Part shown: positions 1 to 64,000 of the stretch, in pieces
Position numbering within the stretch: the stretch's first letter is position 1
Layout of the letters: the number at the start of each line of letters is the position of its first letter
From: a virus
Length of the DNA: 64,000 nucleotides
IMG/VR virus record: IMGVR_UViG_3300042450_000503
Location: 2,479 to 66,478 of that record
Direction: 5' to 3' (one strand)
The notes under the pieces: model-generated
What the model was told of the DNA's origin: nothing
Seen by the model: only the letters and a program-made list of their open reading frames with translations
Databases searched by the model: none
Program-made: the position numbers and the translations under genes

Positions 1-790
1 AGTATTTTCGATACCCATAAATGGCAAAACTTTCAGGATTGGTACTTATGCCATAGTTACCAGCATATTGTTGAACCTGGCCAATTACTTGAGCTCCTGA
101 AGTAGTCATTGGCTGACCCTCTGCGGAATAAATTGCATCTTTATCAATTAAGGCTCTACTTACTTTTAATTCTTGAAATATAATTAAGTTTGTGTCTTCT
201 GCATATAATTTTTGTATTGAACCAACCGAAGGATCAACACCTCTAGTTATATCTTCTCCAACAGAAAATTGATTTGTATTATTTACTCCCGTTCTAGAAT
301 TTAATACACCTGAATATATCAATGTGCTTATTAAATGCTGCTGCTTAGAATCTGGCTCTATTAGGTAGGCCTTAACGCCAAGATCTACATCGGTATTATT
401 ATAACCTCCTTGTATTCTGGACTCTTCAACAAACCAATCAGAAGACTGTTCAAAATAAGCATTAGGTATATATGTAAAATCAGCTATAGGCCCAAAAGTT
501 AATACATTTAATACTGACGGAGCGCTATATTGTAATATTGATACCGGCTTATTTAAAGTTATGGTTGTACCATTTACATAGATAACTGAAGGCAACACAT
601 TTTCTGTTATACCTATCCACGAAACTAATTGCCCTACATTTATCTCTGGATTTGCGGTAGTTAATACTATAGTAGCACTGTTTGTAACATTTGCAGATAA
701 TGTGCTAACAGTATTAATTACATCCACAATACTATCCAACTTTTTCAACCAAAATGAATTGAAATATTTTAATTCTAATGTTGCTGCCAT
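1..790 (-). CDS. Tail stabilization protein, C-terminal-half homologue (runs off window start)
   Basis: Not in ORF track; ATG at 790, open to position 1: MAATLELKYFNSFWLKK...WFVEESRIQGGYN...LIYSGVLNSRTGVNNTNQF...GSIQKLYAEDTNLIIFQE...YGISTNPESFAIYGYRKY, motifs typical of crAss-like stabilization proteins. Confidence 0.75.
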   Translation of the reverse strand, partial: MAATLELKYFNSFWLKKLDSIVDVINTVSTLSANVTNSATIVLTTANPEINVGQLVSWIGITENVLPSVIYVNGTTITLNKPVSILQYSAPSVLNVLTFGPIADFTYIPNAYFEQSSDWFVEESRIQGGYNNTDVDLGVKAYLIEPDSKQQHLISTLIYSGVLNSRTGVNNTNQFSVGEDITRGVDPSVGSIQKLYAEDTNLIIFQELKVSRALIDKDAIYSAEGQPMTTSGAQVIGQVQQYAGNYGISTNPESFAIYGYRKY

Positions 791-828
791 AATTAATAAT
801 TACTTGTTTTTATTCTTTTTTAACTTAT

Positions 829-3800
829 TTATAATGGTAATGTTGTAAATTCATAAGGAAAATATGCTCCATTAATATAACCAACGCTTTGCTCAATATA
901 AAACAAAACATAATATTTAGTGTTAGGCAATAAGCCTGTTATTGTATAACTTTGTATTGTAGGACTATTTGTAATATTGTAAGAAGTTAAAGGATATATA
1001 TCTTTGGTAGGCGTGGTGCAATCAGTTGCCCATGTTAACCAGTATGATATTCCAACCCCATCTGCCGTAAACCAAACAGTTGCATCAGTTGTTGTAATAT
1101 TACTTATATTTCTAATCCGTAAATTACTGCCAAAAACATCATATGATCCAGATAATCTATATGTTATAAAAGGAACAGTATAATAAAATGGGCTTGCGTA
1201 TCTAAAATCTCTATTATAACCTAATATAGTGCTAAGCCCGGGTAAAGTCACTACTGCTCCGGTGTTAGAAACTTTAGCAGAATTAAAAGCCATATAAAAA
1301 GCGTCAGTATTCAAGATATTTTGAGTAACCGGGAATGTTGAATTTTGAAAAGTATAAAATCTATTAGCTATAGGAGGCGCCCATAATGTTTGAAAACTAG
1401 AAGTTGTAAAAAATTGGTTTACAAATGTAGCGTCTTTGCTTTGAACATATATATATTGATGAGGCTTCCAAGAAATAGAACTTGTTTGAAATGATTCTTT
1501 AAAAGTAAGAGTTGTTCCATTTGGAATAGTATTATTACTAGACAATGTTATTAAACTGCCCGCTGGATTCACATTAGTTATTTGAGTACTAGCATTTAAC
1601 CATAATCCTTCCGCTAATAATCCATTAATAGATTCAGAAGTAGGTGCTATTGTAACGGAATTTGCGGATGGCTGCGTGCCAACAGATACTATTCCGGTTG
1701 ATATAAAATTAAATCCAGTTGAAGGGTCCTGCGTTAAATAAGGTACGCCATTTGGATAATTAGTTAAAAATTCACTTAATCCAATTAAATATCTTTCTTT
1801 AGGAAAGAAAGGGCCATTGTATAATGGTAAACCAACGCTTGGTGTTGGATATATTTTATTGTAATAATAATTTGCGTCTTCTACAACAGCGTATATACCT
1901 AATGCACCAGTAGTTCCTGGGTTGTTAACTCTTTTAATAGCAAAGCAATATTCCCCTGGAGTAGATACTCTTACAATTCCAGTAGTTGCTGCCGGTAAGG
2001 TAGAGTCACCATTACAATAAACTTGTATTGCAGCATTCCAATCTGCAACAGTTGTTCCGGCGTTATTTGCGTCTTTAACTAATTGCCATGTGTTATTAGG
2101 CGCTTGACTAGATTGTCTATAATAAATTAATAATCTAGCCTCAGCTTCAGCAGAGCCTTCATCAACTCCAGCAGCCTGTGATTGTAATTTAAACCGTAAA
2201 CTTCCTTTTGTTAAGCCCGTAGGGCTTGGCAAGCTTGGAGGTATTGGATATATCCCCTGCGTTATATTTTGCCAAGATGGGTTTATAATCACGGCCCAGC
2301 CTCCACCCGCAATTAACCCGGGAGGCGTAGGTAATTCACTAACTAGATTAGTTGTTCTATCCCCTACATAAACAGCAAAAAAAGTGCCGCCTTCCCAATA
2401 ATCACCTTGATTATCCCAATATTCTAAATTAGTAGAAATTGTTTCAGGCCCAACTGTTATTGTAAATGAAACGGTATCTTCTAAAGTAGAATAATCAAGA
2501 TCTATATTTATTAATGGAGATGGCGGGTTTGTAGCAAAGGACATAGCGTCCTGTACTTTAACAGAAATAGGATAAACCCCTAAAGGTATATTAGGATCAA
2601 TTAAACTTAATACTCCAGTAGCAGCCGTTAAACTAAAATAATTCATATTATTTCCTGATAATATACTAAAATATAGTCCGTCTTGATCGTCAACTTGCGC
2701 GGGAATTGATTTATGAGCCCCGTTTGTAGCTGTTAATGTTACAATATTAGTAGCGTTTGCACTAATAACCCTATCATATTGAGAATCTGGCAATAAAAAT
2801 TTTGGAGCAGCATTTTTAAGTCTACCTGTAAATTGTAATTGTGATGCAATACCTGAGTATGTTGCTAATATTTTAAAAGTAAAGGAACTTTCTGTAGGAG
2901 CATTAAAATTAAATAAAAAATCATTTAAAATTTTAACTCTATAAGTCTTAGGTAAAGACCCCGCAACTAATGCAAATTTACTAACAAAATTAATAGGTAT
3001 TGGGGCTGCATTATTGTAAACAGAAACTAATTGGATGCTATCTAATGTTAAAGCAATATTTGTATTATTTAATACATAGAATTCATCTGTTATATATGGA
3101 GAATCATCATATCCAGTATGATCTGGATCAACATCTGAGCCAAGTGGATTTTGTGACTCTCTAAAATCAAATCCAACATCGCTAAGTTGAGAAGCTCCGT
3201 CAAAACCAGTATTTACGTCAAAATTAAGATCTGATATATAACCAGTGCTTGCGGTTTCCCAAAATATATCTAATAATGATTCAACGGGTCGGGTTTCATA
3301 TACGCTCAATGTAGGTAGCATGTTATCAGCAACCTCCCCAATTGATTTAGACGTAGAAACTCTTCCAATTAAAGGATTATTTTCTAATTGATAAAAATTT
3401 AATCCAGCAGTGCCTTTTATATTATCTACTGTATTTTGTAAAAAATTAAGATCCGTTGCATACGCAATTGTATTAACCAAGTCAGCTTTTCTAACTGGAT
3501 AATATTGAATATTTTCTGCTTTTGTTATTATAAAATCTTTCCATTCGCCACCTATAGCATTTGCATCTAATAAGACGTTAGGGGGTGTAAATTTTATTAT
3601 GCCGGTATTTCCGGTAATATCTATAGGATCTATTTCAATGGAACTTATAACCGTATTTTTAAACCAAGGATAAGGTAAAGATTGCCCTCCTGGAGGGGTT
3701 GGATTATTTACTGGTACGGCGGCCTGCACACATTGTATCCCATCTCCAACTTTTATAATTCTCATAAAATTTGCTACTTGACTTGAAATAGAAAATTTTA

Positions 3801-6405
3801 TTGTATCGGCTGTATAATTAGTTACAATATTTTCACCCAATAAAGGAATTTTAGTAGAATAGTTTTCTACTCTTCCATATAATTCAACACTACTTCTGTA
3901 TTGTGTTTGATCAGGGCCAACTTCATTTAAATCTCTTGGCACTTTATTAATATTATCATTTATTAAAACTATATGGGCAGTTTTATTGGTTTCATTTACA
4001 GGAAAATTAGTAATATTTATTCCGTTTTGCAATGAACTTGTTTGGGAAGATGTAGCTCCAAATACTGTTATAGGTAAATTAACACCTGATGTTGGCGGAG
4101 TTTGATCTATTGCAAAAGTAGTAGCGTTTATTATTTGATTTACTATTGCCGCGGTTGGAGAAGGTAATATTCCAGATATTGAATCCCCAATCTTAAGCAA
4201 TGAAGTTGTATATAATCCACCAGGCAAAGTTATTACCGTAGATCCAGAACTCCATGATACATTTGGTATTTGTGTTGTATATGAAGTTGTAGGGTCTGTA
4301 TATATAACTTGAGAACCAGAGGTTTGTTTATATGGATAGCCATTCAACATTCCTGGAAGATATACATTATAGTAATCTTGTTCTTTTTGTTTTACAACTA
4401 CTTTATAAGAATACCACCCTATTTGATTTAAACTATATGAATATTTAATATCAGGAGGCGAGTTTGTTCCGGTCCAATTATATATATCATTTATTGCCCC
4501 ATCGGTTACTAAACTTCCTTCACTTGAGCCTTGCAATACTTTTACATAATCCGTATATTTTCCCCTTAAGTATGTTCCGTCAATAGGAAAGTTTCTTTCA
4601 GCGGGTAAGGCAGCTAATGTATAGGTATATATATTATCATTGGTCCCGCTTATTGCCCCTGCCGTTATTTGAAACCCGGACGTAGTATTCCCAAGCGTTG
4701 CTCCTGAAATTGTTGCGTATAATCCAGGGGTTCCATTTGGAATACTTCTTGTTGATTTTATTGTATCATTTACTAATAAAGTTAATGCATTTCCAAACCA
4801 TTTTTTTACGCCTGGAAACAATAAGTTATTTTCAGCAATATATGGAGCATATACAGTTGAACCGCTAAACCCAGCTGTTTTTTCTAGATCTACAGTAGAC
4901 AATATTACAGATGATTGTCTTCCAAATTTATCGCTTAATATAAACCCAACTTGGTAATTCCTGTTTTGTTTTAATGTGTGGTTAGGGTATTCTATAAAAT
5001 TAGAAAATATATCATTCTTTGGTTGAATGGATGCATTGTAATTTATAGAAGTAGGCGCATTATAATTAGTATATATATTACCATATATAATTCTATTACT
5101 AACTATCTCTTGAGTTAAAGCTCTAGTTGGAATCTTATCATAAACCCTAACAATTTGTTCTTCTGTTAATGTTTTATATGGCTTTTGTGATTGGTATGTA
5201 TATGTATATATATTTGTATTTAAGTTATATAAATCAGAGACAGGTATTGAATCTAATACTTTAGGTATATTAGAGTTTGATTCTTTGTATAAAATTTCAA
5301 TTGATTGTATTTTATATGAATTAATAATATTTTTACCAATATCAGGTAATGGAACTAATATTTCTATATTATTAGTGTTATTAATCATCCATTTTATTAT
5401 AGTGCTTCTATATGCGGCTTGTTCATCACCATTTATGAAATATCCTTTTTGATTTGGAATAAATGCTATTTGTGAAAAAGGAGATAATAAAGAATATTCA
5501 TTATCGTCAAATTTAAATCTATAACTAAATCTAACATATTTATTCTCTAAATAAGCAGGATCCCCCGGCCAATTAGGATTCTCCTCCTGGTTGGACATTG
5601 TGGATATTAAAAATGTTAATGCATCTCCATTGGTAATATGTGGGGCTGGTGTAGCTTGATATAATGTAACAACATTACCAACAACCCCGGTAACAATCAT
5701 AAAATCATCACCTGAAATTGTATTTGATATTAAAGTCATACCTTTTATAATGCCTGTTGCAGATGCAACCGTAATATTTAAATAAGGCGCCGTTTGAGTT
5801 GCGGTAGCAGTCGTAGTAATTTTTTTATATAATAAAGGACTTTCTATAGGCGCGTATTTAGCAACAGATATTTGTACTTCATCTGTATAATAATTTGGAT
5901 TGGCTATAGCGCTAAAATAATTTATTTTTCTAGGTTGATTTCTATTGTCGGTCCAAAATAGCAATCCTTCTATTAAATTTAAACCTAATATTAAATTTGT
6001 TTTAGAAAAATTTAAAAATGATCCTTCAACTAAAGTGCTGTAAATGGCGGTATTAAAATCATATACCGTTATTTTATGCACCGTATTTACTGGAGCTAAA
6101 TTAATTTCAGCAGGTACTAAGTCTGTATAATTTGTTAAAAATTGGTATATTCTATTATTTTGATTGTCCATGAACATTCCTATGCATTCTAAGCCTACCG
6201 CAGTTTCTAATGGTAATTTTATACCATTAACAACTTTAGTTAATTGGTAATTACCTAAAACATTTTGCAATGTACCAATACTATCTTGTTCCGATTTACC
6301 AACCGATATATTTAAAGCATCTCTATATTCACTATTTGGTATAAGTCTATCGTCTAAATCTTTATTCATTTTAGATGATAGAAAACTATTTTTTACTTCA
6401 GCCAT
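829..6405 (-). CDS. Tail stabilization/muzzle-like protein with cadherin-like and FN3-like C-terminal domains
   Basis: 1858 aa; N-term SKMNKDLDDRLIPNSEYRDALNI, LFWTDNRNQPRKIN, RFSYRFKFDDNEYS, TLKQNRNYQVG; position after ring genes. Confidence 0.75.
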   Translation of the reverse strand: MAEVKNSFLSSKMNKDLDDRLIPNSEYRDALNISVGKSEQDSIGTLQNVLGNYQLTKVVNGIKLPLETAVGLECIGMFMDNQNNRIYQFLTNYTDLVPAEINLAPVNTVHKITVYDFNTAIYSTLVEGSFLNFSKTNLILGLNLIEGLLFWTDNRNQPRKINYFSAIANPNYYTDEVQISVAKYAPIESPLLYKKITTTATATQTAPYLNITVASATGIIKGMTLISNTISGDDFMIVTGVVGNVVTLYQATPAPHITNGDALTFLISTMSNQEENPNWPGDPAYLENKYVRFSYRFKFDDNEYSLLSPFSQIAFIPNQKGYFINGDEQAAYRSTIIKWMINNTNNIEILVPLPDIGKNIINSYKIQSIEILYKESNSNIPKVLDSIPVSDLYNLNTNIYTYTYQSQKPYKTLTEEQIVRVYDKIPTRALTQEIVSNRIIYGNIYTNYNAPTSINYNASIQPKNDIFSNFIEYPNHTLKQNRNYQVGFILSDKFGRQSSVILSTVDLEKTAGFSGSTVYAPYIAENNLLFPGVKKWFGNALTLLVNDTIKSTRSIPNGTPGLYATISGATLGNTTSGFQITAGAISGTNDNIYTYTLAALPAERNFPIDGTYLRGKYTDYVKVLQGSSEGSLVTDGAINDIYNWTGTNSPPDIKYSYSLNQIGWYSYKVVVKQKEQDYYNVYLPGMLNGYPYKQTSGSQVIYTDPTTSYTTQIPNVSWSSGSTVITLPGGLYTTSLLKIGDSISGILPSPTAAIVNQIINATTFAIDQTPPTSGVNLPITVFGATSSQTSSLQNGINITNFPVNETNKTAHIVLINDNINKVPRDLNEVGPDQTQYRSSVELYGRVENYSTKIPLLGENIVTNYTADTIKFSISSQVANFMRIIKVGDGIQCVQAAVPVNNPTPPGGQSLPYPWFKNTVISSIEIDPIDITGNTGIIKFTPPNVLLDANAIGGEWKDFIITKAENIQYYPVRKADLVNTIAYATDLNFLQNTVDNIKGTAGLNFYQLENNPLIGRVSTSKSIGEVADNMLPTLSVYETRPVESLLDIFWETASTGYISDLNFDVNTGFDGASQLSDVGFDFRESQNPLGSDVDPDHTGYDDSPYITDEFYVLNNTNIALTLDSIQLVSVYNNAAPIPINFVSKFALVAGSLPKTYRVKILNDFLFNFNAPTESSFTFKILATYSGIASQLQFTGRLKNAAPKFLLPDSQYDRVISANATNIVTLTATNGAHKSIPAQVDDQDGLYFSILSGNNMNYFSLTAATGVLSLIDPNIPLGVYPISVKVQDAMSFATNPPSPLINIDLDYSTLEDTVSFTITVGPETISTNLEYWDNQGDYWEGGTFFAVYVGDRTTNLVSELPTPPGLIAGGGWAVIINPSWQNITQGIYPIPPSLPSPTGLTKGSLRFKLQSQAAGVDEGSAEAEARLLIYYRQSSQAPNNTWQLVKDANNAGTTVADWNAAIQVYCNGDSTLPAATTGIVRVSTPGEYCFAIKRVNNPGTTGALGIYAVVEDANYYYNKIYPTPSVGLPLYNGPFFPKERYLIGLSEFLTNYPNGVPYLTQDPSTGFNFISTGIVSVGTQPSANSVTIAPTSESINGLLAEGLWLNASTQITNVNPAGSLITLSSNNTIPNGTTLTFKESFQTSSISWKPHQYIYVQSKDATFVNQFFTTSSFQTLWAPPIANRFYTFQNSTFPVTQNILNTDAFYMAFNSAKVSNTGAVVTLPGLSTILGYNRDFRYASPFYYTVPFITYRLSGSYDVFGSNLRIRNISNITTTDATVWFTADGVGISYWLTWATDCTTPTKDIYPLTSYNITNSPTIQSYTITGLLPNTKYYVLFYIEQSVGYINGAYFPYEFTTLPL

Positions 6406-6410
6406 TTATT

Positions 6411-7655
6411 TTAGTGTTTAATCCATTTCGACTTCCCTCTTAATACTTGTGTAATCTCTTCTAATTTAATATTAGAAAGTCTAATTTTTGTGTTTCTTAA
6501 CTTTGCTGTTTTTTCTCTACGAAGTCTTTGTACTAAATATTCAGGTTGATTTATACGTAAAGAAATAACAGCGTGAATAATATAAGCATATAAAGCCTCT
6601 TCCGCTAATTTAGGCACTTTTGTGTCTAAATCATAAGCCAATCCATCTGATATATATTCTAATACAATAAGTTTATCTCTTAGATCACTACTAAAAGACA
6701 TTTTACCTTCTCTATCATTTATTGTAAAATAACCATTAATATTTGCATATTGCGGATCTAAACCGTATTGGCGCCCGTAAGCATAATAGTCCCATTGGTA
6801 TCCGTCTCCATAATTATTTATATTGTTTGCGCCATTTTGTAGGCCAAACAAATTAAGGAAATTATCATTGGCCCATCTTTCTTCTGTTAATGAATCTCCT
6901 TCAATATTATCACTAAAATTATCTTGTATAGGAACACCTCGAGTATCTTGTATAGGATTTTCATAAGGGTTTATAGTAAGATTATTTGCTGGATATATTG
7001 GGTGTTTAACTCCGTAATCGTCAATCCATGATACCTTAACATAGTTAACATAGTCTTGAGGCAATATAATACTTAAACTGGGCGGTATATTTAATTCCAT
7101 AGAATGGATGCTTTTTAAAGTATCATAGCTAAACTCTTGCATTGCGCGCTTAGCGTGAAATATTACATCCGTTCTTTTAACATCACTAATTAATTTTCCG
7201 GTTCCAACATATGCGACCATAAAATTATTAATAACATCGTTTAAAGTAATATAAGAATAGCTACCATAATTTTCTTCAACGGTGTTGCCATATGCATAAC
7301 TGCCAGGTATTAATGGATTTCCATAATTACCACCATCTAATGTTTTAAGCTGTACAACTATATAACTATTTAAGGCCGGAGCATTACCTACGGTAAATAC
7401 AATTGCATTTCCTAAAACAGAATAATTTGCAATAACCTCTGTAAAACTACCTGGAAAACCGGTGGAGCTAATATATAATTTGTAATTATTTAAGGCATAG
7501 TCAATATCGTTTGGATCGTAGCCGCCGTAAATTAAATCCGTATTAAACGTTGTTAAAAAAGTAAGATTAGTACCACTTGTTTGTATAAAGCCCTGTGCTC
7601 CTTCGTAGTATTGTCTATTTGTTTCAGTAATTAAACCGTTATTAGGTGTTGGCAT
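6411..7655 (-). CDS. Tail tubular/ring protein
   Basis: 414 aa; LPQDYVNYVKVSW and LEYISDGL motifs; position between capsid and stabilization genes. Confidence 0.65.
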   Translation of the reverse strand: MPTPNNGLITETNRQYYEGAQGFIQTSGTNLTFLTTFNTDLIYGGYDPNDIDYALNNYKLYISSTGFPGSFTEVIANYSVLGNAIVFTVGNAPALNSYIVVQLKTLDGGNYGNPLIPGSYAYGNTVEENYGSYSYITLNDVINNFMVAYVGTGKLISDVKRTDVIFHAKRAMQEFSYDTLKSIHSMELNIPPSLSIILPQDYVNYVKVSWIDDYGVKHPIYPANNLTINPYENPIQDTRGVPIQDNFSDNIEGDSLTEERWANDNFLNLFGLQNGANNINNYGDGYQWDYYAYGRQYGLDPQYANINGYFTINDREGKMSFSSDLRDKLIVLEYISDGLAYDLDTKVPKLAEEALYAYIIHAVISLRINQPEYLVQRLRREKTAKLRNTKIRLSNIKLEEITQVLRGKSKWIKH

Positions 7656-7661
7656 AATTTA

Positions 7662-8375
7662 TTAGCTTTTTGAATTAATGGTTTCTGCTTGCACTTGTTG
7701 CGCTGCAACTTGTACAATTTGAGGATCATTAATAACAATTCCTGAATAAAGTAATATTCTTGTTATTAAATTAGTTTGTTCGCTAGGATGCAACTCGAAG
7801 TCTTGAGAGCCAACCGGAGTATACATATATTGATAAGTAGGCGCTGTTGCCGTAAAATTCCATTTTGGATCAGCGGGTTTATGTATATAAGTACAAGATA
7901 TTCCTGAAGTTATGGTTGTTGGGTATACTTTAATTATTGAATTTTTATATGTATATACCGGCCAATAATTTGAAGGTTTAGTTATTGGGGATAAATTTAG
8001 TTCTAATAGCTCATTTGGTTGAACGTATTGGACTTCTTTATCATCATTATATATTACTGTTCCCAACTTATAAAAGTTCGTTACAGGAGGCGAATTAAGT
8101 GCCCCTGGAATATTAAATCCACCAGTTGTAGGTAGACAAGTTCCATCTGTTTGAAAAATAGCAATTTTTTGTTGTAGATTTTTTATACGATCACTGTATT
8201 CGGTATCATTATCTGGTACTCGAACCTGTTGATTCAAATCTTCAAAATATTCATTAAATATTTCTAATTGAACTTGCGTTGCGGTTTTATTAAATTCATC
8301 AGGAGTTAAATAGCCTCTTTGTTCCTTATTAATTATTAATAAAACAGTTCTATAAACCGTGTCTACATTTACCAT
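7662..8375 (-). CDS. Head-tail ring/adaptor protein
   Basis: 237 aa; VDTVYRTVLLIINKEQRGYLTPDEFN N-terminus; synteny. Confidence 0.6.
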   Translation of the reverse strand: MVNVDTVYRTVLLIINKEQRGYLTPDEFNKTATQVQLEIFNEYFEDLNQQVRVPDNDTEYSDRIKNLQQKIAIFQTDGTCLPTTGGFNIPGALNSPPVTNFYKLGTVIYNDDKEVQYVQPNELLELNLSPITKPSNYWPVYTYKNSIIKVYPTTITSGISCTYIHKPADPKWNFTATAPTYQYMYTPVGSQDFELHPSEQTNLITRILLYSGIVINDPQIVQVAAQQVQAETINSKS

Positions 8376-8452
8376 TTGTTATATTTATTATAATATTTAG
8401 GCAGATACTGTACAAATATGCACAATATCTACCTATATATTAGTATTACGTA

Positions 8453-9220
8453 TTATTTTATTTTTTTCTCTATAGACTTGAAAACTTCTATACCTTCGTC
8501 AGTCTTAAAGAATGCAGCCATTGCTGAGTATGGATTTTCATCAAATGGAATAGTCATTAATTTTTTATTATTTGACGCCCAATTAAATGTTCTTTGGTCT
8601 TGTGATAAAGTCATAATGCCTAATTCAACTGCTCTGATAGCAAGGTTTCTAAGCTGTACGTTTTCATCATTTGCTAATTCAATAAACAAAGAAGGATTAT
8701 TTCTTGCGAATAAAAGCAAGTCTCTTCTAATTTCTTTTGAACTCATTTCCGACACTTTAGAACCAATTTCCACTCTAAGTATTGCTTCTGCTTGATCAAC
8801 CTCAATTGCCATTGCGGCATTTAAAGCTTCAACTTGTAATTCTAAAATATCTAATTCATCTTCTGCAACTTCTATAGCGTCAAATTCTGCGTAAAGTTTA
8901 TTGCGTAAAGGATGATATAAAGATAATAATTTTTGTAAATTTTGTTTTTCTTTTGAAACTCTTAAATCGCCGTTTTCAAAAGTAATATGCCCTATTGTTG
9001 CCTCTCCTTTTTGTTCATCTACAAAACAAGAGTCTTGATTGGTTGCATATCTAATTTCTTTTTGCTTCTTTGAATCTTCATCAAAATATAATAAAGCATG
9101 TTTTTTTGTGTGCTTACTAGGTATCGTAAGTGTTAAAGGAGTTTCGTCTCCTTTTAAATAATAAATTCTGTCTTTAACTTCCCATGTAATTTCAACGGGT
9201 TTTTTTACTTGTTTTTCCAT
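8453..9220 (-). CDS. Conserved capsid-module protein downstream of MCP
   Basis: 255 aa; EIRYATNQ motif; synteny with crAss-like capsid modules. Confidence 0.55.
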   Translation of the reverse strand: MEKQVKKPVEITWEVKDRIYYLKGDETPLTLTIPSKHTKKHALLYFDEDSKKQKEIRYATNQDSCFVDEQKGEATIGHITFENGDLRVSKEKQNLQKLLSLYHPLRNKLYAEFDAIEVAEDELDILELQVEALNAAMAIEVDQAEAILRVEIGSKVSEMSSKEIRRDLLLFARNNPSLFIELANDENVQLRNLAIRAVELGIMTLSQDQRTFNWASNNKKLMTIPFDENPYSAMAAFFKTDEGIEVFKSIEKKIK

Positions 9221-9253
9221 AATATAATATAATTTAATAATTTTTTTTAAAAG

Positions 9254-9295
9254 AGTAGTGTCTACCCCCGCACTTTCAGCGAGGGTAAACCTACT
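9254..9295 (-). terminator. Hairpin after major capsid gene
   Basis: Imperfect inverted repeat AGTAG..TACCC/GGGTA..CTACT just past the MCP stop, short T-run on minus strand. Confidence 0.5.
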
Positions 9296-9307
9296 ATGTA
9301 ACTAATA

Positions 9308-10765
9308 TTAGATACCTTTGAACAATACAAAGTTATTAGCCGCTTGAGTAACTAAACATCTTTCAGACAAGAAGTTTACCTCCATTGCATCAAGAGTAGA
9401 AGTTTGTGCTCCACCAGCAGATCCAGTTAACCAAGATTTCATTCTTCTATCGTCAGCTTGAGAAGCTCTATAACGAACGTGTAAGAAAGGTCTACGGATA
9501 TTTGTACCTAATTGTTGATCGTAAACTGTAGTAGTTCCAGCAGGAATTAATACACCTTCGATTGAATTGATACCAACAATACCTCCACGAGTAGAAGCGT
9601 CATTTAAGTATTTCCAGTCAGTTTTATAGAAATCGTAAGATCCTCTACGGAAACCAGAGAAACCTAAGTTCAATGCCATCTCTTCAGAATTTTCAAACAA
9701 TCCGTAAGCAACTCCACCAGCAGCGCCAGAAGATAATGCAGCAAGCATATCATCAAAATCTAAAGCAGTTTGTCTTTGTAAGAACAACATGTTTTCTTCA
9801 ATAGCTCCTTGAGTATCTAAGTTTTTAAGGATTTGATCAAATGCATCTAATCCACCAGCAGCAGTAAATCCTACTTCTACATTTCCTCTTGCTTTAATAG
9901 CGGCAAAAAGACCTTGAGTTCCAGGTAATTGAGAAGCTTGATAAGCTCCAGCTCCAGTAGCTAAGTTCAATTCACCCTCTACCATAGACATTTCTAAGTA
10001 ATCTTCAAAACGTAATCTTGTTTCAGATTCAGCTTTTAAGAACCATAAGAAACCACCGGTTCCATCTTCAGTAGCAACTTCAACCCACCCAATTTGAGCC
10101 ATATCAGATCCGTTGATAACGTATTGATTTCTGATAATAACAGGAGAGTTTGAGTACTGAGTAAGAACAGGATTAACACTATTTCTAGCAGCAGAGTTAC
10201 CAGCACCAGTTCCAATAGTTGTTCCTTTAGTATAGTCAGAACCATAAACAAACACTTTCAATCCGCTAGCAGCGAATCCTTGAGTTGTAAGAGAAGTTCC
10301 TTTGTAAAGTTGTACAGAGAAACTACCAGCAGTACCTACACCTACAGTTGAAGCTGTAACAATACCTTTTGCTTCTAAACCATTTACAGGGTCTAAAATT
10401 ACAACGGTATCATTAATAGATATAACGTTTGTAGGGCTTCCAGTTGCACTTAAAGTGATTGTACTAGGATTAACTCCAGTACCACCATTTGCTTGAGTAC
10501 ATCCAACGTAAGCAATGTGTAATCTGTTTTGTTCAGACCAAATAACTTGATCAGAAGACATTGGCATTTCAGCGCCAACCATTCTTAAAAATCCTGCTAA
10601 TGTTCTGTTACCGTAGCGTTCTACTTCAGCTTCATAAATTTCAGGTAAATATTGTTGTGCAAAGTCGTTCCCTGCACCCGTGTTGAACTGTAAATAGTTT
10701 GTGTTCAACAATTGTTGCACTTGCGAAGGTATAATACTTCCAAATGTAGGCGTTAATGTTGCCAT
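9308..10765 (-). CDS. Major capsid protein
   Basis: 485 aa; follows terminase-portal-scaffold; WSEQNRLH, LPGTQGLFAAIKARGN, NLGFSGFRRGSYDFYK; codon usage distinct from neighbours. Confidence 0.85.
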   Translation of the reverse strand: MATLTPTFGSIIPSQVQQLLNTNYLQFNTGAGNDFAQQYLPEIYEAEVERYGNRTLAGFLRMVGAEMPMSSDQVIWSEQNRLHIAYVGCTQANGGTGVNPSTITLSATGSPTNVISINDTVVILDPVNGLEAKGIVTASTVGVGTAGSFSVQLYKGTSLTTQGFAASGLKVFVYGSDYTKGTTIGTGAGNSAARNSVNPVLTQYSNSPVIIRNQYVINGSDMAQIGWVEVATEDGTGGFLWFLKAESETRLRFEDYLEMSMVEGELNLATGAGAYQASQLPGTQGLFAAIKARGNVEVGFTAAGGLDAFDQILKNLDTQGAIEENMLFLQRQTALDFDDMLAALSSGAAGGVAYGLFENSEEMALNLGFSGFRRGSYDFYKTDWKYLNDASTRGGIVGINSIEGVLIPAGTTTVYDQQLGTNIRRPFLHVRYRASQADDRRMKSWLTGSAGGAQTSTLDAMEVNFLSERCLVTQAANNFVLFKGI

Positions 10766-10782
10766 AATGTTGTGGGTTTAAT

Positions 10783-11955
10783 TTAAAATTTTTTTGTTTG
10801 TATTTTTAATTTTGCTGAATCCCATCCACTAACCGATTTTATTTTAAGCCCGCCAACAAAAGTATTAGACGCTTGTCTAGGCACTCCTACGCTTGGGTTT
10901 TTAGAATTGGTGATTACCTCTTTAACGGCATCAGCTTTTCCTTGTTCATAAAAATGGCTAGCAATTTTATCAGAATTCATTGCGGTGTACAAAGCTTTAT
11001 GGTAACCCGGCGCATCTGTTACATTCCCTTCTTTGTCAAGAAACTTTCCGACAAAGGATTGTATATTTGATTGGGTTTCCGCAACTTGAGTTGGATTTTG
11101 AACATTATATCTAAACTTTTTTTCGCCTAAGTTAAATTCAAAACCTTTGAATTCATTGCTAAAAAGATTAGATGTTTGTTTTTTAAACATCTCTTGTTGC
11201 TGAGCTACTTTGTTTTGCTCGTTATTATATCGATTAAAAAAATCGGTTGCCTTTTGTTGCTCGTTATTAATAGTTGGACGAGATTTAATTTCAGCATAAT
11301 ATTTAGCTTTTGTATCGTCTAAATATTTTTTAGCTTTTGACACTTCTTCTTTAAATGCCAATTTTTTTAATTTAATTTCACGTTCCTCGTCAATATCTTC
11401 ATCATAATAAAATCTATCTTCTAATAAGAAATCAATCTCTTCATTATCTAAATGAGGTTTTGTGCTTTTATAATATTCTTTTAATAAAGTATTATTGTTT
11501 ACATTTGAATAGTCTGCATTAAGTCTAACGTAGTCTTCAACCGTTCCTCCAGTTTCTTCCATAAAAGACACAAGTTTCTCGATGTTTTCTGGTAAAGCTT
11601 TCCCGGTATTTATTTGCTCGGCTGCATGGTATTCTAATTCTTTAGCAACTTCCTTTGTTTCTTCTTTTATTTCTTCTTCTGAAATTTCTTGAATAACATT
11701 TTCAAAGGACCCTTCGTTTCCTTGCTCCACTTTTGGCAATTCCACTGCGGGCTGTTCTGTGCGTAGCACGCCTTCATTTGGGCTTTGTTCTTGAACGGCA
11801 TCTGGTGTTTCTTTAGGGATTACTACTTTTATTGGCTCTTCGCCAATTGGTGGAAAATTAACTTTAATAGGTTCGTTTTCGCTTAGCATTTTTTTCATTG
11901 AAGGTTTTCTAGCTTTCACTTTAAATTCCCCCTCTTGTTTTTCTTGTTGTGACAT
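10783..11955 (-). CDS. Scaffold-like acidic protein
   Basis: 390 aa, Glu/Lys-rich, between portal and MCP; HFYEQGKADAVK motif. Confidence 0.6.
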   Translation of the reverse strand: MSQQEKQEGEFKVKARKPSMKKMLSENEPIKVNFPPIGEEPIKVVIPKETPDAVQEQSPNEGVLRTEQPAVELPKVEQGNEGSFENVIQEISEEEIKEETKEVAKELEYHAAEQINTGKALPENIEKLVSFMEETGGTVEDYVRLNADYSNVNNNTLLKEYYKSTKPHLDNEEIDFLLEDRFYYDEDIDEEREIKLKKLAFKEEVSKAKKYLDDTKAKYYAEIKSRPTINNEQQKATDFFNRYNNEQNKVAQQQEMFKKQTSNLFSNEFKGFEFNLGEKKFRYNVQNPTQVAETQSNIQSFVGKFLDKEGNVTDAPGYHKALYTAMNSDKIASHFYEQGKADAVKEVITNSKNPSVGVPRQASNTFVGGLKIKSVSGWDSAKLKIQTKKF

Positions 11956-11989
11956 AATATGATAATATAAAATTGGTTAATAATATTCT

Positions 11990-14395
11990 TTACATTCCGA
12001 AAGGATTGCCATTTCCGCCACCTAGAGCGTCATTGCCTGATTCAAAGTCTTTTGGAAATGAATCATTTTTCCTTTGGTTTATTAATTCTGATTGTTGAGT
12101 GGCTTGTATTTTTGTTCTGTCGTCTTTTCTATTCTCTAATTGCGTCCACTTATTAGTTTCAGCTTGTGTTTTTAATTGAGCAAGTTGCATATCATATTGA
12201 AATGCTTCTGCTAATAATTGTTTTTTGATTTCGGCTTCTACCTGTAATCGTTGTATTTCAAATTGAGACTTAGCTTGCTCAAGGTTAACAGCTTCTTGAG
12301 TTAATGCTTGTTGTTTTTGAACTTCAAACATTGCTGCTTTTTCCGCGCTTTCTGAATTTGCTTGCGCTTGCGCTTGTATATTTGCTAACTGTTGTTGTTG
12401 AGCTGCTTCTAATTTCTTTTTTCTTTTTAATTTTAATAATTGATTAGCTAATTTAAGATTTTTAATTTGTCTAATATCTATTGCGTCTTCTAAATCAATT
12501 CCGCCACCTTGTAATGAAATCTGAATGTTCGCTTCTAATTGCGCTTTTTCTTCTTCATCAGGTTCAATTTCTAAATAAATTCCAAAATCATGTAAATTTA
12601 ATTTATCAATTTCTTTTAAAGTTTCTACATTATAAGTTGATATACTTTGTTTTAAAGAATTTTTTGTTAGCGGATATTCTAAACAATCCGCAATTCTTAA
12701 GGATATATTTTCACATGTTCTTACCGTTAAATATAAACTAGCGTCTTTTATATGTCTTGTAGCTACATTAGATGCGTTAGCTGCTATTTTTTGTAATCCT
12801 ACTAAAGCGTTTGAATCTGGTTTGCTGCCATCAACCGCTTCGTTTAATCCGGTGACATCTCTAATCATCTGTAAATAATACTGATAAGTTTGTATTAAAC
12901 TTTGTATTTTACCTTGACCACTTGATGTCGTTAGTTCTTGGATCGGCACCTTTGCTCTATTCATATCTCCATCCTGAGTTAGAGATCTACCTACAATACT
13001 ACCTGTTTGAAAGTACATATTTAATGCTTCAGCTGGATTGTAATTTGTGCCATTGCCTAAATCAACTTCCGCTAAACCATCAACATCTAAAAATACACCG
13101 TCAGGAACTAATCTTGACATTACTTGTTGTAATTTTAAATGGGTTAATTGTATCATATCTGCAAATGAAATACATTTACTAACAATAGAATCAATTCTAC
13201 CTTTATACATTCTTGGGGCTACAATGTTATAATTCATTTTAACTTTTGTAGTATCCGCATATGGGCGTGTCATGTTTTCTGACAATTGCCATTCTAACAT
13301 AGTATTTGTGCCAACAACTTTTGCTCCTGTGTATAGCACCTCTATACTTCTAGAAACTCTTTCAAAATTATCGCTAGTAGGTGGATTAAATGAATCTGTT
13401 TTTTCAATAACTTTTTCTAATCCATTTTCTCCGTATTTTATTTTAAATACTTGGTTTACATACGTCTTATATTCAAAATATAATACTTGAACAGTATTTT
13501 CATCATAATTCCCCCACCCTTGAATATATTGTCTATTGCCCGGCATTTGCTGGATTTTATACAATTCATCTTCTGATATATCTGGAAATTGTTTTTTTAA
13601 TTCTGATAGTGTAATTGCTTTAACTTCACCAACATAATATATGTCTTCAAAATTTGGATCTTCAGTATATGAATATATCATATATGCAGGATCCACATAA
13701 TCTACAACTATTCCTTCTGCTTGATTAAATGATGTTTTAACCGCCGCAATACCTATCGTTGTTAAATCATAATTTAACCTTTTTCTTGTTAAATCGTATT
13801 TATTATTTTTAAGAACACTATTTATTGCCTCCTCTTCTGCAATCTCAATAGATTGTTTAAAGGATAATTGCATATGTAATTCTAATTCTTCTTTTGTTGT
13901 AGGTAGTTCAGCTGCAGGTACATTAGACTTTGATATATCAATACCGGTATCTTGCATTGCCGCATTAATTTGTGGTTGCGCGTACATGTCGAATGTTAAA
14001 GAAGTAGCGTAATCCGTTCTTTTCTTTAAGGATTCAGGGTCTTGGGCATACGCCCGAACGTCATAAGTTTTTTGTGAAATACCATTAGCAACTATATCAA
14101 CAAATTTTGATAAAATAGGAACTGGTGTCCAATCCAAGTTTAAATAAGATAAATCACCATTTATAGATAATTCATCTTTATATTTTTGAGCAGATTGTTC
14201 TCCTCTAGCATATAATCTTAATCTATGAAAATTATTCCAATTTGTTAAATATCTATTACCGTTACCCCTGCCTTGATTAAACCATTCTTGTTCTATAGCA
14301 CGAGACACTTGTAACCCGTATTCTTCTGATGCTTTTGTTGCATTATCTACTACTTGACTAGGAAAAGCGCTATTTGTATTTGTATATATATTCAT
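11990..14395 (-). CDS. Portal protein
   Basis: 801 aa; directly after TerL; IRDVTGLNEAVDG motif and Gln-rich coiled-coil C-terminal barrel as in podoviral portals. Confidence 0.85.
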   Translation of the reverse strand: MNIYTNTNSAFPSQVVDNATKASEEYGLQVSRAIEQEWFNQGRGNGNRYLTNWNNFHRLRLYARGEQSAQKYKDELSINGDLSYLNLDWTPVPILSKFVDIVANGISQKTYDVRAYAQDPESLKKRTDYATSLTFDMYAQPQINAAMQDTGIDISKSNVPAAELPTTKEELELHMQLSFKQSIEIAEEEAINSVLKNNKYDLTRKRLNYDLTTIGIAAVKTSFNQAEGIVVDYVDPAYMIYSYTEDPNFEDIYYVGEVKAITLSELKKQFPDISEDELYKIQQMPGNRQYIQGWGNYDENTVQVLYFEYKTYVNQVFKIKYGENGLEKVIEKTDSFNPPTSDNFERVSRSIEVLYTGAKVVGTNTMLEWQLSENMTRPYADTTKVKMNYNIVAPRMYKGRIDSIVSKCISFADMIQLTHLKLQQVMSRLVPDGVFLDVDGLAEVDLGNGTNYNPAEALNMYFQTGSIVGRSLTQDGDMNRAKVPIQELTTSSGQGKIQSLIQTYQYYLQMIRDVTGLNEAVDGSKPDSNALVGLQKIAANASNVATRHIKDASLYLTVRTCENISLRIADCLEYPLTKNSLKQSISTYNVETLKEIDKLNLHDFGIYLEIEPDEEEKAQLEANIQISLQGGGIDLEDAIDIRQIKNLKLANQLLKLKRKKKLEAAQQQQLANIQAQAQANSESAEKAAMFEVQKQQALTQEAVNLEQAKSQFEIQRLQVEAEIKKQLLAEAFQYDMQLAQLKTQAETNKWTQLENRKDDRTKIQATQQSELINQRKNDSFPKDFESGNDALGGGNGNPFGM

Positions 14396-16618
14396 TTATT
14401 TAATAATTTTTGACGTATTCCCTTTATTATTATATTTTTTAAAACCTAAAGGCACAGTTATTATCTCTTTTTTATGCATAGGTATATACTTATTCTTATT
14501 GCACGCCATTATGGCTAATCCTGAGCTTATAGAAGCATCGAAATTTGTTCTATTGTTTATATTAAATCTTGCCCAGTCTTCCAAAGTTTCTTGGAAGTAC
14601 ATTGAACCATACCCATTTTCATTTAATCCAATGTGATCCTCTATATAAGTCTCAATAGCTGCCGCGTGTGCCTGTATTATATCTTGCGATGAATTGGGTA
14701 TTCCGCCAATTTCTCTTTCTGTAATAGATAACTTATTATATATTTTGTCAGGTCTATTCATTGAATATCCCCTATAACCTCTTCTTTTTAAATAATAAAG
14801 TAATCTTGGTTTATTGTTTTCTGCCAGCATTGGCATTCCATAAAATACTAAAGCCATTAAAACATCTTCAAAAAATATTTCTGCTGTCTGTGGTCTAGAT
14901 ATATATTGTAGAAAAAAAGTATTAAGAGGAGCTTCGTCCATTGAGAATTTTGTTAATCCATGTAATGCTCCTTTTGAACCTTTACCATCTGTAGTTCCTG
15001 ATATATCATAACTATCACAACCAAATGCGCCTAAATGCTCATTGCCAGGAAATTTTCCTCCGTTTTTTAATATTATATTATTTTGTATATTAGGAGATGG
15101 TATCCAGGATATTAAAAATCTACCATCTTTATTAGGATAAAATACAACTCTAGTGTCTTGTATTCCATTAACCCATTGAAAGTTACCTCTAGTTAAGGCA
15201 TTGGTATTTCTTAAATCCGCATTATAATCTATTTGTTCGTATATTTTTGTAAGATTAAACAAAGATTGTTTTGCTTCATCTCTAAACGCGTGTTGTTCTG
15301 TTCTTGGAAATTGTCGGTAATATTCGTTTAATCCGTCTGGATCTGACTTTAATCCGTCAACTTCATTTTGCCAATGTTCTATAACTCCGTAATCTATGTC
15401 ATTACCATCAACCCCTTTTACAAAGGTTTTTGGAGTATCGAAGACAGGTAAGCCATAAGTATCAATGAATCCCTCGTACGACCATTCCATAGGTATGAAC
15501 AAACTATATAATCCTGAGCTAGTCTGGCCATTGCGGTTTCTTTTTGTGACATCTGAATTGTAATAAAGAACTTTAAAATTTTCTCCTCCTTTATCTAAAG
15601 CGTTTGAGGTTGAACCCATCATACACTTTCCAATAATTTTGCTCCCCAACCTTAAAGTTGTTTTTGTTACCCTCCAGTTGTTTAGAATGTTGTCCGGTCT
15701 TTCCCACTTTCCGCTTTCATCGTGTACTAATATTTTTAACTTTTCACCATCATAGGAATTATCTCCAGTATTCTTCCAGTCAATTGTAGTATCAAGACCG
15801 TCAAGTTCTTCTAATTTTTCATTAGCGTCTAACTTTCTTCTTGTTAATTTTGAAGCTGGAATTCTATATGCTAATTCTGTTTTAGGTCTATCCATACCAT
15901 CTTGGATAGGTTTAAAAAAGAATGGGTAATTAACTGAAATTGGCACTACCTTATCGGTAAACATCTTTTTTGCATCTGCTCCAGATTTTGATAATATACC
16001 AAATCTTGAATCACTTGATATTGTAGCAATATTAACAAGTTCCGCAGAAGACATAAAAGAAAATCCAGAACGTCTATTTTTTAAATAACACATTCCATAA
16101 CATCTTGGATCTGCTTTACAAGCTTCCCAAAATATAAAGAACAATCTATTTGATTCTCTAAAGTCTGGTGCTCCAACGTCAATTTTGCTCCATTGAAGAT
16201 ACATATAATGTGTACCAGTTATATAAGTAGGTTTTCCATTATTATAAAAGAATAATCCTTCTTCCCTATACTTAAATTCATTATCAATGTAATCGTACCA
16301 TCTTTCTTTAAAAGCGTCCGGGTGTTTGTTCCAATCAAAAGTATTTTTTATTCTACTTATTTCTTTTGGATAATCCATTTGTTCCCAGTGCTGCTCCTCT
16401 TTTAACTTAGATCTTGAATATGGATTTTCGCTTAAAGGTAATGCTATTTTTAAATTCTGGATTTCATATATTTCACCAATCTTTCCAGTCTTACTAATAA
16501 CAACCATATCATGAGTCTTATCGTAGCCATATTTCCATTTATTTAAACGGTTGTTCTGCCGTATAACACTTGACTTTACATAGTCAGGTACTATTTTGTA
16601 TAATGATTGCTCGTACAT
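14396..16618 (-). CDS. terL: Terminase large subunit
   Basis: 740 aa; Walker A-like KNRRSGFS, Walker B LVHDESGK, motif III GSTSN, nuclease FGCDSYD, LAENN, FDASISSG. Confidence 0.9.
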   Translation of the reverse strand: MYEQSLYKIVPDYVKSSVIRQNNRLNKWKYGYDKTHDMVVISKTGKIGEIYEIQNLKIALPLSENPYSRSKLKEEQHWEQMDYPKEISRIKNTFDWNKHPDAFKERWYDYIDNEFKYREEGLFFYNNGKPTYITGTHYMYLQWSKIDVGAPDFRESNRLFFIFWEACKADPRCYGMCYLKNRRSGFSFMSSAELVNIATISSDSRFGILSKSGADAKKMFTDKVVPISVNYPFFFKPIQDGMDRPKTELAYRIPASKLTRRKLDANEKLEELDGLDTTIDWKNTGDNSYDGEKLKILVHDESGKWERPDNILNNWRVTKTTLRLGSKIIGKCMMGSTSNALDKGGENFKVLYYNSDVTKRNRNGQTSSGLYSLFIPMEWSYEGFIDTYGLPVFDTPKTFVKGVDGNDIDYGVIEHWQNEVDGLKSDPDGLNEYYRQFPRTEQHAFRDEAKQSLFNLTKIYEQIDYNADLRNTNALTRGNFQWVNGIQDTRVVFYPNKDGRFLISWIPSPNIQNNIILKNGGKFPGNEHLGAFGCDSYDISGTTDGKGSKGALHGLTKFSMDEAPLNTFFLQYISRPQTAEIFFEDVLMALVFYGMPMLAENNKPRLLYYLKRRGYRGYSMNRPDKIYNKLSITEREIGGIPNSSQDIIQAHAAAIETYIEDHIGLNENGYGSMYFQETLEDWARFNINNRTNFDASISSGLAIMACNKNKYIPMHKKEIITVPLGFKKYNNKGNTSKIIK

Positions 16619-16893
16619 TACTTAGATCTTCCTTCTGCAAATCCTTTAAAAACAGCTGTTGTAGATTCTTTTTCAGATTCGTTCAACATTTTTTCTTCTT
16701 CCTCTATTCTACTTAGAATTTCAAAAGCATCAAAAATAGCTAACTTTTTAGTAGCAGCAGCGTTTTTTAATTTATCAGCAGATAAATCATCATCGCCATT
16801 ATCTAATATAGCTTCTTCAGCAACCTTGATTAGTTCCAATACTGCTTTGTGCCCAGCTTGGATTATATTCGACTTCGTCTCCTTTATATTCAT
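16618..16893 (-). CDS. Putative terminase small subunit
   Basis: 91 aa helical protein whose stop overlaps the TerL start. Confidence 0.5.
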   Translation of the reverse strand: MNIKETKSNIIQAGHKAVLELIKVAEEAILDNGDDDLSADKLKNAAATKKLAIFDAFEILSRIEEEEKMLNESEKESTTAVFKGFAEGRSK

Positions 16894-17443
16894 ATTTAAT
16901 TACAATATCATTAGATTTCATACAATAAAGTCGCTGTCCATCAATTACGAATTCAAATTCCCCGTTAGGAGTATATCCTACAAGGTCTCCCTCGTTGATT
17001 TTAAGCGCTTCTAAGGACTTATTTCCGTATTTTAATATACCAATAAGTCTTTGCTCTTTATCAAGCTTTAAATAGTCAATATTTTTTAGAGGTTTTATAA
17101 AACATCTATTTCCTATTGCCTTCCATTCTTTATCATTTTTATATAAATAAATTTGATCAAGATCACAAAAATACAAATTGTCCATAAAGAACGATCTGCT
17201 ATTTTTTTTAATACCTTTAATGTCGTAAAATACTCTAAAAACATTATGGTGAATAACTATTAAATCGCCAACTTTTATATCCGTAGAATATGCTAATGGA
17301 ACTGAAACCACTTCCGCTAAATTATTTACAGATTTAAAACTTTCTATTTTGGTATTTAATATTAAACTTTTGCCATTCACTTTAACTTCATTATCGTATC
17401 TTTCGCCAACTGGCTTTACAATAAAGCTAAATACGCTTTTCAT
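16817..17443 (-). CDS. Tandem GroES-like domain protein
   Basis: 208 aa; two GroES-like units (FIVKP...DIKVGDLIV; GNRCFIKP...INEGDLVGY...EFVIDGQRLYCMKSNDI). Confidence 0.6.
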   Translation of the reverse strand: MKSVFSFIVKPVGERYDNEVKVNGKSLILNTKIESFKSVNNLAEVVSVPLAYSTDIKVGDLIVIHHNVFRVFYDIKGIKKNSRSFFMDNLYFCDLDQIYLYKNDKEWKAIGNRCFIKPLKNIDYLKLDKEQRLIGILKYGNKSLEALKINEGDLVGYTPNGEFEFVIDGQRLYCMKSNDIVIKYEYKGDEVEYNPSWAQSSIGTNQGC

Positions 17444-17670
17444 TAATATTCTAAATCGTATTCTACAGAGATAGCCATGTTAGAATTAAACTTCTTCCAT
17501 GGCATTACCTCATCCTCTTTTCTTATGTATATATTATATGATGAATCTTTATGATCTAACTTAATGTAAGCTATTTCATGACCACCATATACTGTTTGCC
17601 CTATTGAATAATGCATTGCTTCATTCTTATAGTCAGCACCTATACTTATTTTTCTAATAACAGAATCCAT
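17443..17670 (-). CDS. Hypothetical phage protein
   Basis: 75 aa, translationally coupled in late operon. Confidence 0.7.
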   Translation of the reverse strand: MDSVIRKISIGADYKNEAMHYSIGQTVYGGHEIAYIKLDHKDSSYNIYIRKEDEVMPWKKFNSNMAISVEYDLEY

Positions 17671-17948
17671 TAATTCACTTCTTCTGCTTCAACCGTTTCT
17701 ACTTCAGTAGTTTGCTCTTCCATAAAATTGTAAGAACCGTCCTCTAGGTTGATATTAATAGCCCCATATTGATCTTGAAGTTCCATTTTAAAATCTTCTA
17801 TCGCCTTGTTTACATCTGCAAGTTGGTGCAAAAACGCATGCTTTTGAGACTCTGCTAATCCAATGTTAGTTAATAACGCTTGAAGATCTTTTTGTTGGTT
17901 TACAATTGTTTCTAATTGTTCTGCTGTAATTTTGTTTGTGTTTTTCAT
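17670..17948 (-). CDS. Hypothetical coiled-coil protein
   Basis: 92 aa; ends in YGAININLEDGSY. Confidence 0.7.
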   Translation of the reverse strand: MKNTNKITAEQLETIVNQQKDLQALLTNIGLAESQKHAFLHQLADVNKAIEDFKMELQDQYGAININLEDGSYNFMEEQTTEVETVEAEEVN

Positions 17949-17996
17949 GTTTATTTAATTTAATTGTTATTTATTATTTTTTTTATTTATGTATTA

Positions 17997-18902
17997 TTAC
18001 GGATAATAAAATGTCCAAACATTACCATATTCTGTTACATATCTATTATTTCTACTCCACCCTGTATCGTAAGGACCAAGAGCTATAGGGTCAACTGAAA
18101 TGCTTGTAACATAAAATTGCTCAGAGGCTACATCATAATCTCCTCCGCCTCCCAAGCTAAAAGCATATTGTTCTGCTAAAAAATACCCTTCTGCCCCGTT
18201 TGGCACGTTGTATGAAGGAATTTCAAATGTAACGGTGCCAGCCATAGTCACAGGGGGATCTTCAGGTGCGGTAAGATATACTTCATAATTTACGTCGATA
18301 ATCAATTCATTTGCATCTGATTGAAATGGTACATCTCCATCATTATTAACATATAAATCCACGTACCAATTGCCGTCGTCTTCAGTTCTAACTTCAAAAA
18401 TAAATGTTACATTGCAATCATTACATCTATCAGCAACATATCCAATTGGGAATCCTTCACTTTGATCTCCTTCTTGAGCAGTAGTTGTGTTTTGAACCCA
18501 CCCATAGTTTCCATATTGCGTATAAACTCTATCTCCAAGAGCAAAGTTTCCTGCATCATAATAACCAGAAGTATATTCTTCCCCTAAAATACAATCAACA
18601 ATGACATACGATTCTAATGCTGTTACAGGACAACCTGAATAAGTTGGTCCTATTATTTCTACTTGATCGAGAGGAGTAGATTGTTGTGCCCCTAATAGAA
18701 CGCCAAAATTAAGAGTTGTAGAATATACATAATTTCCTGTAAAATATACATTTGGATCTACTAATTGTGTTGTATAAGCATCCATAGGTATAGGATCCTC
18801 TGAGCACCAATCATCAATTAAATAATAAACATTAGTAGGAACTGGTGTTGCCACTGATGTTGCATTAGGCCAACCTATACCTATCCCTTGACCCCAGCCC
18901 AT
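17997..18902 (-). CDS. Putative virion decoration/structural protein
   Basis: 301 aa, acidic, MGWGQGIGIGW N-terminus. Confidence 0.5.
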   Translation of the reverse strand: MGWGQGIGIGWPNATSVATPVPTNVYYLIDDWCSEDPIPMDAYTTQLVDPNVYFTGNYVYSTTLNFGVLLGAQQSTPLDQVEIIGPTYSGCPVTALESYVIVDCILGEEYTSGYYDAGNFALGDRVYTQYGNYGWVQNTTTAQEGDQSEGFPIGYVADRCNDCNVTFIFEVRTEDDGNWYVDLYVNNDGDVPFQSDANELIIDVNYEVYLTAPEDPPVTMAGTVTFEIPSYNVPNGAEGYFLAEQYAFSLGGGGDYDVASEQFYVTSISVDPIALGPYDTGWSRNNRYVTEYGNVWTFYYP

Positions 18903-19192
18903 TAGTAAAGTGCTACTATGCTAGAGCAGGTTGTTGGAGCAGCGCCCGCCCCCCCCTCGTTTACAAAAACGTGATCGACTATTACAGGAAAAAAAGTCCC
19001 GTTAGGAATGTTTTGAAATACTGTATAATTTGTAGAGCCATTGCCGCCAACAACGCTACATGTTAAATTGCCGCCCACGCCAATGTATAAAGCCGCTGAT
19101 TGTAAACTTGGCGCTAAAGCACCAGGTGTTCCGGCTGGTGATATATTTGCCGCTCTTGTTCCAAAATCTGGTTGATCACCGTATTGTCCCAT
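18902..19192 (-). CDS. Small structural protein (spike-base/decoration-like)
   Basis: 96 aa; ALYIGVGGNL...FQNIPNGTFFPV...IVALY pattern. Confidence 0.55.
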   Translation of the reverse strand: MGQYGDQPDFGTRAANISPAGTPGALAPSLQSAALYIGVGGNLTCSVVGGNGSTNYTVFQNIPNGTFFPVIVDHVFVNEGGAGAAPTTCSSIVALY

Positions 19193-19195
19193 AAT

Positions 19196-19444
19196 TTATT
19201 TTTTAAATATTCTATTATATATTTCGCTTTTGTTTTTTGTTCCAATTCTAAACTCTAATACAGATTCACCTGGAAAATTGTAATCTTCACCTGGTTCCAT
19301 AACTTCAGAATTGCCTTCATTATCAATACCCAAAACGGGGAAATCTACGTTTTTCATTGTGATGTCCCCGCTAGGTATTACATTATAAGGTCTATCTTTA
19401 TCAGGACTATTTTTTTTATAACCTGTTGTTGATAGATTTTTCAT
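19196..19444 (-). CDS. Hypothetical virion protein
   Basis: 82 aa; IPSGDITMKNVDFPVLGID...MEPGEDYNFPG. Confidence 0.6.
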   Translation of the reverse strand: MKNLSTTGYKKNSPDKDRPYNVIPSGDITMKNVDFPVLGIDNEGNSEVMEPGEDYNFPGESVLEFRIGTKNKSEIYNRIFKK

Positions 19445-19957
19445 TTAGCATTTTTTCATTTTAGCAGGAGTTTTTTTAACCTCTTTCTTAACTTCACTAG
19501 CTTTTGGCTTATTTTTAGCAATATTTTTTAGCCTCATAGTTTCGTCTCCTCCACTATAATCCTTACTCCCTTTTTTTCCTTCAGCTAAGTCAGATAAATA
19601 TTTTCCGCCTTCATAAATTTTATTACCAATTTTTTTAATTGTCTCCATTTGTTTAACCGGAGATTTCTTTTTTTCCTTAGTTTTTGGGTTTTTTGCAGAC
19701 GGAAGATTTTTTTGTCTCATACTTTCGTCGGATTCACTATAATTTGCACTCCCATGTCTACCTTCAGCCACTTCGCTAAGATATTCCGCGCCTTTATAGA
19801 TTTTATTACCAATTTTTTTAGCTTTTTCAGTTATAAACTTTCCTGTAGCAGTGCCTGCTCCAGCTCCAACTGCTCCCATAGTTTGTTTAAATGGGGCAGG
19901 AATATCACGTCCTGTCTTTGGTTGATTACCTCTACCTGGGTTTTGTTTGTATGCCAT
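19445..19957 (-). CDS. Basic protein with internal ~40-aa duplication
   Basis: 170 aa; KKIGNKIYKGAEYLSEVAEG / KKIGNKIYEGGKYLSDLAEG. Confidence 0.7.
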   Translation of the reverse strand: MAYKQNPGRGNQPKTGRDIPAPFKQTMGAVGAGAGTATGKFITEKAKKIGNKIYKGAEYLSEVAEGRHGSANYSESDESMRQKNLPSAKNPKTKEKKKSPVKQMETIKKIGNKIYEGGKYLSDLAEGKKGSKDYSGGDETMRLKNIAKNKPKASEVKKEVKKTPAKMKKC

Positions 19958-19981
19958 TTTTTTTGTTTTTGTTGTTGTTAA

Positions 19982-20356
19982 TTACTTAATTTTTGTGTAT
20001 ATTAATTCTGCAGCTCCTTCGGAGTTTTTAACAATACAACTCAATGTCGTATCATTTACAAAAGTATATTCGCTATTAGCTATCCAGTTATTTGGTTTAA
20101 AAATTGTTTTTATTAAAAAATAATCATCATAAATTTTAAAATTTATAACATCAATAGGCTCTCCACTAGTGCCACTTATTTCTTGCACTTGAATATTTCC
20201 ATTATTATCTTTCCAAAAAAACAATTGTGAGGATTCCTCATTTGGTTTCCAATAACCAATTAGATTATTTGTATTAATTTTTTTTGTATTTGTTAAATTA
20301 AAAATAACAAATACGGATGCTATCACAATAACTGCAATTAAAAATACTTTTTTCAT
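19982..20356 (-). CDS. Exported/membrane-anchored beta-rich protein
   Basis: 124 aa; MKK plus hydrophobic N-terminus; LIGYW lipocalin-like motif. Confidence 0.6.
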   Translation of the reverse strand: MKKVFLIAVIVIASVFVIFNLTNTKKINTNNLIGYWKPNEESSQLFFWKDNNGNIQVQEISGTSGEPIDVINFKIYDDYFLIKTIFKPNNWIANSEYTFVNDTTLSCIVKNSEGAAELIYTKIK

Positions 20357-20400
20357 AATTAAATAATATTAAATTTATATAATATTATTATTACGTGTAT

Positions 20401-20715
20401 TTATTGCTTTTTATAAGCTTCCATTTCCCAGGGTAGCTTCTTTGATCCTTCTTTCATTTGTGCTCTGGAATATTTCTTTCCTTTCCACATTACATGAGTA
20501 TCAGTATAATCCAAATCGCCACGTTTCATTTGATCTATATGGATCTTTTCGTGTGATACTGTTTTATTCTTTCTTAATTCTAGAGGTGAAACTTTTTTGT
20601 TTATTAAAATAGTACCATTATTTTGCGCCATACCTAATACATTGTCTTCCATGTCGGTACTATATATTGGCGTATTATCACAATCATACGGCATGCCTTT
20701 CATTTTATATGCCAT
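20401..20715 (-). CDS. Small zincin-like metallopeptidase
   Basis: 104 aa; HEKIH (HExxH) and downstream PWEMEAY. Confidence 0.6.
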   Translation of the reverse strand: MAYKMKGMPYDCDNTPIYSTDMEDNVLGMAQNNGTILINKKVSPLELRKNKTVSHEKIHIDQMKRGDLDYTDTHVMWKGKKYSRAQMKEGSKKLPWEMEAYKKQ

Positions 20716-20740
20716 GGGTATACTGTTTTAAATTTATTAA

Positions 20741-20770
20741 ATTCCCTATAAATATAAATCTATAGGGAAT
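20741..20770. terminator. Intergenic hairpin
   Basis: ATTCCCTATA-N10-TATAGGGAAT perfect 10-bp inverted repeat. Confidence 0.55.
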
Positions 20771-20782
20771 CTAAAATTATTG

Positions 20783-21166
20783 TTATGACCAAAGACCTGC
20801 TGTAATCTGTACATTTGTATATACAGGAGCCGCAGCAGTACCAGTAACATACGCAGGAACATTAACCGCAACTGTAGGAGTTGTAGGGTTTCCAGTCAAA
20901 GCCGTTACAATACCATCTTTTACAGGAAATTGATTTACACCTGTTAATGGGTTTACCAATATCGGAGTAGATGTGTGAGTTAAAACTAATTTTTGTGTTC
21001 CAGCTATGGGTGATTGATTAAAATGAATAGCTGTTGTAGTAGCACTAAGTGATTCAACTCTAGCAATTGTAGTAGCGTCAAGTAATGCTGATGTACCTAT
21101 AGTAAGAGCTGTTGCACTACCAAAAGTAGCCGTTCCAATTACTGGAAATGTAATAAAGTTTGCCAT
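20783..21166 (-). CDS. Putative structural protein
   Basis: 127 aa, Thr/Ala-rich. Confidence 0.6.
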   Translation of the reverse strand: MANFITFPVIGTATFGSATALTIGTSALLDATTIARVESLSATTTAIHFNQSPIAGTQKLVLTHTSTPILVNPLTGVNQFPVKDGIVTALTGNPTTPTVAVNVPAYVTGTAAAPVYTNVQITAGLWS

Positions 21167-21203
21167 TGTTTTTTTTGTTTTGTTATTTGTTGTTTATTAT
21201 TTG

Positions 21204-21419
21204 TTATTTTGCTTTTGCACGTTGAGTGATTGGCCCTGCCTGATATATTGGCTCATCAAACCTAAGTTTAATTCCATTTGGACCTCTATTAGATCCTTTA
21301 TGTTTAGGGTAACCAGTTGTATCAAATGGTCCATCCCAAAGAGCATTTGCTCCTACCCCAGACATTTTAGCTTCGCTATCGAATTGAGTTTTCGGGTGTT
21401 TTGTTTCTTTTATGTTCAT
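21204..21419 (-). CDS. Hypothetical protein
   Basis: 71 aa in late operon. Confidence 0.6.
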   Translation of the reverse strand: MNIKETKHPKTQFDSEAKMSGVGANALWDGPFDTTGYPKHKGSNRGPNGIKLRFDEPIYQAGPITQRAKAK

Positions 21420-21421
21420 AG

Positions 21422-21661
21422 TTATTGATTTGATAAATCGTAAGTTGGTGTTATTCCTTGTTCTACACTTATAGGCGGTTCTACTGGCTGAGAATCATTC
21501 ATTGAAAGCGATATAGGATTTATCTCTTGTGGCTGCGGCAACGCAGACATTGATCTATCATAACTGCCCGGAACTTGTTGCTGCCCAAATACATTTTTTA
21601 CCGTAGCATTATTTCCCGTTGCTTTGGGATTCATTTGTTGTGTTGGTGTATTATAATTCAT
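21422..21661 (-). CDS. Hypothetical protein
   Basis: 79 aa, Pro/Gln-rich. Confidence 0.55.
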   Translation of the reverse strand: MNYNTPTQQMNPKATGNNATVKNVFGQQQVPGSYDRSMSALPQPQEINPISLSMNDSQPVEPPISVEQGITPTYDLSNQ

Positions 21662-22106
21662 GATTTCTTGTTTTATCTTTATTTACATTATGTATTGCTG
21701 TTGCCATAACAGTATTCATATACGTATCTCCTTTCATTATGATATTTCTATGACTTGTTGGTATATCTTCTTTACCTAACATTATACGATACATTTTGCT
21801 TATTAGTTGTTTACACTTAAATGAAACTTTATATATATTATATTTTTGAGTTGTGTGGTTTCTATTTCTCCATACCACGATCCAACCCTCTTTTAATAAA
21901 TTGTTCCAGCGTTTATTGTCCCAACTATATGCGTAGGTACCTATTTTATAATCTTGTTTTGTAAAAAAATCCATACAATCAAAATAAATTAACAATTCCA
22001 AATCGGCATCCGTTAAATTATTATTCCTGCAAGCCCATCTTCGTATTATTCTGTAATGTTTTAATAACCCAAGTTCTTTAATATCTGAAGCTTCTAACTT
22101 AATCAT
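21651..22106 (-). CDS. Conserved phage protein, possibly winged-helix DNA-binding
   Basis: 151 aa; NLTDADLELLIYF...WNNLLKEGWIVVW...YKVSFKCKQL resembles a MarR-like wHTH pattern. Confidence 0.45.
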   Translation of the reverse strand: MIKLEASDIKELGLLKHYRIIRRWACRNNNLTDADLELLIYFDCMDFFTKQDYKIGTYAYSWDNKRWNNLLKEGWIVVWRNRNHTTQKYNIYKVSFKCKQLISKMYRIMLGKEDIPTSHRNIIMKGDTYMNTVMATAIHNVNKDKTRNHEL

Positions 22107-22363
22107 AGAACTACAACTATATCACCTAGTTTTATAACATGATAAGTTTCCTTATCTATTTCAATTTTATGACCAGCATGTCGATCATAAAATATTTCAT
22201 CATTTTTTTTAACCCCAACAACTTCATCCCCAATTTCTAATACTTTAGCTTGTATATATCTAATATCTTCTCTTTGGTTTTCAGCAAGCATTAACCCACC
22301 TTTTGTTTTAGTGGTTCCCTCTTTTAATTTTTCTATAATTAGATTTCTACCTATTGCTTTCAT
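22103..22363 (-). CDS. groES: Co-chaperonin GroES
   Basis: 86 aa; mobile loop TKTKGGLML, VLEIGD, HAGHKIEID; adjacent to GroEL. Confidence 0.9.
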   Translation of the reverse strand: MKAIGRNLIIEKLKEGTTKTKGGLMLAENQREDIRYIQAKVLEIGDEVVGVKKNDEIFYDRHAGHKIEIDKETYHVIKLGDIVVVL

Positions 22364-23907
22364 TATGCTCTCAAATTATTGATTACACAATCCGTTGACA
22401 ATATTGTAGTTGCTACAGAGGCTGCATTTCTTAAAGCACTTTTTGTCACCAATAAAGGATCAATAATGCCTGCTTTAATCATATCCACAGTTTCCCCTGT
22501 TACAACATTAAGCCCATACCCTATGCTTGATATAACTTTCATAGGCACTTCTTCAATGCCCGCATTATCTAATATAGTATTAAAAGGAGCTCTGATAGAA
22601 TCTAACAATATCTCCTCACCTATAGAAAACGTGTCTATATTATAAGAAGCGTTTAATAAAGCAATTCCTCCTCCAGGAACAATCCCTTCTTTTATTGCTG
22701 CTTTAGTTGCACAAATTGCATCTTCTATTCTATCAGCTTTTTCTTTTAATTCAATTTCTGAATTTGCACCAACTTTTACAATTGCTATTTTAGCCGATAG
22801 TCTTGCCAATCTTTTCTCTAATTTAACTACAACGTGAGGTGGATTATTTTCAAGTAATGAATCTTTAATATCATTTATAATATTTAATATTTCATCTGAT
22901 TGTTCCCCTACGTGAAGTATTGTTTCTTCATGAGATGTTATACTTTTAATGCAATTGCCTAAATGTTCAGGTTGAATTAAATCTAAATCATCTCCAAGAT
23001 CCTCGTTTATAAGTGTAGCTCCTGTCAACAAAGCTAAATCATCAAAGATCTCTTTTTTATTAATACCATACATTGGAGCATTAATAACATTTATTTTTAT
23101 ATTACCTTTAGCTTTATTCATAGCTAATGCGGATAGTACTTGTTGTTCTAAATCGCCTATGATTAATAAAGGTTTATTATTTTTTATTACAAATTCTAAT
23201 ACCGATTGTATCTGTCTAATAGAATCTACCGGAGACTCTATTAATAATACTAATGGGTTATCTAGTTCAGCTGTTTTCTTTTGAGCATTGGTAATAAAGT
23301 GAGAATTTGTTAATCCCATATCACATTGTACTCCCTCAACTATTTCTAAACTACAATCTGGATCTGATGAAGTTTCCATCATCACAATTCCGGTATTGCC
23401 TACCGATTTAAAAGCATCGCTAACTAACTTACCTAATTCAGGATCATTATTAGTTGATATTGTTGCAATATTATTTAACATATTATCGTCTACAGTTATA
23501 GCCATATCTTCAAGATATTTTATAACTTTTTCAACCGCTTTATTAATGCCTTCTTTAATTTTTCTAGCATTAGGGTCTTCTATATTATAAGCGTTCTTTA
23601 AAATAGAATGCGCTAATACAGTAGCGGTAGTAGTACCGTCTCCTGCTTCTCTAACTGTTTTTCTGGCAGCTTCTTTTAAAAGAGTAGCTCCCATATTTTC
23701 TACCGGGTCCAGTAAAATAACTGCATCCGCAACCGTTACTCCGTCCTTAGTTATTAGAGGTCTTCCTGAAGCGTCTTCTAAAAGAACACACTTGCCACTT
23801 GCCCCTAAGGTTGAACTAACCGCTTTGGTTAATTTTTCTATACCAATAAATACTTTATCGCTGGCTTCTTTACCGAAGCTTAGATTTTTGACTATAGCGT
23901 CTGACAT
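22363..23907 (-). CDS. groEL: Chaperonin GroEL
   Basis: 514 aa; ITKDGVTVA, AGDGTTTATVLA, EGIVPGGG, GIIDP; no C-terminal GGM tail. Confidence 0.95.
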   Translation of the reverse strand: MSDAIVKNLSFGKEASDKVFIGIEKLTKAVSSTLGASGKCVLLEDASGRPLITKDGVTVADAVILLDPVENMGATLLKEAARKTVREAGDGTTTATVLAHSILKNAYNIEDPNARKIKEGINKAVEKVIKYLEDMAITVDDNMLNNIATISTNNDPELGKLVSDAFKSVGNTGIVMMETSSDPDCSLEIVEGVQCDMGLTNSHFITNAQKKTAELDNPLVLLIESPVDSIRQIQSVLEFVIKNNKPLLIIGDLEQQVLSALAMNKAKGNIKINVINAPMYGINKKEIFDDLALLTGATLINEDLGDDLDLIQPEHLGNCIKSITSHEETILHVGEQSDEILNIINDIKDSLLENNPPHVVVKLEKRLARLSAKIAIVKVGANSEIELKEKADRIEDAICATKAAIKEGIVPGGGIALLNASYNIDTFSIGEEILLDSIRAPFNTILDNAGIEEVPMKVISSIGYGLNVVTGETVDMIKAGIIDPLLVTKSALRNAASVATTILSTDCVINNLRA

Positions 23908-23967
23908 AATTTTATTTGATTAAATTGATTTGAATATATTCTATATATTACTTATTTTTAGGGAGAT

Positions 23968-24102
23968 TTACTTACCTTGCCCTTTATAAGCTTTTTTATA
24001 TAACTTTGAAGTTTTTAACTTGGATGACTTTGTTTTAGCATGAACGCCTGGTCTCGCTATATTTTTTACAATCCTAATAACAGACGCCGTTTGTTTCGCC
24101 AT
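23968..24102 (-). CDS. Small basic peptide (44 aa, below ORF-track cut-off)
   Basis: MAKQTASVIRIVKNIARPGVHAKTKSSKLKTSKLYKKAYKGQGK. Confidence 0.55.
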   Translation of the reverse strand: MAKQTASVIRIVKNIARPGVHAKTKSSKLKTSKLYKKAYKGQGK

Positions 24103-24554
24103 AATAAATATAAAATTAATATTAATAAAAGTAACCACAGAATCCAACAGTAATTTGCTTTCTTTTCTATAGTTTTGTTTTTACCAGAAGTATTTTCTGT
24201 TTTATTTACTTTAACAGTTGCTACGGAATCTTTAAGTTTAATATTAGACTCTCTTTTGTTATTTGTATATAAAGTATTAACTTTATTTTTTTTGATCTTT
24301 AAAATAACGTTTTTATAACTTTTACCATCAACGATAATTGTTTTACTTGAATCTATAGGTGTTATAATAATTTCACTATTGTCAATAGTTGTAACTATGT
24401 TTGTAGAATCTGTCTTTTCTTTCTTTTCTATAGTTGTAACTATAACTTTTGTTTCAACTACACTGTCTTTTTTTATATCAATTTTATCTACCTGTACATG
24501 CCTACTTGCACAAGAGGTTAATACAATTAAAAATAGTAATATAAGTTTTTTCAT
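24066..24554 (-). CDS. Lipoprotein with C-terminal TM helix; candidate unimolecular spanin
   Basis: Lipobox LTSC after hydrophobic signal; C-terminal WILWLLLLILILYLLW; in lysis cassette. Confidence 0.65.
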   Translation of the reverse strand: MKKLILLFLIVLTSCASRHVQVDKIDIKKDSVVETKVIVTTIEKKEKTDSTNIVTTIDNSEIIITPIDSSKTIIVDGKSYKNVILKIKKNKVNTLYTNNKRESNIKLKDSVATVKVNKTENTSGKNKTIEKKANYCWILWLLLLILILYLLWRNKRRLLLGL

Positions 24555-24940
24555 TACGATAATATAGTTAATGATATTTCTTTAGCCGCCTGCATTTTTT
24601 TAAATAATTTTTCGTATGCTTTTCTTGATTGACCAATATAGTTTTTATTTCTAGATTGACCTACTAATATACAACCTTCAGTGTCGTGATTTGTATTACC
24701 GGCATGGATACGAACGCCTTCAAAGTTAGGCACGTTTAATAATAAAGGCATTAATCTTTTAAATCTATTAGATTGGTTGATTATTACTTTATATGTTCCT
24801 TTTGGAATAGCGGTTTCCGCTTTAATTTTTACCGGTCTTTCAACATCTTCTAATGTATAACATTCCCAAATGCCATCAATCAATAGTTCCCCTATTGTAG
24901 ATGTATCAGTCTTGTGTAATCTCTTTATTGTTATCTGCAT
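24554..24940 (-). CDS. DUF5675-like protein, putative endolysin
   Basis: 128 aa; CYTLED, TAIPKGTY, RIHAGN, TEGCILVG; between holin-like genes and spanin. Confidence 0.7.
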   Translation of the reverse strand: MQITIKRLHKTDTSTIGELLIDGIWECYTLEDVERPVKIKAETAIPKGTYKVIINQSNRFKRLMPLLLNVPNFEGVRIHAGNTNHDTEGCILVGQSRNKNYIGQSRKAYEKLFKKMQAAKEISLTILS

Positions 24941-25103
24941 TTTTTCCTTTTATTTTAAATATTAACCAATCATATATTTTCATTGAGGTGTATACTATTG
25001 ATATAATCAATAATAATATTTTTAGGCTTGCTTCCAAATTTGTAAGGCTTATTATAAGGGTTAGAGCATTTAAAGTGTAAACGCGAAGACTACATTGATC
25101 CAT
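24906..25103 (-). CDS. Holin-like membrane protein
   Basis: 65 aa, hydrophobic segments, basic tail. Confidence 0.5.
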   Translation of the reverse strand: MDQCSLRVYTLNALTLIISLTNLEASLKILLLIISIVYTSMKIYDWLIFKIKGKNADNNKEITQD

Positions 25104-25294
25104 TATCTTTTTAATTTATTAACAATGTCCGTAAATCCTTGAATACCTATATATGCCGTTGATATAATAACCCAATCAGATGAGGTTAAATATCCTGAAA
25201 ATAATCCGCAGCATGCTACAATAAAAACAGAGAGCTTTCTACTAATCCATTTATTTAATAATATATCTAATTGTTCTTTACTCATATTTACCAA
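25103..25294 (-). CDS. Holin-like membrane protein
   Basis: 63 aa; SRKLSVFIVA...YIGIQGFTD, two TM segments. Confidence 0.55.
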   Translation of the reverse strand: MVNMSKEQLDILLNKWISRKLSVFIVACCGLFSGYLTSSDWVIISTAYIGIQGFTDIVNKLKR

Positions 25295-27261
25295 GTTGTT
25301 AATGCTGCTCTAACCCAAGTATTTGTCGCAATACATACATATATAAATGCCGCTGTAACTCTTATTTCTCCTAATGTTCCTGCGGCTGTTGCACTTGCAG
25401 GTGCTGTATTTAAAGCGCTTAATTTATATTGTGTTGATTTTGTAGTGCCACCTACTATTAAACTATCTACAGCATTAAAAACACCTCCGTCTACTAAAGT
25501 AGTTCCCCGTATTACTGTTTCAGTTACTGAACTGTTACCTAAAACAACCTGATTATTTTTAGTCGTAATTGTCTGATAGCCTATAGCTGTACTATTAGTA
25601 GGGGCAACTGTCTGCCCAACAACACTCCCTGCTCCTGAACCAAGAAAAGTATTTTGAGAACCACCTACAATAAGTAATCCCGAAATATTTCCTATGGCAG
25701 TATTGTTGTTTCCTGTAACATTTTTTAAAGATTGATGCCCAATAGCTGTGGTAAAACTACTAGTTGATAGCAAAGAAGATACAGATTCATACCCTATTAC
25801 TGTATTTTGATTTCCTGTGTTATCAATTAATGTATCTAAACCAATTCCTATATTAGTAGCGGCATTATTACTTCCTCTCCATATTCTAATTGTGTTTACT
25901 ATAATATTATCTGTAAAGTTTTTTAATCCTGAAAAAGATTGGTTATTTACTGTAACAACTCCTCTTGCTGCTGTACCTGCATCAGGTAGATTAAATGTAT
26001 GAGTGTTTATTGTTGATACTATTCCAAAATTTGTACCCGTTGTTCCTGTTGCAAAAGTCTGAGTACTTGTAGTTAAACCGTTTAAAGAAGTAATTCCTGC
26101 GGCGGTGCTTACTGAGCCATCTGCCATTAAGTATTGAAGGTTTGTTCCTCCATCTTTTACAAATGATCCACCTACCACTGCTCCTCTTAATCTAGTGATT
26201 GTTATTGATGTATTACCAATAGTTACGGTATTTGATCCCGCTCCTATAGCGCCGCTACCAATAACTATAGAATTATTATCTGTAGGATTTAACAATAAAC
26301 TATTATATCCAACGCCAACATTAAAAGATCCTGTTGTTGTGCTTGATAACGCGCTAGCTCCTGTTGCTGTATTCTGCTCACCCGTTGTATTGCTATAAAG
26401 TGAAAATCTACCTACCCCTACATTATAACCCCCAGTAGTGTTAGCTCTTAAAGATTCTTTACCAACCCCTGTGTTACCAGTGCCAGCACCACCGCTATTA
26501 TTTAATAATACATACATACCTAAAGCTGTGTTATCAGATCCTGTATTATTATTTTGAAGTGCACTTGCGCCTAATGCTACATTATTAGAACCGCTAGTGT
26601 TAGCGGCCATAGAAGCATATCCTACAGCAGTGTTAAGTAACCCGCTATTATTGAATTGTAACGCCCCTTGACCGATAGCTACGGTATTCGAAACTGTACC
26701 TTGTACAGTTAAAGTATTATAACCAATTGCAACATTACCGGAACCAGTGGTATTTCCAGTCATTACTCCGTTCCCAATCGAAACATTATTACCTCCGGTT
26801 GTGTTACTAAACATAGAATTATATCCTAAAGCGGTATTAAAACCTCCCGTAGTGTTAAATGGCATGGTGCCCCGACCAATTGCAATATTGGTGCCGCCTG
26901 TGGTATTAACTTTTAAAGCTTCAAATCCAATAGCGACATTATATGTCCCAGTTGTATTAGAAATCAAAACTGAATTTCCTATTGCGGTATTATTTATACC
27001 TGTTCCAGCGCCTTTACCAACTGATATAGTATTAACGGTAAGATTATATGCTCCTAAATTAACAGGACCAGTAGCTCCGTTGTAAGGAACATAAGAACCT
27101 GGAGGAGTTATTATTGAAGCAAAGTATCCTGCAAGATCACTAATTTCAAAACTCTTTGTTTGGTTTTTTGGTCTACCATTAACTGTAACAGTACTAGACC
27201 CAACTATTATATCTGTTGCTAGTATATTTGTGTTTACTGGGTAACTATATATTATTGCCAT
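25288..27261 (-). CDS. Tail fibre/spike with beta-roll repeats
   Basis: 657 aa; many NTTGxxNxAxGxxAL repeats; C-terminal IYVCIATNTWVRAALTTW. Confidence 0.75.
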   Translation of the reverse strand: MAIIYSYPVNTNILATDIIVGSSTVTVNGRPKNQTKSFEISDLAGYFASIITPPGSYVPYNGATGPVNLGAYNLTVNTISVGKGAGTGINNTAIGNSVLISNTTGTYNVAIGFEALKVNTTGGTNIAIGRGTMPFNTTGGFNTALGYNSMFSNTTGGNNVSIGNGVMTGNTTGSGNVAIGYNTLTVQGTVSNTVAIGQGALQFNNSGLLNTAVGYASMAANTSGSNNVALGASALQNNNTGSDNTALGMYVLLNNSGGAGTGNTGVGKESLRANTTGGYNVGVGRFSLYSNTTGEQNTATGASALSSTTTGSFNVGVGYNSLLLNPTDNNSIVIGSGAIGAGSNTVTIGNTSITITRLRGAVVGGSFVKDGGTNLQYLMADGSVSTAAGITSLNGLTTSTQTFATGTTGTNFGIVSTINTHTFNLPDAGTAARGVVTVNNQSFSGLKNFTDNIIVNTIRIWRGSNNAATNIGIGLDTLIDNTGNQNTVIGYESVSSLLSTSSFTTAIGHQSLKNVTGNNNTAIGNISGLLIVGGSQNTFLGSGAGSVVGQTVAPTNSTAIGYQTITTKNNQVVLGNSSVTETVIRGTTLVDGGVFNAVDSLIVGGTTKSTQYKLSALNTAPASATAAGTLGEIRVTAAFIYVCIATNTWVRAALTTW

Positions 27262-27262
27262 G

Positions 27263-27997
27263 TTATTTTGTTTTTAATAAATCAATTTCTGCTTTTAATT
27301 CTTTAATGGCGTTAATAAGTGCAAATGTTAAATCACTTGAATTAAAATCATATAATTCAGTTTTTTCTTTATCTTCTTCATTTAACTTTGCTTTATAAGT
27401 GTTAACAGTATCAGGGAATACCTCTTTTATTTCTTGAGCTATAATACCTGTGTATTTTTTTCCTTTAGTAGTTCCAGCTAATCCATTGTATTCGTAAGTT
27501 ACTGGGTTGATAAGTAATATATCTGACAACCCTTTTGTATAAGGAATAATGTTTTCTTTTATTCTTGAATCACTATAAGCGCTCCATGAACCACCACCTG
27601 GTTTTGCCGCTGACTGTGCCGCAACTAATGAATAGTTCTCATCACTGCTAAAATAACCGCCATACCCGGATTGAGCAATTCCCCAAACGCCATATCCAAT
27701 ATCTGTACTTCCTTTAACACCGGCTACCTCAGGGCCTTGGCCGATAACAGCTATCTGGGCTTCGGATTGTACTTGAAGCGTGTAATTATTTGATTCTAAT
27801 ATAATTGGTGTATTTAATACAATTGCCCCAGCATTGCACACTTCTTGTAGCGTTGGTATTGCAGGGGCAGGCACTAAGCCAATTATATCCGATATTAAAA
27901 ATGATTTTGTAGGATTGCCATCGTAATCAAACTGAGTACCTAATACCATGTCTGATAACGTGGGGGTTCCTTGAGGGTAACTATATACTATTGCCAT
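27263..27997 (-). CDS. Fibre protein with intramolecular chaperone (Peptidase S74-like) domain
   Basis: 244 aa; YSDSRIKENI cleavage motif, GIIAQEI, LINAIKEL. Confidence 0.85.
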   Translation of the reverse strand: MAIVYSYPQGTPTLSDMVLGTQFDYDGNPTKSFLISDIIGLVPAPAIPTLQEVCNAGAIVLNTPIILESNNYTLQVQSEAQIAVIGQGPEVAGVKGSTDIGYGVWGIAQSGYGGYFSSDENYSLVAAQSAAKPGGGSWSAYSDSRIKENIIPYTKGLSDILLINPVTYEYNGLAGTTKGKKYTGIIAQEIKEVFPDTVNTYKAKLNEEDKEKTELYDFNSSDLTFALINAIKELKAEIDLLKTK

Positions 27998-28011
27998 ATT
28001 GTTTATTAATT

Positions 28012-28926
28012 TTATATACTTATATAAGTACCATTTATGTATGCCTTGCTAATTGTTGTTAGAGTTACAGGAAGTCCTTGAGTCCATAATCCTTCTCTAA
28101 TAGGCGAATTAGCTCCTCCTGATTGTTTCAAATAATGTAAGTCTAAGACAGTTGTAATACCAGCAGTGTCTGCATTAAGTATTGTGTGTCCAGTTCCAGT
28201 ATCTGGGCTAATGTTTGGATCAGCCCATATCCAACCACTAAAATGATTATATCCAAAAGCAGGAGCAAATGGTAATGCAACTTTATATTGACCAGTGCCA
28301 AAGTTAGTAACTGTTGTAAAATCAATTTCTATTACAAAGCTAACTAATAATCCTGATTTAATATAATAAGAATTATATGTAGGATAAGTTGCACCGCTTC
28401 CGGTAAAAGTCATACCTGTTGCTGTAAACGTTGGCGAATATCTTATATAACTTTCTAATCCAGATGTCCCGCTAACTCCTTGTATGCCCTGTACTCCTTG
28501 TATGCCTTGTTCACCCTGTACGCCTTGAGGTCCTTGAATTCCCTGAGGTCCTTGTAAATCACCTACGTCTTCCCATGCGGTTGTTGCAGTATTCCAAACA
28601 TATAATGATCCATCGGATTCTATTATCCACGCAGTGCCTGGCGTACCAGGCAAACCTCCAGCACCTGCATTAAACGCAGCAAGATCTGGATAAGACCCTA
28701 ATACTGTTAAAGCAGCCCCGGTCTCTCCTTGGACACCTTGTACACCTTGAACTCCTTGGATACCTTGTGGCCCCTGAGGACCAACAGTACCTTGCCCAAC
28801 AGTGTCAAGTACATCTTGCATTGTATACCAGTTTTGCATAGCTTGTAAAGCCGCACTTCCTCCGTATGTTGTATCAACGTCTTCACGGACCATGTATACT
28901 TTATCTGTTGCTGGTATTATTGACAT
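28012..28926 (-). CDS. Collagen-repeat fibre protein
   Basis: 304 aa; two GPQ/GIQ/GVQ Gly-X-Y tracts. Confidence 0.8.
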   Translation of the reverse strand: MSIIPATDKVYMVREDVDTTYGGSAALQAMQNWYTMQDVLDTVGQGTVGPQGPQGIQGVQGVQGVQGETGAALTVLGSYPDLAAFNAGAGGLPGTPGTAWIIESDGSLYVWNTATTAWEDVGDLQGPQGIQGPQGVQGEQGIQGVQGIQGVSGTSGLESYIRYSPTFTATGMTFTGSGATYPTYNSYYIKSGLLVSFVIEIDFTTVTNFGTGQYKVALPFAPAFGYNHFSGWIWADPNISPDTGTGHTILNADTAGITTVLDLHYLKQSGGANSPIREGLWTQGLPVTLTTISKAYINGTYISI

Positions 28927-29069
28927 TATTTCTTTGTTTTAGCTTTTATTTTCTTTGCTTCTGAAAGCATCGCCTTTGTAGGTTTTTTACCACTACCTTT
29001 ATTCTCTCTTATGTTGTCCCACAATCCGCGTTTGGATGTAGATCCATCTTTTCTTTTTAACAGTTCCAT
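28926..29069 (-). CDS. Small basic peptide (47 aa, below ORF-track cut-off)
   Basis: MELLKRKDGSTSKRGLWDNIRENKGSGKKPTKAMLSEAKKIKAKTKK; stop overlaps next start. Confidence 0.6.
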   Translation of the reverse strand: MELLKRKDGSTSKRGLWDNIRENKGSGKKPTKAMLSEAKKIKAKTKK

Positions 29070-29455
29070 TTGTCTAGTGCTAGTTTTTTTCTTGAAGGTT
29101 CACCGTTCGGTTTTGTCATAGGTCCAGGCATACCAGACATTCTAGCGCAAAATGATTTTCTACGCTTTGCATCTTTACTACCTGCTTTTAATTCCGATGG
29201 TTTTTTAGTTACCGCTGTTTGTAATTTACTTCCAGGGTTCTCTTTTCTGTAACTTGCAACACCTTTAGCGTTTAATCCTCCTTTAGGATCTTTGCCCTCT
29301 TTACGTGTCCAAGCTGCAGTCTTTTTTTGCATAGCTGGACTATTAGCTTCACCAATAGTATATCCGTTATTTTTGCTTGTGCCCAATCCTTGAGGGCCTA
29401 TCCCTTTTCCGTTCATTTTATTTATGATTTTTCTATTTGAAATGATGATATGCAA
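29057..29455 (-). CDS. Basic phage protein (DUF6321-like)
   Basis: AWTRKEGKDPKGGLNAKG...RRKSFCARMSGM...ALDKWNC; true start may be 29416. Confidence 0.65.
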   Translation of the reverse strand: MHIIISNRKIINKMNGKGIGPQGLGTSKNNGYTIGEANSPAMQKKTAAWTRKEGKDPKGGLNAKGVASYRKENPGSKLQTAVTKKPSELKAGSKDAKRRKSFCARMSGMPGPMTKPNGEPSRKKLALDKWNC

Positions 29456-30006
29456 GCTCTGTCTGTTGATGTTGTTGTAACCTGTGTAATTATGTAAAAA
29501 TCAGTTGCTGGAATTGCAACACCATTTATTGCAAGAGTTGAATTAGATGTTGAGGTTGAAAAACTAGTTGTAAAATCTTTTCCGTAAAATGTTGCGCCAG
29601 ATACCCAAAAGAATCTATCTACTGGAATATACTGAAGACCAATAGGACCATTGTATCTACCTATTAAAGTTGCTCCAACTGTTGTTGCCGCAGAATTTAT
29701 GTAAAATTCTATTGTTGCAATTGCAACGCTCGCCGCTGTAGTAGTTATAGCGGCATTTAATTTCAATAAATCGCCATCTGTAAATGTACTACTTGGTATT
29801 GGCGCCGAAATGCTTTGCAAGGCACCAGCAGCGGTTTGATATGTTGTTGATGCTACTTTATATAGTGTTACACTACCTACAGAATCAATGATATCTTGCA
29901 TTGTGTACCATTGGTTCATAGCCTGCAAAGCAGCGCTACCGCCGTATGTGGTGTTAGTGCCATTACTAACCATAAATACTTTTTCGTCACTTGGAATAAT
30001 TGCCAT
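29422..30006 (-). CDS. Putative fibre/decoration protein
   Basis: 194 aa; N-terminal ~44 aa paralogous to 28012..28926. Confidence 0.65.
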   Translation of the reverse strand: MAIIPSDEKVFMVSNGTNTTYGGSAALQAMNQWYTMQDIIDSVGSVTLYKVASTTYQTAAGALQSISAPIPSSTFTDGDLLKLNAAITTTAASVAIATIEFYINSAATTVGATLIGRYNGPIGLQYIPVDRFFWVSGATFYGKDFTTSFSTSTSNSTLAINGVAIPATDFYIITQVTTTSTDRACISSFQIEKS

Positions 30007-30023
30007 ATTTTTTTATTTATTAT

Positions 30024-30299
30024 TTACTTTACTTTATATTTTTTACCACTTTCTTTTTTTGTTCCTTCACCTTCATTACCCCTATTCTGTTTTACAGATT
30101 CAAATCTACCATCTTCGTGATCGTAATCCATACCTTTCTTACCGGGACTCTTACGATGCATTCTTTGAGCATGTGCCTTCTTAGCCGTTCTATCATCCGA
30201 CTTAGCGTATGCAAGATCTCTTACCGCTTTTGCTTTAGCGGCTTTAGGCGATAACTTTTGTTTTAATAAAGGGGATTGACTTCGTAATTGAAATGCCAT
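30024..30299 (-). CDS. Small basic protein with degenerate HNH-like motif
   Basis: 91 aa; GMDYDHEDG...KQNRGN. Confidence 0.5.
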   Translation of the reverse strand: MAFQLRSQSPLLKQKLSPKAAKAKAVRDLAYAKSDDRTAKKAHAQRMHRKSPGKKGMDYDHEDGRFESVKQNRGNEGEGTKKESGKKYKVK

Positions 30300-30301
30300 A
30301 T

Positions 30302-30583
30302 CTAAAATTTCTTTTTATAACCAATATTAGCGGTTACGTTAGGTTTCTCTTTACTCATTCCAGACACCCCAACCCCCGCAGAAAATCCACCTTTATTAAA
30401 GTTTAATCCAGCGTTGAAGTCTCCGCCTTTAGGGGTTACCGTTCCACCTGCCTTAACATTAAATGCCCCGGACGAAGCTGTTAAAGATGGAGTCATAGAC
30501 CGCTCATCCTTATTGAAGTCAATATTAGTTTCTATACTGCGCCCCTGTTTTAAAGGTGATTGCGATCTTAGTTTAAATGCCAT
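30302..30583 (-). CDS. Small Gly-rich beta-strand protein
   Basis: 93 aa; first ORF of the leftward operon. Confidence 0.6.
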   Translation of the reverse strand: MAFKLRSQSPLKQGRSIETNIDFNKDERSMTPSLTASSGAFNVKAGGTVTPKGGDFNAGLNFNKGGFSAGVGVSGMSKEKPNVTANIGYKKKF

Positions 30584-30598
30584 AGTTATTTTTATTAG

Positions 30599-30669
30599 TT
30601 GCGGATTCAGGACTCGAACCTGGCTCTGGGGTTATGAGCCCCTTGTGCTACCAATTACACTAAACCGCG
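30599..30669 (-). tRNA. tRNA-Met(CAT), initiator-like, several stem mismatches
   Basis: Minus strand CGCGGTT TA GTGT AATTGGTA GCAC A AGGGG CTCATAA CCCCA GAG CCAGG TTCGAGT CCTGA ATCCGCA A; C1:A72 mismatch and GGG/CCC anticodon stem. Confidence 0.8.
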
Positions 30670-30676
30670 ATATAGA

Positions 30677-30690
30677 GTATAATTACGTAT
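30677..30690 (-). promoter_or_regulatory. Late-type promoter candidate (A/C)GTAATWAT
   Basis: ATACGTAATTATAC directly upstream of tRNA-Met; similar motifs precede other late genes. Confidence 0.45.
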
Positions 30691-30707
30691 AGACCCCACA
30701 ATTTACA

Positions 30708-30755
30708 GTGCGACATTAGCCTACTATTTTTATATATAAGTACCTAACGTCACAC
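30708..30755. repeat. 48-bp inverted-repeat site, copy 1
   Basis: GTGCGACATTAGCCTACTATTTTTATATATAAGTACCTAACGTCACAC. Confidence 0.75.
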
Positions 30756-30759
30756 TTTT

Positions 30760-31220
30760 TAATTAAAAAAAAATATTGTAAAAAATTTTTTATCACAAAT
30801 ATATAAGTAAAGTGTTATATACCAATTTTGTTCGCAGGGACCCCCAACGGAAACGAACTTTGTTTGGCCCACCCCCCCAGTCGATTTCGACTTTCGGAAA
30901 AAGGATTTGCCTTTTCGGTCACGGCATGCGTGAGTTGATTGGCACTTATAGGCGGAAGGTTGAGGTGTTGCGCTGCGTGCGTTTGTTATGATGAGTGGCC
31001 GTGTGTTTGTTATGATGTGATGTGTTGGTGTATGATATGTTATACGATACGGCATGATACGATACGATACGTATGGCATGCCAGCTAACAGCGTTACCTC
31101 ATCGCGCTGCATCCGATCTGGTGTTGTGTGTTACTGTAATGCGTGTTACTGTAATGGTGGTTACCGATACGTGGAGCGGAGCGACACGCGGAGCGTGTAT
31201 AGCAACGCGTATAGCACTCC
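30760..31220. other. Non-coding divergence region with short tandem repeats (candidate terminus/origin)
   Basis: Switch of transcription direction; C-runs, GATAC repeats, TGTTTGTTATGATG x2, GTGTTACTGTAATG x2. Confidence 0.5.
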
Positions 31221-31221
31221 C

Positions 31222-31263
31222 TACAGTCCTGATACGACCTAGATATGATAATATATATGTAAC
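31222..31263 (+). promoter_or_regulatory. Early promoter-like motif P1 (TACAGTCYTRATACGA-N8-TGATAATATAAATGTAAC)
   Basis: TACAGTCCTGATACGA-CCTAGATA-TGATAATATATATGTAAC; 16 bp before ATG 31280. Confidence 0.8.
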
Positions 31264-31279
31264 AAGTAAACAATAAGAC

Positions 31280-31435
31280 ATGAATAGAATAGAAGAGTTA
31301 ATAGTACAAAAGTATCCATATCAATTGGAAGAGATCTTAACAAAAATAGAGGTTATGAAACAAGACTACGATCAAGACATGTTCTTGGAAGAAGACATCA
31401 TCGAATCAATACTAATAGAATTAAATATAATATAA
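31280..31435 (+). CDS. Small acidic early protein, paralogue A (51 aa)
   Basis: MNRIEELIVQKYPYQLEEILTKIEVMKQDYDQDMFLEEDIIESILIELNII. Confidence 0.75.
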   Translation: MNRIEELIVQKYPYQLEEILTKIEVMKQDYDQDMFLEEDIIESILIELNII

Positions 31436-31436
31436 C

Positions 31437-31601
31437 ATGAAGATAGAATTTACAAGAGAAGAGTTAAATGAGTTAGTGAACGGATTGTATTCATCAAGAG
31501 AGTTCGTACTCTCATATGAAGAGGAAAAACCAATCAACACATTAATCGATCGATTAGAAACAATCATTACAACAACCGAGTTATTAACAATAAACAAATA
31601 A
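31437..31601 (+). CDS. Small early protein (54 aa)
   Basis: MKIEFTREELNELVNGLY...; packed between neighbours. Confidence 0.6.
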   Translation: MKIEFTREELNELVNGLYSSREFVLSYEEEKPINTLIDRLETIITTTELLTINK

Positions 31602-31604
31602 GAT

Positions 31605-31766
31605 ATGAGAAAGTTTACACACGATGAGAAAGTAGTAATTATTAAACGTGTAATTGTCGGTTATCAAATCGTACTCACAAGTATGTTCGTTGTTGGATTT
31701 ACGAGAGTAGTGATCGGACTGATCATGGGTGAGTTCTCGAATGTGTCGTTCGGGATTTATAACTAA
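31605..31766 (+). CDS. Small early membrane protein (53 aa)
   Basis: MRKFTHDEKVVIIKRVIVGYQIVLTSMFVVGFTRVVIGLIMGEFSNVSFGIYN. Confidence 0.6.
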   Translation: MRKFTHDEKVVIIKRVIVGYQIVLTSMFVVGFTRVVIGLIMGEFSNVSFGIYN

Positions 31767-31837
31767 TACAAACCGGAGGTGTGAAAACACCGAAGGTGTA
31801 TAGCAAATGTATAGCATTTGCGTATAGCAAAAACCCT

Positions 31838-31878
31838 TACAGTCAGGACACGAGGTCAAAATGATAATATATATGAAT
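31838..31878 (+). promoter_or_regulatory. Early promoter-like motif P2
   Basis: TACAGTCAGGACACGA-N8-TGATAATATATATGAAT. Confidence 0.75.
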
Positions 31879-31912
31879 AAAGAAATTAATAATAATAAAT
31901 AAATCAAATAAA

Positions 31913-32089
31913 ATGACTTTAAAAATTAATCCTAACTTTAGATCTTTAATTAATTCTATATTAATTAATTCTAATAAATTAAATAATTCTTTTTATATAT
32001 TAAATAATAATTTAATAATAAATCCAAAAGATCTTGAAGAAGTTGATAAATTATTGACTAGAAATCTTTATAAATATAAAGTCTTATAA
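31913..32089 (+). CDS. Small Asn-rich early protein (58 aa)
   Basis: MTLKINPNFRSLINSILINSNK...; follows P2. Confidence 0.55.
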   Translation: MTLKINPNFRSLINSILINSNKLNNSFYILNNNLIINPKDLEEVDKLLTRNLYKYKVL

Positions 32090-32094
32090 TCCTC

Positions 32095-32136
32095 TACAGT
32101 CTTAATACGATCAAAGAATGATAATATAAATGTAAG
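32095..32136 (+). promoter_or_regulatory. Early promoter-like motif P3
   Basis: TACAGTCTTAATACGA-N8-TGATAATATAAATGTAAG. Confidence 0.8.
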
Positions 32137-32163
32137 TAAATAATAATAAATAAATAAAATAAC

Positions 32164-32319
32164 ATGACTAGAATAGAACAATTAATAGTAAATAAATATC
32201 CTAACCAACTTCAAGAAATAAAAGATCAAATAGAACTTTTAAAATTAGACTATGATGAAGAATTATTCTTAGAAGAAGATATAATAGAATCAATATTAAT
32301 AGAATTAAATATAATATAA
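32164..32319 (+). CDS. Small acidic early protein, paralogue B (51 aa)
   Basis: MTRIEQLIVNKYPNQLQEIKDQIELLKLDYDEELFLEEDIIESILIELNII. Confidence 0.75.
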   Translation: MTRIEQLIVNKYPNQLQEIKDQIELLKLDYDEELFLEEDIIESILIELNII

Positions 32320-32321
32320 CT

Positions 32322-32363
32322 TACAGTCTAGATACGACTAGTAATTGATAATATAAATGTAAC
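32322..32363 (+). promoter_or_regulatory. Early promoter-like motif P4
   Basis: TACAGTCTAGATACGA-N8-TGATAATATAAATGTAAC. Confidence 0.8.
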
Positions 32364-32395
32364 AAATAATAAATAACAAATTAAATAAAATAAAG

Positions 32396-32761
32396 ATGAA
32401 CAAATTTAAAAAAGAAGTAGTAGAAGTAGAAGTAGTAGTTGTAAAAACTAACAAAGAATTATTAACTGAAGCCATCAGTAAATTAAGTCCAGAAGACTTA
32501 GCCTTGATCTATCCTAAGATCGAACGAGCTAACTTTGTAGTAAGAAAATCTTGGCTAGGTAGAAATCAAGTAATAACTTTTGTTAACAACAAAAATCAAA
32601 AGATAACTTACAATCATGATGAAGTATTAAAAGTCATGTTGCCTAAACTATCTATAATGCCATGTTGGATCAAAAGACAATACTGGTCACAATCTACTGA
32701 TATGCCAAGTAATGTCAGACATCTGGCTACTGTTGAAGTTCTAGAATCTACTGAAAAGTAG
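32396..32761 (+). CDS. Hypothetical early protein
   Basis: 121 aa after P4. Confidence 0.75.
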   Translation: MNKFKKEVVEVEVVVVKTNKELLTEAISKLSPEDLALIYPKIERANFVVRKSWLGRNQVITFVNNKNQKITYNHDEVLKVMLPKLSIMPCWIKRQYWSQSTDMPSNVRHLATVEVLESTEK

Positions 32762-32770
32762 GTTTTAGAA
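32739..32770 (+). terminator. Hairpin at gene end
   Basis: TTCTAGAATCTACT-GAAA-AGTAGGTTTTAGAA. Confidence 0.45.
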
Positions 32771-32793
32771 TAAAACAAAAATGCTATACACTC

Positions 32794-32835
32794 TACGGTC
32801 GTGACACGATCAATCTATGATAATATAAATGTAAT
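32794..32835 (+). promoter_or_regulatory. Early promoter-like motif P5
   Basis: TACGGTCGTGACACGA-N8-TGATAATATAAATGTAAT. Confidence 0.75.
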
Positions 32836-32848
32836 TAAATAAACAACT

Positions 32849-33145
32849 ATGAAAAATCAAATTAAATCAATTGAAGACGTTAAAAACTTTGTACAATATC
32901 TAATAGACAATGATCAATTGTATCATTTCGAAGACGATCCGATTGATGTTATTAATATCAATGACGAAGCTGTGTTCACACCGTATGAATGTGACTTGTT
33001 AAATCAGCGAGTTGACGAAATATGTGAGCTAAACTTGCTAGAAAGTGCATTCGAGTTCGCACTTGAGCATTTAGCAGCTGAAGATGAGATGCATGTGCAA
33101 GCCTGGAGAGAGTCATTAACACAAGAACAATTAAATAGTATATAA
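32849..33145 (+). CDS. Acidic hypothetical early protein
   Basis: 98 aa; YHFEDDP motif. Confidence 0.7.
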   Translation: MKNQIKSIEDVKNFVQYLIDNDQLYHFEDDPIDVININDEAVFTPYECDLLNQRVDEICELNLLESAFEFALEHLAAEDEMHVQAWRESLTQEQLNSI

Positions 33146-33146
33146 T

Positions 33147-33383
33147 ATGAAAGATTTAGCCTTAATCGCGCTTGGAATAGCCGCTGGATTCGTAGCATCA
33201 GCATTGATAGCAAACAAACAAGAACAGATCAGAGTTGAAGAGCAGGGTAATATACCAGCATTCTATTGGAATGATCGAGTTAACCCACCTCACAGAGGTT
33301 TTGAACTAAAAGTTGATATGTATTGGAACGAAACTAAAGATACTATCTACATGGAATATTCATCTGGTCCTGAGGGCGAGTAA
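33147..33383 (+). CDS. Membrane-anchored early protein
   Basis: 78 aa; N-terminal TM segment. Confidence 0.65.
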   Translation: MKDLALIALGIAAGFVASALIANKQEQIRVEEQGNIPAFYWNDRVNPPHRGFELKVDMYWNETKDTIYMEYSSGPEGE

Positions 33384-33386
33384 AAT

Positions 33387-33434
33387 GTGCGACGTTAGCC
33401 TACTATTTATTAACTTAATCGGCTAATGTCACTC
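33387..33434. repeat. 48-bp inverted-repeat site, copy 2
   Basis: GTGCGACGTTAGCCTACTATTTATTAACTTAATCGGCTAATGTCACTC. Confidence 0.75.
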
Positions 33435-33476
33435 TTTTTCAACAGTTGCTTGCAACTACACCGAAGGTGTATAGCA

Positions 33477-33516
33477 TACAGGCCTAATACGGTCTCTTTT
33501 TGATAATAATTACGTA
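33477..33516 (+). promoter_or_regulatory. Early promoter-like motif P6 (variant)
   Basis: TACAGGCCTAATACGG-N8-TGATAATAATTACGTA; not followed by an ORF. Confidence 0.6.
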
Positions 33517-33646
33517 GCCTGGCTTTGAAATAGCGTCGGAAGAGTAGACTCCGTCCTACATTATAGCCAAATATACTCGAAAGTAAGGTTTGCCCTTGTT
33601 TTTTACTTGAGGGTAGCGATTACTTTTGATCTTTTTAGGTAAATCG
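33514..33646 (+). ncRNA. Candidate small structured RNA
   Basis: ORF-free stretch behind P6 with several short hairpins (TGGCT/AGCCA, TACT-CGAA-AGTA, CCCTTG/TGAGGG, CGATT/AATCG). Confidence 0.3.
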
Positions 33647-33672
33647 TGTATAGCATCCACCCAAAAAACTCT

Positions 33673-33714
33673 TACAAGATCAACACGAGACTAAATTGAT
33701 AATATATTTGAATC
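33673..33714 (+). promoter_or_regulatory. Early promoter-like motif P7
   Basis: TACAAGATCAACACGA-N8-TGATAATATATTTGAATC. Confidence 0.65.
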
Positions 33715-33729
33715 AAAACAATAATAATT

Positions 33730-33864
33730 ATGACTTTAGAATTAAATAATACCGAGGTTGCCCAATTAAAAGAGTTAATTTATGACTATATCGACCGCAT
33801 CGGTGGTTTCGATCAATTAAGTGATGAAATGAAAGAGGTTTTACAAGATTTAATAGATGGATAG
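33730..33864 (+). CDS. Small acidic early protein (44 aa)
   Basis: MTLELNNTEVAQLKELIYDYIDRIGGFDQLSDEMKEVLQDLIDG; follows P7. Confidence 0.6.
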   Translation: MTLELNNTEVAQLKELIYDYIDRIGGFDQLSDEMKEVLQDLIDG

Positions 33865-33923
33865 AGAAGTACTCTATAGCACCTGTATACTATTTAATTC
33901 AAGCAAATGAAGTATAACCTTTT

Positions 33924-33965
33924 TACAATCATAATACGATAGCGAAATGATAATATAAATGTAAC
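33924..33965 (+). promoter_or_regulatory. Early promoter-like motif P8
   Basis: TACAATCATAATACGA-N8-TGATAATATAAATGTAAC. Confidence 0.8.
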
Positions 33966-33981
33966 AAAAACAAATAAATAT

Positions 33982-34263
33982 ATGGAATATAAAGTAGTAG
34001 AAAGTAAGGAAATAGTATGGTGTGAGTACGATGATAGATATGTACTAATAATTAAGTCAAATGACGAGATAATTGGGTTAAACTTCATGCAAGGTGACGA
34101 ACTTGAGATGTTTAAAGAAGATTTCACTTATGTTGATGAGAAGTTAACTGACTTTTACAATGCGGTAAGTCCATACTTAGGCGGATTGAGTGAGCTTGAC
34201 CGTATTAATCAAGCGATATGGGCATTCCATAGTTATAGAGTATTAAGAGATGAAAGATATTAA
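33982..34263 (+). CDS. Hypothetical early protein
   Basis: 93 aa after P8. Confidence 0.7.
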   Translation: MEYKVVESKEIVWCEYDDRYVLIIKSNDEIIGLNFMQGDELEMFKEDFTYVDEKLTDFYNAVSPYLGGLSELDRINQAIWAFHSYRVLRDERY

Positions 34264-34282
34264 CAAATAAAAAATAGAAAAT

Positions 34283-34399
34283 ATGGAAGAGTACAGTGAT
34301 TGTTGTGGTGCGGGTAGACACCACATATATGATGAGTTATGCGGTGATTGTTTAGAACATTGCGAGTTTACCGATTGGGATGGTGAAGATGAAAATTAA
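34283..34399 (+). CDS. Small Cys-rich acidic peptide (38 aa)
   Basis: MEEYSDCCGAGRHHIYDELCGDCLEHCEFTDWDGEDEN; zinc-ribbon-like. Confidence 0.6.
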   Translation: MEEYSDCCGAGRHHIYDELCGDCLEHCEFTDWDGEDEN

Positions 34400-34415
34400 T
34401 ATTAAAAAGTAAATT

Positions 34416-34598
34416 ATGAAAACATATACAATACAAATTAACGAAAGTTATTCAAGAATAGTAACTATAGAATTGCCAGATGATAGCGATATTAACGACG
34501 CTATTGCCGAAGTGCGTAGCGATTATTATAATGAGCTAATAATATTAGATTATAGAGATTTTGATGATGCGGATTTTTATGAATTAGAAAATTATTAA
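34416..34598 (+). CDS. Small acidic protein (DpnD/PcfM-like pattern)
   Basis: 60 aa; YTIQINESYSRIVTIE...AIAEVRSDYYNELIILDYRDF. Confidence 0.55.
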   Translation: MKTYTIQINESYSRIVTIELPDDSDINDAIAEVRSDYYNELIILDYRDFDDADFYELENY

Positions 34599-34600
34599 GT

Positions 34601-34825
34601 ATGATAGGAGATAACCAAATTGTAGAGTATATTAATCCGTATTTTCCGGATAGACAAATGTACAAATGTAAGATTGAGGATTCAACATATCACACCGATG
34701 ACTATGGTAAATTAGTTGATTGGATTGTTGATAAGACTGTTAATGCAGAGTACTATGCGGAATGTAAGCAATTAAGCGACATAGCGTGCGCTAGCTTTAT
34801 GGCGGATGTAAAATATAAAGATTAA
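34601..34825 (+). CDS. Hypothetical early protein
   Basis: 74 aa. Confidence 0.6.
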   Translation: MIGDNQIVEYINPYFPDRQMYKCKIEDSTYHTDDYGKLVDWIVDKTVNAEYYAECKQLSDIACASFMADVKYKD

Positions 34826-34832
34826 TAATAGG

Positions 34833-34906
34833 AGTTAAGAGGAGTAATGGTAAACTCAGGCCGATCAGTGATGCCCGCAATGTAGGTTCGATTCCTACCT
34901 TAACTA
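34833..34906 (+). tRNA. tRNA-like gene with non-canonical anticodon arm
   Basis: Acceptor AGTTAAG/CTTAACT, D arm GAGT/ACTC, T arm GTAGG-TTCGATT-CCTAC; anticodon stem pairs only 3 of 5. Confidence 0.6.
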
Positions 34907-34916
34907 CAAATTCATT

Positions 34917-34958
34917 TACAGTCTTAATACGATTAATAAATGATAATATAAATGTAAC
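34917..34958 (+). promoter_or_regulatory. Early promoter-like motif P9
   Basis: TACAGTCTTAATACGA-N8-TGATAATATAAATGTAAC. Confidence 0.8.
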
Positions 34959-34974
34959 TAACAAATAATAATAT

Positions 34975-35154
34975 ATGAAAAATTCAATCAAGTTTTTAAA
35001 GTACAATTTCATTAAGCTCAACGGAGTGCTATACACACCCTACCTTGTCGGCGAACTACCGAACACGTTCGGATTTATAACTAATGACGAAGATCAAGAT
35101 GGTTATAGTGAGTGGTTTAATTTTAAAGGTTTAACTTATATAATCAAGAAATAG
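34975..35154 (+). CDS. Small early protein (59 aa)
   Basis: MKNSIKFLKYNFIKLNGVLYTPY...; follows P9. Confidence 0.65.
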   Translation: MKNSIKFLKYNFIKLNGVLYTPYLVGELPNTFGFITNDEDQDGYSEWFNFKGLTYIIKK

Positions 35155-35155
35155 T

Positions 35156-35344
35156 ATGATGTCATTCCCTAAATATAAACAAAACTTGCGAATGATCGGT
35201 GACGAAGTGTGGAGCTACTCTACTAATGTTGCAAGAAAAGAAGATGATAAACTAATACAATTAGGTTATTGGTCTGTAACTACCCAGAAACATATTAACT
35301 ATGTAGCCCGTGAATTAAATCTAACCTTAATAAAAACAGTATGA
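35156..35344 (+). CDS. Conserved small phage protein
   Basis: 62 aa; VWSYSTNVA...WSVTTQKHINY. Confidence 0.7.
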   Translation: MMSFPKYKQNLRMIGDEVWSYSTNVARKEDDKLIQLGYWSVTTQKHINYVARELNLTLIKTV

Positions 35345-35589
35345 TAGTAATAGCCAGTAATATGAAAGAAGCGTGTCAATTTCTTGAAGAAAAGAAAGCA
35401 CGTAATAGAGCCAACCGTATAAATGCGGTTAATACAGATGGATTGTGTAAAAGCTTCACTAGTGATGACTACAAAAAAGTTAAAACTACAATGAAGGGTG
35501 CAGCCAACCGTAAAGCCAAGACCTTTAGCGTAACTAGATACTGGAATCACAACAACCTAACATTAACAGAAATTAAAAATAAATATTAA
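35341..35589 (+). CDS. Basic hypothetical protein
   Basis: 82 aa, overlapping stop/start. Confidence 0.65.
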   Translation: MIVIASNMKEACQFLEEKKARNRANRINAVNTDGLCKSFTSDDYKKVKTTMKGAANRKAKTFSVTRYWNHNNLTLTEIKNKY

Positions 35590-35590
35590 T

Positions 35591-35878
35591 ATGAGAAGAA
35601 TAGTATTAGAACAAAATGAAGTAATATCATTAAGTGAAGTAGATAATCGATCGTTTGTAGGTATACAATGGGAAAGCGGGCAGAAATGTATGATTATTAG
35701 AACTATAGAGGGATATTGCAGTATAAGCAATGACCATACCCCTAATATAATGAATGTATGGTATGCTGATTCCATACAAGAATACGTGACAAGAGCATTA
35801 AATCAAGGTAATAATACAAACTCTAGAGCCTATGCTTTCAATAATACAAAAGAGTTATGTGAATGGATGAGTATATAA
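35591..35878 (+). CDS. Hypothetical protein
   Basis: 95 aa. Confidence 0.65.
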   Translation: MRRIVLEQNEVISLSEVDNRSFVGIQWESGQKCMIIRTIEGYCSISNDHTPNIMNVWYADSIQEYVTRALNQGNNTNSRAYAFNNTKELCEWMSI

Positions 35879-35891
35879 TAAAAATAAATAT

Positions 35892-36083
35892 ATGAAAAAG
35901 TTAAACGGATTTGAAAGTTATTTAGTTCTTGAGGGCTTAGCGTCTATGAGAAGAACAATGAAAATGGATATATTAGAAATTCAAGCTGACGGTAAAAACC
36001 CTATTATGACTACAGGTTATGTAGATATGGTTATCGACGAAACAATTGAAAAGATTAAAACATTAACCTTAAAACAAAAGTAA
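35892..36083 (+). CDS. Hypothetical protein
   Basis: 63 aa. Confidence 0.65.
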   Translation: MKKLNGFESYLVLEGLASMRRTMKMDILEIQADGKNPIMTTGYVDMVIDETIEKIKTLTLKQK

Positions 36084-36298
36084 TGAAAGAGCAGTATATT
36101 AAGATGCGTAACAGTAACCAACTAGATATTGGTTTGCTATACACCTATGCTCGAGAGCAGGGCTTAACTATGCCGATCGATCAGTTTGCGGCGGGCCTGC
36201 AATTTATGGCTAGTGACGTGATAGAGTATTTAGATCATAAACTTGAGTTAACTTTATTATTTAGTAAAGACGGTAAATTTATAAAAGTAGTAGAATAA
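36083..36298 (+). CDS. Hypothetical protein
   Basis: 71 aa, TAATG coupling. Confidence 0.65.
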   Translation: MKEQYIKMRNSNQLDIGLLYTYAREQGLTMPIDQFAAGLQFMASDVIEYLDHKLELTLLFSKDGKFIKVVE

Positions 36299-36624
36299 TG
36301 GAAAAAAGATATAAAGATAGCGGATATGGCTATAGAGATGTTGCGGTATTAGTAAGCGCTGGATATGGCGCTGGGTGGAGTTCTTGGAGTATGCCTGAAG
36401 AGGCATTGTTTGATCCGGTTATAGTAGATTTTGTTGAAAATGACAAAACCAACACAGAAGAGTTCTCCGAGTATTTAGAAAAAAAATATTCAGAAGTTTT
36501 TACAGGCGGAGCTGGTGGTCTATATGTATGTTGGGTACCTGAAGGTAAAGAATTTAGAATAGACGAATATGACGGAGCTGAAAGTTTAGTGCTAAAAGAT
36601 AATGAAAGCTGGATAACAGCGTAG
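36298..36624 (+). CDS. Conserved phage protein
   Basis: 108 aa; VAVLVSAGYGAGWSSW...FRIDEYDGAE. Confidence 0.75.
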   Translation: MEKRYKDSGYGYRDVAVLVSAGYGAGWSSWSMPEEALFDPVIVDFVENDKTNTEEFSEYLEKKYSEVFTGGAGGLYVCWVPEGKEFRIDEYDGAESLVLKDNESWITA

Positions 36625-36625
36625 T

Positions 36626-36667
36626 TACAATCCTGATACGAATAAGAATTGATAATATAAATGTAAC
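36626..36667 (+). promoter_or_regulatory. Early promoter-like motif P10
   Basis: TACAATCCTGATACGA-N8-TGATAATATAAATGTAAC. Confidence 0.8.
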
Positions 36668-36684
36668 AAATTAAATATAATAAT

Positions 36685-36933
36685 ATGAGTGATTTAACTA
36701 AAAAAATTAATTTAGTAGGTAGATTTGCTACCTTATCTAAAACTGTAGACTTTGATGATTTTTATTCCATAAATATATGGATTGCACGAGACGAAATTAG
36801 TTTACAAGGGCATATTAACCCTACTAATATGAGCTCAGCTAAAAAGCTTGGCGTAGATTTAGTATTTGAAAATGATAGTCAAATGCTTAAGGGTGAGTCT
36901 GAAGATGGTAAATTAAGAATCGTTTTAACCTAA
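36685..36933 (+). CDS. Hypothetical protein
   Basis: 82 aa after P10. Confidence 0.7.
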   Translation: MSDLTKKINLVGRFATLSKTVDFDDFYSINIWIARDEISLQGHINPTNMSSAKKLGVDLVFENDSQMLKGESEDGKLRIVLT

Positions 36934-36938
36934 TAACT

Positions 36939-37124
36939 ATGACAAAAGAAAAATTAGCATTTCAAGAAGCCTTAGCATTCGAAGTATGGATGCGCGAAAC
37001 TGTAAGATCTGTACATTATGCAGACAACTCTAAAATGGCTGACGCTTATGACAGAGTATTTAATAACGCATTAGAAATAGTAATATATGAAAACGCTAAA
37101 TCAAAAAGAACTAGACCTAGTTAG
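36939..37124 (+). CDS. Hypothetical protein
   Basis: 61 aa. Confidence 0.6.
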   Translation: MTKEKLAFQEALAFEVWMRETVRSVHYADNSKMADAYDRVFNNALEIVIYENAKSKRTRPS

Positions 37125-37308
37125 GTTAGCCGTGCTTGAAGGAGTACTAGAAACCCAAAATAAATTACGCATTGACTTTAAAATTAGAGAATCTGATTTA
37201 ACTGTTCATCAAGTAATAAGACTTGAGCAGATCACGGATTTGCTATACACGCTGTTTTGCCAAGTTGTTGAAGAGCGCGGTGTCTTACAGTCCGAATACG
37301 AACAATAA
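37087..37308 (+). CDS. Hypothetical protein
   Basis: 73 aa. Confidence 0.6.
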   Translation: MKTLNQKELDLVRLAVLEGVLETQNKLRIDFKIRESDLTVHQVIRLEQITDLLYTLFCQVVEERGVLQSEYEQ

Positions 37309-37327
37309 TTGATAATATAAATGTAAC
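37286..37327 (+). promoter_or_regulatory. Early promoter-like motif P11
   Basis: TACAGTCCGAATACGA-N8-TGATAATATAAATGTAAC. Confidence 0.8.
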
Positions 37328-37344
37328 CAATAAAATTTAATAAA

Positions 37345-37752
37345 ATGGATAAAATAAACAACCTGTTTGATCAGGAAATTACAAAAACTATAGATGCTTA
37401 CCCAAGTATTTATACTAAAGATGATGTTGTTAGCTTATTAAGTAAGCTACGTACTGTAGTATTAACTGAAACCTCTGAAGCTTTATCTAATGCAAACGCT
37501 ACTCCAATTACTGAAATGGACTTTCAAAACTTTAGCGAAAGTGTAACCAGAGAATTAGAAAACAGAATAAACAGAGGCGATGTTGATGTGCATGACTATT
37601 CAAGCGCTGAGTTCAGTATTAACTATCACAATACAATTGAAATCGAAAGTATTGACTTTAATTCTGACGCTGTAACTGATGAATTATCTGATATATTATT
37701 AGATAAATTTCAAGAATCATTTGGTAAATTAATAACTAATACTGAAGAATAA
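37345..37752 (+). CDS. Acidic hypothetical protein
   Basis: 135 aa after P11. Confidence 0.75.
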   Translation: MDKINNLFDQEITKTIDAYPSIYTKDDVVSLLSKLRTVVLTETSEALSNANATPITEMDFQNFSESVTRELENRINRGDVDVHDYSSAEFSINYHNTIEIESIDFNSDAVTDELSDILLDKFQESFGKLITNTEE

Positions 37753-38006
37753 TGATAGATCTTAGAAAGAATAAAACAGAAGATCAGCCGCTACCTAAAT
37801 GGTTTAATGGTATGTTATATACTAATGGCGGAATGGTAATGAACCCTTTTAGTCATGAAAGTATTGAATTAACAGCCGCTGAATTAAGTATGTATGATTA
37901 TATTATGGGTTGTGTTATGTTAAATAAGTATGATGCAACCTTTAATAAAGCAATGAATTGGTTTCGGAAAGCCAATGGTGATGCCTATATGGTATTATTA
38001 GATTAA
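37752..38006 (+). CDS. Conserved phage protein
   Basis: 84 aa; NPFSHESIEL...WFRKANGDAYMVLLD. Confidence 0.75.
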   Translation: MIDLRKNKTEDQPLPKWFNGMLYTNGGMVMNPFSHESIELTAAELSMYDYIMGCVMLNKYDATFNKAMNWFRKANGDAYMVLLD

Positions 38007-38011
38007 CCATG

Positions 38012-38082
38012 TGTCTTATGGTGTAACGGTAGCACTAATCACTTTGACTGATTCAGTTTAGGTTCGAATCCTTATAAGACAA
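38012..38082 (+). tRNA. tRNA-Gln(TTG)
   Basis: Acceptor TGTCTTA/TAAGACA, anticodon arm AATCA-CTTTGAC-TGATT, T loop GGTTCGAATCC. Confidence 0.9.
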
Positions 38083-38104
38083 CTAACAATTAAATTTAAT
38101 AACT

Positions 38105-38341
38105 ATGACTAATGTAAACTTAGTGGAAACACTAACGGTTGATAGTAGCGCTATCTTTGAAGTTGCTTACTATCCTAATGTCGAAAGACTATTTGTACTG
38201 TTTAAAAACGGTAAAGAGTATGAGTACTTCAATGTGCCAACTCACGTAATGAATGGTTTAAGAGAAGCCTCATCTAAAGGTAAATTCTTAAACAAATATA
38301 TCTTAGCTTTCTACAGATTTAAGAAAGTTATTACGGTATAA
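38105..38341 (+). CDS. KTSC domain protein
   Basis: 78 aa; VDSSAIFEVAY...LFKNGKEYEYFNVP...ASSKGKFLN. Confidence 0.9.
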   Translation: MTNVNLVETLTVDSSAIFEVAYYPNVERLFVLFKNGKEYEYFNVPTHVMNGLREASSKGKFLNKYILAFYRFKKVITV

Positions 38342-38344
38342 TTG

Positions 38345-39080
38345 CTATACACGGTTGTCCTGCTGATCCGATCGGTAAGGTAGCGTAGAGGCCGTGTTAT
38401 TTACAATTGTCTCACATGAGTGGTATAGAGGTTGTAACGCAGGAAACAGTGCGTAATGCTGAATGCGGGATTGGGGTGACCCCGGTCGCGACTCAGGGAG
38501 CAGTGAGTTCGTTAAATAAGAACTGTTCAAAATGTTAATCACTCGGGGTTGTGTGAAGTTATACCAGGCTTAGCTAGCTGGTTGCAACCGAAATATGGGA
38601 TAAAGAAAATAACCGGTCCTCGGATTAACAAAGAACTAAGTGCTGGGCTAAATGGATCTGTTTCAGTCTCCGGGCATTGTCACGGCCGACGGGTTAAGGG
38701 GTTCGATTCCCCTTTTAGTTCCTAATAGCTAAGCTGTGTAAAGCACCAGATCTGATAAACTGTGTGAAGCTATAGGTTAAACATTGAATACCTTATCACG
38801 GCGGGAATCTATTGAGGAACGGGTGATAAAAGATACTATCAGTAATGGTAGATGTGTTGTTCCCTTGAGAAAGGAATACAGGTGGGTAGATGAAATAAGC
38901 TATCAGAACTGCAGATAAAGATGCGGACTGCACAACACAAATGAGTTCTCAGCAAGTAGTTAAAGAACCGTTGTATTACACCTTAATTGGTAGTAATCAA
39001 CAAACGTCATATTAACTACGCGACCCTAATCATTAAGTGAGCAGCGAGGGCTAACTTGCAAGGCTATAATGATGGGTGCT
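38345..39080 (+). ncRNA. Large structured non-coding RNA candidate with embedded tRNA-like domain
   Basis: ~740 nt without a credible ORF, GC-richer than flanks, more than 10 helices, GNRA loops, T-loop GTTCGATTC. Confidence 0.65.
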
Positions 39081-39096
39081 AAAAAAATTAAATATT

Positions 39097-39249
39097 ATGA
39101 GCAGAACAGTAAAACAAGCGTATAGAAAATCAAGAGTATTTGATAAAACATGCAGAAATAATGGAGCATGCTCTTATTGTAGAGACAATCGTTTACATAA
39201 GCATAATAAGAAATTAATTGCTTACAGTCTTGATACGATTAAAGAATGA
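39097..39249 (+). CDS. Small basic Cys-containing protein (50 aa)
   Basis: MSRTVKQAYRKSRVFDKTCRNNGACSYCRDNRLHKH... Confidence 0.6.
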   Translation: MSRTVKQAYRKSRVFDKTCRNNGACSYCRDNRLHKHNKKLIAYSLDTIKE

Positions 39250-39264
39250 TAATATAATTGTAAA
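39223..39264 (+). promoter_or_regulatory. Early promoter-like motif P12
   Basis: TACAGTCTTGATACGA-N8-TGATAATATAATTGTAAA. Confidence 0.8.
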
Positions 39265-39273
39265 ACAACAAAT

Positions 39274-39855
39274 ATGAAAGAATTAACAACTAAACAATTA
39301 GCGGAAGTAAATAAAAATTTAGATAATTACTTCTCATTAGCAACCGACAAAGATATTGATAACGGTATTGCGTGGTATAAGCAAGCACATTATATATGTA
39401 AAGATCTTGCTGAGCGGTATAATACTAAGCTAGAAACTGTTGCAAGTATCATTAGTGCATTGTCACCACGTAATCGTTGGCCACAAAATATCAAAGATAC
39501 CAAAACGGTACTTGATGCTATACACGCTGGCCTCGAGCCTGATCAAGTTAAAGTGTGTACGTTCAACCGAAACAAAGAAAAAGCTTTCTTATTGGGTAAA
39601 GAACAAACGTCTATTACTGATAAAAGTTTAAAAACATTCAGTTTTGTTAACAATATTGCAAAATTAGATAATAATTATATTACAGTTGATGTGTGGCATT
39701 TGCGTGCTTGTTTTGGTAAAACTATAACAACTAATCCAAGCAGAAAAGCCTATGATCAAATAAGATTATTAACAATCGAAAAAGCTAAACAACGAGGCTT
39801 AAACGGTTACGAGTACCAAGCTATAGTGTGGAACGCAGTAAAAAACAATTTTTAA
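39274..39855 (+). CDS. Phage protein with HhH-glycosylase-like pattern (DUF7178-like)
   Basis: 193 aa; WY, ISALSPRNRW, KTFSF, ITVDVWHLRA, QAIVW. Confidence 0.6.
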   Translation: MKELTTKQLAEVNKNLDNYFSLATDKDIDNGIAWYKQAHYICKDLAERYNTKLETVASIISALSPRNRWPQNIKDTKTVLDAIHAGLEPDQVKVCTFNRNKEKAFLLGKEQTSITDKSLKTFSFVNNIAKLDNNYITVDVWHLRACFGKTITTNPSRKAYDQIRLLTIEKAKQRGLNGYEYQAIVWNAVKNNF

Positions 39856-39857
39856 TT

Positions 39858-40019
39858 ATGACAGCAAAAGAAAAAGCAAAAGAACTTATAGAAAAAATGA
39901 GTTCTAAAAATCGTAAATTTAATGCAATATCTTGTGCATTAATAACCGCGGATGAAGCGGCTAAAATTACAGGTAGTAGATACTGGTATGATGTTCAACG
40001 AGAAATACAAAAACTATGA
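39858..40019 (+). CDS. Hypothetical protein
   Basis: MTAKEKAKELIEK...YWYDVQREIQKL; ATG start preferred to the upstream GTG of the ORF track. Confidence 0.6.
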   Translation: MTAKEKAKELIEKMSSKNRKFNAISCALITADEAAKITGSRYWYDVQREIQKL

Positions 40020-40489
40020 ATATATTCTATTTAGATAAAGACCCGGATAAAGCAGCTACAATGATGTATAACAAGCATGTTGTAAAAATGATCCTCGAAT
40101 CTGCGCAATTATTATGTACCGCGCATATTATGTTAGATGGTGATGATGCAGACGTACCATATAAAATGACTCACAAAAATCACCCGTCAGCAATATGGGC
40201 GCGAGAGTCTGCTGACAATTATGCGTGGCTGTACTTTCATATGTTAGCGCTTGGCGAAGAATATACTAAACGTTATGGTAAAAAACATTTAACTATAACA
40301 AAATGCGAAGAATGTTTAGGCAATATACCGGGCGGCATGTTAAACTTAGGTTCAACTCCAATGCCTCAATGTATGCCTGATGAATACAAAGTTCCTGGCG
40401 ATAGCGTAACCGCTTACTGGAATTATTACGAAGCTGAAAAAGTAAAAATACGAAATAGTAACGAAGAAATAAGAACACGACCTAACTAA
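40016..40489 (+). CDS. Pyrimidine-dimer DNA glycosylase (endonuclease V family)
   Basis: 157 aa; MNIFYLD, HVVKMILESAQLLCTAH, THKNHPS, PQCMPDEYK. Confidence 0.8.
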   Translation: MNIFYLDKDPDKAATMMYNKHVVKMILESAQLLCTAHIMLDGDDADVPYKMTHKNHPSAIWARESADNYAWLYFHMLALGEEYTKRYGKKHLTITKCEECLGNIPGGMLNLGSTPMPQCMPDEYKVPGDSVTAYWNYYEAEKVKIRNSNEEIRTRPN

Positions 40490-40490
40490 T

Positions 40491-40733
40491 ATGAAAGCAA
40501 CAATTAAATTTAAGTTACCAGAAGATAACATGGAATTTGCTATACACAATATGGCTCAAGACATGGCCGGTTTACTATGGGAATTAACTCATAATGTAAA
40601 GAAAAAATGCGAGTGGGCAGCCGATCAAGTTGATCCTATCAATGCTAATATCTATGACGGAATAGATATAGTGTTTGAAAAAATAACAGAATTATTAAAT
40701 GATTATAATATTGACTCAGATAAATTAGGATAA
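40491..40733 (+). CDS. Hypothetical protein
   Basis: 80 aa; MKATIKFKLPED. Confidence 0.7.
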   Translation: MKATIKFKLPEDNMEFAIHNMAQDMAGLLWELTHNVKKKCEWAADQVDPINANIYDGIDIVFEKITELLNDYNIDSDKLG

Positions 40734-40933
40734 TGATGGAAAAAGACATAAAAGAACGAGCAAGTGATAAAATATATTCTATATACATGGGATTAATGCG
40801 AGAATCGCTAAACCCCGATTTATTCTGGAGCATTGATAAAGATCGAGCAAAAGAATTAATGGTAGCGCAAAACAGAGAGATACAAGTATATAGTTATATA
40901 TTAAGTTTAATAGAAAAAGATAATAAATTATGA
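40733..40933 (+). CDS. Hypothetical protein
   Basis: 66 aa. Confidence 0.6.
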   Translation: MMEKDIKERASDKIYSIYMGLMRESLNPDLFWSIDKDRAKELMVAQNREIQVYSYILSLIEKDNKL

Positions 40934-41607
40934 AAATATGGCATATATCAGATACTCATACGTATCACGACTTATTAACTATACCTAAAGGTATTGATAT
41001 GGTAATACATTCTGGCGATTGTAGTAATCCTAGAGATCCATATAACAATGAACCTGAAGTTAAAGAGTTTATTCATTGGTACAAATCATTACCTATTGAG
41101 CATAAGATTTATGTAGCAGGTAATCATGATACCTCTATTGAAAAAGGCTTAGTTAAAAAAATAGATTTTTCTGGGTACAACATACATTACTTAGAGAATG
41201 ACTATATAGATATTGACGGCATTAAAATATTTGGGTCACCCCATACGCCCCAGTTTGGCCAATGGGCATTTATGAAAGATCGCAATAAACTAGATCGATT
41301 CTGGCGCAATGCTATACACGAACCTTGCGACATTATTGTTACGCACGGGCCGCCTAAAGGCATTTTAGACAAGTCTTTTGATCGTCTTAATAATATGGAA
41401 CCCTGTGGAGATAAGTCTTTATTAAATGTAGTATTAGAGATGCAACCTGCATATCATTTGTTTGGTCACATACACAACTGCAAAGATATTATTAATGCGG
41501 GAATGTTAAAACTAAGCGCATACGACACGTGGTTTAGTAATGGATCAGTAGTAACTGATGGCAAATTTGGAAAATTAACTAGTAATGGTAATATATTTGA
41601 AATATGA
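40930..41607 (+). CDS. Calcineurin-like metallophosphoesterase
   Basis: 225 aa; SDTH, HSGD, AGNHD, THGPP, FGHIH. Confidence 0.9.
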   Translation: MKIWHISDTHTYHDLLTIPKGIDMVIHSGDCSNPRDPYNNEPEVKEFIHWYKSLPIEHKIYVAGNHDTSIEKGLVKKIDFSGYNIHYLENDYIDIDGIKIFGSPHTPQFGQWAFMKDRNKLDRFWRNAIHEPCDIIVTHGPPKGILDKSFDRLNNMEPCGDKSLLNVVLEMQPAYHLFGHIHNCKDIINAGMLKLSAYDTWFSNGSVVTDGKFGKLTSNGNIFEI

Positions 41608-41849
41608 AAGAAGAAACTAAATGTTATTGCGGCCATACTACATATTGCGATTGTGGACCTGAAACACTTGAAGAAGCATCTAAAAGAGCACTTAAAAGTG
41701 GTCTGTTTAAAGATGAAACATTGTTTATTGCAGGTGTTAAATGGCAACAAGAACAGATAGGTAAGTCAGAATTTCTACAAAAATTAAGAGCAACTTTATC
41801 TGATGCAGAAGCAAGAAGATTAATATTTGAAACATTTAAAAACAAATAA
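41604..41849 (+). CDS. Hypothetical protein
   Basis: 81 aa; CYCGHTTYCDC. Confidence 0.6.
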   Translation: MKEETKCYCGHTTYCDCGPETLEEASKRALKSGLFKDETLFIAGVKWQQEQIGKSEFLQKLRATLSDAEARRLIFETFKNK

Positions 41850-41947
41850 AATATGGAATTTTGGAAAATATGGTTGATAGCAATGCCTTTATGGGTTATT
41901 GCATTTAAATTACACGACATTTTGCAACAATTTAAAAAGAAATAATT

Positions 41948-42220
41948 ATGAGTACAACATTTGGAATACCTCAACGGCAGGTAGAATTAAGTAAATTAGT
42001 AGATGAAGATAACGAATTGCATGACTACATAGATACTTCATTCTTTGAAAAAGTGTTTTATAGAGGAGGTTACAGTAGATGGTTGAATCCATTATCAAGT
42101 AAATTATCTGATGATACTAGAATATTTCCTTTAGATAATTCGGCTCAAGGAATATATACAATAGGAGATGCAAGAAAATTTTTAAAAGAAAAAGAAAATG
42201 AAGCCAATTCACAAATTTAA
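41948..42220 (+). CDS. Hypothetical protein
   Basis: 90 aa. Confidence 0.65.
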   Translation: MSTTFGIPQRQVELSKLVDEDNELHDYIDTSFFEKVFYRGGYSRWLNPLSSKLSDDTRIFPLDNSAQGIYTIGDARKFLKEKENEANSQI

Positions 42221-42461
42221 TAACGGCAGAGGGGCAACTCTCTGTTATTTATGTAGAACAATTATTACTGTAGGTAAACCTACTAATGATTTGTATTGCG
42301 ATCGATGCCTAAGTGAAAGAAACCATACTGAGGCTGAGTTTCTAAGACTTAAAGCTAATTTAAAGAAAGCAGATGCTGTTAAAGCTAATTTTACTATGCA
42401 AGAATACTACGAGCAAATGGATAAAGAAGTTCATTTTAATCGTGGTAATCTAAATATATAG
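42198..42461 (+). CDS. Zinc-finger-like protein
   Basis: 87 aa; CYLC...CDRC. Confidence 0.65.
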   Translation: MKPIHKFNNGRGATLCYLCRTIITVGKPTNDLYCDRCLSERNHTEAEFLRLKANLKKADAVKANFTMQEYYEQMDKEVHFNRGNLNI

Positions 42462-42464
42462 ACT

Positions 42465-42506
42465 TACAGTCTTAATACGAAAAACAAATGATTATATTAA
42501 TATAAA
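42465..42506 (+). promoter_or_regulatory. Early promoter-like motif P13 (variant)
   Basis: TACAGTCTTAATACGA-N8-TGATTATATTAATATAA. Confidence 0.7.
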
Positions 42507-42529
42507 AAAAGGATTAGAACTAGAACAAT

Positions 42530-42577
42530 ATGTGACGTTAGGTCCTTAATATAATAAAATAGTAAGCTAATGTCCTA
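42530..42577. repeat. 48-bp inverted-repeat site, copy 3 (inverted relative to copy 1), overlapping start codon 42570
   Basis: Reverse complement TAGGACATTAGCTTACTATTTTATTATATTAAGGACCTAACGTCACA closely matches copy 1. Confidence 0.75.
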
Positions 42578-43190
42578 TGATAGAAATTTAGAATACTTAA
42601 ACAAAAAAAGAGTGATATACAGACGTGGCCCTATTAATGATAAACCAACACAACAATATGAGTGGGGTTCTTTTTATGAATCAGGTACTACTGAATGTTA
42701 TGAATTGTTTAGAAGTAAAGCAAAGATACCTACATACAAGTCTCTTAAATGGCATTTATATGTACTTTGGTATCTGAATCCTTCTTTAGATCAAAATGAA
42801 TTTGAATCTATAGTTAGGCATGTATGTAATAAAAAAAACGGCTTTATAACATTTAATGTTAGTGAGCAATTATTACAGAGCATGATGTATGATGTGTCTT
42901 TAAAAGACCTTGATGAACCTCCTTATAATAAAACTCGCAAGATTATATTTAAGGATAACAGTGGATTAACATTAAATGAAAAGTTATCCATTGTAGGACA
43001 AATGATTGGTAAAACTAAAAAAGTTACCGAGTCTGATATTTACGATGCAATGCTATACACCCATGATCTAAATATAAAAATTACAATTAAAAAATTAGCT
43101 GATCACTTTGGTTGCTCAAGCAGAACCATACATCGCAATATGGGTAATGAACTTAAAAAAGAAAAAGAATTATTAAATCAATCATTATGA
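42570..43190 (+). CDS. Protein with C-terminal HTH (regulator or replication initiator)
   Basis: 206 aa; ITIKKLADHFGCSSRTIHRNM. Confidence 0.7.
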   Translation: MSYDRNLEYLNKKRVIYRRGPINDKPTQQYEWGSFYESGTTECYELFRSKAKIPTYKSLKWHLYVLWYLNPSLDQNEFESIVRHVCNKKNGFITFNVSEQLLQSMMYDVSLKDLDEPPYNKTRKIIFKDNSGLTLNEKLSIVGQMIGKTKKVTESDIYDAMLYTHDLNIKITIKKLADHFGCSSRTIHRNMGNELKKEKELLNQSL

Positions 43191-43357
43191 AAGAAATAGA
43201 TGAAACAAAAATAAACAGAATAGAAGTAATAAACCACGCAAAGAATGATATGGCTATTGGTCGTTTATTAACTTTATACAAAGAACTTGACGCTTTTAAT
43301 ACTGTAGAACTATCTATACAAGATGGAGGCAGAACCCTTAAAATATTTTTACAATAA
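43187..43357 (+). CDS. Small hypothetical protein (56 aa)
   Basis: MKEIDETKINRIEVINH...ELSIQDGGRTLKIFLQ. Confidence 0.6.
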   Translation: MKEIDETKINRIEVINHAKNDMAIGRLLTLYKELDAFNTVELSIQDGGRTLKIFLQ

Positions 43358-43530
43358 TGAAAGATCAATATATAATAATAGACCTTAGAAATATGGATTA
43401 TTTTAAGGATTTAGAAAATAATTTAAAATATTTTGATACAGAAGAAGAAGCTTGTCTTACAGCAGGCATTTACGAAGTTGAGGATGCTTGGGTAATGAAA
43501 TTAATTTATAATCACATAGAACAAGAATAA
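43357..43530 (+). CDS. Small hypothetical protein (57 aa)
   Basis: MKDQYIIIDLRNMDYF...; TAATG coupling. Confidence 0.6.
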   Translation: MKDQYIIIDLRNMDYFKDLENNLKYFDTEEEACLTAGIYEVEDAWVMKLIYNHIEQE

Positions 43531-43531
43531 T

Positions 43532-44299
43532 ATGAAAAGTTATAACATACAAAATTACATAAGGTATAAAGAAGACATTCAGCAATTTAATAAAGATAAT
43601 GTTAAGCAAGATTATAGCTTATATTCTAGGGATAAATTGATTGTTTTATTTTTACCATTAGTTGATAGCATCGCTAAAAAGTTTTCTACAACTACCCAAG
43701 CATGCGGAGTATTAGATATTACAGATCTTATACAAAGCGGTTCAATTGGCCTTGTTCAAGCTATTGATAGAATAGATTGGGACACAATTAAATACAGTAC
43801 AAATCAAGAAACTACAATTAAATCTTTTTTATCTAAAAGAATTAAAGGAGCAATACGCCGAACTATAGATATTAATCGAGGTAGCATAAAGATACCAGAA
43901 TATAAATTATTAGAGATCAGAAAAAACAGTGAGAACGATCATACGTTAGTTGCAATGTTTTTTAATTCTATATTCTTAAGTATTGATGAGCAAATGAATG
44001 ACGATGAAGATGATCTATTTATGGTATATCAAATTCCAGATCAATCAGAGTTTTATAATATAGAACTAATGAACGCTTATTTAATTAGTCTGCTTAAGAA
44101 ACATCTTAATGAAAGAGAGTATGAGGTATTAAGATTAAGTTATGGATTAGACTGTGATAAACATTCAGCAAATGACATTGCGGATAAATTAGGCATTGAA
44201 GGAGCAAGCGCCTATGTAAGAATTTCAGAGATAAAAAAGCAAGCAATCAAAAAGTTAGTTGACAACGTAGATTCCTCGCAAGTCCTTGATTTCCTATAA
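43532..44299 (+). CDS. Sigma-70 family RNA polymerase sigma factor
   Basis: 255 aa; region 2 LPLVDSIAKKF...DLIQSGSIGLVQAIDR...RIKGAIRR; region 4 LNEREYEVLRLSYGL...IADKLGI...RISEIKKQAIKKL. Confidence 0.85.
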   Translation: MKSYNIQNYIRYKEDIQQFNKDNVKQDYSLYSRDKLIVLFLPLVDSIAKKFSTTTQACGVLDITDLIQSGSIGLVQAIDRIDWDTIKYSTNQETTIKSFLSKRIKGAIRRTIDINRGSIKIPEYKLLEIRKNSENDHTLVAMFFNSIFLSIDEQMNDDEDDLFMVYQIPDQSEFYNIELMNAYLISLLKKHLNEREYEVLRLSYGLDCDKHSANDIADKLGIEGASAYVRISEIKKQAIKKLVDNVDSSQVLDFL

Positions 44300-44345
44300 G
44301 TTAAACTAAAAAATGTTAGCTAAAATAGACTAAATAGTTAACATA

Positions 44346-44360
44346 ATACGTAATTATATA
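44346..44360 (+). promoter_or_regulatory. Second-class promoter candidate ATACGTAATTATATA
   Basis: Same core as motifs upstream of late genes; precedes ERF. Confidence 0.45.
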
Positions 44361-44392
44361 AATAAGAATACTAACTAAATAAATTAAATTAT

Positions 44393-44974
44393 ATGGCAAC
44401 AAAAAAAGAAGAAAATGTACAAGAAACTCTAGAGAGAGATTTCACGCTTAACGAAAAGTTAGCAATAATACAAACAGAGTTTAAATCTAAAAAGTCTAGA
44501 TTCAATTCGTTTGGTAAGTATAACTTTAGATCGGCTGAAGATATTCTTGAAGCAACGAAACCGTTTTTATTACGACTTGGTGTAACAGTTACGGTCATAG
44601 AAGAACTTGTAACATCAAATCAAGGCTTCCCCATCTTAAAGTCTATTGCAACAATTTCCGATGGAGATGGTGCTTTACATGCAGTAGCAATCGTTGGGGT
44701 TGATCTTGATCAGAAAGGTATGCAAATGCCTCAGAAGTTTGGATCAGCATCAAGTTACGGTAAGAAATATGCATTAGGTAATCTATTCTTAATTGATGAT
44801 ACTCAAGATGCAGATCATGGTAAAGCGGAACCCGTTGCTAAAGCAAAGCTTGACGTAAGCGATGCGGCTTTTGAAAAAGCTTCACAGTTTATTAAAACAG
44901 GTGGCAAGATAGAAACTATTAAAGCAAAGTATGATTTGACTAAAGAAGCAGAGCTAATTCTATATAATCTTTAA
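44393..44974 (+). CDS. ERF family single-strand annealing protein
   Basis: 193 aa; NSFGKYNFRSAEDI, QKFGSASSYGKKYALGNLF. Confidence 0.9.
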   Translation: MATKKEENVQETLERDFTLNEKLAIIQTEFKSKKSRFNSFGKYNFRSAEDILEATKPFLLRLGVTVTVIEELVTSNQGFPILKSIATISDGDGALHAVAIVGVDLDQKGMQMPQKFGSASSYGKKYALGNLFLIDDTQDADHGKAEPVAKAKLDVSDAAFEKASQFIKTGGKIETIKAKYDLTKEAELILYNL

Positions 44975-44975
44975 T

Positions 44976-45710
44976 ATGACTAAAGAAGAAATAATAGAAA
45001 AATTAAAAAATGACGAGCATTATTATGGTGAGTTTGGAAAAAACTTTTTAAGTAATTCAAATATATCTGCATTACTTACAAACCCATTATTAATGAATGC
45101 TCCTCAAGATCCTAATCCCAATTTTGTTATTGGCGGTTACTTTCATACGGCTATATTAGAGCCTGACAAATTGCATAAGTACAAAATTATAGAAGCCACT
45201 ACTAGAAATACTAATAAGTATAAAGAATTATCTGAAGGCGAAATTTGTTTACTACAGCATGAAGCAGATCGAATAGAGTTAATGAAAGATACAATGCTAG
45301 CGAACGAAGTTTGTAATGGATTAATACGGGGTTTCAATGTTGAATATGAAACTCCAGGCATTGTTGAATTATTTGGCACAATGTGGAAAGGCAAAGCTGA
45401 TATTATAAATCATGACGAAGGTTTAATTATAGACCTTAAAACAACATCAGACTTAAGTTCATTTCCATATTCTGCAAAAAAATATAACTATGATAGTCAA
45501 GCTTACATTTATAAGAAGCTATTTGATTATGATATGATATTTATGGCAATCGATAAAACAACACATCAAATCGGTATATTTGATTGTTCAGATAACTTTC
45601 TAGCAAATGGTGAAGATAAAGTTAGGAAAGCAGTTGAAGCATACGATTTATTTTTTAAAACTGAGGACTTTGATCCCAAACAATTTTTAATAACAAAAAC
45701 CCTTAACTAA
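44976..45710 (+). CDS. PD-(D/E)XK exonuclease (RecE/DUF3799-like)
   Basis: 244 aa; GGYFHTAILEP, KGKADI, IDLKTT, YDSQAYIY. Confidence 0.85.
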   Translation: MTKEEIIEKLKNDEHYYGEFGKNFLSNSNISALLTNPLLMNAPQDPNPNFVIGGYFHTAILEPDKLHKYKIIEATTRNTNKYKELSEGEICLLQHEADRIELMKDTMLANEVCNGLIRGFNVEYETPGIVELFGTMWKGKADIINHDEGLIIDLKTTSDLSSFPYSAKKYNYDSQAYIYKKLFDYDMIFMAIDKTTHQIGIFDCSDNFLANGEDKVRKAVEAYDLFFKTEDFDPKQFLITKTLN

Positions 45711-45727
45711 AAACAAAAACGAGAATT

Positions 45728-46042
45728 ATGGCAAGTATTATTAAAGCAAGTATTAACTTAAATGAAATTCCAAAGAACAAGATTATAGAAGGCAAGAAAG
45801 GTAAGTATCTTCCTATAACTATAACAATTAATGACGAAGTAGATCAATTTGGTAACCAAGGACCTGTAATGGTCGAGCAGTCTAAAGAAGAACGTGAATC
45901 TAAAGCAACTAAAATTTACCTTGGAAATGTTAAAGTGGTATGGACGAATGGCGACAACGTTGCTGTTGCACCCAGAACTGATGGTCAATCTGCTCCGGCA
46001 CAAAGAGCGCCAGCAGCGGTAGAAGATGATCTACCTTTTTAA
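45728..46042 (+). CDS. Putative single-stranded DNA-binding protein
   Basis: 104 aa; acidic tail EDDLPF; replication context. Confidence 0.7.
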   Translation: MASIIKASINLNEIPKNKIIEGKKGKYLPITITINDEVDQFGNQGPVMVEQSKEERESKATKIYLGNVKVVWTNGDNVAVAPRTDGQSAPAQRAPAAVEDDLPF

Positions 46043-46044
46043 AG

Positions 46045-46182
46045 TATAAAGCAGGATGAAGTCTGGACAGCTTTATAACAAGTGGCGTTAGGAGGCACCA
46101 CTGCAGAGGTTACAAATAAGAATCTCCTTTTATATAGTGTGGTTGCAACCTTTCGAGCCCAACTGCCCTATAGCACACTGTA
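46045..46182 (+). ncRNA. Candidate structured RNA between SSB and primase-helicase
   Basis: Four consecutive hairpins in ORF-free DNA. Confidence 0.35.
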
Positions 46183-46189
46183 GTTAGTT

Positions 46190-46212
46190 AAACCCCATTA
46201 ATTGGGGTTTTT
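46190..46212 (+). terminator. Rho-independent terminator
   Basis: AAACCCCA-TTAAT-TGGGGTTT followed by TT. Confidence 0.7.
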
Positions 46213-46236
46213 CTATCTACAAAAAGTAATGAGCCT

Positions 46237-46278
46237 TACAGTCTTAATACGATTGTATATTGATAATATATATGTAAC
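46237..46278 (+). promoter_or_regulatory. Early promoter-like motif P14
   Basis: TACAGTCTTAATACGA-N8-TGATAATATATATGTAAC; 16 bp before primase ATG. Confidence 0.8.
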
Positions 46279-46294
46279 AAATTAAATTTAATAG

Positions 46295-48001
46295 ATGCAA
46301 ACAACAGAGATAAATGGTTTTTTGATTGACCAATTCAATCAACACAAGCTTGAAGAGGGTAAGTCACAAGGTATTTGTCCATTGTGTTCGCCTGATAGAA
46401 AGCCAAAGAATGAAAAAGCAAAGTGTGCATCTTATGATTGGGATCGCGGTATAGGCACGTGTCATAACTGTAATAAAACTTTTCAACTACATACATATGA
46501 ACGTAAAGGCAAAAGTGAAAAAGTATATGTTAAACCCGACGTTGCTATACACGTTCCGCCAAGTTCAAAAGTTGTTGAATGGTTTGCAACACGTGGTATT
46601 TCAGAACAAACATTAAATGATCTTAAGGTAACTGAAGGCCAAGAATTCATGCCTCAAACCGCTAAACAAGAAAATGTAATCAATTTCAATTATTATGTTG
46701 GCGATCAACTTACAAACGTAAAATATAGAGACGGCCGTAAAAACTTTAAATTATATAAAGGAGCTGAAAAAGTATTCTATAATATTAATAGCATTGTAGG
46801 GTTTGAATATTGTGTTATTGTTGAAGGTGAGATGGACGTATTAGCACTGCACGAAGCAGGTATTACAAATGCAATATCAGTTCCAAACGGAGCTACATTA
46901 GGCACAAACAATCTTGAGTACTTAGATAATTGTATTGATTATTTTGAAGACAAAGATAAAATTATTATTGCAGTTGATTCAGACGTTGCAGGGCAAGCCT
47001 TACAAGCTGAACTAGTCAGACGGCTAGGATCAGAAACTTGTTATATTGCAACTTTCGATGATTGTAAAGACGCTAACGAATACTTAATTAAATATGGAAA
47101 AGAAGCACTATCACAAAGAATTTCAAGATCAAAACCCGTACCGCTTGAAAATGTTACAACTTTTAAAGACATTGAAGACGAGGTTACCGATTTTGTCAGA
47201 AACGGATTTAAACCTGGATTCCAAGTCGGACTGGATAACTTCGACAGTATTTTTTCTACGTATACTGGTCAGTTCATTACTGTTACCGGCATTCCTAGCT
47301 CTGGCAAGTCTGATTTTGTTGATCAAATGGTTGTTGGTTATAATGAAAAGTATGGTTGGAAGACTGCGTATGCTTCTCCTGAAAATCATCCAACGTATCT
47401 ACATGCCCACAAGTTAATGCGTAAAACATGGCAAGGTATGCCTAGAGTTGATGATATTAAAACAGAAAAGTGGAATCAAGTTGCAGATCACGTTAATGAT
47501 AATTATTTCTTTATTGACATGGAACGTTATACATTAGAATCTGTATTAAGAAAAGGGGCTGAGCTAGTTAAACGTAAAGGAATTAAATGCTTAGTTATTG
47601 ATCCATTTAACAAAGTAAGATCTGCTGATCCATCTGGCGATGTTAATGTTTATACATTAGAGTATTTAAGTCAGATTGAAATCTTTGCTAAAAAATACGA
47701 TGTGCTAGTAATGATTGTAGCCCACCCTACTAAAATGTACAAAGATTCAAAAGGTAATATTGAAGAACCTACAATGTACAATATTAAAGGTGGCGGCGAA
47801 TGGTATGATGCATCCTATCACGGATTATTAGTTCACAGGAACTATGAAGATAAAACTGTTAAAGTTAAAGTGCTTAAATGTAAGTTTCAAAACCTCGGCG
47901 AGAATGGCGCTGAATGTCATTTTAAGTGGGAACCTAACTCAGGATGTTTCCTTCCGCATATACCAGCAGTAGGATCTGATGATAAAATGCCCTGGGAATA
48001 A
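46295..48001 (+). CDS. T7 gp4/Twinkle-like primase-helicase
   Basis: 568 aa; Zn ribbon CPLC..CHNC, TOPRIM VEGEMD / DSDVAG / KDANE, Walker A GIPSSGKS, Walker B LVIDP. Confidence 0.95.
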   Translation: MQTTEINGFLIDQFNQHKLEEGKSQGICPLCSPDRKPKNEKAKCASYDWDRGIGTCHNCNKTFQLHTYERKGKSEKVYVKPDVAIHVPPSSKVVEWFATRGISEQTLNDLKVTEGQEFMPQTAKQENVINFNYYVGDQLTNVKYRDGRKNFKLYKGAEKVFYNINSIVGFEYCVIVEGEMDVLALHEAGITNAISVPNGATLGTNNLEYLDNCIDYFEDKDKIIIAVDSDVAGQALQAELVRRLGSETCYIATFDDCKDANEYLIKYGKEALSQRISRSKPVPLENVTTFKDIEDEVTDFVRNGFKPGFQVGLDNFDSIFSTYTGQFITVTGIPSSGKSDFVDQMVVGYNEKYGWKTAYASPENHPTYLHAHKLMRKTWQGMPRVDDIKTEKWNQVADHVNDNYFFIDMERYTLESVLRKGAELVKRKGIKCLVIDPFNKVRSADPSGDVNVYTLEYLSQIEIFAKKYDVLVMIVAHPTKMYKDSKGNIEEPTMYNIKGGGEWYDASYHGLLVHRNYEDKTVKVKVLKCKFQNLGENGAECHFKWEPNSGCFLPHIPAVGSDDKMPWE

Positions 48002-48342
48002 TGGGTAGTGGATCTAAAAGCAAAGGTACTATAGACATGGGTAATTATACGCCTAACATTAAAGAGCAAGAGGCTTATACATGGTGCATAAGAAACAATA
48101 TATATATATCACCTAAAGCAAAGAGCACAACAGAATGGTACCTTACTATTACTATTAATGGTAAAGAGTCACAAAGCCCGCCATTTTATAAAAAGATTGA
48201 TATATGGAAACAACTATATAAATTCTATGTTTATTATTATGATAAATATGCAAATAAGATAGAAGTTAAAACCGTAGAAGATCCAAAAAGTAAGTTAAAG
48301 AAAGAAGTAGGAAAACCAAATAACAATTTAAAATTATTCTAA
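48001..48342 (+). CDS. Hypothetical protein
   Basis: 113 aa; WCIRNNIYISP. Confidence 0.65.
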   Translation: MGSGSKSKGTIDMGNYTPNIKEQEAYTWCIRNNIYISPKAKSTTEWYLTITINGKESQSPPFYKKIDIWKQLYKFYVYYYDKYANKIEVKTVEDPKSKLKKEVGKPNNNLKLF

Positions 48343-48343
48343 T

Positions 48344-49114
48344 ATGATAACAAAGTATGAATCCCAATACAAAGCTTTATTATGGAAATGCTTAACCCGT
48401 AGTGTACATAGAAACGACCGCACTGGCGTTGGGTCTAGATCTATATTCAATGCTAGTCTAAGGATTGATCTTAAAGATAGTTTCCCTTTATTAACTGGTA
48501 GAAAAATGTTTCAAAAAACTTTTGATACAGAATTTGAATGGCTTATGAATGGCGAAACTAATATACAAAGATTTAGAGATGCTGGCGTAAAGATATGGGA
48601 TGCTTGGGCTGATGATAATGGAGATCTTGGGCCTGTGTATGGGCATCAAATGCGCAATTTTAACGATCAAAATATAGATCAGATGCAAATGCTTATTAAA
48701 AATTTAATTGCTGATCCAGACAGCCGTAGACACATTATAAGTTTATGGAATCCTGCACAATTAAAAGATATGAAATTGCCTCCATGCTATTTATACTTTC
48801 AGTTTTTTGTTGATGGCAAAGATCTTAATATGTTTGTTGTGCAAAGATCAGGCGATATGTTCTTAGGTATACCTTATGATGTTGCTTTATTCTCCAAAGT
48901 ACTTTTATATGTAGCTGATAAAGTAGGGCTGCAAGCTAATTATATAGATCTACAAATTGTAGATGCTCACATTTATGAGAATCAAGTTGAGGCTATACAC
49001 AAATACTTTGAAGAAAAGAGCTTTGACGCTCCAAAGTACATTTATGAAAACGGCTTATTAACCTTAATAAATTACAAGCATGGCCCGGTAATTTCAGCAA
49101 AAGTGGCTATTTAA
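48344..49114 (+). CDS. thyA: Thymidylate synthase
   Basis: DRTGVG, DLGPVYGHQMR, LPPC, QRSGDMFLGIPY, DAHIYENQ. Confidence 0.95.
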   Translation: MITKYESQYKALLWKCLTRSVHRNDRTGVGSRSIFNASLRIDLKDSFPLLTGRKMFQKTFDTEFEWLMNGETNIQRFRDAGVKIWDAWADDNGDLGPVYGHQMRNFNDQNIDQMQMLIKNLIADPDSRRHIISLWNPAQLKDMKLPPCYLYFQFFVDGKDLNMFVVQRSGDMFLGIPYDVALFSKVLLYVADKVGLQANYIDLQIVDAHIYENQVEAIHKYFEEKSFDAPKYIYENGLLTLINYKHGPVISAKVAI

Positions 49115-49129
49115 CCTTAAAAACAAAAT

Positions 49130-49966
49130 ATGAAAACAAAAAAAGATCAAAAAATGTATTATTTATATCACATACCTGGTAAAAAGATAGGCATGACAAG
49201 TAATATATATAGTAGAGTCATTAAGCAACAAGGATATAAGTTTGGTGAATTTGAAATATTAGAATCATCTATAGACTTAGACACTATAGAACAATTAGAA
49301 AAACTTTATCAAACCAAATATGGATATAAGAATGATCTTAATTCCTATACAGACGCAAAAAACAGTCCTATTAATCAATTCAAATCAAATAAAACTATGT
49401 ACACAAATGTAACCCCACAAACAGTAACTTTTCCAGTTCCAATTAAAGATCTAAGAAATTATTTAACAAATGGTATCAATGCAACCTTTGAAACCAACTA
49501 TGGTAAATATCTTGTAAATCAAGAGCTAATTGATATTATAGTAAAAAACGCAAGAGAATCAATGTTTAGAAGCACAGCTTGTTATATATATAATAAAGTA
49601 TTATTTGAAGAAACCAATAAGCCCGCTGTTATTGAAGAAGAAACAACTAAAGAAGCTTACTTTGATCCAAATAATGTCTATGATCTTATTAGATTATGGG
49701 CGTCAAACAGGGGCATATACAAAGAAGGCGATACAAAAACACAATTCGCAAAATTGCAAGAAGAATCTGGAGAATTAGCAAGGGCTATATTAAAAAAGAA
49801 TAAACCAGAATTTATTGATGCTATTGGCGATATGGTTGTTGTGTTAACTAATCTAGCCGCATTAGAAGGATTAAAGATTGAAGATTGTGTTACATCAGCT
49901 TATGAAGTAATTGCAAGTCGTAAGGGCAAAATGGTTAATGGAACATTTGTAAAAGAAACACTATAA
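49130..49966 (+). CDS. MazG-like NTP pyrophosphohydrolase with N-terminal extension
   Basis: KLQEESGELA...DAIGDMVVVL...RKGKMVNGTFVKE. Confidence 0.85.
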   Translation: MKTKKDQKMYYLYHIPGKKIGMTSNIYSRVIKQQGYKFGEFEILESSIDLDTIEQLEKLYQTKYGYKNDLNSYTDAKNSPINQFKSNKTMYTNVTPQTVTFPVPIKDLRNYLTNGINATFETNYGKYLVNQELIDIIVKNARESMFRSTACYIYNKVLFEETNKPAVIEEETTKEAYFDPNNVYDLIRLWASNRGIYKEGDTKTQFAKLQEESGELARAILKKNKPEFIDAIGDMVVVLTNLAALEGLKIEDCVTSAYEVIASRKGKMVNGTFVKETL

Positions 49967-49967
49967 T

Positions 49968-50447
49968 ATGACAAAACAAGAAATTGAATTTAGAGATCCG
50001 GTTGTACAATCAGTAGTAAACAAATTTGTAGATCGTTCTGATGTAGGCTTTGCTAAGTATGGCAAAACAATGCGTGACGACAAATCTGATGTATTTATTT
50101 GGCTTAATCATTTGCAAGAAGAACTTATGGATGCTACATTGTATCTTCAACGTTTAAAAGAAGAAATATCTACATTGCGTGAAGAAAAAGCATTGCTAAA
50201 AGAACTAAATGATATTGATGTTATAGATGCTTTTGAACTTCTTAGTGATAAAAAAAAACAATGGAAAGATTCCAAGAAGCACAAGAAGCCTGGAACTGGA
50301 CGTGGTGATCATTATTCATTTACTATAGATGAACCCGATCATAAAGATTGGAAAGATATAATAGATCAAAGTCCTTTAGTAAATTTTGCAGAATTCTTTC
50401 GTCCAACATGCAGAACAACCACTATGCCTGATGCGCAAGATAAGTAG
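49968..50447 (+). CDS. Phage protein with MazG-like helical motif
   Basis: RSDVGFAKYG...WLNHLQEELMDATLY. Confidence 0.6.
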   Translation: MTKQEIEFRDPVVQSVVNKFVDRSDVGFAKYGKTMRDDKSDVFIWLNHLQEELMDATLYLQRLKEEISTLREEKALLKELNDIDVIDAFELLSDKKKQWKDSKKHKKPGTGRGDHYSFTIDEPDHKDWKDIIDQSPLVNFAEFFRPTCRTTTMPDAQDK

Positions 50448-50877
50448 AAAAAAAGGACCAGTAACTTCTAAGGTGGTATCATATGATGGTATCACCTTTA
50501 AATCTGGATTAGAGAAGTACATGTATAAAGCATTGAAAGACGCTGGCATACCTGCTGAATATGAAAAATATACATTTGAATTACTACCGTCGTTTACATT
50601 CTTAAATGATTGTATAGAAAGACAGGCTAATAGTAAAGGTGATTTTATAAACAGAGGTAATAAAAAAGTTTTAAATTTAAAATACACGCCAGATTTTGTT
50701 GGTGATGGATTTATAATAGAAACTAAAGGCAGAGCAAATGATGCTTTCCCATTGCGTTGGAAAATGTTCAAACATTTAATGATGCTAACGAGCGACAATA
50801 GATCTTTATACAAACCTCAGTCACAAAAAGAATGTGATATTACAATTGAATTAATTTTAAAACCCAAAAACAAATGA
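50386..50877 (+). CDS. T7 endonuclease I-like junction resolvase
   Basis: FKSGLE, YTPDF, IIETKG; probable start 50431. Confidence 0.8.
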   Translation: MQNSFVQHAEQPLCLMRKISRKKGPVTSKVVSYDGITFKSGLEKYMYKALKDAGIPAEYEKYTFELLPSFTFLNDCIERQANSKGDFINRGNKKVLNLKYTPDFVGDGFIIETKGRANDAFPLRWKMFKHLMMLTSDNRSLYKPQSQKECDITIELILKPKNK

Positions 50878-51065
50878 CAAAGAAAAAAGCAACACCCATG
50901 CCAGAAGTTCCAAACTTTAATCAAGATGATGATAAATATTGGAGTATAACAATTGGATTTTATCCAGGAATATTATTTGGCTTTAGATCGTATGTAGAAA
51001 AAGATTTTACAACGCATGTATTATACTTGCCATTTATAGATATTGCATTAGAGATAGATAATTAA
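50874..51065 (+). CDS. Hypothetical protein
   Basis: 63 aa. Confidence 0.6.
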   Translation: MTKKKATPMPEVPNFNQDDDKYWSITIGFYPGILFGFRSYVEKDFTTHVLYLPFIDIALEIDN

Positions 51066-51081
51066 TAATTAAAAACCAAAC

Positions 51082-52950
51082 ATGAGTTTAACATTAGACA
51101 AGCAGATTTTAAGTGATATTACAGTATACACTAAATATGCTAAATATTTACCCGCTAAGGAAAGAAGAGAGACTTGGCGGGAATTAGTAACCAGGAATAT
51201 GGAAATGCACATTGCTAAGTTTCCTGAAATGAAAGAATCAATAACAGCCATATATGAAAATTTTGTATTCACTAAAAAAGTTTTACCTTCGATGCGAAGC
51301 TTACAGTTTGGTGGTAAAGCTATTGAGCTTAATAATGCTCGCATTTATAACTGTGCTTTCCTACCTGTTGATAGTATTCATAGTTTTTCTGAGACTATGT
51401 TTTTATTGCTTGGAGGTACTGGCGTTGGTTATTCGGTCCAACAACATCAAATTGATAAACTACCTGAGATTAGAAAACCTAATTACGATCGTAAGAAGAA
51501 GTATGTCGTGCAAGACAGTATTATAGGTTGGGCAGATGCGGTTAAAACTTTATTCAAATCCTATACAGGAGCAATGACTTCTCATATTGAGTTTGATTTA
51601 TCTGACATAAGACAGAAAGGCGCATTGCTTGTAACGGCAGGAGGTAAAGCGCCGGGGCCAGAGCCTTTGCGTATAGCATTAGTAAAGATTGAAGCAATTC
51701 TTAGAACAAAAGAAGATAGATCTAAACTTACAGATATTGAGTGTCACGATATTCAGTGTCATATTGCCGATGCCGTTTTAGCTGGTGGTATACGTAGAGC
51801 AGCAATGATTTCATTGTTTGACCTTGATAGTAATGCAATGTTAAATTGTAAAGCAGGAAATTGGTGGGAAGATAATCCGCAAAGAGGTAGATCAAATAAT
51901 TCAGTAGTACTTTTAAGACATAAAATTGATAAAAAAACATTTGACAAAGTTTGGGAACGTATTGAGGCTTCTGGATCGGGCGAGCCAGGCATTTACCTTA
52001 CTAATGATAAAGATTGGGGCACTAATCCTTGTTGTGAGATTGCTTTACGTCCTTATCAGTTCTGTAATTTAACAGAGATTAATATGTCTGATATTGAGGA
52101 TCAAGAGGACTTTAATGCAAGAGCGTCGGCCGCATCATTCTTAGGAACGTTGCAAGCATCGTATTCAGATTTCCATTACTTACGTGATATATGGAGAAAA
52201 AACACAGAAAAAGACGCGTTGCTTGGAGTATCAATGACAGGCATTGCATCAGAATCAAACTTAAAACTAAACTATGAAGAAGCAGCACAAACTGTTAAGG
52301 AAACAAATAATATTATTGCAGCGGCTCTTAATATCAACAAAGCGGCCAGAACCACCGCAGTTAAGCCGGCCGGAACGACTAGCCTTGTACTTGGCACTTC
52401 TAGCGGTATTCACGCTTGGCATAATGACTATTATATTCGCCGTATGCGCTTAGGTAAGAATGAAGCAATCTATTCTTATCTTGCAATAAATCATCCAGAA
52501 TTGATTGAAGACGAATATTTTAATCCAACATTACAGTCAGTCATATCTGTGCCACAAAAGGCTCCAAATGGCGCTATAACACGATACGAGTCAACATTAG
52601 ATGCGCTTGAAAGAGTAAAGCTAATATCTAAAGATTGGGTTAAGCCTGGTCACATTAAAGGTAACAACACGCATAATGTTTCGTGTACAGTTTCTGTAAG
52701 AGACGATGAATGGAAAATTGTTGGCGAGTGGATGTGGGCAAATAAAGAATACTATAACGGATTATCTGTTTTACCATATCATGGCGGTACATATAAGCAA
52801 ACGCCGTTTGAGGATTGTACTAAGGAAGTATACGAACAAATGATGCTAACATTAAAAGACGTTGATCTATCTAAGGTAATTGAAATACAAGATAATACTA
52901 ATTTTGGTGAGTCAGTTGCCTGTGGACCAGGTGGTTGCGAAATAACATAG
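51082..52950 (+). CDS. nrdJ: Class II (adenosylcobalamin) ribonucleotide reductase
   Basis: 622 aa; RRETW, YNCAF, GGIRRAA, TNPCCEI, FCNLTEIN, VKPAGTTS, C-terminal ACGPGGCEI; no beta-subunit gene. Confidence 0.9.
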   Translation: MSLTLDKQILSDITVYTKYAKYLPAKERRETWRELVTRNMEMHIAKFPEMKESITAIYENFVFTKKVLPSMRSLQFGGKAIELNNARIYNCAFLPVDSIHSFSETMFLLLGGTGVGYSVQQHQIDKLPEIRKPNYDRKKKYVVQDSIIGWADAVKTLFKSYTGAMTSHIEFDLSDIRQKGALLVTAGGKAPGPEPLRIALVKIEAILRTKEDRSKLTDIECHDIQCHIADAVLAGGIRRAAMISLFDLDSNAMLNCKAGNWWEDNPQRGRSNNSVVLLRHKIDKKTFDKVWERIEASGSGEPGIYLTNDKDWGTNPCCEIALRPYQFCNLTEINMSDIEDQEDFNARASAASFLGTLQASYSDFHYLRDIWRKNTEKDALLGVSMTGIASESNLKLNYEEAAQTVKETNNIIAAALNINKAARTTAVKPAGTTSLVLGTSSGIHAWHNDYYIRRMRLGKNEAIYSYLAINHPELIEDEYFNPTLQSVISVPQKAPNGAITRYESTLDALERVKLISKDWVKPGHIKGNNTHNVSCTVSVRDDEWKIVGEWMWANKEYYNGLSVLPYHGGTYKQTPFEDCTKEVYEQMMLTLKDVDLSKVIEIQDNTNFGESVACGPGGCEIT

Positions 52951-52951
52951 T

Positions 52952-53515
52952 ATGATATATATAGAAGACGATTTCTTAGATATTAATCTAATTAATTATT
53001 TAAACAATGACAAAACAGACTTCCAGGAAATAAAGACTCCTGGAAAGTCTTTTTGGGTTAAAAAACCTACTGAGAATTTTGTAGAATTAGTTTGTGAAAA
53101 GTTATCTAAAATAGAAAACTGTACCATACAACCGATATTAAGTTTTTTTAGAGAGGCAAAAGAAGGACAAGACAATGATTGGAGAATACATAATGATTCT
53201 ATTATAGAAGGTCAACAACCAGACAGAGCAATAGTATTATATGTTTCAGAAAACAATTATTGTGACTTAAATGGAACCGCTTTTTGGGAACATTGGAAAC
53301 ATGGAGAAAAACTTGAAAATATTACACAGGAAGAATTTGACAGACTATTAATAAAAGACTCTAATGATAGAGATAAGTGGTTATTAAAATCTGTAATAGG
53401 TCATAAACAAAATAGATTGTTATCTTATCCATGTAATTATTTTCATAGTAAATATCCTAATGAATTTTTGAATAGTAGAAAAGTATTTGTAATGTTTTAT
53501 AAAATAGAAAAATGA
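52952..53515 (+). CDS. 2OG-Fe(II) oxygenase-like protein
   Basis: 187 aa; IHND, GTAFW, NRLLSYPCNYFHS, RKVFVMF. Confidence 0.75.
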   Translation: MIYIEDDFLDINLINYLNNDKTDFQEIKTPGKSFWVKKPTENFVELVCEKLSKIENCTIQPILSFFREAKEGQDNDWRIHNDSIIEGQQPDRAIVLYVSENNYCDLNGTAFWEHWKHGEKLENITQEEFDRLLIKDSNDRDKWLLKSVIGHKQNRLLSYPCNYFHSKYPNEFLNSRKVFVMFYKIEK

Positions 53516-53763
53516 AAGAAACAAGTTTAATTGAAATGAAGAATAAGGTTGAAGCAATAATAAGAGTGCTCCAACAAGTTATGGACGAACAAAAGCATTT
53601 AACAACGTTAACTGTTGGAATGCTGGAAGCCGTCAAATTAATGCCGGGTTATGATGATGCTATCAAAGCTCTAACTGAGCGTGCTAAAGAAAATTTAGAA
53701 GCAAAAGAAAAAATCAGTGATGAATTAAAATTAGCAGCTGATAATGCAGTTATAGTAAATTAA
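53512..53763 (+). CDS. Hypothetical protein
   Basis: 83 aa, last gene of rightward unit. Confidence 0.65.
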   Translation: MKETSLIEMKNKVEAIIRVLQQVMDEQKHLTTLTVGMLEAVKLMPGYDDAIKALTERAKENLEAKEKISDELKLAADNAVIVN

Positions 53764-53772
53764 ATTAAATAG

Positions 53773-53804
53773 GAAAAGGGAGGCTAATTAAAGCTTCCCT
53801 TTTC
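53773..53804. terminator. Bidirectional terminator between convergent units
   Basis: GAAAAGGGAGGCT-AATTAA-AGCTTCCCTTTTC. Confidence 0.8.
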
Positions 53805-53849
53805 ATTTATGGAACATTAGGTATGGTGCCTAGTCTATATCGTTCCTAT

Positions 53850-56800
53850 TTAATACTTAGCCATTTCTCTTTTTTTCCTTCTGCTTTCTCTTCTTTTAGC
53901 TCTAGCCTCTTCTTTTATTTTAACCTGTTCGTCGTAAGGCAATTTACTAATACTGTCTTTTAAAGCTTTTCTATTTTCTTCTCTACTTATTATGCCTTTT
54001 TCAATACCTTCTTTTTTTCTTATAGCTTTTGCTTTAGATCTTATTTCTTCATCACCTTTTGGATCTTCTATACCTACTGAGTAAGGTGTAAATCCAACTC
54101 CTACCGCAACTCTTTGCCAAGCTTTATTTTGTGAGTTCATGGCTTGAGATACGTTCTCAATTTTATTTACTAAACGATCCATTGGAAAGTTTGTACCAGC
54201 TTCTACAAGTTTTCCGGTTACGCCATACATAGGGCCTAAGTGAACTCGTCCATCTTGCATTACACCCCATCCTCTTTCGGTTATAAGATCTTTTTCAAAT
54301 TTAGTTTGTTGAAGTCCAGTATATACTTTTCTAAGCTTAGATCCAATTGGAGGCGATATATTAGCCCCTTCCAACATAACTTTTGCGTAGTCAGCTTTAA
54401 AGTTTTTATCTTTCTCGTCAAGGTATTTATTAGTCATGTTTTTTAATACAGAAACAATCCCACCTAAAAACCCGGTTCCTCTTAATATTGTATCTAAAAC
54501 ACCATCAGCAACACCTATTAATCTTTCATTAGTTGTTTTCTTTTTTGCTTTACCTTTTTCTGGATCTAATTCTTTATCATCATCATCAAAAGCAACCGCA
54601 AATAATCCCTGTTGTAAAGCAGCAAATAATGTATTTTGTATTGCTAAATAGTATATTATTTTTGCAACATGAGTTTTCGCGTCTCCCCTTCCGTTTTTAA
54701 GATCTAAAAAAGATTTTTTAACAGTACGAGATTGTTGCATTGCGGTATTCTGGAATGTTAATAGTAATCTACCAGCTCCACTTGCTTGTTGCTTTGATAT
54801 ATCTCTTGGATCTCCTGATTGTTGTGTTTCATCAGATACTTTTGTAAAATCACTCCATGCTGCAGTTTCCGCCTCTGCTTCTGTTAAACCTTCTTTTAAA
54901 TAAGATTTAATTCTATTTCTATAAAACGGGGCACCACCAGAAGCAATAGCAAAACTATCCGCTAATTGTGTTGGGGTATAACCAATCTTTAATAAGTAGG
55001 CTATAACGGCAGCAGGTTTATTTTTACTTGTTGCAGCAGCATTAGCTATTTCAGCAGAGGCAACATCTTCTTTTAATCCACCACGTCTTTCTTTCATTTT
55101 ATCTGAATTCCAAATACGTGAAAAATCTGTCCAATATTGTTTTTGATTTGCAAACGCAATACCTGCGGCAACAGGATTATTATCTCTTAGGTTTAAAAAG
55201 TTAACGGCTCCAATTAATTGTAATGTAGCAGATCGAGTATTTAAGAACATAATAGCTCCAGTAGAACCATTTACCCAATTACTCCAAGCACTTGTTTCTT
55301 TGTCTTGACCAAAGCCTCGGTTTTTACCGTTGATCATTCTATACAATACATCTTCAATTGCTTCTCGAACATCGGTTCCATATATTGCTTCTACTTTATT
55401 TATATTAGCGCCAACAAGTTTACCGTTTTCAAACTTACCAAACATTTCTTCTGAGTTTTCAATAAATTCAGCAAGGAATTTTTTTCTACCAGCTCCTTCT
55501 GTAATATTGTGCAAATCTGCTATAATAGTATCAGCATCCCAATGTTGAGTAGGTGTAATCCATCCAGGCCCTTGTCTACCCATTATAATTAATCCATTTT
55601 TAAATGAATCTAATTCAGGGTCATTTGCAACAAGAGCAGTAAGTTTGTTTGCATCTCGTTTAGATATACCTGGGATCTCAATACCAGCTTCTGTCCACAT
55701 TGCAACACGAATAGCTTGATCATATGTAAAGTCTCCATCCGGGGTTAATTTTTCAATTTTCTTTCTAATATTAGGGAATGAACTTATCAATGCTTTATAA
55801 TCTCTTTTAATAGATTGTCTAGCTGCATCCATCAAATCATTTCCATTAGCGTATGGTTTTAATAACGCATCGGTAAAAAACTTCTTATGCCCCTCACCTA
55901 TTGTGCCTTTACCAATAAAATTATATAATAACAATTCAAAATCTGCTGCGGAAGCAGGTACATATAAATCAAATAGATTTTTACCAGCTCCTCTTCTTTT
56001 TGCAACAATGTCTGAAAATATTTTATATCGCTCTGTTCCTTTATTCTCTTCTATAATTCTATTGAATGTAGGTGATATAACTTTACTAAACTTTTCTCTA
56101 GCTTGTTGTATTTTTGATTTTACGTCTAATACGTTTAAAGCATTTTGTACCGCTTCAACATTTGGCAAATGATCATCTGCAAAATAGAAATCGTTATATC
56201 CTTCAACCGCTTTTGCAGTCATCCAATCAGCTTTTGCTTGAGCTGTGCTGTTACCCAATCCAGTTATATTTTCTAATGGTATGTCTATGCCTATAGAAGA
56301 TAAAAATTGATGTATAGGTTCCGCAGAATTTGCGGGTCTTGCCGTAAGTATAAAGAAATTTTCTGGCCCAAACTTAGCAATCATCTTTTTCATTTTTTCA
56401 ACCATTGGACCTGGTTTGCCGTCAACTACTTTGCTAAATTCAGAAAAATCAAACATAGCACCGTCTTCTAAAAGAGTTGATCCTTGTTTTGCAAATTCAG
56501 CACCATTTAGTTTCCCAGTGGTGCCATCGGGCATTGTGTATAATACATTGCTTTTTGTTAAACCAACAGTATCATCAAAGTCAAAAACGCTAATACCTTT
56601 TGCTACCTTTGAATCTTTGCTTAAAGATCTAACTGTAGCATCAATGTTATTATTATTTTGTTGATTATAAAGTTTGGAAAATCTAACAAATTCTCTACCT
56701 AAATATTGAATTTCTGCATTAGGATCTAAATTAATTAATGAATATAATTTTTTATTTCCTAAAGTTACTATATTATAATATCTAGCTCCTTCTGATAAAT

Positions 56801-59800
56801 CACCTGCTATTCCTATTGTCTTAAATCCTAATGCTCCAATTTCCTTATCCATAGAAACCGGAATTACCGCAACGTTAAAATCTTCCATTACTTTTGCAAA
56901 ATATCCTTTTCTTTCGCTTTCCGATAAATTACTATTAAATACTTCATGTAATTGAGCTCTAGTTTTATCAACGCTTTTCAAATGCTCATAACGCAATTCT
57001 CCAAAATCTTTTGGCCCTGAATTTTCATCAAATATCCATTTTGCAATAGCCGCTTTCCTTAGTGGAGTTTGTTGGTTAGAATTTAAACTTTTCCAAAGCA
57101 TTGCTTTAGTAGCGTCAGGAACTTTATTTTTAGGATCATAATACCAATCTAGTATTTCATATAAAAACTTTTGATTTTCTATAGCGGTTTCTTTCTTGTT
57201 TTTTAAATATTCTGCATTATTTTTATTAGCATATAATTCTTTAGCACTATCCGCAATATATCCTTTTCTATTTGCAGTAAATCCAGGCTCTAAAACAACT
57301 CCAACGTCTTTTAAAGCAAATTTTGCCGCTGCCCAAAATGATCCTTTACTAGAATATATTTGATCCGACGCTCTTTTCTTTTTTTCTATTACTGTTCCAT
57401 CTTTGTCTTTAGCTTTAGCTGGTCTAGGCGTTTGAGGTACTAATTGATTATCTACTATTGTAAAACTATCATCACCAATTTGAGCTTGTGATGCTGAAAA
57501 GGTACCAATTTTTCTCAGCCTAGAACTTAATTCTTTATTATTATATATCTTTCCTAAATGAGCTATAAACTTAGAGTTGATTGCTTGGGCTTGTCTAATA
57601 TCTTCTTGTTGATTAAATAGCTGCGTAACGCTATTTACTGCATTTCCACTTGCGTCTTTTAATTGATTTGTTTTTTGTCTATCTAATTTATTGCTGTTTT
57701 CTTCAAGTGAAGCATTAATAAAGTTTTTTACATATTCAATACTTTGTCCTTTTAACGGAAGCGCTAAATTGGGAGTATAATAACTTGTTATATCTTTTGA
57801 TAAATCTTTTAAATCTTCAATAGATATAGTTCCATTTTTGTATATTTTTTGTACTGCATTAAAAACGTCTTCTTCGTCAGGCGTAATACTATAATTAATA
57901 TTAGCTAATTCCCGGGCTAAATCAGCAGACTTACTTGCAATATATTCTTTTTGAGATTCAGTAAAGCTATTAAATACTTTAGAATATTTACTATTACCTC
58001 TATCTGAATCTTTTTGAAAAGTTGCTGCAAAATTATTCATTACTTCGTAACCTAAACGAGTTTGGTTAGCCGCTAATGCTTCATAAATAGGCCCTTCGTT
58101 TTCAAGATCATTGTTTATAATATCAAAAGCGGATTCTTCAGACATTGCTTTTGCTAAAGATTCTTTTCTACCACGTATAGGATTACCGTCAGGACCAATA
58201 ACTTGGCCTAAATAATCTGCATCGGAAACATTGTTAAATACATTTGGTATTCTTCTAACTAATTCAGACCCAGAAGTTCTTCCGGCTTGATCGGTTGTTG
58301 TTTTTTCTCTATCAATTTTTTGTCCAACCCAATCAGGAAAGCTAACCCATCTTCCGTCAATTTGTTTTTGAATTGCTTGTGGTATACCTCCTTGTCCATT
58401 AGCTCCCATTAACCAAGTAGTAGTCATATTCTCTAAAACATAACGCTTGTGCTTCATCATGAATTTTTGCAATTCACCATCTTTCTTTCCACCCATTATA
58501 GTTTTAAGATCAATGTCAATTTGTTTACCAACCTCGTCTCTAATTTCTGAAATTAATGGTGTTACGGTTCTATTTAATGTTATTGGAGCATCTATTCTTG
58601 ACTTAACAGTTCTAAGTATAGTTATAAGCTTGTTACTGATTGTTTTTAAGGTCTCTGCTTCAAAAAGTTTTGATTCTAGTGCATTCTTATATTTTGGTTT
58701 TTCTTTTACCTCTGAGACAGTTTCTTCGGCTATTAAACTTTTTTCTTCTTCTACGTCTTTTTTAATACCACCTTTAGTTGCTCCTTCAATACCTAGTTCA
58801 TATGCTAAAGCATTTGCTCTAAGATTTAAACGAGAACTAATAAACTTATCTAAAGACTGTTTAGATGGGTCAAACTCATTATTAATTAATAATGATGCAC
58901 TTTGTAACAATGCATTTTTATACTCATCTCTACTAACTCCTCTTTTAGCATCCGCCGCAATAGGGTCATATAGTCTTCTTGTTATAGTTTCTACCGCTCC
59001 GCCAAGTTCTTTACCTATTACAGATTTTGCAAAATCATTTGTAGCGTTTCCTGATGGAGTATATCTTAATCCTTCAGAGGCCATTTTTTTAGGATCGCTA
59101 TTGTATTTAGTATCTAATAAGTTTTGTAAATTAGCTTTACTTTTAATAACAGTTTCTTTAGTTTCTGTTTTTTGAGTTTTTGGCTTTTCAGTTTTTGCAG
59201 CAGTTTCAACTTTAGGAGCAGCTTCCGCTTTCTTTAAGTCTTCTTTATAAGTTTTTAGTCGATTAGTATAATCGTCGTAGTCAATATCGTTATTATCAAA
59301 CTGATCTTCTAGTTTGTCAATTTTTTGTTTGATTTCTTCTACCGTTACTTTAGATTCTTTTTGATTGCCGGCTATTGTTTTTCCTTGATCACCTAAAGCA
59401 ATTGCTCTTTCAGATAATTTACCTCTTCTTAAGTTTTTATTGTAATCCTTAATAAAATCATAAACATCTTTACCGTCTTTAAATTCTAAATTTGTAAATC
59501 CTTTTTTCTTTAAAAACGGCAATAGCATATCTCCAATTTTAGCAAACATGTCGCCAAGTTTATCGGACCAAGTTAATTCTTTACTTGCAACAATCTCAAA
59601 GAATTGTGTTAAGTATTCGTCGGGATTTTCTTGTAAATATTGATCAGTATATAATCGCTCTCCTTTATCTTCTTTAAGAACTCTATCCATTACAGCATTA
59701 TAATCTTCATCGCTTAATACACTTAAAAATTTATCTTTAAGTTCTGTAGCTTTTACCAAATCATTTGCCGACAATGTACTAAACGACGATACAAGTATTT

Positions 59801-62561
59801 TATGTAATAGTTCATGTCCCGCTACATTTGTTTGTCTAGTTCGCTTAGCTAATTCCTTATTAATAATTATTTGCCCATTAGGTAAATTGGTACCAACAGT
59901 ATTTGACAGTTGGCTTTTTGGCAATCCCATTTTTTCATTAAAATCATCTAATGCTTTTTGTCCTTCCGCTTGAGTTTCAAAAGCAACTAAAGCATCTATT
60001 GTTCCGTCCGGATTAGTTATTGGGTTTTCAAATTCTGTTTTACCAACTATGCTAGCTAATCCTTTTGCAACTCCTACGTTTTTATTTAATTTTTCAAGTT
60101 CTGTTTCAAAACTTTTATTATATATTTCAGTTATTTCATTGTTAGCAATTTCAATCTTCTCGTCAATAGCCCCATGAAAAGGCTTTGCAATTGTTTTTTT
60201 GCTAGTTTCTAAATCTTCTACTTCCTGTAATTTTCTAATTAAGTTTAAACTAGTGGCAGCATCAGTATCTTTAGGTATTTTACTTAATTGTTGCACTGTA
60301 GAAAACGCTTCTTTCTTTAACTTCTCTGCTTCATCTAATGTAGCAGATCCATTTTTTACTAAAGCATCTAGGTTTTCTGTTAATAAAGTAGGGTTTTGTC
60401 CTAACGTATATAAATTAATAAGTTGTTGATTAGGATCTGAAGAAAAGCTTGGGATTTTTGCATTGGCAATAAGGCCCCCTGATAAAAATGACAAACCGGT
60501 TGTATTAATAAAGTCTTGGTATGTATAATTATCTTTTAATATTTTTTGCCCAGCAAGCTCGTTTATATTAGCGTTCACAACTTCTTGTTCGCCTTTTTGT
60601 TGTATATTTTCTTGAATAGATTCTTTACCCCCTTCTTCAACAAATCCAACAACACCTCTAGCCGCGGATTTTACTCCACGATTTAAAGTGTTTATAAACC
60701 CACGAGTACCCGTGTCTCTAAATTCGTTTAAAGCGGTTGTCACTAATCTTCTTTCAGCAGATCCAAATATAAGCTCTTTAGCTTTAGTTTGAGGAGACAA
60801 AGGAGCTGTTAATGCGTATAGCACAGCCATTTGATTCCCAGCGGTTAAAGCCAATGATTCTGCTTGTCTGTCGTCTATACCGGCGTTTTTTGCTGCTTTT
60901 AATGTTTGTTCATATCCATTTGAATATCCAAATGCACTTTGCGCAGCAATGGAGCTAGCTATTTCTTTTGTTATAGGCAAAGGCATTTTAGTTAACGCTT
61001 TACCGCCAACAGCTTCGCTTAAAGCAACCATGTTTTTATATTCCGCTACAGAAGAAAATCCAGCTCTAGTAGCTAACGCTCTAGTACCAATTGCTCCTCC
61101 TAATCCCATGGTGGCCTCTGCTAATACTATTTGCGGCACCATTGCGCCTAATACTTGAGCAGTGTTCTTTGCGGCTCCTCTAGGGCTTACAGACCAGTCT
61201 TCTTTACCTTTACTAGCAATTTCTAATTTAATTTCTTTATATTCTTTATCCTCAATTATGCCATTTAAGTTGAATCCATGCGTAATGTCGTATAAATTAC
61301 CTTCTCTATCTTCTAAATACTTTACACCTTTTACATTTACACTTTTTCCTTCAATATACCCATAATCTTTTGTGTCTGGGGTTTTGTATGCATCATATAT
61401 AGCTTGATCTCTGCTTAAGTCAGCTTCTTTATCAAGGCCTACTAAATCTTGTACGGTGGATATTAATTCTTTACTAGTATTCCACATACTACCAACTAGG
61501 TTTTTTGCAAAACCAAATGTTTCTTCTACCGCAGCTAAAGGAGTGCTTCTAGTTTTTAAATGTTCTCTAGCTTTTTTTCCTTCTACTATAGCAGTATCGG
61601 ATATTTTTTTTAATGTAGGAAACATTGTTCCATTATATTCTGACAATGCAAGCTCATCTACCGTAGAAACCGGAGCGCTTGATTTTTTAACATATTCCCA
61701 GTCTTTTTCAGGAGTTGCCTCTTTTTGTTTTAATTGCTTATATAAAGTGGCCCTTTTAGATTTATCTAATATATATAAATTTAGATAATTATTTAAAATT
61801 CTTTCTTTTTTAAATTTAACTTCTTCTTCAGACTGAGTATTTCTGCCCATCCAATCGGGAGCATAGTCTTCTAACTTGTCTAACCAATTCCTTTCAAAAG
61901 CACCACTTTGATCTTTTTCTATAAAATCGTCTTTATATTTTTTTTTATTAATAAAGCCGTCAAAATCATTAGGATCAATACCTAATTGTTTTAATTTTTT
62001 TGAATTATAATTTTTTTCAACAAAATCATCGCCTATTTTAGAATTAGAATAATATAAATATGGATTTTTTAAGTCCAAATCATTTAGCTCTATTTCGCTT
62101 TTAATACCCTCTTTTGTTTTTAATTTATTATCTATAAGACTTTTAGGTAACCCCATTTCAGAGGTTTTAGGCTTTTTATAAGTTGTTACAGATAAAAAAT
62201 CTCCATAGCCAAAGTTTGGCTCATACTCGCCGGTTTCTCTTTCTTCTTTTGTATGTAGCCTAGTTCTTTTTTCAACCGGGTTAATGTATTTATTTAAAAA
62301 GGGTTCAAACGCTTTTGCTTCTCCCCAAACATTATTTTGAGATACCGATGAAGGTTTTACCGATTTGGATACCGTATTTTTTCCCGTTACAACCGCATCC
62401 TTTTTTGCAACGGATTGTTTCTTTCCCGGCTTTACGATGCCTCTGTTTACGGGTTTTAATCCGTTATTTTTTATAAAATCACTTGCATTTTCTTTTCCTC
62501 CAGCGGCTTCATTTACTTCGTCCTCTGTATATATTATCCCATTTAATTCGTATTCAAACAT
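53850..62561 (-). CDS. Giant polyvalent virion (ejection-type) protein with zincin motif and HAD phosphatase domain
   Basis: 2903 aa; GHELLH; VFDFDDT...ILTARP...FYFADD; Ala/Gly-rich hydrophobic segments. Confidence 0.75.
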   Translation of the reverse strand: MFEYELNGIIYTEDEVNEAAGGKENASDFIKNNGLKPVNRGIVKPGKKQSVAKKDAVVTGKNTVSKSVKPSSVSQNNVWGEAKAFEPFLNKYINPVEKRTRLHTKEERETGEYEPNFGYGDFLSVTTYKKPKTSEMGLPKSLIDNKLKTKEGIKSEIELNDLDLKNPYLYYSNSKIGDDFVEKNYNSKKLKQLGIDPNDFDGFINKKKYKDDFIEKDQSGAFERNWLDKLEDYAPDWMGRNTQSEEEVKFKKERILNNYLNLYILDKSKRATLYKQLKQKEATPEKDWEYVKKSSAPVSTVDELALSEYNGTMFPTLKKISDTAIVEGKKAREHLKTRSTPLAAVEETFGFAKNLVGSMWNTSKELISTVQDLVGLDKEADLSRDQAIYDAYKTPDTKDYGYIEGKSVNVKGVKYLEDREGNLYDITHGFNLNGIIEDKEYKEIKLEIASKGKEDWSVSPRGAAKNTAQVLGAMVPQIVLAEATMGLGGAIGTRALATRAGFSSVAEYKNMVALSEAVGGKALTKMPLPITKEIASSIAAQSAFGYSNGYEQTLKAAKNAGIDDRQAESLALTAGNQMAVLYALTAPLSPQTKAKELIFGSAERRLVTTALNEFRDTGTRGFINTLNRGVKSAARGVVGFVEEGGKESIQENIQQKGEQEVVNANINELAGQKILKDNYTYQDFINTTGLSFLSGGLIANAKIPSFSSDPNQQLINLYTLGQNPTLLTENLDALVKNGSATLDEAEKLKKEAFSTVQQLSKIPKDTDAATSLNLIRKLQEVEDLETSKKTIAKPFHGAIDEKIEIANNEITEIYNKSFETELEKLNKNVGVAKGLASIVGKTEFENPITNPDGTIDALVAFETQAEGQKALDDFNEKMGLPKSQLSNTVGTNLPNGQIIINKELAKRTRQTNVAGHELLHKILVSSFSTLSANDLVKATELKDKFLSVLSDEDYNAVMDRVLKEDKGERLYTDQYLQENPDEYLTQFFEIVASKELTWSDKLGDMFAKIGDMLLPFLKKKGFTNLEFKDGKDVYDFIKDYNKNLRRGKLSERAIALGDQGKTIAGNQKESKVTVEEIKQKIDKLEDQFDNNDIDYDDYTNRLKTYKEDLKKAEAAPKVETAAKTEKPKTQKTETKETVIKSKANLQNLLDTKYNSDPKKMASEGLRYTPSGNATNDFAKSVIGKELGGAVETITRRLYDPIAADAKRGVSRDEYKNALLQSASLLINNEFDPSKQSLDKFISSRLNLRANALAYELGIEGATKGGIKKDVEEEKSLIAEETVSEVKEKPKYKNALESKLFEAETLKTISNKLITILRTVKSRIDAPITLNRTVTPLISEIRDEVGKQIDIDLKTIMGGKKDGELQKFMMKHKRYVLENMTTTWLMGANGQGGIPQAIQKQIDGRWVSFPDWVGQKIDREKTTTDQAGRTSGSELVRRIPNVFNNVSDADYLGQVIGPDGNPIRGRKESLAKAMSEESAFDIINNDLENEGPIYEALAANQTRLGYEVMNNFAATFQKDSDRGNSKYSKVFNSFTESQKEYIASKSADLARELANINYSITPDEEDVFNAVQKIYKNGTISIEDLKDLSKDITSYYTPNLALPLKGQSIEYVKNFINASLEENSNKLDRQKTNQLKDASGNAVNSVTQLFNQQEDIRQAQAINSKFIAHLGKIYNNKELSSRLRKIGTFSASQAQIGDDSFTIVDNQLVPQTPRPAKAKDKDGTVIEKKKRASDQIYSSKGSFWAAAKFALKDVGVVLEPGFTANRKGYIADSAKELYANKNNAEYLKNKKETAIENQKFLYEILDWYYDPKNKVPDATKAMLWKSLNSNQQTPLRKAAIAKWIFDENSGPKDFGELRYEHLKSVDKTRAQLHEVFNSNLSESERKGYFAKVMEDFNVAVIPVSMDKEIGALGFKTIGIAGDLSEGARYYNIVTLGNKKLYSLINLDPNAEIQYLGREFVRFSKLYNQQNNNNIDATVRSLSKDSKVAKGISVFDFDDTVGLTKSNVLYTMPDGTTGKLNGAEFAKQGSTLLEDGAMFDFSEFSKVVDGKPGPMVEKMKKMIAKFGPENFFILTARPANSAEPIHQFLSSIGIDIPLENITGLGNSTAQAKADWMTAKAVEGYNDFYFADDHLPNVEAVQNALNVLDVKSKIQQAREKFSKVISPTFNRIIEENKGTERYKIFSDIVAKRRGAGKNLFDLYVPASAADFELLLYNFIGKGTIGEGHKKFFTDALLKPYANGNDLMDAARQSIKRDYKALISSFPNIRKKIEKLTPDGDFTYDQAIRVAMWTEAGIEIPGISKRDANKLTALVANDPELDSFKNGLIIMGRQGPGWITPTQHWDADTIIADLHNITEGAGRKKFLAEFIENSEEMFGKFENGKLVGANINKVEAIYGTDVREAIEDVLYRMINGKNRGFGQDKETSAWSNWVNGSTGAIMFLNTRSATLQLIGAVNFLNLRDNNPVAAGIAFANQKQYWTDFSRIWNSDKMKERRGGLKEDVASAEIANAAATSKNKPAAVIAYLLKIGYTPTQLADSFAIASGGAPFYRNRIKSYLKEGLTEAEAETAAWSDFTKVSDETQQSGDPRDISKQQASGAGRLLLTFQNTAMQQSRTVKKSFLDLKNGRGDAKTHVAKIIYYLAIQNTLFAALQQGLFAVAFDDDDKELDPEKGKAKKKTTNERLIGVADGVLDTILRGTGFLGGIVSVLKNMTNKYLDEKDKNFKADYAKVMLEGANISPPIGSKLRKVYTGLQQTKFEKDLITERGWGVMQDGRVHLGPMYGVTGKLVEAGTNFPMDRLVNKIENVSQAMNSQNKAWQRVAVGVGFTPYSVGIEDPKGDEEIRSKAKAIRKKEGIEKGIISREENRKALKDSISKLPYDEQVKIKEEARAKRRESRRKKREMAKY

Positions 62562-62590
62562 AGTATATATTTATTAGTTGTAATTATTTT

Positions 62591-64000
62591 TTAAAAATAT
62601 TTGGCAGCAGCAGTAGCTTTATCAGGATACGCGGTATCTCTTTCTTGCCCTTCATATAAACCAGTTGAAGTCATTCTTTGAACTTTCCACATTTTCATAG
62701 CTGCATCATAAAATAAATTAACAGATCCATCAGGGGAAGGTTGGGAAGACATATCGCTTGGATTCAAAAGCCATGTATTTACTTTTTTTACGTTTGCATC
62801 TAATTTGGCTTTATTTAATTTTTGCTGAGGTGTTAATTGCTCAACAGCATTTTCTTTTTTAGCCACTATATCTGGATCGCTTTTTTGGTACCATACTGTA
62901 TCAACTCTTTCAATTTTAGCGCGCTTAGCTAATACATCTTCTTTTGTTGCATCCCGAGAATTATAATTAGATAGCTTATCGTCAAGGTCTAATTCAAATA
63001 ATCTATCACTTATAAATTTTTTTTGCTCTTCGGGAGTTTTATATTTAGCAGTAAAATCTTTTAAACTCATTGGCCCTTGTTTTAATCTTAATTTTATAAA
63101 AGATTGATAAACAGTAGGATCTTTTAAATCTGAATTTAATAAAGACTCGGCTCTAGCATCATAGTATGGTCTTGTATTATCCTGAATTAATTTTGTATTC
63201 AAATATTTTGTAGTAACAATGCCCTCGCGGCCCTGGCCCATACCTTTAGCATTGACTACAGAAAATTCTGGAGCTCCTGCATTAACCCAATATTGTTTAA
63301 ACGGTTCTTTTGTTTCCGGATCAATAATATTTCCTTGATCTTTACTCCATTCTTCGCCTTTAGATCCATCAGGCACTTTTGTAAAAAAAGTTCCGTCCCA
63401 GGTTGCTTGTCCCAGTTTTTGATTAAATTTTAAAGACAAATTACCAGAACCATCGTCTATAATATATCCATTCTTAATGCCGTTAGTTATTTCTGTTTCT
63501 AAGTCTTCATCTTTAACTGAATTAGCGTATTGTAATTTTAATTGATCTTTTAATTTTGCTCTAGTCCCTACATTTGTTTGTATATCTAAAGTAGTATCTG
63601 AAGGATCTTCCTCCTTGTATGTTAAATCTTTTTTAACTTTATCTCTATAACTAAAATTATTAGGGTCTGAAGCGTAACAAGTTGTCTGATTAATTAATCT
63701 ATCTAATCCCGTGTTTCCATGCCAAGCTATTGAAGTTTGATCATAAGGACCCATATCAGCGTATTCAGTAACATTAGTTTGCATTTTTGTAAGCCACCCA
63801 ATAGAATTATCTTTATATTGATTAACTTGCTCTCTAAATTTTGCATTTGCATTGATTACATCCGTGTCTTGCACCTCGGTAGCTGCTTTTGCTGCATTTT
63901 CCCCGTCTCTCGTAAGAAGAGTAGCAAGATTAGCTTTTGCTTTTTGCTGCAAAACAATATCAGTCGTAGAAATTTTATTTACAGCATCTCCAATTTCTTT
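62591..64000 (-). CDS. Putative virion/ejection protein (5' end outside window)
   Basis: Frame stays open upstream of the TTG at 63952 to the window end. Confidence 0.65.
   Translation of the reverse strand, partial: KEIGDAVNKISTTDIVLQQKAKANLATLLTRDGENAAKAATEVQDTDVINANAKFREQVNQYKDNSIGWLTKMQTNVTEYADMGPYDQTSIAWHGNTGLDRLINQTTCYASDPNNFSYRDKVKKDLTYKEEDPSDTTLDIQTNVGTRAKLKDQLKLQYANSVKDEDLETEITNGIKNGYIIDDGSGNLSLKFNQKLGQATWDGTFFTKVPDGSKGEEWSKDQGNIIDPETKEPFKQYWVNAGAPEFSVVNAKGMGQGREGIVTTKYLNTKLIQDNTRPYYDARAESLLNSDLKDPTVYQSFIKLRLKQGPMSLKDFTAKYKTPEEQKKFISDRLFELDLDDKLSNYNSRDATKEDVLAKRAKIERVDTVWYQKSDPDIVAKKENAVEQLTPQQKLNKAKLDANVKKVNTWLLNPSDMSSQPSPDGSVNLFYDAAMKMWKVQRMTSTGLYEGQERDTAYPDKATAAAKYF

Follow-up and report, generated by a model that had tools for sequence, protein, structure and literature searches.

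The window analysed here is a 64,000-nt stretch of the 66,478-nt virus record IMGVR_UViG_3300042450_000503, the two ends of which overlap. The phage from which it derives is uncultured and came from a lake. A G+C-rich, repeat-laden non-coding stretch lies between a leftward late operon (with a tRNA-Met gene) and the first early promoter; read directly, it contains GATAC repeats and a 12-mer that occurs twice, and it could be an origin or a genome-end region. In the relative G003 a comparable GT/GC-rich stretch lies ahead of the corresponding array of motif copies, whereas the motif-negative relative G006 has no such stretch. From this boundary onwards the early region carries repeated copies of a ten-letter word, TGCTATACAC, before promoters, between genes and within them (Table 1).

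Table 1. Copies of the word and associated features in the window
Feature	Position	Strand	Remarks
Exact copy in portal gene	13329..13338	-	On portal coding strand, opposite to early copies
G+C-rich, repeat-laden non-coding stretch	30740..31194	.	Adjoins first motif array
Hairpin ACACGC-GGA-GCGTGT	31184..31198	+	3' arm runs into copy at 31195
Exact copy, first of 2-copy tandem array	31195..31204	-	12-nt step
Variant copy TGCTATACGC, second of tandem pair	31207..31216	-	Array ends 5 nt before TACAGTC element of early promoter 1
Hairpin ACACC-GAA-GGTGT	31787..31799	+	Fused to copy at 31796
Exact copy, first of 3-copy tandem array	31796..31805	-	Steps 11 and 13 nt; upstream of early promoter 2
Variant copy TGCTATACAT within 3-copy array	31807..31816	-	
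Variant copy TGCTATACGC	31820..31829	-	Ends 8 nt before TTACAGTC of promoter 2
Exact copy, intergenic	32782..32791	+	2 nt before upstream element of promoter at 32819
Hairpin TACACC-GAA-GGTGTA (33457-33471, + strand reading) fused to exact copy (33467-33476)	33457..33476	-	Beside degenerate promoter copy
Exact copy, intergenic	33646..33655	-	17 nt before upstream element of promoter at 33698
Exact copy in ORF 34975-35154 (LYT)	35027..35036	+	Kept in 4/4 close relatives, flanks 76-86% identical
Exact copy in ORF 36083-36298 (LYT)	36135..36144	+	Kept in the 2 relatives aligning there
Exact copy in ORF 37087-37308 (LYT)	37241..37250	+	35 nt before promoter element at 37285; 2 relatives keep it, a third has a one-base variant
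Exact copy, intergenic	38343..38352	+	Directly after stop of KTSC-domain ORF; 5' edge of ~900-nt ORF-free stretch
Exact copy in DUF7178 gene 39274-39855 (AIH)	39516..39525	+	
Exact copy in ORF 40491-40733 (AIH)	40538..40547	+	
Exact copy in metallophosphoesterase gene 40930-41607 (AIH)	41310..41319	+	
Exact copy in HTH-protein gene 42570-43190 (LYT)	43051..43060	+	Kept in 10/18, lost in 8/18 aligned relatives
Exact copy in primase-helicase gene (AIH)	46543..46552	+	Single primase copy of other lineages lies at three other alignment columns
Variant TGCTATACGC, antisense in ribonucleotide reductase gene	51669..51678	-	Chance match possible
Variant TGCTATACGC in 2903-aa gene, coding strand	60814..60823	-	Membership uncertain

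The word has 15 exact copies in the window, 10 on the + strand and 5 on the - strand, against an expectation of 0.14 and a largest value of 1 in 100 dinucleotide-preserving shuffles of the window. The entire record holds these same 15 copies and no more, and the word written backwards, used as a control, has 0 copies there. The first-pass annotation, made from the letters alone, had placed all 15 at the right coordinates and strands, with about 0.1 copies expected, and its list of exact copies is complete. A search of the window allowing one mismatch returned 22 matches (4.21 expected); these take in the variants already named in that annotation (31207, 31807, 31820, 48991 and 60814) as well as two that it had missed, at 38736 and 51669 on the - strand. 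Comparisons give the consensus TGCTATAC[A/G][C/T], and near-cognate sites are depleted, single-base variants at positions 1-8 numbering 5 in five motif-positive genomes versus 30 in six negative ones.

The word is oriented, independent of reading frame and kept by selection at the level of nucleic acid. The 51 + strand ORFs (19,689 nt) hold 8 forward and 0 reverse copies, whereas 1000 synonymous codon shuffles of the early ORFs yielded 0.44 copies on average and never more than 3. The selection at DNA level proposed in the first-pass annotation is therefore supported, as selection on nucleic acid, by this shuffling, by conserved copies in relatives and by the shifting position of the word in the primase gene; the two frames (LYT and AIH) were also assigned to the right copies, and those at 32782 and 38343 do lie outside genes.

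Among 16 whole related virus records examined, the word is present in 10 and absent from 6, and motif-positive and motif-negative groups are interleaved on protein trees. Orthologous copies are perfect while their flanks are only 72-85% identical, and across 41 aligned sites in relatives the conserved footprint is exactly the 10-mer (flanks 37-88% identical). The word has been gained repeatedly. In the primase gene it stands at four different alignment columns across lineages, where conserved residues have been replaced through changes such as ENTIQF to ENAIHF, and exactly one copy is found in this gene in 8 of the 10 positive genomes. No substitute word was found in the six negative genomes. 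No phage gene tracks the word, the best being an 84-aa ORF found in 8 of the 10 positive and 1 of the 6 negative genomes.

By our tally, copies outside the boundary arrays are strongly strand-biased, with 79 on the main strand of their genome and 6 exact copies plus 2 variants on the other. In the window, the coding strand carries all 8 intragenic early copies as well as the portal copy, and the 120 copies of the ten genomes comprise 71 sense, 16 antisense and 33 intergenic ones. Late-arm copies in G011-G015 stay on the main strand though antisense to the late genes, those of G014 and G015 including copies inside terminase; in each of G000, G001, G003 and G004, one late copy is on the opposite strand. 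The inverted arrays at the boundary recur in G001-G004, G011 and G014 (2-7 inverted copies each). G012 and G013 have 6-7 dispersed copies and no boundary array: G013 has 6 forward copies and no complementary one, and G012 has 6 forward copies with one isolated, intragenic complementary copy that has neither hairpin nor array.

Of the 12 early promoters, 5 have copies of the word at most 45 nt upstream, 8 copies in all. The inverted copies had been described as lying just upstream of early promoters, which applies to 31195/31207, 31796/31807/31820 and 33646; the copy at 33467 sits beside a degenerate promoter copy, and the adjacency extends to the + copies at 32782 and 37241. Stems that involve the word are not enriched (mean 4.50 versus 4.54 in shuffles).

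The gaps between copies were correctly given in the earlier account, and the interval of about 1.1 kb noted there is real in this phage, three successive gaps within 6 nt of one another arising in 1e-4 of 20,000 random placements (overall gap CV, P = 0.046). At the same or corresponding sites in relatives, however, the gaps are 809/777 nt or 1.6-3.8 kb, so the 1.1-kb lattice is not conserved. Among relatives the spacing ranges from 0.2 to 9 kb, and copy density drops sharply outside the early/middle arm.

Our best reading, to which we give a probability of roughly 35%, is that the copies could be sites of strand-specific recognition or nicking, comparable to those in Pseudomonas phage tf, T5 and the phiKMV-like phages. 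We infer that a phage protein reads the word on DNA and that a nick results. The consensus would be a cis-acting DNA signal, recognized on one strand during infection by a sequence-specific protein that is probably phage-encoded and fast-evolving. Late in infection a site-specific nickase would cut the motif-bearing strand, and packaged genomes would then have single-strand interruptions at fixed places, one per 1-3 kb of the early/middle arm, to be sealed after entry. The inverted tandem arrays and hairpins at the first early promoters could serve as high-occupancy sites for the same protein, which may nick the other strand there or may merely bind and modulate those promoters.

This reading is supported by the enrichment of the word before and after codon shuffling, by the 10-mer footprint conserved in relatives, by the scarcity of single-base variants, as in tf, by a density that is held while position moves, as in the primase gene, by the main-strand bias and late-arm strand locking, as in tf, and by occurrence at chance level in 401 sampled Bacteroidia genomes, as expected if it is not a host word. 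As in tf, the sites are concentrated in the early arm and common to relatives. Counting against it, both strands are used, unlike in tf, through the inverted boundary arrays and the late copies of G000, G001, G003 and G004, and 8 copies near promoters resemble operators. Pfam and PHROG scans of most called ORFs returned only endonuclease I/DUF1064, PDDEXK, Pyr_excise, ERF, a weak HTH and a sigma factor, and revealed no candidate nuclease or nickase whose presence follows that of the word. Contigs from 4 of the 24 public runs found show no molecule ends at the sites.

Several other functions could account for parts of this pattern. First, and possible though doubtful, the word could be the binding site of a phage regulator of early transcription, with the phased arrays acting as operators or activator sites and the intragenic copies as polar roadblocks or as pause or reservoir sites for that protein. 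The tandem copies 11-13 nt apart that end 5-8 nt before the upstream element of promoters 1 and 2, the single copies 2, 17 and 35 nt before three more promoters, the recurrence of the same arrays in relatives and the depletion of near-cognate sites would all fit such a role, and the phasing and promoter adjacency are observed, although no binding protein was found. However, G012 and G013 keep their dispersed copies without any boundary array, the intragenic copies are strand-biased and kept at the cost of conserved residues, neither of which simple operators need, and no DNA-binding gene tracks the word.

Second, a polar signal for replication, packaging or ejection is unlikely; on this view an origin or end region would have the boundary arrays as its iterons, and the dispersed copies would be oriented translocation signals (for a primosome or terminase) or Ter-like barriers in two opposed groups. 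Two opposed orientation groups do diverge from a boundary that adjoins the repeat-rich stretch, late copies in G011-G015 are locked to one strand, density is maintained as position moves, and arrays with hairpins may resemble origin architecture. Against it, copies thin out sharply beyond the early/middle arm, spacing varies widely among relatives, and six close relatives manage replication and packaging with no copy of the word. The turn in cumulative GC skew coincides with the turn in transcription and therefore gives no independent evidence of an origin.

Third, and quite unlikely, the word could be a phage-specific promoter element, an extended -10-like TGnTATAC used for middle transcripts by a redirected host RNA polymerase or the phage sigma factor (43532-44299). 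Its intragenic copies are co-oriented with their own gene in 71 of 87 cases in the ten genomes, the copies inverted at the boundary face the leftward late operon, the ~25 nt after the word are G+C-rich (GC 0.42-0.63 versus 0.34 for the genome), and the copy at 38343 directly precedes the stretch of highest RNA-contig depth. Yet 16 of 120 copies, 9 of them late-arm copies in G011-G015, would drive antisense transcription, the next ORF start is 95-1449 nt away with no preferred value, and no conserved upstream element was found. All 16 genomes have the sigma gene, among them the 6 that have neither the word nor a substitute. RNA contigs run across 37241, 38343, 39516 and 46543, a weak objection because contigs do not reveal transcript ends.

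An action in RNA is improbable, whether as a sense-strand processing signal or through pairing with the GUGUAUAGCA copies located after hairpins in the 3' untranslated regions of the first early transcripts. It would agree with the coding-strand position of the intragenic early and portal copies in the window and with the inverted copies, which come after ORF stops and hairpins and would be transcribed by rightward read-through; the ORF adjoining the 38343 copy encodes a KTSC domain, a proposed RNA-binding domain. G013 has no complementary copy with which to pair and G012 only its isolated one, the late genes of G011-G015 carry their copies in antisense, and stems with the word are at shuffled levels.

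Finally, a host-read word, that is, a Chi-, KOPS- or uptake-like sequence of the host chromosome copied by the phage to protect or move its DNA, is hardly credible even though the word is oriented, frame-independent and dispersed, tracks no phage gene and switches between presence and absence in sister phages, which could reflect different hosts: the 401 Bacteroidia genomes have 0-18 copies per strand (maximum 32 in 3.2 Mb), and the word is at chance level, too, in a metagenome bin that includes a related phage contig (5 copies in 4 Mb, not counting that contig). The host-read Chi- or KOPS-like option of the first-pass annotation, which had proposed searching candidate host genomes for the skewed motif, is thus not supported, for want of enrichment in these genomes. 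A mild excess there is compositional, since it extends to each of the four RY variants, even to GT, of which the phages make no use. Hundreds of strand-skewed copies in a host chromosome were not found in the genomes searched, outside which the true host may lie; the tally includes the unpublished G114 and G200 (2 copies each), and nothing rests on them.

Among known systems, iteron and operator arrays consist of direct repeats one helical turn apart beside promoters and hairpins. The repeats of 11-13 nt next to promoters and hairpins are like these, but most copies of the word are solitary, intragenic and strand-biased. T7 class II/III and T4 late promoters likewise use an exact short word, co-oriented with genes and often inside the preceding gene; unlike them, this word has no fixed distance to gene starts, has antisense copies in late genes of relatives, and its cognate factor does not co-vary with it. 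T5 and the phiKMV-like phages have fixed nicks in one strand at a consensus sequence, with no function assigned, but with fewer sites per genome (4-5 major) and other consensus sequences; T5 nick sites are not known to be concentrated in the early arm.

The T5-type nick had been one option of the first-pass annotation, and it is the nearest known analogue. The parts of the tf account on which we draw (PMC3517423) describe localized single-strand interruptions in tf and LUZ24-like phages with the consensus 5'-TACT/RTGMC-3', and for tf report 14 verified nicks at a 9-mer on one strand only, with early-arm gaps of 0.7-2.6 kb and rare near-cognate variants, and do not identify the nicking enzyme. 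In the tf record (NC_017971), 14 of 14 sites are on the top strand, none is inverted and 11 of 14 lie in the left half. The two systems differ in that, here, hairpin-linked inverted tandem arrays stand ahead of the first promoters and a few late copies are on the other strand, and in their proteins, which are unrelated (no homology to tf was found); nicks are proven in tf and proposed here. The claim that the system is undescribed stands for this phage group as far as the searches went, although signals of this kind have been seen before. Both phages have a short asymmetric word of 9-10 nt that is far over-represented and rarely accompanied by near-cognate variants, and in both its sites are closely set in the early arm and sparser elsewhere, fall in any frame inside genes and occupy positions common to relatives.

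Our results define the oriented 10-mer of this phage (consensus TGCTATAC[A/G][C/T]) as a selected, density-maintained DNA word with an array on the promoter side, and the finding is real and extends beyond the curiosity of a single genome. All 15 exact copies reported in the first-pass annotation were recovered where it had placed them, against an expectation of 0.14. With one mismatch allowed, the matches numbered 22 (4.21 expected), including the variants listed by that annotation as well as two that it had overlooked, at 38736 and 51669 on the minus strand. The word is the most over-represented 10-mer of the genome among those containing G+C, and its enrichment survived codon shuffling: when synonymous codons were permuted within each ORF in 1000 trials, the 51 rightward ORFs were expected to hold a mean of 0.44 copies (maximum 3), whereas 8 forward and 0 reverse copies were observed. 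The tripeptides LYT and AIH, which the word encodes in its two reading frames, each occur five times in these ORFs, and in either case four of the five are encoded by the word. The spacing of 1.1 kb claimed earlier was confirmed for the window, in which the successive gaps of 1108, 1106 and 1102 nt have a chance probability of 1e-4, but not for relatives, with gaps of 809 and 777 nt at the orthologous sites in G001 and G004 and of 1.6-3.8 kb in more distant carriers of the word. Because these gaps differ, we take the exact period to be a property of this genome only.

The five close carriers (G000-G004, whole records) contain 59 exact copies and, in addition, 16 variants with G at position 9 and 9 with T at position 10. 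Other single changes are rare, and the consensus is therefore degenerate at these two positions only. The five distant carriers (G011-G015) have 6-11 copies each, compared with 0-1 of a backwards control word. One of these, the 93-kb record G014, matches the primase twice, once on each strand. Its assembly is probably chimeric or concatenated, and its counts need care. A single viral-contig scan returned 215 stretches encoding a relative of the primase, and at least one exact copy is present in 49 of the 80 primase loci kept from it for analysis. No exact copy was found in six complete relatives (the non-carriers G005-G010), nor in the first 50 kb of Elemovirus elemoA_7-9A and of MW202828. Single changes at positions 1-8 occur 5 times in the five carriers and 30 times in the six non-carriers, so genomes that use the word seem to avoid near-misses. 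Orthologous copies are intact even though their flanks are only 72-85% identical, and across 41 aligned relative sites the conserved block is the 10-mer alone, with neighbouring positions 37-88% identical. A wider footprint was considered for 91 sites (de-duplicated from 119 in ten genomes) and dropped, as no flank consensus was found among them beyond a scarcity of C before the word (3% at -1, 7% at -2) and a G+C-rich patch in the 20 nt after it (42-63%, versus 34% for the genomes).

The strongest single result of the analysis is the pattern in the primase gene, which has exactly one copy in eight of the ten carriers, at four different alignment columns (see table). At column 139, the sequence ENTI(Q/K)F is conserved in 11 genomes and is replaced by ENAIHF in the two that bear the word there. 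The four columns and the residue change indicate that the word arose repeatedly and at the protein's cost; its presence within the region is kept, and its position is not. In carriers, selection has been so strong that conserved residues of the primase were rewritten on four separate occasions. For annotators, it is a warning that the DNA, and not protein function, dictates the LYT and AIH tripeptides that recur in these proteins.

Positions of features associated with the word and its surroundings (window coordinates, or columns of the primase alignment)
Feature	Position	Strand	Remarks
Non-coding stretch	30740-31194		about 450 nt, G+C-rich, repeat-rich
Tandem pair	31195/31207		ends 5 nt before upstream element of promoter-like motif
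Triple array	31796-31829		ends 8 nt before next copy of promoter-like motif
Promoter-like motif	31222-46278	+	12 clear copies and one degenerate (near 33487)
tRNA	34833-34906		called by Rfam (39.9 bits), not reported by ARAGORN
ORF-poor stretch	38343-39250		~900 nt, no convincing ORF
tRNA-like acceptor/T-arm module	38633-38721		inside ORF-poor stretch
Primase copy	column 82		G000, G001, G004
Primase copy	column 96		G014
Primase copy	column 139		G002, G003
Primase copy	column 286		G012, G013

The window corresponds to bases 2479-66478 of an IMG/VR virus record of 66,478 nt, and the first 200 nt of this record are repeated at its end with one mismatch. Leftward genes, including those for the portal, large terminase, GroEL and tail proteins, fill window positions 1-31112. 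The rightward genes (31280-53763) begin with about 30 small ORFs, followed by genes for an HTH protein, a sigma-like factor, ERF, a PDDEXK nuclease, a primase-helicase, ThyA, a MazG-like protein, an endonuclease I/DUF1064 protein and ribonucleotide reductase; to the right of this block, a gene for a 2903-aa protein is leftward again. The terminase shares 45% identity with its counterpart in the cultured Flavobacterium podophages (genus Elemovirus) and 63% with that of the uncultured record MW202828, and gene order is the same as in both. The early region of the latter has a recurrent element of a different kind from the word, a 14-nt palindrome, TGTCGTTAACGACA, present in eleven copies (locus L251, MW202828.1, 43744-49879). 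A DNA polymerase gene was not found in Pfam/PHROG scans of the larger ORFs of the window; a primase-helicase, an ERF protein, a nuclease and a resolvase-like gene were all found. The 2903-aa protein and another of 1858 aa had no Pfam match, and the former had no tblastn match among 50,697 phage records. Host inference through the phage GroEL was dropped, as its matches were Bacteroidota chaperonins only about 40% identical and phage-like contigs assigned to a Sphingobacteriales bin and an Aliivibrio bin.

Among the explanations for the word, strand-specific recognition or nick sites of the kind found in phages tf and T5 rank first, and we would give this reading roughly one chance in three. 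The layout of the copies is common to G000-G004, G011 and G014. At the left edge of the early region, 2-7 copies lie in the opposite orientation, often in tandem at steps of 11-13 nt and using the G9 and T10 variants. Main-orientation copies run rightward of this boundary through the early and middle genes, as far as the primase gene and a few kb more; G012 and G013 have the dispersed copies and lack the boundary array. Hairpins of 5-6 bp with GGA or GAA loops are fused to three boundary copies of the window and are confined to such copies. A general hairpin at the word was rejected, the longest stems averaging 4.50 nt versus 4.54 in shuffles. The arrays of the window end just before promoter-like motifs (see table). 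The second-ranked explanation, that the copies are sites for a regulator, can be held only tentatively.

A polar replication or packaging signal ranks third and appears rather unlikely. Left of the boundary copies, the non-coding stretch separates the late operon from the first early promoter and contains GATAC runs, a 12-mer present twice, and C and G runs. The stretch is a candidate origin, or else the place where the physical ends lie; a comparable G+C-rich stretch is present in G003 and absent in the non-carrier G006. That the word is itself a promoter element, the fourth-ranked explanation, is doubtful. The promoter-like motif of the early region spans ~42 nt (TTACAGTC-N3-ATACGA-N8-TGATAATATAAATGTAAC), and all its copies, located between 31247 and 46262 in the motif search, precede early ORFs. 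Single copies of the word lie 2, 17 and 35 nt before three further copies of the motif, apart from the two next to the arrays. This motif is common to G001-G004 and to G006, which is without the word, and we take it to be unlike the Bacteroidota housekeeping promoter.

The relation of the word to transcription was also considered. Of 120 copies in ten genomes, 71 lie on the coding strand of their own ORF, 33 are intergenic and 16 are antisense, by mechanically called ORFs with some spurious boundary calls. All intragenic early copies of the window, and its portal copy, are on the coding strand. In G011-G015, late-arm copies occupy the same DNA strand as the early copies and are therefore antisense to the late genes, as seen within the terminase homologue of G014 and G015. 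Outside the boundary arrays, 79 copies are on the main strand of their genome versus 6 exact copies and 2 variants on the other. Neither a coding-strand nor a DNA-strand rule is absolute, but a signal that merely follows transcription is disfavoured by the late-arm copies in the distant carriers. An RNA-level signal ranks fifth and is improbable. The window sequence occurs in contigs of 24 public runs, and RNA contigs from four metatranscriptome runs cover the region and bridge the copies at 37241, 38343, 39516 and 46543, although contigs cannot show ends, strand or nicks and gaps in their cover carry no meaning.

In all four metatranscriptome runs used, the summed RNA-contig depth was highest at the ORF-poor stretch (bins 37975-39242). 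No Rfam family was found at E below 1 in 38300-39260.

A signal read by the host, which would take in the Chi- or KOPS-like option of the first-pass annotation if the host is the reader, ranks last and is very improbable, as nothing points to the host in 401 sampled Bacteroidia genomes (0-18 copies per strand) or in the bin holding a related phage contig (5 copies in the remaining 4 Mb). The few Bacteroidia genomes with 18-32 copies have an equal fourfold excess of each of the four RY variants, of which one, GT, is not used by the phages. The bacterial chromosome G288 has 12 one-strand copies, which come from a gene repeated in tandem every 963 nt and have no relation to the phage word; seven lie in G288:C1:38598-45347, six consecutive ones exactly 963 nt apart.

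Within the phages, comparison of 98 ORFs of this genome with 16 whole records gave no perfect presence/absence match for a reader gene. The best-tracking ORF (37752-38006, 84 aa) is present in 8 of 10 carriers and 1 of 6 non-carriers and resembles viral hypothetical proteins only, and a KTSC-domain ORF adjoining the copy at 38343 is present in 6 of 10 and 0 of 6, respectively. Pfam scans of about 60 ORFs yielded no sequence-specific nuclease or obvious DNA-binding candidate beyond the HTH protein, sigma-like factor, ERF, PDDEXK nuclease and endonuclease I/DUF1064 protein already counted. Possible resemblances of the word to the DnaA box, the T4 MotA box, relaxase oriT layouts and N4 hairpin promoters serve as leads only. 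Carriers and non-carriers are interleaved on the primase and terminase trees, the carrier G011 being sister to the non-carrier G009 (support 100/100 and 98/97) and, on the primase tree, the carrier G015 to the non-carrier G007; the word has therefore been gained or lost between close relatives. No substitute word was found in non-carriers. The candidate in G005, 12 oriented copies of a GC-rich 11-mer, encodes a repeated GNVGIGT-type peptide in the sense direction of a tail-fibre-like gene (loci L093/L094), an example of repetitive coding sequence that can pass for an oriented DNA signal. A 16-mer in G006 is its early promoter, and the leading words of G009 and G010 are dispersed and enriched only slightly.

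A more speculative proposal, which we consider unlikely, is an undescribed phage 'genome punctuation' system in which one small, fast-evolving reader protein has two jobs. First, it would mark one strand of the first-expressed arm, keeping the density of marks constant, the marks being nicks or one-way barriers to forks or polymerases. Second, it would use the inverted tandem copies with their fused GNA-loop hairpins to control the first early promoters or else a neighbouring origin or end. Sister phages would gain or lose such a system as one unit and, once present, it would force new sites to arise, even within conserved enzymes.

The phage family, which is large and environmentally common, is a natural experiment, as its sister genomes are with or without the word; given the strong selection, the reader of the word and the reason for its density can be tested by comparison and recoding.

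The closest analogue considered for strand-specific recognition or nicking is the Pseudomonas phage tf. According to the published account of its nicks, 14 were shown experimentally at 5'-TACT/RTGMC-3', all 14 in the top strand and 11 in the left half, at positions common to LUZ24, PaP3 and MR299-2 (PMC3517423). Near-cognate sites are described there as few and the enzyme and purpose as unknown, and what the fixed nicks are for is likewise still called unknown in T5, phiKMV-like and tf-like phages (PMC3517423). In the annotated tf record, its word occurs 14 times forward and 0 times in reverse, with early-arm gaps of 721-2575 nt. The literature searched yielded no description of the window phage's word or of nicks in its group. 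The statistical portraits of the two phages are alike, although nicks are proven in tf and the evidence here is a sequence pattern. They also differ in that tf is strictly one-stranded and has no inverted arrays, whereas the window phage has such arrays and is not strictly one-stranded, and the two have no detectable protein in common. If the sites are nicks, the phenomenon reaches beyond Pseudomonas and enterobacterial phages to Bacteroidota-type lake podophages.

Follow-up and report, generated by a model that had tools for sequence, protein, structure and literature searches.

The first early promoters of this podophage of Flavobacteriia are capped on their upstream side by short DNA hairpins, each fused to the first copy of a phased 10-bp box. 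The hairpins are unique in the genome, keep their structure in relatives while the stems differ, and are selected on one strand. Judged by their sequence, they appear to be DNA mini-hairpins of the C-GNA-G/GNRA "sheared G-A" class, with the top strand selected. We tentatively read them as a DNA-level signal that is extruded by supercoiling and coupled to recognition of the box by a phage-specific factor, an explanation that we prefer although it falls somewhat short of probable. The features concerned are given below in coordinates of the window, the whole 64,000-nt stretch of viral DNA that was analysed.

30976-31017, plus strand: two direct repeats CGTG(C/T)GTTTGTTATGATG, 24 nt apart (family D15), conserved in 4 relatives.
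31184-31198, plus strand: hairpin 1, ACACGC-GGA-GCGTGT, with a 6-bp stem, a GGA triloop and a C:G closing pair.
31195-31216, plus strand: two-box array, GTGTATAGCA (31195-31204) and GCGTATAGCA (31207-31216), starts 12 nt apart.
31219-31270, plus strand: P1, an early promoter-like repeat, CTACAGTC..ATACGAC..GATAATATATATG (families D1-D3), with a -7 box close to TAnnTTTG.
31772-31780, plus strand: small hairpin ACC-GGA-GGT, 5 nt past the stop codon of the ORF at 31605-31766.
31778-31791, plus strand: alternative hairpin GGTGT-GAAA-ACACC, the one picked by the minimum-energy fold.
31787-31799, plus strand: hairpin 2, ACACC-GAA-GGTGT, with a 5-bp stem and the core CCGAAGG.
31796-31829, plus strand: three-box array, boxes at 31796, 31807 and 31820, spaced by 11 and 13 nt.
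31835-31886, plus strand: P2, an early promoter-like repeat.
32782-46552, minus strand: ten exact boxes (TGCTATACAC on the plus strand), starting at 32782, 35027, 36135, 37241, 38343, 39516, 40538, 41310, 43051 and 46543.
33387-33439, plus strand: 53-nt element GTGCGACGTTAGCCTACTATTT...GTCACTCTTTTT, a 77% copy of 30708-30760 (family D9).
33444-33457, plus strand: companion hairpin AGTTGC-TT-GCAACT, directly 5' of hairpin 3.
33457-33471, plus strand: hairpin 3, TACACC-GAA-GGTGTA, with a 6-bp stem.
33467-33476, plus strand: single box GTGTATAGCA, at hairpin 3.
After 33476, plus strand: degenerate promoter-like stretch TACAGGCC..ATACGG..GATAATAA, named P6 in the first-pass annotation.
33646-33655, plus strand: single box lacking a neighbouring hairpin; the promoter repeat at 33664-33731 follows downstream.

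The four hairpins named in the first-pass annotation (the three full ones and the small one) were all recovered on re-reading the sequence. The full hairpins have the C:G closing pair and the 3' arm running into the box that had been described for them: the arms overlap exact copies of GTGTATAGCA at 31195, 31796 and 33467, and that of hairpin 1 shares 4 nt with the start of box 1a. When the entire 66,478-bp genome was scanned on both strands for hairpins with a stem of at least 5, a GAA or GGA loop and a C:G closing pair, exactly these three were returned, all on the plus strand, all within 2.3 kb and all fused to a box. The hairpins are not equally frequent genome-wide, an objection that had been raised in advance; shuffling the genome with dinucleotides preserved gave three or more in 2 of 200 trials (mean 0.5), and shuffling the 2.9-kb region did so in 0 of 500 (mean 0.03). 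Taken alone, hairpins 1 and 3 have weak z-scores in the DNA energy model (0.09 and -1.17, respectively); the standard model gives GNA triloops no bonus. Hairpin 2 and the alternative hairpin at 31778-31791 are mutually exclusive because both use the same ACACC, and the counterpart of the alternative form at locus L006, from a relative, is GGTGC-GCAA-GCACC. Orthologous copies of hairpin 1 are present in relatives, which also carry TGTTCC-ATC-GGAACA at the position of the companion of hairpin 3. The three hairpin-plus-box units form repeat family D10, in which two match over 19 nt at 100% identity and the other at 79%, so the earlier statement that stems vary while structure is kept reduces to one change within the window; it is in relatives, with 24 distinct stems, that the statement holds.

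The relatives are uncultured IMG/VR viruses, which supplied 56 distinct first plus-strand boxes from 26 loci. In 36 of the 56, a perfect hairpin ends between -2 and +3 nt from GTATAGCA, and the feature is therefore conserved, the other point on which the first-pass annotation had staked it; only 14 of 177 minus-strand boxes abut a perfect hairpin, and none of the ten exact minus-strand boxes listed above has adjacent structure beyond the level of composition. The 38-nt 5' flanks of the 56 first boxes have a mean DNA folding energy of -6.2 kcal/mol, and 75% of them fold at -5 kcal/mol or below; the corresponding shares are 19% for shuffles matched in composition and 2% for windows taken at random. 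The compensatory stem changes that had been proposed as a check are seen in the 5' arm, which in relatives changes in step with the G(T/C)GT that opens the box (ACACC/GGTGT versus ACGCC/GGCGT, for example). The distance from hairpin to box is -2 to +3 nt, and larger in some relatives, and in 115 plus-strand contexts the sequence lying 5' of box or hairpin shows no information content. Triloops are GNA in 21 cases and TNC in none, tetraloops are GNRA in 11 and TYNC in 1, and the C-GNA-G triloop is the commonest loop (17 of 56 hairpins). The plus strand folds better than the minus strand in 40 of the 56 flanks with DNA parameters and in 43 with RNA parameters. Because the loops are so unequal to their complements, one strand is selected rather than a duplex palindrome, which fits the single-stranded or cruciform DNA signal suggested earlier. 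A duplex palindromic operator was considered and rejected, with arms 3-6 nt apart, stems of 4-7 bp and GNA loops outnumbering TNC by 21 to 0. Among 39 first plus-strand boxes of relatives, 27 lie 15-105 nt past an upstream stop codon. One-strand selection and a position after stop codons would suit an RNA element equally well.

The box has the consensus G(T/C)GTATAGCA and is 10 bp long, clade-specific and strongly polar. Matches to GTGTATAGCA with at most one mismatch number 22 against 4.2 expected, a count reached in 0 of 100 shuffles. The 16 exact copies are concentrated in the first ~16 kb of the early arm at positions conserved in relatives; both strands of the arm are used (7 plus-strand and 10 minus-strand boxes), and none lies in the ~43 kb of late genes. 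Five Bacteroidota genomes (2.6-5.1 Mb) hold 2-9 copies each, which is the chance level, and five cultured relatives hold 0-3 each; on this distribution the box is a phage-specific signal restricted to this clade. Adjacent plus-strand boxes are 11-13 nt apart, or about one helical turn, in 10 of 21 distinct pairs, and most of the remaining pairs are near 2, 3 or 4 turns (24-25, 34 and 44-45 nt). The promoter core GATAATAW lies 20-70 nt downstream of 76 of the 102 plus-strand boxes. Phasing and promoter adjacency suggest that the boxes behave like duplex binding sites. The middle box of the 31796-31829 array falls within the loop of a 7-bp inverted repeat, GCAAATG/CATTTGC. The minus-strand boxes are mostly inside plus-strand genes, with four successive copies ~1.1 kb apart; within ORFs they occupy codon frame 1 (65) or frame 2 (86) and only twice frame 0, while nearly no plus-strand boxes lie in coding sequence. 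In every relative the boxes change polarity near 34 kb. Such strict polarity inside genes implies that a plain duplex-binding factor is insufficient and that the box must also be read by some process specific to one strand. Scanning about 60 ORFs with Pfam and PHROG identified no candidate box-binding protein and returned only a weak HTH match (42570-43190), a sigma factor and unrelated enzymes.

The box arrays are set against the upstream edge of the early promoters. The hairpins had been placed ahead of P1, P2 and P6; this stands for P1 (31219) and P2 (31835), but P6 is only a degenerate copy that the repeat finder does not list among the promoter-like family. The -7 box of the early promoters is close to the flavobacterial sigma-A consensus TAnnTTTG, so that they look like promoters of host sigma-A type and would need no virion polymerase. 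Both copies of the 53-nt element (30708-30760 and 33387-33439) are upstream of a hairpin-box module. The direct repeats at 30976-31017 fall within 30760-31180, a GC-rich noncoding stretch that is conserved and lies left of hairpin 1; hairpin 1 has no ORF upstream. Early and middle genes run rightward and late genes leftward, and the genome includes a gene for a giant virion protein.

GNA mini-hairpins are unusually stable in DNA and form part of the promoters of the N4 virion RNA polymerase, as the first-pass annotation had said and as passages of PMC4496689 and PMC13037366 describe. In favour of the analogy with N4 that the annotation implied, the hairpins share with N4 early promoters P1-P3 a 5-7 bp stem, a purine-centred GAA or GGA triloop with C:G closure, function on one strand, and clustering as three copies within the first kilobases of the early arm of a podophage genome whose overall layout, giant virion protein gene included, is also N4-like. 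The analogy fails on orientation and register. The C-GNA-G hairpin of N4 belongs to the template strand of the genes under its control (stated in part of PMC4496689), and the two hairpins found in the N4 genome (90-102 and 557-573) are on the minus strand, with gp1 and gp2 on the plus strand. Here the hairpins and the early ORFs are all on the plus strand; the GNA loop is on the non-template strand, and an N4-type reader would therefore fire leftward, away from the early genes. N4 promoters are conserved from -17 to +1 and initiate at a constant distance from the hairpin, to its 5' side on the template strand, whereas here nothing is conserved 5' of the hairpin, the conserved sequence is 3' of it at a variable distance, and phased box repeats and a separate duplex promoter follow. 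The hairpin module does not serve the early genes as an N4-type promoter, and it is very improbable that the hairpins are N4-type promoters whose reader, a virion-packaged RNA polymerase, is concealed in the giant 2903-aa protein. Searches of that protein against Pfam, PHROGs, PDB sequences and, by tblastn, phages gave no polymerase match, and of the 500 Foldseek PDB matches counted for a model of residues 1120-2000 (pLDDT 63.6, mostly helical), 0 reached E ≤ 0.001. Residues 2130-2903 are predicted to be all-helical at low confidence (pLDDT 45.4, too poor for a fold search), and residues 1-1120 resemble phage "large polyvalent protein" clusters in language-model features only, which is a lead. 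No N4-type polymerase, unseen in the first-pass annotation as well, was visible to sequence-profile, PDB, tblastn or structure-model searches. A possible but rather unlikely alternative is a signal for single-strand initiation (ssi-like) or an origin. The unwound top-strand mini-hairpin with its 3' box tail would be a template for the phage primase-helicase or another initiator, with synthesis starting in the tail and running leftward and the phased boxes acting as iterons for an initiator protein. RSF1010 ssiA and ssiB and the complementary-strand origin of phage G4 are priming signals capped by a mini-hairpin. The CCGAAGG core of hairpins 2 and 3 is the one capping ssiA, and the layout also agrees, with a conserved single-strand 3' tail beginning GTGT and iteron-like repeats nearby; at ssiA, RepB' starts at T32, at the GTG triplet 3' of the hairpin (parts of PMC13037366 and PMC8567376). 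The GNA-loop strand is the template both for RepB' at ssiA and for the N4 polymerase, and selection of one strand fits priming. The phage encodes a Toprim/DnaB primase-helicase (46295-48001; Pfam and PHROG), no ORF scanned matched a DNA polymerase family, hairpin 1 lies where cumulative GC skew turns, beside the noncoding stretch that carries the iteron-like direct repeats, and the polarity flip of the boxes near 34 kb resembles that of replication-tied motifs. However, the skew turn coincides with the switch in gene orientation, the minus-strand boxes have no hairpins, and each of the three modules is at a short fixed distance from a promoter, for which an origin has no need. RSF1010 has one ssi per strand, flanking a single iteron origin, whereas all three modules here are on the plus strand and tied to promoters. 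Its ssi hairpin is 21 nt long, with 6 nt on the 5' side recognised by RepB', a primase of archaeo-eukaryotic type; the ORFs scanned here include only the Toprim/DnaB type, and no RepB'-type primase, RepC-type initiator or HUH initiator. The absence of boxes from the ~43 kb of late genes means that they are not general Okazaki priming sites. Priming and injection-related roles, both raised in the first-pass annotation, are possible.

The same hairpins could fold in plus-sense read-through transcripts, within the 3' UTRs of preceding early units, as terminators, 3' decay blocks or processing sites, in which case the box would be unpaired in the RNA and complementary to UGCUAUACAC where this occurs in early and middle mRNAs from further downstream. 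We consider an RNA element possible, if rather improbable. The hairpins lie in short spacers after plus-strand ORFs, in keeping with the stop codons near first boxes of relatives; strand asymmetry and the 11 GNRA tetraloops are also typical of RNA hairpins; and an RNA target would explain why minus-strand boxes are always mRNA-sense and in two codon frames. Intrinsic terminators likewise combine a GC-rich hairpin, in an AT-rich genome, with a site between a stop codon and the next promoter, and GNRA loops. Unlike them, these hairpins have no T run, their tail being the conserved box to which they are fused, and none of the three is among the 2 terminator-like sites in 30500-35500. Their stems are only 4-7 bp, whereas a terminator-like hairpin in the late region of the same phage has 8 bp followed by CTCTTTT. 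Helical phasing of boxes would have no meaning in RNA, hairpin 1 without an upstream ORF argues against a 3' UTR, and an Rfam search gave no match. C-GNA-G triloops are not known to be special in RNA. In DNA the motif, here the commonest loop, confers stability (a passage of PMC13037366). It is more doubtful still, and we would call it quite unlikely, that the 10-mer is a phage nickase site marking localized single-strand interruptions, as in T5, phiKMV and tf, with the hairpin presenting top-strand sites. Relaxase nic sites also have a hairpin followed by a conserved single-strand tail on the 3' side, the layout seen here. The motifs of T5, phiKMV and tf resemble the 10-mer, though not the hairpin, in being a polar 9-19 nt consensus of ~14 copies at conserved positions in the early half, as are the 16 exact boxes; in tf, a 9-nt consensus has 14 copies, all on the same strand and 11 within the left half, at sites conserved among relatives (from part of PMC3517423). 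Those nick motifs are confined to one strand, have no tandem phased arrays next to promoters and no adjacent hairpins, whereas our boxes use both strands, and the ORFs scanned yielded neither a nickase nor an HUH domain. The rolling-circle origins of circoviruses and geminiviruses pair a stem-loop with adjacent Rep-binding direct repeats, and their 9-12 nt loops hold the nick site. Their strand-specific stem-loop, short phased direct repeats and intergenic position between divergent units are shared; the 3-4 nt loops, the lack of an HUH Rep among the ORFs scanned and the 66-kb dsDNA genome of a tailed phage are different. Finally, the hairpins might have no function and have arisen by chance or as by-products of box duplication, through partial inverted copies. 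One duplication could indeed account for two of the three units, given their identity, but the 24 distinct stems with a co-varying 5' arm, the loop asymmetry of 21 to 0 and the shuffle controls largely refute this reading, which is barely credible.

What the first-pass annotation observed is confirmed, and its interpretation is partly supported. Under the preferred explanation, a torsion-sensitive module at the early promoters, a candidate phage-specific factor would bind the boxes along one face of duplex DNA. At N4 promoters, physiological levels of supercoiling suffice to extrude short GNA hairpins (described in part of PMC4496689); there, gyrase-dependent supercoiling drives extrusion and host SSB stabilises the hairpin. 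The hairpins here may be extruded in the same way, by negative supercoiling that gyrase and the strong divergent and tandem promoters generate. The opening 2-4 letters of the first box make up the 3' arm of the hairpin; that box could therefore not be recognised as duplex while the hairpin is extruded, or the hairpin be extruded while the box is so recognised, and the module may serve at the genome's early end as an entry point or as a switch that responds to torsion.

The window carries three C-GNA-G hairpins on the + strand at the divergence point of its two gene arms, where the early arm begins. Each hairpin forms a module with one or more 10-mer boxes and an early promoter-like repeat. The principal features are listed below.

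Features of the window
31184–31198, + strand: hairpin 1
31772–31780, + strand: a fourth, smaller hairpin
31787–31799, + strand: hairpin 2
33457–33471, + strand: hairpin 3
31219–31270: early promoter-like repeat P1
31835–31886: early promoter-like repeat P2
after 33476: degenerate early promoter-like repeat P6
30598–30669, − strand: tRNA-Met (Rfam and ARAGORN)
34833–34906, + strand: tRNA (Rfam, 39.9 bits; no call by ARAGORN)
38012–38083, + strand: tRNA-Gln (Rfam and ARAGORN)
~30700–30760, 8376–8452 and 20357–20400, − sense: TACGTAAT followed by TATA-rich sequence, late-arm intergenic
53850–62561, − strand: 2903-aa ORF (993 metagenomic homologues, no family match)

The sequences and positions of the four hairpins are as described in the first-pass annotation, and the 3′ arm of each of the three full ones was correctly said to run into the 10-mer, since it overlaps an exact GTGTATAGCA. 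Both strands of the 66,478-base genome, of which the window covers 64,000 bases, were scanned for stems of at least 5 pairs with a GAA or GGA loop and a C:G closing pair. Exactly three hairpins were returned, those already reported, and such hairpins are thus not equally frequent genome-wide. Dinucleotide shuffles of the genome gave a mean of 0.5 hairpins and reached three in 2 of 200 trials, while shuffles of the 2.9-kb region gave a mean of 0.03 and reached three in none of 500; a chance origin is highly improbable. Module 2 contains three overlapping, competing hairpins (ACC-GGA-GGT, GGTGT-GAAA-ACACC and ACACC-GAA-GGTGT), and the same competition is present with changed letters in one relative, locus L006.

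By megablast, the window has no close DNA relative among phages on deposit. Its terminase and portal proteins put it with the podophages of Flavobacteriia, nearest to the uncultured podovirus MW202828 (63% and 52% identity) and then to the Flavobacterium elemo phages, Maribacter phage Panino, and Cellulophaga and Tenacibaculum phages. Genes on the − strand (1–30.7 kb and 53.8–64 kb) encode structural proteins, a GroEL-like protein and the 2903-aa ORF. On the + strand (31.2–53.5 kb), numerous small ORFs are followed by genes for an Erf-like protein, an exonuclease, a Toprim/DnaB primase-helicase (46295–48001), a sigma factor (43532–44299), thymidylate synthase and ribonucleotide reductase. A 177-nt duplication (31260–31436 and 32144–32320, 76% identity) spans two 51-aa ORFs (31280–31435 and 32164–32319), which are paralogous early genes. 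The + strand ORF at 50386–50877 has weak matches to phage endonuclease I and DUF1064, and its product may be a junction-resolving enzyme able to cut extruded cruciforms. At gathering score, Rfam matched only the three tRNAs in the genome, and it gave no match at E ≤ 1 within 30650–33750.

Conservation of the hairpins was assessed in 80 IMG/VR loci collected with a conserved early protein (40016–40489) as query (43–98% identity). Boxes are carried by 26 loci, namely 25 from IMG/VR and the window's own early arm; other loci, such as L016–L023, lack them. The 38-nt flanks 5′ of the first '+' box (early-gene strand) of each array have a mean folding energy of −6.2 kcal/mol (56 distinct flanks from 26 loci that are akin to one another, so that distinct contexts are not independent events). 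Folding at −5 kcal/mol or below is seen in 75% of these flanks, versus 19% of composition-matched shuffles and 2% of 520 random windows. These scores understate the hairpins, since the energy model has no GNA triloop bonus. Of the 56 first '+' boxes, 36 are abutted by a perfect hairpin, its 3′ arm ending between −2 and +3 nt from GTATAGCA, and 24 distinct stem sequences occur among these hairpins, including ACACC/GGTGT, ACGCC/GGCGT, CGCC/GGCG, CCGCC/GGCGG, ACCCG/CGGGT and CACTTG/CAAGTG. Such a hairpin accompanies 14 of 177 boxes in the opposite ('−') orientation, whose flanks fold no better than shuffles. The proposal that stems vary while the structure is kept therefore holds across the relatives; within the window its support is thin, because two of the three hairpin-box units are identical over 19 nt.

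The loops reveal which strand is selected. A TNC triloop on the box strand is a GNA triloop on the complementary strand. Among 56 perfect GC-rich hairpins in the flanks, the box strand carries 21 GNA and no TNC triloops, and 11 GNRA versus one TYNC tetraloop. With DNA parameters, the box strand is also the better-folding of the two strands in 40 of 56 flanks, and with RNA parameters it is so in 43 of 56. This asymmetry of loops and folding rules out a duplex palindromic operator and implies that a single strand is read, either as top-strand DNA or as + sense RNA. The stability that the first-pass annotation attributed to GNA triloops is upheld by PMC13037366, which describes GNA and GNNA loops with C:G closure as a 'mini-hairpin' class of extreme stability in DNA.

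Within the box contexts only G(T/C)GTATAGCA(t) is conserved, and there is no information content in the flanks. Seven '+' boxes, every one intergenic, lie in the window's early arm at 31.2–33.7 kb, together with ten '−' boxes at 32.8–46.5 kb (32782–46552), four of which are consecutive at intervals of 1102–1108 nt. Further copies lie at 13329, 51669 and 60814. Beyond the initial 2.5 kb of that arm, 12 of 13 copies read TGCTATACAC in the sense of the genes. All relatives show the polarity of the window, with '+' copies first, only '−' copies afterwards and spacing that widens with distance; box position is also often kept. In arrays, 10 of 21 distinct adjacent pairs of '+' boxes are 11–13 nt apart and most others are near 2, 3 or 4 helical turns, while no '−' boxes are in tandem. 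A promoter core lies 20–70 nt downstream of 76 of 102 '+' boxes versus 25 of 209 '−' boxes. By codon frame, '−' boxes within ORFs fall 65 times in frame 1, 86 times in frame 2 and twice in frame 0, and their near-absence from frame 0 indicates a nucleic-acid signal rather than a peptide. Some 930 bases beginning at a '−' box (38342–39273) lack a + strand ORF of at least 60 aa and have no Rfam match at gathering score.

Five Bacteroidota genomes hold 2–9 copies of the box versus 2–5 of a reversed control, which is chance level, and a host Chi, uptake or boxA-like word was rejected on these counts, although the true host may be another bacterium. Five cultured relatives (elemoA, Panino, phi38:1, phi18:3 and Gundel_1) have 0–3 copies each, also chance level. 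The signal is therefore clade-specific, and its reader is probably phage-encoded. Among 1,471 full-text literature matches to the 10-mer and the 8-mer, the 15 listed were to primers, loxP sites and similar sequences, with none on phages. The nearest deposited relative (MW202828.1) is without the 10-mer. Its early arm contains all 14 copies of a 16-bp palindrome, GTGTCGTTAACGACAC (record positions 43747–55159), many of them 20–35 nt upstream of start codons.

The early genes have a repeated duplex promoter of their own, in at least eight copies. Its TATAAATG, TATATATG or TATATTTG element closely resembles the −7 box of flavobacterial sigma-A promoters, given as TAnnTTTG in PMC9723704, and by sequence the early promoters look like the host sigma-A type. 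A role of the box as late promoter was rejected, as late intergenic regions share another word, TACGTAAT...TATA, perhaps the one by which the phage sigma factor (43532–44299) recognises its promoters. Between the arms, a GC-rich noncoding stretch (30760–31180) is conserved in four relatives and is a possible origin or packaging site. Two repeats each of CGTGTGTTTGTTATGATG and TGTGTTACTGTAA occur in it, along with a GATACG run and a CCCACCCCCC tract. The − strand ORF inside the stretch (30759–31112) matches no family and is perhaps not a true gene. A 53-nt element occurs upstream of two hairpin-box modules, at 30708–30760 and 33387–33439 (77% identity). TTACAG stands before the first copy and TATATATAAG after it, and for this reason that copy may hold a further rightward promoter.

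Contigs of four relatives end 200–660 nt upstream of the first box array and are classed by IMG/VR as linear without end repeats. A terminal repeat was discarded on the one case checked (L026, record G001), in which a 450-nt stretch upstream of the first array (1023–1472) recurs at 62392–62841 with 96% identity, about 1 kb inside the other contig end. Such a position denotes an internal module repeat, and the repeated module may break assemblies there.

The likeness to N4 virion RNA polymerase promoters drawn in the first-pass annotation fails on strand. N4 promoters have the hairpin on the template strand, with the loop centred at −11 and conservation from −17 to +1, as described in PMC4496689. 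In the first 4 kb of the N4 genome we found two C-GNA-G hairpins with stems of at least 5 pairs (90–102 and 557–573), both on the − strand and upstream of the + strand genes gp1 and gp2. In the window, by contrast, GNA loops and early ORFs share a strand, so that an N4-type enzyme would transcribe leftward, away from the early genes. The conserved sequence is also on the other side of the hairpin, at a variable distance. The hairpins are not N4-type promoters for the early genes, and N4-type promoters are very unlikely here.

No N4-type polymerase had been noticed in the window, and none was found by sequence, profile or fold searches, with about a third of the 2903-aa protein poorly modelled. 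Searches with this ORF in Pfam, PHROGs, PDB sequences and, by tblastn, phage records gave no match. A phmmer search of the PDB returned noise only (best E 0.17), and a profile of 44 homologues found no polymerase there, its sole match being low-complexity (E 0.007). The AlphaFold model of residues 1120–2000 is mostly helical (pLDDT 63.6), and E ≤ 0.001 is reached by none of the 500 PDB fold matches counted; residues 2130–2903 are predicted to be all-helical at low confidence (pLDDT 45.4). Language-model features liken residues 1–1120, the N-terminal third, to phage 'large polyvalent protein' clusters, as a lead only. By eye, an HExxH motif lies near residue 916 and a HAD-like DxDxT near residue 1993. 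A likeness to sigma-70 region 2 at residues ~1195–1260, also seen by eye and in the homologue consensus, was dropped because no sigma family came up in Pfam at E ≤ 10 and an hhalign comparison with the sigma factor of the phage itself yielded a probability of 0.15%. The protein is probably an injected multi-domain virion protein.

Our preferred reading, held tentatively, is a DNA-level module in which a phage-specific factor would act on phased boxes together with a supercoil-extruded hairpin. It weighs jointly the top-strand mini-hairpin, its fusion to the first box, the one-turn phasing, the abutting host-type promoters and the location at the early genome end. The putative factor would bind the phased duplex boxes, and supercoiling would extrude the hairpin, as in N4. 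Because the opening letters of the first box form the 3′ arm, the hairpin could be extruded or that box recognised as duplex, but not both at once, and the module could then serve as a torsion-sensitive switch or entry point. The competing hairpins of module 2, kept in L006, fit a switch. The same hairpins might instead form an ssi-like priming or origin signal, which we think unlikely although there is genuine evidence for it. The CCGAAGG core of hairpins 2 and 3 is common to RSF1010 ssiA, where it caps the hairpin and RepB′ starts in a GTG triplet 3′ of it, according to PMC13037366 and PMC8567376. Conserved iteron-like repeats lie directly left of hairpin 1, and the phage has a primase-helicase, with no DNA polymerase family match among the ORFs scanned.

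The position of the hairpins would also suit an RNA 3′-UTR hairpin, but the stems are short and have no T run, DNA-type triloops predominate and the boxes are phased by the helical turn, and we give this explanation a low probability. The 10-mer would have a close parallel in the phage tf motif (PMC3517423) if it were a nick site, a role that seems distinctly improbable. The strict polarity of boxes inside genes needs a strand-specific process, and no proposed reading accounts for everything. A bolder idea, to which we give limited credence, is that an uncultured Flavobacteriia phage clade has one new single-strand initiation signal that comes in two forms, the hairpin-box unit and the dispersed polar boxes. 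A putative phage enzyme (primase, nickase or polymerase) would read 5′-(mini-hairpin)-GTGTATAGCA-3′ on the strand that carries it, firing leftward from three hairpin-assisted sites at the early end and rightward over the next ~15 kb from sites ~1 kb apart.

To our knowledge, stable GNA mini-hairpins have few proven natural roles: N4 promoters, RSF1010 ssi sites and perhaps the phage G4 origin. Here this chemistry is conserved by structure in dozens of uncultured phage genomes and arranged differently. The hairpin lies on the non-template strand and is joined to phased copies of a 10-bp word, which is about a thousand times denser here than in bacterial genomes. This arrangement points to a further phage use of strand-specific DNA structure at the genome end that bears the first promoters. 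With its strict polarity and ~1 kb spacing through early and middle genes, the 10-mer is an unexplained genome-wide signal, akin in kind to those that led to the T5 and tf nick motifs, themselves still unsolved. If the hairpin-box units and dispersed boxes are indeed one initiation signal, the part of the genome that enters the cell first would carry a series of programmed starts or breaks.

What the first reader, a model, noticed from the sequence alone, without database searches (positions are those of the whole stretch)
38012..39080. ~740-nt ornate non-coding RNA candidate following tRNA-Gln and a KTSC gene
Seen: the largest ORF-free stretch in a tightly packed genome, with helices ACACGGTT/GGCCGTGT (38349/38390), TTACAATT/GGTTGTAA (38401/38430), GGGG-TGA-CCCC, ATAGCT/AGCTAT (38725/38768), TTATCAC/GTGATAA (38793/38823), CTATCA-GTAA-TGGTAG, TGTGTTGT/ACAACACA (38853/38932), TTCCCTT-GAGA-AAGGAA, a possible pseudoknot TGAGAA/TTCTCA (38866/38946), GTAGTTAA/TTAACTAC (38956/39012), and ACCC..ATCATTA/TAATGATGGGT (39023/39067). 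G-U pairs and GNRA loops favour a plus-strand RNA. Established: GOLLD and ROOL are large phage RNAs often near tRNA genes; KTSC is a predicted nucleic-acid-binding domain. Inference: a GOLLD-like or new large RNA, or a cluster of smaller RNAs, possibly in complex with the KTSC protein.
Basis: partly seen in the sequence, partly recalled or inferred. Interest (0 to 1): 0.8.

Follow-up and report, generated by a model that had tools for sequence, protein, structure and literature searches.

The report
Phage RNA island: three folded RNAs
The gene-free 740 bases of this lake phage are not one giant RNA but a row of separately inherited folded RNAs: one ends in a tRNA look-alike, and another belongs to a widespread phage RNA family that no catalogue lists and whose job is unknown.

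Summary
Window 38342-39273 is the largest stretch without an ORF of 66 aa or more. It is GC-rich (0.43-0.47 against about 0.3).

It is not one 740-nt RNA. Relatives carry the parts independently. I see three units:
- A (38343-38722) starts at a copy of the phage's repeated TGCTATACAC word, holds optional inserted modules, and ends in an anticodon-less tRNA-like cloverleaf (38633-38722).
- S (38725-38773) is a small hairpin.
- B (38774-39082) is a pseudoknotted RNA. Its family turned up in 103 and 85 IMG/VR stretches by two exact words. Covariation is strong: 92.9% of cells paired against 81.6% shuffled, 0 of 500 shuffles as high.

Nothing in Rfam 15 matches at E<=10 except tRNA-Gln, and GOLLD and ROOL were tested directly.

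The only cultured carrier of B is Cellulophaga phage phi14:2. A preprint reports abundant unexplained non-coding RNAs there. That these are B is my inference.

Function is unknown. My best guess is stable RNAs cut out by tRNA-processing enzymes and tied to tRNA/tmRNA biology. The KTSC link is synteny within one phage clade only.

This scan had already found family B on other DNA several times. Unit A had been noted by first readers only.

The parts
38012..38083 (+). tRNA-Gln (UUG), upstream neighbour
   Evidence: ARAGORN; Rfam tRNA 59.1 bits
38105..38341 (+). KTSC-domain protein gene (78 aa); its stop codon abuts unit A
   Evidence: Pfam PF13619, 58.1 bits. The same junction (stop codon, then the repeated 10-mer) is seen in L153-L157, L159 and L075.
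38343..38352 (+). Copy of the phage's repeated word TGCTATACAC, at the 5' edge of unit A; promoter-like or processing-site-like (inferred)
   Evidence: 22 matches with at most 1 mismatch in the window against 4.2 +/- 2.1 expected, 0 of 100 shuffles as many; 15 exact copies, oriented like the local genes
38343..38722 (+). Unit A: modular RNA with a constant 5' start, optional inserted modules and a constant tRNA-like 3' end
   Evidence: 12 IMG/VR contigs share the 3' end exactly, plus the variant in L075. The interior ranges from about 0 nt (L155) to over 400 nt (L157, L158).
38349..38397 (+). A, 5' hairpin (ACACGGTT/GGCCGTGT)
   Evidence: The closing helix covaries (ACACAA/TTGTGT in L155). The interior differs in L154 and L158.
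38400..38437 (+). A, hairpin TTACAATT/GGTTGTAA, specific to this phage
   Evidence: Sequence only; absent from L106
38437..38524 (+). A, middle module: hairpin ACGCA-GGAAACAG-TGCGT, hairpin GATTGGGG-TGA-CCCCGGTC, hairpin CGACTCA..TGAGTTCG
   Evidence: Kept in L074 and L106 with compensatory changes (CGTG..CACG). Its sub-parts occur separately in L151, L154, L157 and L159.
38543..38632 (+). A, pseudoknotted module in front of the tRNA-like end: hairpin 38547-38553/38583-38589, a helix around the conserved loop AUAAAGAAAAUAACCGGU, and a candidate pairing of 38543-38546 with 38613-38616
   Evidence: 9 sequences: 87.5% of cells paired against 82.4% shuffled (0 of 500); slid partners 21-42%; the hairpin is 100% paired with 3 pairs changed on both sides. 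The pseudoknot shows one-sided changes only.
38633..38722 (+). A, tRNA-like domain: 8-bp acceptor-like stem 38633-38640/38714-38721, T-arm 38697-38701/38709-38713 with loop TTCGATT, D-like arm with UGG, and a 4-bp arm with a 4-nt loop (38684-38695) where the anticodon arm should be
   Evidence: RNAalifold on 11 sequences. L155 folds as a cloverleaf. L075 carries two compensatory changes, one in the acceptor stem and one in the T-stem. Not called by ARAGORN or by the Rfam tRNA/tmRNA models beyond the T-arm.
38725..38773 (+). Unit S: small hairpin (ATAGCT/AGCTAT closing an inner covarying stem)
   Evidence: Stands before B in L118 and L123 and before a tRNA-like gene in L157. 100% identical over 38724-38771 in 6 contigs.
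38774..39082 (+). Unit B: member of the widespread pseudoknotted phage RNA family.
- P1: 38774-38793
- P1b: 38793-38829
- P2: 38836-38851
- P3: 38853-38859/38933-38939
- P4: 38860-38876
- Pseudoknot: 38866-38871/38946-38951
- P6: 38956-38962/39013-39019
- P7: 39023-39035/39067-39077
- Tail: GCTAA
   Evidence: nhmmer core profile hits window 38829-38963 at E 1.8e-27, and there is a single copy in the window.
39097..39249 (+). Small basic Cys/His protein gene (50 aa), conserved downstream neighbour of the RNA island
   Evidence: tblastn finds it in L106, L153, L154, L156, L157, L159 and L075. No Pfam or PHROG family. The Atlas lists only viral hypothetical proteins.

Best explanation
SHOWN. The stretch is an RNA island on the plus strand made of separately inherited structured RNA units.
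- Unit A (38343-38722) begins at a copy of the phage's repeated TGCTATACAC word. It carries a variable set of inserted hairpin and pseudoknot modules and always ends in an anticodon-less tRNA-like cloverleaf.
- Unit S is a small hairpin.
- Unit B (38774-39082) belongs to a widespread, phage-only, pseudoknotted RNA family of about 250-500 nt that is absent from Rfam.

INFERRED.
- The island is transcribed with its neighbours as part of the long plus-strand gene block. No terminator-like site lies in 36500-40500.
- It is cut into stable RNAs by the host's tRNA-processing enzymes. RNase P would cut 5' of the tRNA-like domain. RNase Z or trimming would act at its 3' side, only 2-3 nt before S-B.
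- B then accumulates as a stable trans-acting RNA. Its invariant junction nucleotides would form a binding surface for a conserved factor of tRNA/tmRNA or translation biology.
- The target and the effect are not known.
For: Modularity:
- L106 has A followed directly by the downstream gene, with no S or B.
- L155 has only the 5' hairpin plus the tRNA-like end, and 10 other contigs have other module sets.
- B occurs without A in over 130 loci.
- RNA-library contigs of other samples join 38723 to 39085, which is a B-less form (contigs only).

B is a real structured RNA:
- 47 modelled pairs on 22 sequences are 92.9% paired against 81.6% shuffled (0 of 500), with slid partners at 34-46%. 21 pairs change on both sides.
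- The pseudoknot carries 3 independent double changes among 127 distinct cores.

Spread of B:
- One 20-mer is exact in 103 IMG/VR stretches and another 18-mer in 85.
- The 20-mer is found in only 3 MAG contigs among the genomes of 185,579 species.
- Among 50,697 phage records only phi14:2 carries it.

Expression:
- Drobysheva et al. (bioRxiv 10.1101/2020.03.07.982082, passages read) report two long intergenic regions of phi14:2 that are transcribed rightward above most genes, early and persistently.
- The B homologue and the tmRNA gene lie in two adjacent long gaps separated by one gene. This fits the description.

Link to tRNA processing:
- A T-loop-like word ends 12-17 nt (8 loci) or 68 nt (3 loci) upstream of B's first hairpin in 11 of 76 non-redundant loci, where 1.4 are expected.
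- Such a word lies within 520 nt downstream in 24 of 70, where 5 are expected.
- ARAGORN finds a tmRNA gene within 150 nt downstream in 9 of 74.
- A tmRNA gene scores over the Rfam cut-off in 17 of 49 B-bearing phage records, and in 9 of the 24 that are at least 90% complete.
- In the window the tRNA-like domain ends 2-3 nt before S-B.
Against: - No transcript ends are known for this phage. The RNA-library data are contigs only, could contain DNA, and leave most of B uncovered.
- The mapping of the phi14:2 'g004-g005 junction' onto the B homologue is my inference, because the gene table is in a supplement I could not open.
- Most B copies have no tRNA or tmRNA gene beside them: 64 of 74 have none within 150 nt downstream and 72 of 75 none upstream by ARAGORN. 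tRNA punctuation therefore cannot be the general way B's ends are made.
- 15 of the 24 near-complete B-bearing records have no tmRNA over the cut-off, and this window has none.
- The acceptor and T stems of the tRNA-like domain are invariant in the 11 aligned sequences because the search word fixed them. Only L075 gives covariation.
- Folding-energy z-scores are unremarkable.
- Neighbouring protein families give no functional hint.
- No recurring 7-nt complementarity was found between B's invariant segments and 20 distinct phage tmRNAs.
Confidence: 0.55

Rival explanations
1. One large ornate RNA of about 740 nt (GOLLD/ROOL-like) that works as a single folded unit. The differences between relatives would then be expansion segments.
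For: The units abut with gaps of 2-3 nt. GOLLD and ROOL are also phage-borne, lie near tRNA genes and have variable halves (recalled). L074 and L075 also have A directly followed by B.
Against: A without B occurs in L106, L150-L153, L155, L156 and L159. B without A occurs in over 130 loci. No helix was found that links A to B. There is no match to GOLLD or ROOL at E<=10.
Confidence: 0.07
2. B is a cis-acting leader of whatever follows it (tmRNA, tRNA or an mRNA). It would serve as a processing, folding or stability element and not as a trans-acting RNA.
For: B ends 6-9 nt before the first base of a tmRNA gene in L030, L033, L068, L082 and L083, and within 150 nt in 9 of 74 non-redundant loci. 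In the window it ends 15 nt before the start codon of the 50-aa gene.
Against: What follows B differs widely. Some copies are followed at once by terminator-like hairpins (L108, L140, L111). The invariant junction sequences are far more conserved than a leader would need. The phi14:2 region stays abundant late in infection, like a stable RNA.
Confidence: 0.12
3. B is a ribozyme. Its invariant junctions and pseudoknot would form a catalytic core, for example for self-processing out of polycistronic transcripts.
For: A 20-nt junction is invariant in over 100 otherwise diverged contigs. B has GNRA-capped helices, a pseudoknot at a three-way junction, and invariant closing pairs plus a GCUAA tail. 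Most copies lack flanking tRNA-like processing signals.
Against: No match to any ribozyme family of Rfam. No conserved cleavage-site context was identified. Conservation of this kind equally fits a protein- or ribosome-binding surface.
Confidence: 0.1
4. The tRNA-like end of A is the working part. It would be a tRNA mimic bound by the adjacent KTSC protein or by host tRNA enzymes (decoy, CCA-tailed or charged mimic), and not merely a cutting signal.
For: - It is the one constant 3' element of A in 13 contigs, while the interior varies from about 0 to over 400 nt.
- Its 8+5-bp continuous acceptor/T stack, with a G-C pair on top of seven pairs, has the geometry of bacterial tRNA-His. That identity rule is recalled and was not tested.
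- Its D-like segment and the stretch before the T-arm share the words CUGG and CGACGGG with the tmRNA consensus printed.
- A KTSC gene sits directly upstream in 6 of the 12 exact-match loci plus L075.
Against: - The KTSC adjacency is synteny among close relatives. Four A loci (L074, L150-L152) have another gene there.
- KTSC's RNA binding is only predicted.
- The PDB sequence matches are a HerA C-terminal domain and uncharacterised proteins, not RNA complexes.
- No CCA is encoded in the window, which reads C-C-T-A after the stem.
Confidence: 0.2
5. Not RNA. The stretch would be small protein genes, or a DNA-level element such as a recombination or replication site.
For: ORFs of 30-65 aa exist. 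The modules are mosaic between unrelated phages, as at recombination hot spots. GenBank annotates three tiny CDS over the phi14:2 homologue.
Against: - Relatives differ by 1-nt indels and by whole-module gain or loss that break every ORF.
- Changes are compensatory in helices and include strand-specific G-U pairs.
- The phi14:2 CDS lie on the strand opposite to the reported transcription.
Confidence: 0.03

Closest known systems
The unexplained abundant 'long non-coding RNAs' of Cellulophaga crAss-like phage phi14:2 (Drobysheva et al., bioRxiv 10.1101/2020.03.07.982082; passages read)
   Same: The phi14:2 record at about 2910-3360 (L001 2727-3175) is a homologue of unit B. It has the same P1 loop, the same pseudoknot and an identical 31-nt junction. 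It lies in a long gap one gene upstream of the tmRNA gene.
   Different: The paper gives no sequence family, structure or function. That its 'g004-g005 junction' is this gap is my inference (supplementary gene table not seen). The phi14:2 copy is about 450 nt with a longer insert after P1. phi14:2 has no unit A.
GOLLD (RF02032) and ROOL (RF03087) large phage-associated RNAs
   Same: They are also large, many-helix, pseudoknotted RNAs of unknown function that are carried by phages, often lie next to tRNA genes and have variable parts (context recalled).
   Different: No sequence or structure match at E<=10. B is smaller (about 310 nt here). The stretch is several independent units. Any multimeric-cage behaviour is unknown.
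tmRNA tRNA-like domain and tRNA
   Same: The end of A has a T-arm with loop TTCGATT stacked on an acceptor-like stem, a UGG in the D-like position, and the word CGACGGG that also stands in the tmRNA consensus.
   Different: - Both acceptor strands are local (38633-38640/38714-38721) and enclose about 70 nt, so there is no mRNA-like domain inside.
- The third acceptor pair is not G-U.
- There is no anticodon loop, only a 4-bp stem with a 4-nt loop.
- ARAGORN and the Rfam tRNA/tmRNA models match only the T-arm, at 13-15 bits.
Stable RNAs in the phage T4 tRNA gene cluster and tRNA-like 3'-end processing signals (recalled)
   Same: Non-tRNA stable RNAs sit among tRNA genes and are released by the tRNA-processing machinery. 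This is the mechanism I infer for A, S and B.
   Different: No sequence relation was tested. Most B copies are not flanked by tRNA-like elements.
YrlA / bacterial Y RNA (RF02553)
   Same: An RNA with a tRNA-like module lacking an anticodon. This family gave the only weak Rfam match near the tRNA-like domain (38676-38762).
   Different: 16.1 bits against a gathering score of 69, E 4.2. No Ro-binding stem was identified. Not a member.

Membership tests
Phage pseudoknot RNA family B (as defined here from IMG/VR contigs and phi14:2) | Core profile: GNRA-capped P2, long-range P3, P4 with loop UUGAGAA, junction AAUGAGUUCUCAGCAAGUAG | tested here: met
   nhmmer with the 22-sequence core profile hits window 38829-38963 at E 1.8e-27. 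All pairs of P2, P3, P4 and the pseudoknot form in the window.
Phage pseudoknot RNA family B (as defined here from IMG/VR contigs and phi14:2) | 5' hairpin with loop UAAACAUUGA; 3' domain with P6, P7 (ACCC/GGGU) and tail GCUAA | tested here: met
   Invariant columns of alignments A3 and A4 include these and the window has them. The window's inner P7 helix is a variant (ATCATTA/TAATGAT) shared with L064 and L068.
GOLLD (RF02032) | Match to the Rfam covariance model | tested here: not met
   0 matches at E<=10 in the whole 66,478-base record, with 18 candidates scored. Nothing in cmscan of 37900-39300.
ROOL (RF03087) | Match to the Rfam covariance model | tested here: not met
   0 matches at E<=10. 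The tool's 14 control genomes also gave none, so the control is uninformative. cmscan of the region also found nothing.
tmRNA (RF00023) | tRNA-like domain formed by the two ends of the RNA, around an mRNA-like tag frame and pseudoknots | tested here: not met
   ARAGORN finds none in the window. Rfam matches only the 15-17-nt T-arm in relatives, at 13-15 bits against 47. The acceptor strands are about 80 nt apart. The candidate frame in the conserved loop is broken by a 1-nt length difference in L153 and L156.
tRNA (RF00005) | Cloverleaf with a 7-nt anticodon loop; model match | tested here: not met
   No tRNA match at 38633-38722 at E<=10. ARAGORN finds none. A 4-bp stem with a 4-nt loop stands in place of the anticodon arm.
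RNase P RNA, group I and group II introns, HEARO, OLE, raiA and other large RNAs of Rfam 15 | Match to any of the 4227 covariance models | tested here: not met
   cmscan at E<=10 over 37900-39300 gives only tRNA-Gln plus six chance-level hits at E 1.5-7.6. The same holds for 11 related loci. That each named family is in the library is recalled, except GOLLD, ROOL, tmRNA, tRNA and YrlA, which the outputs name.
   Only synteny could be examined: KTSC lies next to A in 6 of 12 loci plus L075, and never next to B elsewhere.

The most novel reading that the evidence does not exclude
The island encodes two new kinds of phage RNA tool.
- The constant end of unit A would be a working tRNA mimic with a tRNA-His-type 13-bp acceptor/T stack. 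It would be CCA-tailed and charged, or captured by the neighbouring KTSC protein or by host tRNA/tmRNA factors.
- Family B would be a new class of large functional RNA, either a ribozyme or a high-affinity decoy for the ribosome-rescue or tRNA-processing machinery. Hundreds of aquatic phages would make it in bulk to take over or protect translation.
Probability: 0.12. Interest if true: 0.85.

Novelty: new variant of a known kind. Interest (0 to 1): 0.6.

Why it matters
- Family B is one of the few large (about 300 nt and more) RNA classes with strong covariation and a pseudoknot that is missing from Rfam. It is confined to phages and widespread in lake and marine viromes. If my mapping is right, it is among the most abundant transcripts of a cultured crAss-like phage, which is a tractable system for finding its job.
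- Unit A shows that phages build RNAs from exchangeable modules, capped by an anticodon-less tRNA mimic. This bears on how phages use or subvert tRNA-processing and translation-rescue enzymes.
- On the practical side, such islands are currently annotated as strings of tiny hypothetical proteins, as in phi14:2 gp007-gp009.

Tried and rejected
- Known families: cmscan of the window at gathering scores and of 37900-39300 at E<=10 gave nothing but tRNAs. The same held for L001, L074 and ten related loci.
- tmRNA reading of unit A: rejected. The acceptor strands are local, there is no third-pair G-U, and the apparent tag-like frame in the conserved loop is not kept in length.
- B pairing with the neighbouring phage tmRNA: no 7-mer of B's invariant segments has its complement in 3 or more of 20 distinct tmRNAs.
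- B's purine-rich 3' strand as an anti-Shine-Dalgarno sponge: considered by eye and dropped, because the window's own copy lacks that stretch.
- Neighbouring genes: I clustered 1328 ORFs within 3.5 kb of B in 138 sources. The commonest family (43 sources, about 222 aa) has no Pfam or PHROG match. The others are SPFH, GIY-YIG, exonuclease and VRR-NUC proteins, none of them RNA-related.
- Promoters and terminators: sigma-70-like sites are at chance level (16 against 16.5) and there are no terminator-like sites in 36500-40500.
- Closest phage: megablast of 18 kb and tblastn of the 2903-aa protein against 50,697 phage records found nothing.
- Sequencing runs: four metatranscriptome runs were laid as contigs only. 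X20 covers 38011-38660 with near-identical contigs and nothing beyond 38704. X21 has relatives' pieces at 38932-39047. Uncovered parts and depths are not evidence. Transcription of this locus is not shown.
- A full-length covariance model of B was not built. The alignment limit is 400 columns and calibration time for about 300 positions seemed prohibitive, so I used an nhmmer profile and direct pair counts instead.
- Complex prediction for KTSC with the 50-aa protein was not run, because I make no binding claim.
- Not in print, as far as these searches reach: and the passages read name no RNA family for B or A. The 10,006 candidate viral RNAs of PMC10690425 are at most 151 nt and are listed in supplements I could not open, so pieces of A or B may be among them. 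The supplementary tables of the phi14:2 preprint (gene numbering, read counts) were also closed.
Full report
WHAT IS THERE

Window 38342-39273 is the largest stretch without an ORF of 66 aa or more on either strand: 932 nt, with 510 nt as the next largest. The ORFs inside it are 30-65 aa. GC rises to 0.43-0.47 between 38300 and 38800, against about 0.25-0.38 around it. Upstream lie tRNA-Gln at 38012-38083 and a KTSC-domain gene at 38105-38341 (PF13619, 58.1 bits). Downstream is a 50-aa Cys/His-rich gene at 39097-39249, conserved in relatives.

The window is most of a 66,478-base IMG/VR virus record rated 100% complete, and it holds one copy of the stretch. No phage among 50,697 GenBank records resembles it over 18 kb.

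KNOWN FAMILIES

Rfam 15 at gathering scores finds only three tRNAs in the window. At E<=10 over 37900-39300 it finds tRNA-Gln plus six chance-level hits at E 1.5-7.6. One of these is YrlA, at 16.1 bits against a cut-off of 69, over the T-arm at 38676-38762. Direct searches of the whole record with ROOL (RF03087) and GOLLD (RF02032) give nothing at E<=10. ARAGORN sees no tRNA or tmRNA in 38300-39100.

THE STRETCH IS A ROW OF SEPARATE UNITS

A blastn against phage records gave a 31-nt perfect match in Cellulophaga crAss-like phage phi14:2. Reading that locus showed a homologue of only the last 310 nt of the stretch. A 20-mer from that junction is exact in 103 IMG/VR stretches, and a second 18-mer in 85. 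It is exact in only 3 MAG contigs among the genomes of 185,579 species.

Blast coverage of the window by these loci starts abruptly at about 38724. The first 380 nt have their own, much smaller set of relatives: two contigs by an 18-mer and 12 by the 21-mer of the tRNA-like end.

These relatives settle the question of one RNA or several:
- L106 runs from the same 5' hairpin, through part of the middle module, to the tRNA-like end. It then goes straight into the 50-aa gene, without units S and B and without window 38399-38428 and 38527-38630.
- L155 has only the 5' hairpin and the tRNA-like end, about 125 nt.
- L157 and L158 carry other inserted modules.
- Contigs from RNA libraries of other samples show the same joints, for example 38723 joined to 39085, and 38488 joined to 38530 or 38626. 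These are contigs only.

UNIT B (38774-39082)

From alignments of 37 and 22 compact members I derived these elements:
- P1, a hairpin with the invariant loop UAAACAUUGA.
- P1b, a helix that closes a variable insert.
- P2, a GUAA-capped hairpin.
- P3, a long-range helix that encloses P4 and a variable hairpin. P4 has the loop UUGAGAA.
- A pseudoknot between the P4 loop and UUCUCA, inside the invariant junction AAUGAGUUCUCAGCAAGUAG.
- P6 and P7 with variable inserts, and the tail GCUAA.

On 22 sequences, 47 pairs are 92.9% paired against 81.6 +/- 0.7% after shuffling (0 of 500 shuffles as high). With the partners slid by 1-3 columns the figure is 34-46%. 21 pairs change on both sides.

An nhmmer profile of the core finds 142 hits in 138 sources, and the window's copy scores E 1.8e-27. 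Among 127 distinct aligned cores the pseudoknot is canonical in 101. It carries three independent double compensatory changes and six G-U changes. About six cores have single mismatches, and the remaining rows have gaps in the alignment.

P1b averages 6.5 bp against 3.4 for shuffled linkers, in 58 assessable of 75. The window's TTATCAC/GTGATAA is one variant of it. The U-G pair in P2, present in 14 of 22 sequences, fixes the strand.

The window's B is mosaic. Its first 240 nt are closest to L092, L081 and L028, and its last 150 nt to L008, L015, L064 and L068. None of these contigs shares the window's flanking genes.

UNIT A (38343-38722)

All relatives start at TGCTATACAC and end in the same tRNA-like domain. 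The domain consists of:
- an 8-bp acceptor-like stem, 38633-38640 with 38714-38721;
- a 5-bp T-stem continuous with it, with loop TTCGATT;
- a D-like arm containing UGG;
- a 4-bp stem with a 4-nt loop where the anticodon arm should be.

These come from RNAalifold on 11 sequences and the cloverleaf fold of L155. Because the search word fixed the 3' strand, those 11 show no covariation in the acceptor and T stems. L075, found independently, has one compensatory change in each (read by eye).

The module in front of the domain (38543-38632) has a hairpin that is 100% paired in 9 sequences, with 3 pairs changed on both sides. It also has a helix of five different sequences around the conserved loop AUAAAGAAAAUAACCGGU, and a candidate pseudoknot supported only by one-sided changes.

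A is not a tmRNA:
- The acceptor strands are local.
- The third acceptor pair is A-U.
- The apparent frame in the conserved loop differs in length by 1 nt in L153 and L156.

THE 10-MER TGCTATACAC

It occurs 22 times with at most 1 mismatch, against 4.2 +/- 2.1 expected, and 0 of 100 shuffles reach that number. 15 copies are exact. They are oriented with the local genes, spaced about 1 kb apart through the plus-strand block (some inside ORFs), and triple at 31796-31829. It may be a promoter of a phage polymerase or a processing site. Either way, unit A begins at one copy and the next copy is at 39516.

CONTEXT OF B ELSEWHERE

In 76 non-redundant loci with both ends located:
- ARAGORN finds a tmRNA gene within 150 nt downstream in 9 of 74, a tRNA in 1 of 74, and a tRNA within 150 nt upstream in 3 of 75.
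- A looser T-loop word ends 12-17 or 68 nt before P1 in 11 of 76 (1.4 expected). One lies within 520 nt downstream in 24 of 70 (5 expected).
- Over whole records, tmRNA scores above the Rfam cut-off in 17 of 49 B-bearing records, and in 9 of the 24 that are at least 90% complete.

B is therefore enriched beside tRNA-type genes but is not tied to them, and the window itself has no tmRNA.

KTSC homologues occur in 7 of the 158 other loci, all of them relatives that carry unit A. PDB sequence matches of KTSC are a HerA C-terminal domain, two small uncharacterised proteins and spurious WD40 blades.

EXPRESSION

The phi14:2 preprint says that two long intergenic regions, the g004-g005 and g005-g006 junctions, are transcribed rightward above most genes, from the earliest time point and without later decline, and that their function is unknown (passages read).

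In the GenBank record, the B homologue and the tmRNA gene (Rfam 46.0 bits, E 4.6e-16, and called by ARAGORN) occupy two adjacent gaps of about 690 nt separated by one plus-strand gene. Tiny hypothetical CDS are annotated over the two RNA genes. I infer that these are the two reported RNAs. The gene table is in a supplement I could not open.

HOW IT MOST LIKELY WORKS

Shown: several structured plus-strand RNA units, each under its own selection and exchanged between phages.

Inferred:
- They are made as part of a longer transcript. There are no terminator-like sites, and sigma-70-like sites are at chance level.
- They are separated by the tRNA-processing enzymes at the tRNA-like domain, which ends 2-3 nt before S-B.
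- They accumulate as stable RNAs.
- B's invariant junctions would then bind a conserved partner. The enrichment beside tmRNA and tRNA genes points to translation or tRNA processing, without proving it.

I put 0.55 on this package. Most of the doubt lies in the trans-acting role. The rivals are listed with their odds in the Rival explanations section.

NOVELTY

B is uncatalogued in Rfam 15. As far as my searches reach, it has been seen in print only as an unexplained transcript. This scan had already reported the family on other DNA several times. Unit A with its tRNA-like end had been noted only by first readers on related genomes. I class the whole as a new variant of a known kind: phage-borne structured RNAs of unknown function near tRNA genes.

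Noticed in passing
window, 15 exact copies: 32782, 35027, 36135, 37241, 38343, 39516, 40538, 41310, 43051, 46543 (+); 13329, 31195, 31796, 33467, 33646 (-): The 10-mer TGCTATACAC is repeated far above chance (22 matches with at most 1 mismatch against 4.2 expected). It is oriented like the local genes, sometimes sits inside ORFs, and is triple at 31796-31829. It looks like a phage-specific promoter or processing signal, and no flanking consensus is visible.
   Followed up: partly
window 34833-34906 (+): Rfam calls a third tRNA (39.9 bits) that ARAGORN does not report. It overlaps a 79-aa minus-strand ORF at 34797-35036.
   Followed up: no
window 39097-39249 (+): A 50-aa basic protein with a Cys-x6-Cys-x2-Cys...His-x-His pattern always follows the RNA island in relatives (7 loci). 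It has no family in Pfam or PHROGs.
   Followed up: partly
L001 (KC821624) 2923-3248 and 3729-4336: The GenBank annotation of phi14:2 places seven tiny hypothetical CDS (gp007-gp009, gp011-gp014) over the B homologue and the tmRNA gene. These are probably not genes.
   Followed up: partly
window 38105-38341: By sequence, the KTSC protein matches the C-terminal 64 residues of a HerA helicase chain (8wiv_A, E 4.6e-5) and two small solved proteins (4rgi, 7x8c). Its N-terminal 26 residues resemble a WD40 blade. An oligomeric or anti-defence role is as open as RNA binding.
   Followed up: no
L109 about 1-380 and L126 about 3100-3620: Two family-B copies stand in tandem in these contigs. A subtype with a different 5' half (L107, L125, L128, L137, L143) keeps the UGAGA loop and the pseudoknot partner.
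   Followed up: no
L154, about 20-100 nt after the tRNA-like end: The hairpin module that fills helix P6 of B in L076, L092 and L093 stands alone here, between the tRNA-like end of A and a tRNA gene. Even the inserts of B move as separate modules.
   Followed up: no
L117 and L146, inside the invariant junction of B: A hairpin of about 35 nt is inserted in the middle of the otherwise invariant 20-nt junction.
   Followed up: no
window 53850-62561 (-) and 829-6405 (-): Proteins of 2903 and 1858 aa have no Pfam family. The 2903-aa protein also has no tblastn match among 50,697 phage records, a search I ran only for that protein. A GroEL-like chaperonin gene lies at 22363-23907.
   Followed up: partly
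window 33384-33893, 31908-32395, 34264-34600: These are further ORF-free gaps of 340-510 nt in the region that holds most TGCTATACAC copies. I did not examine them for RNAs.
   Followed up: no
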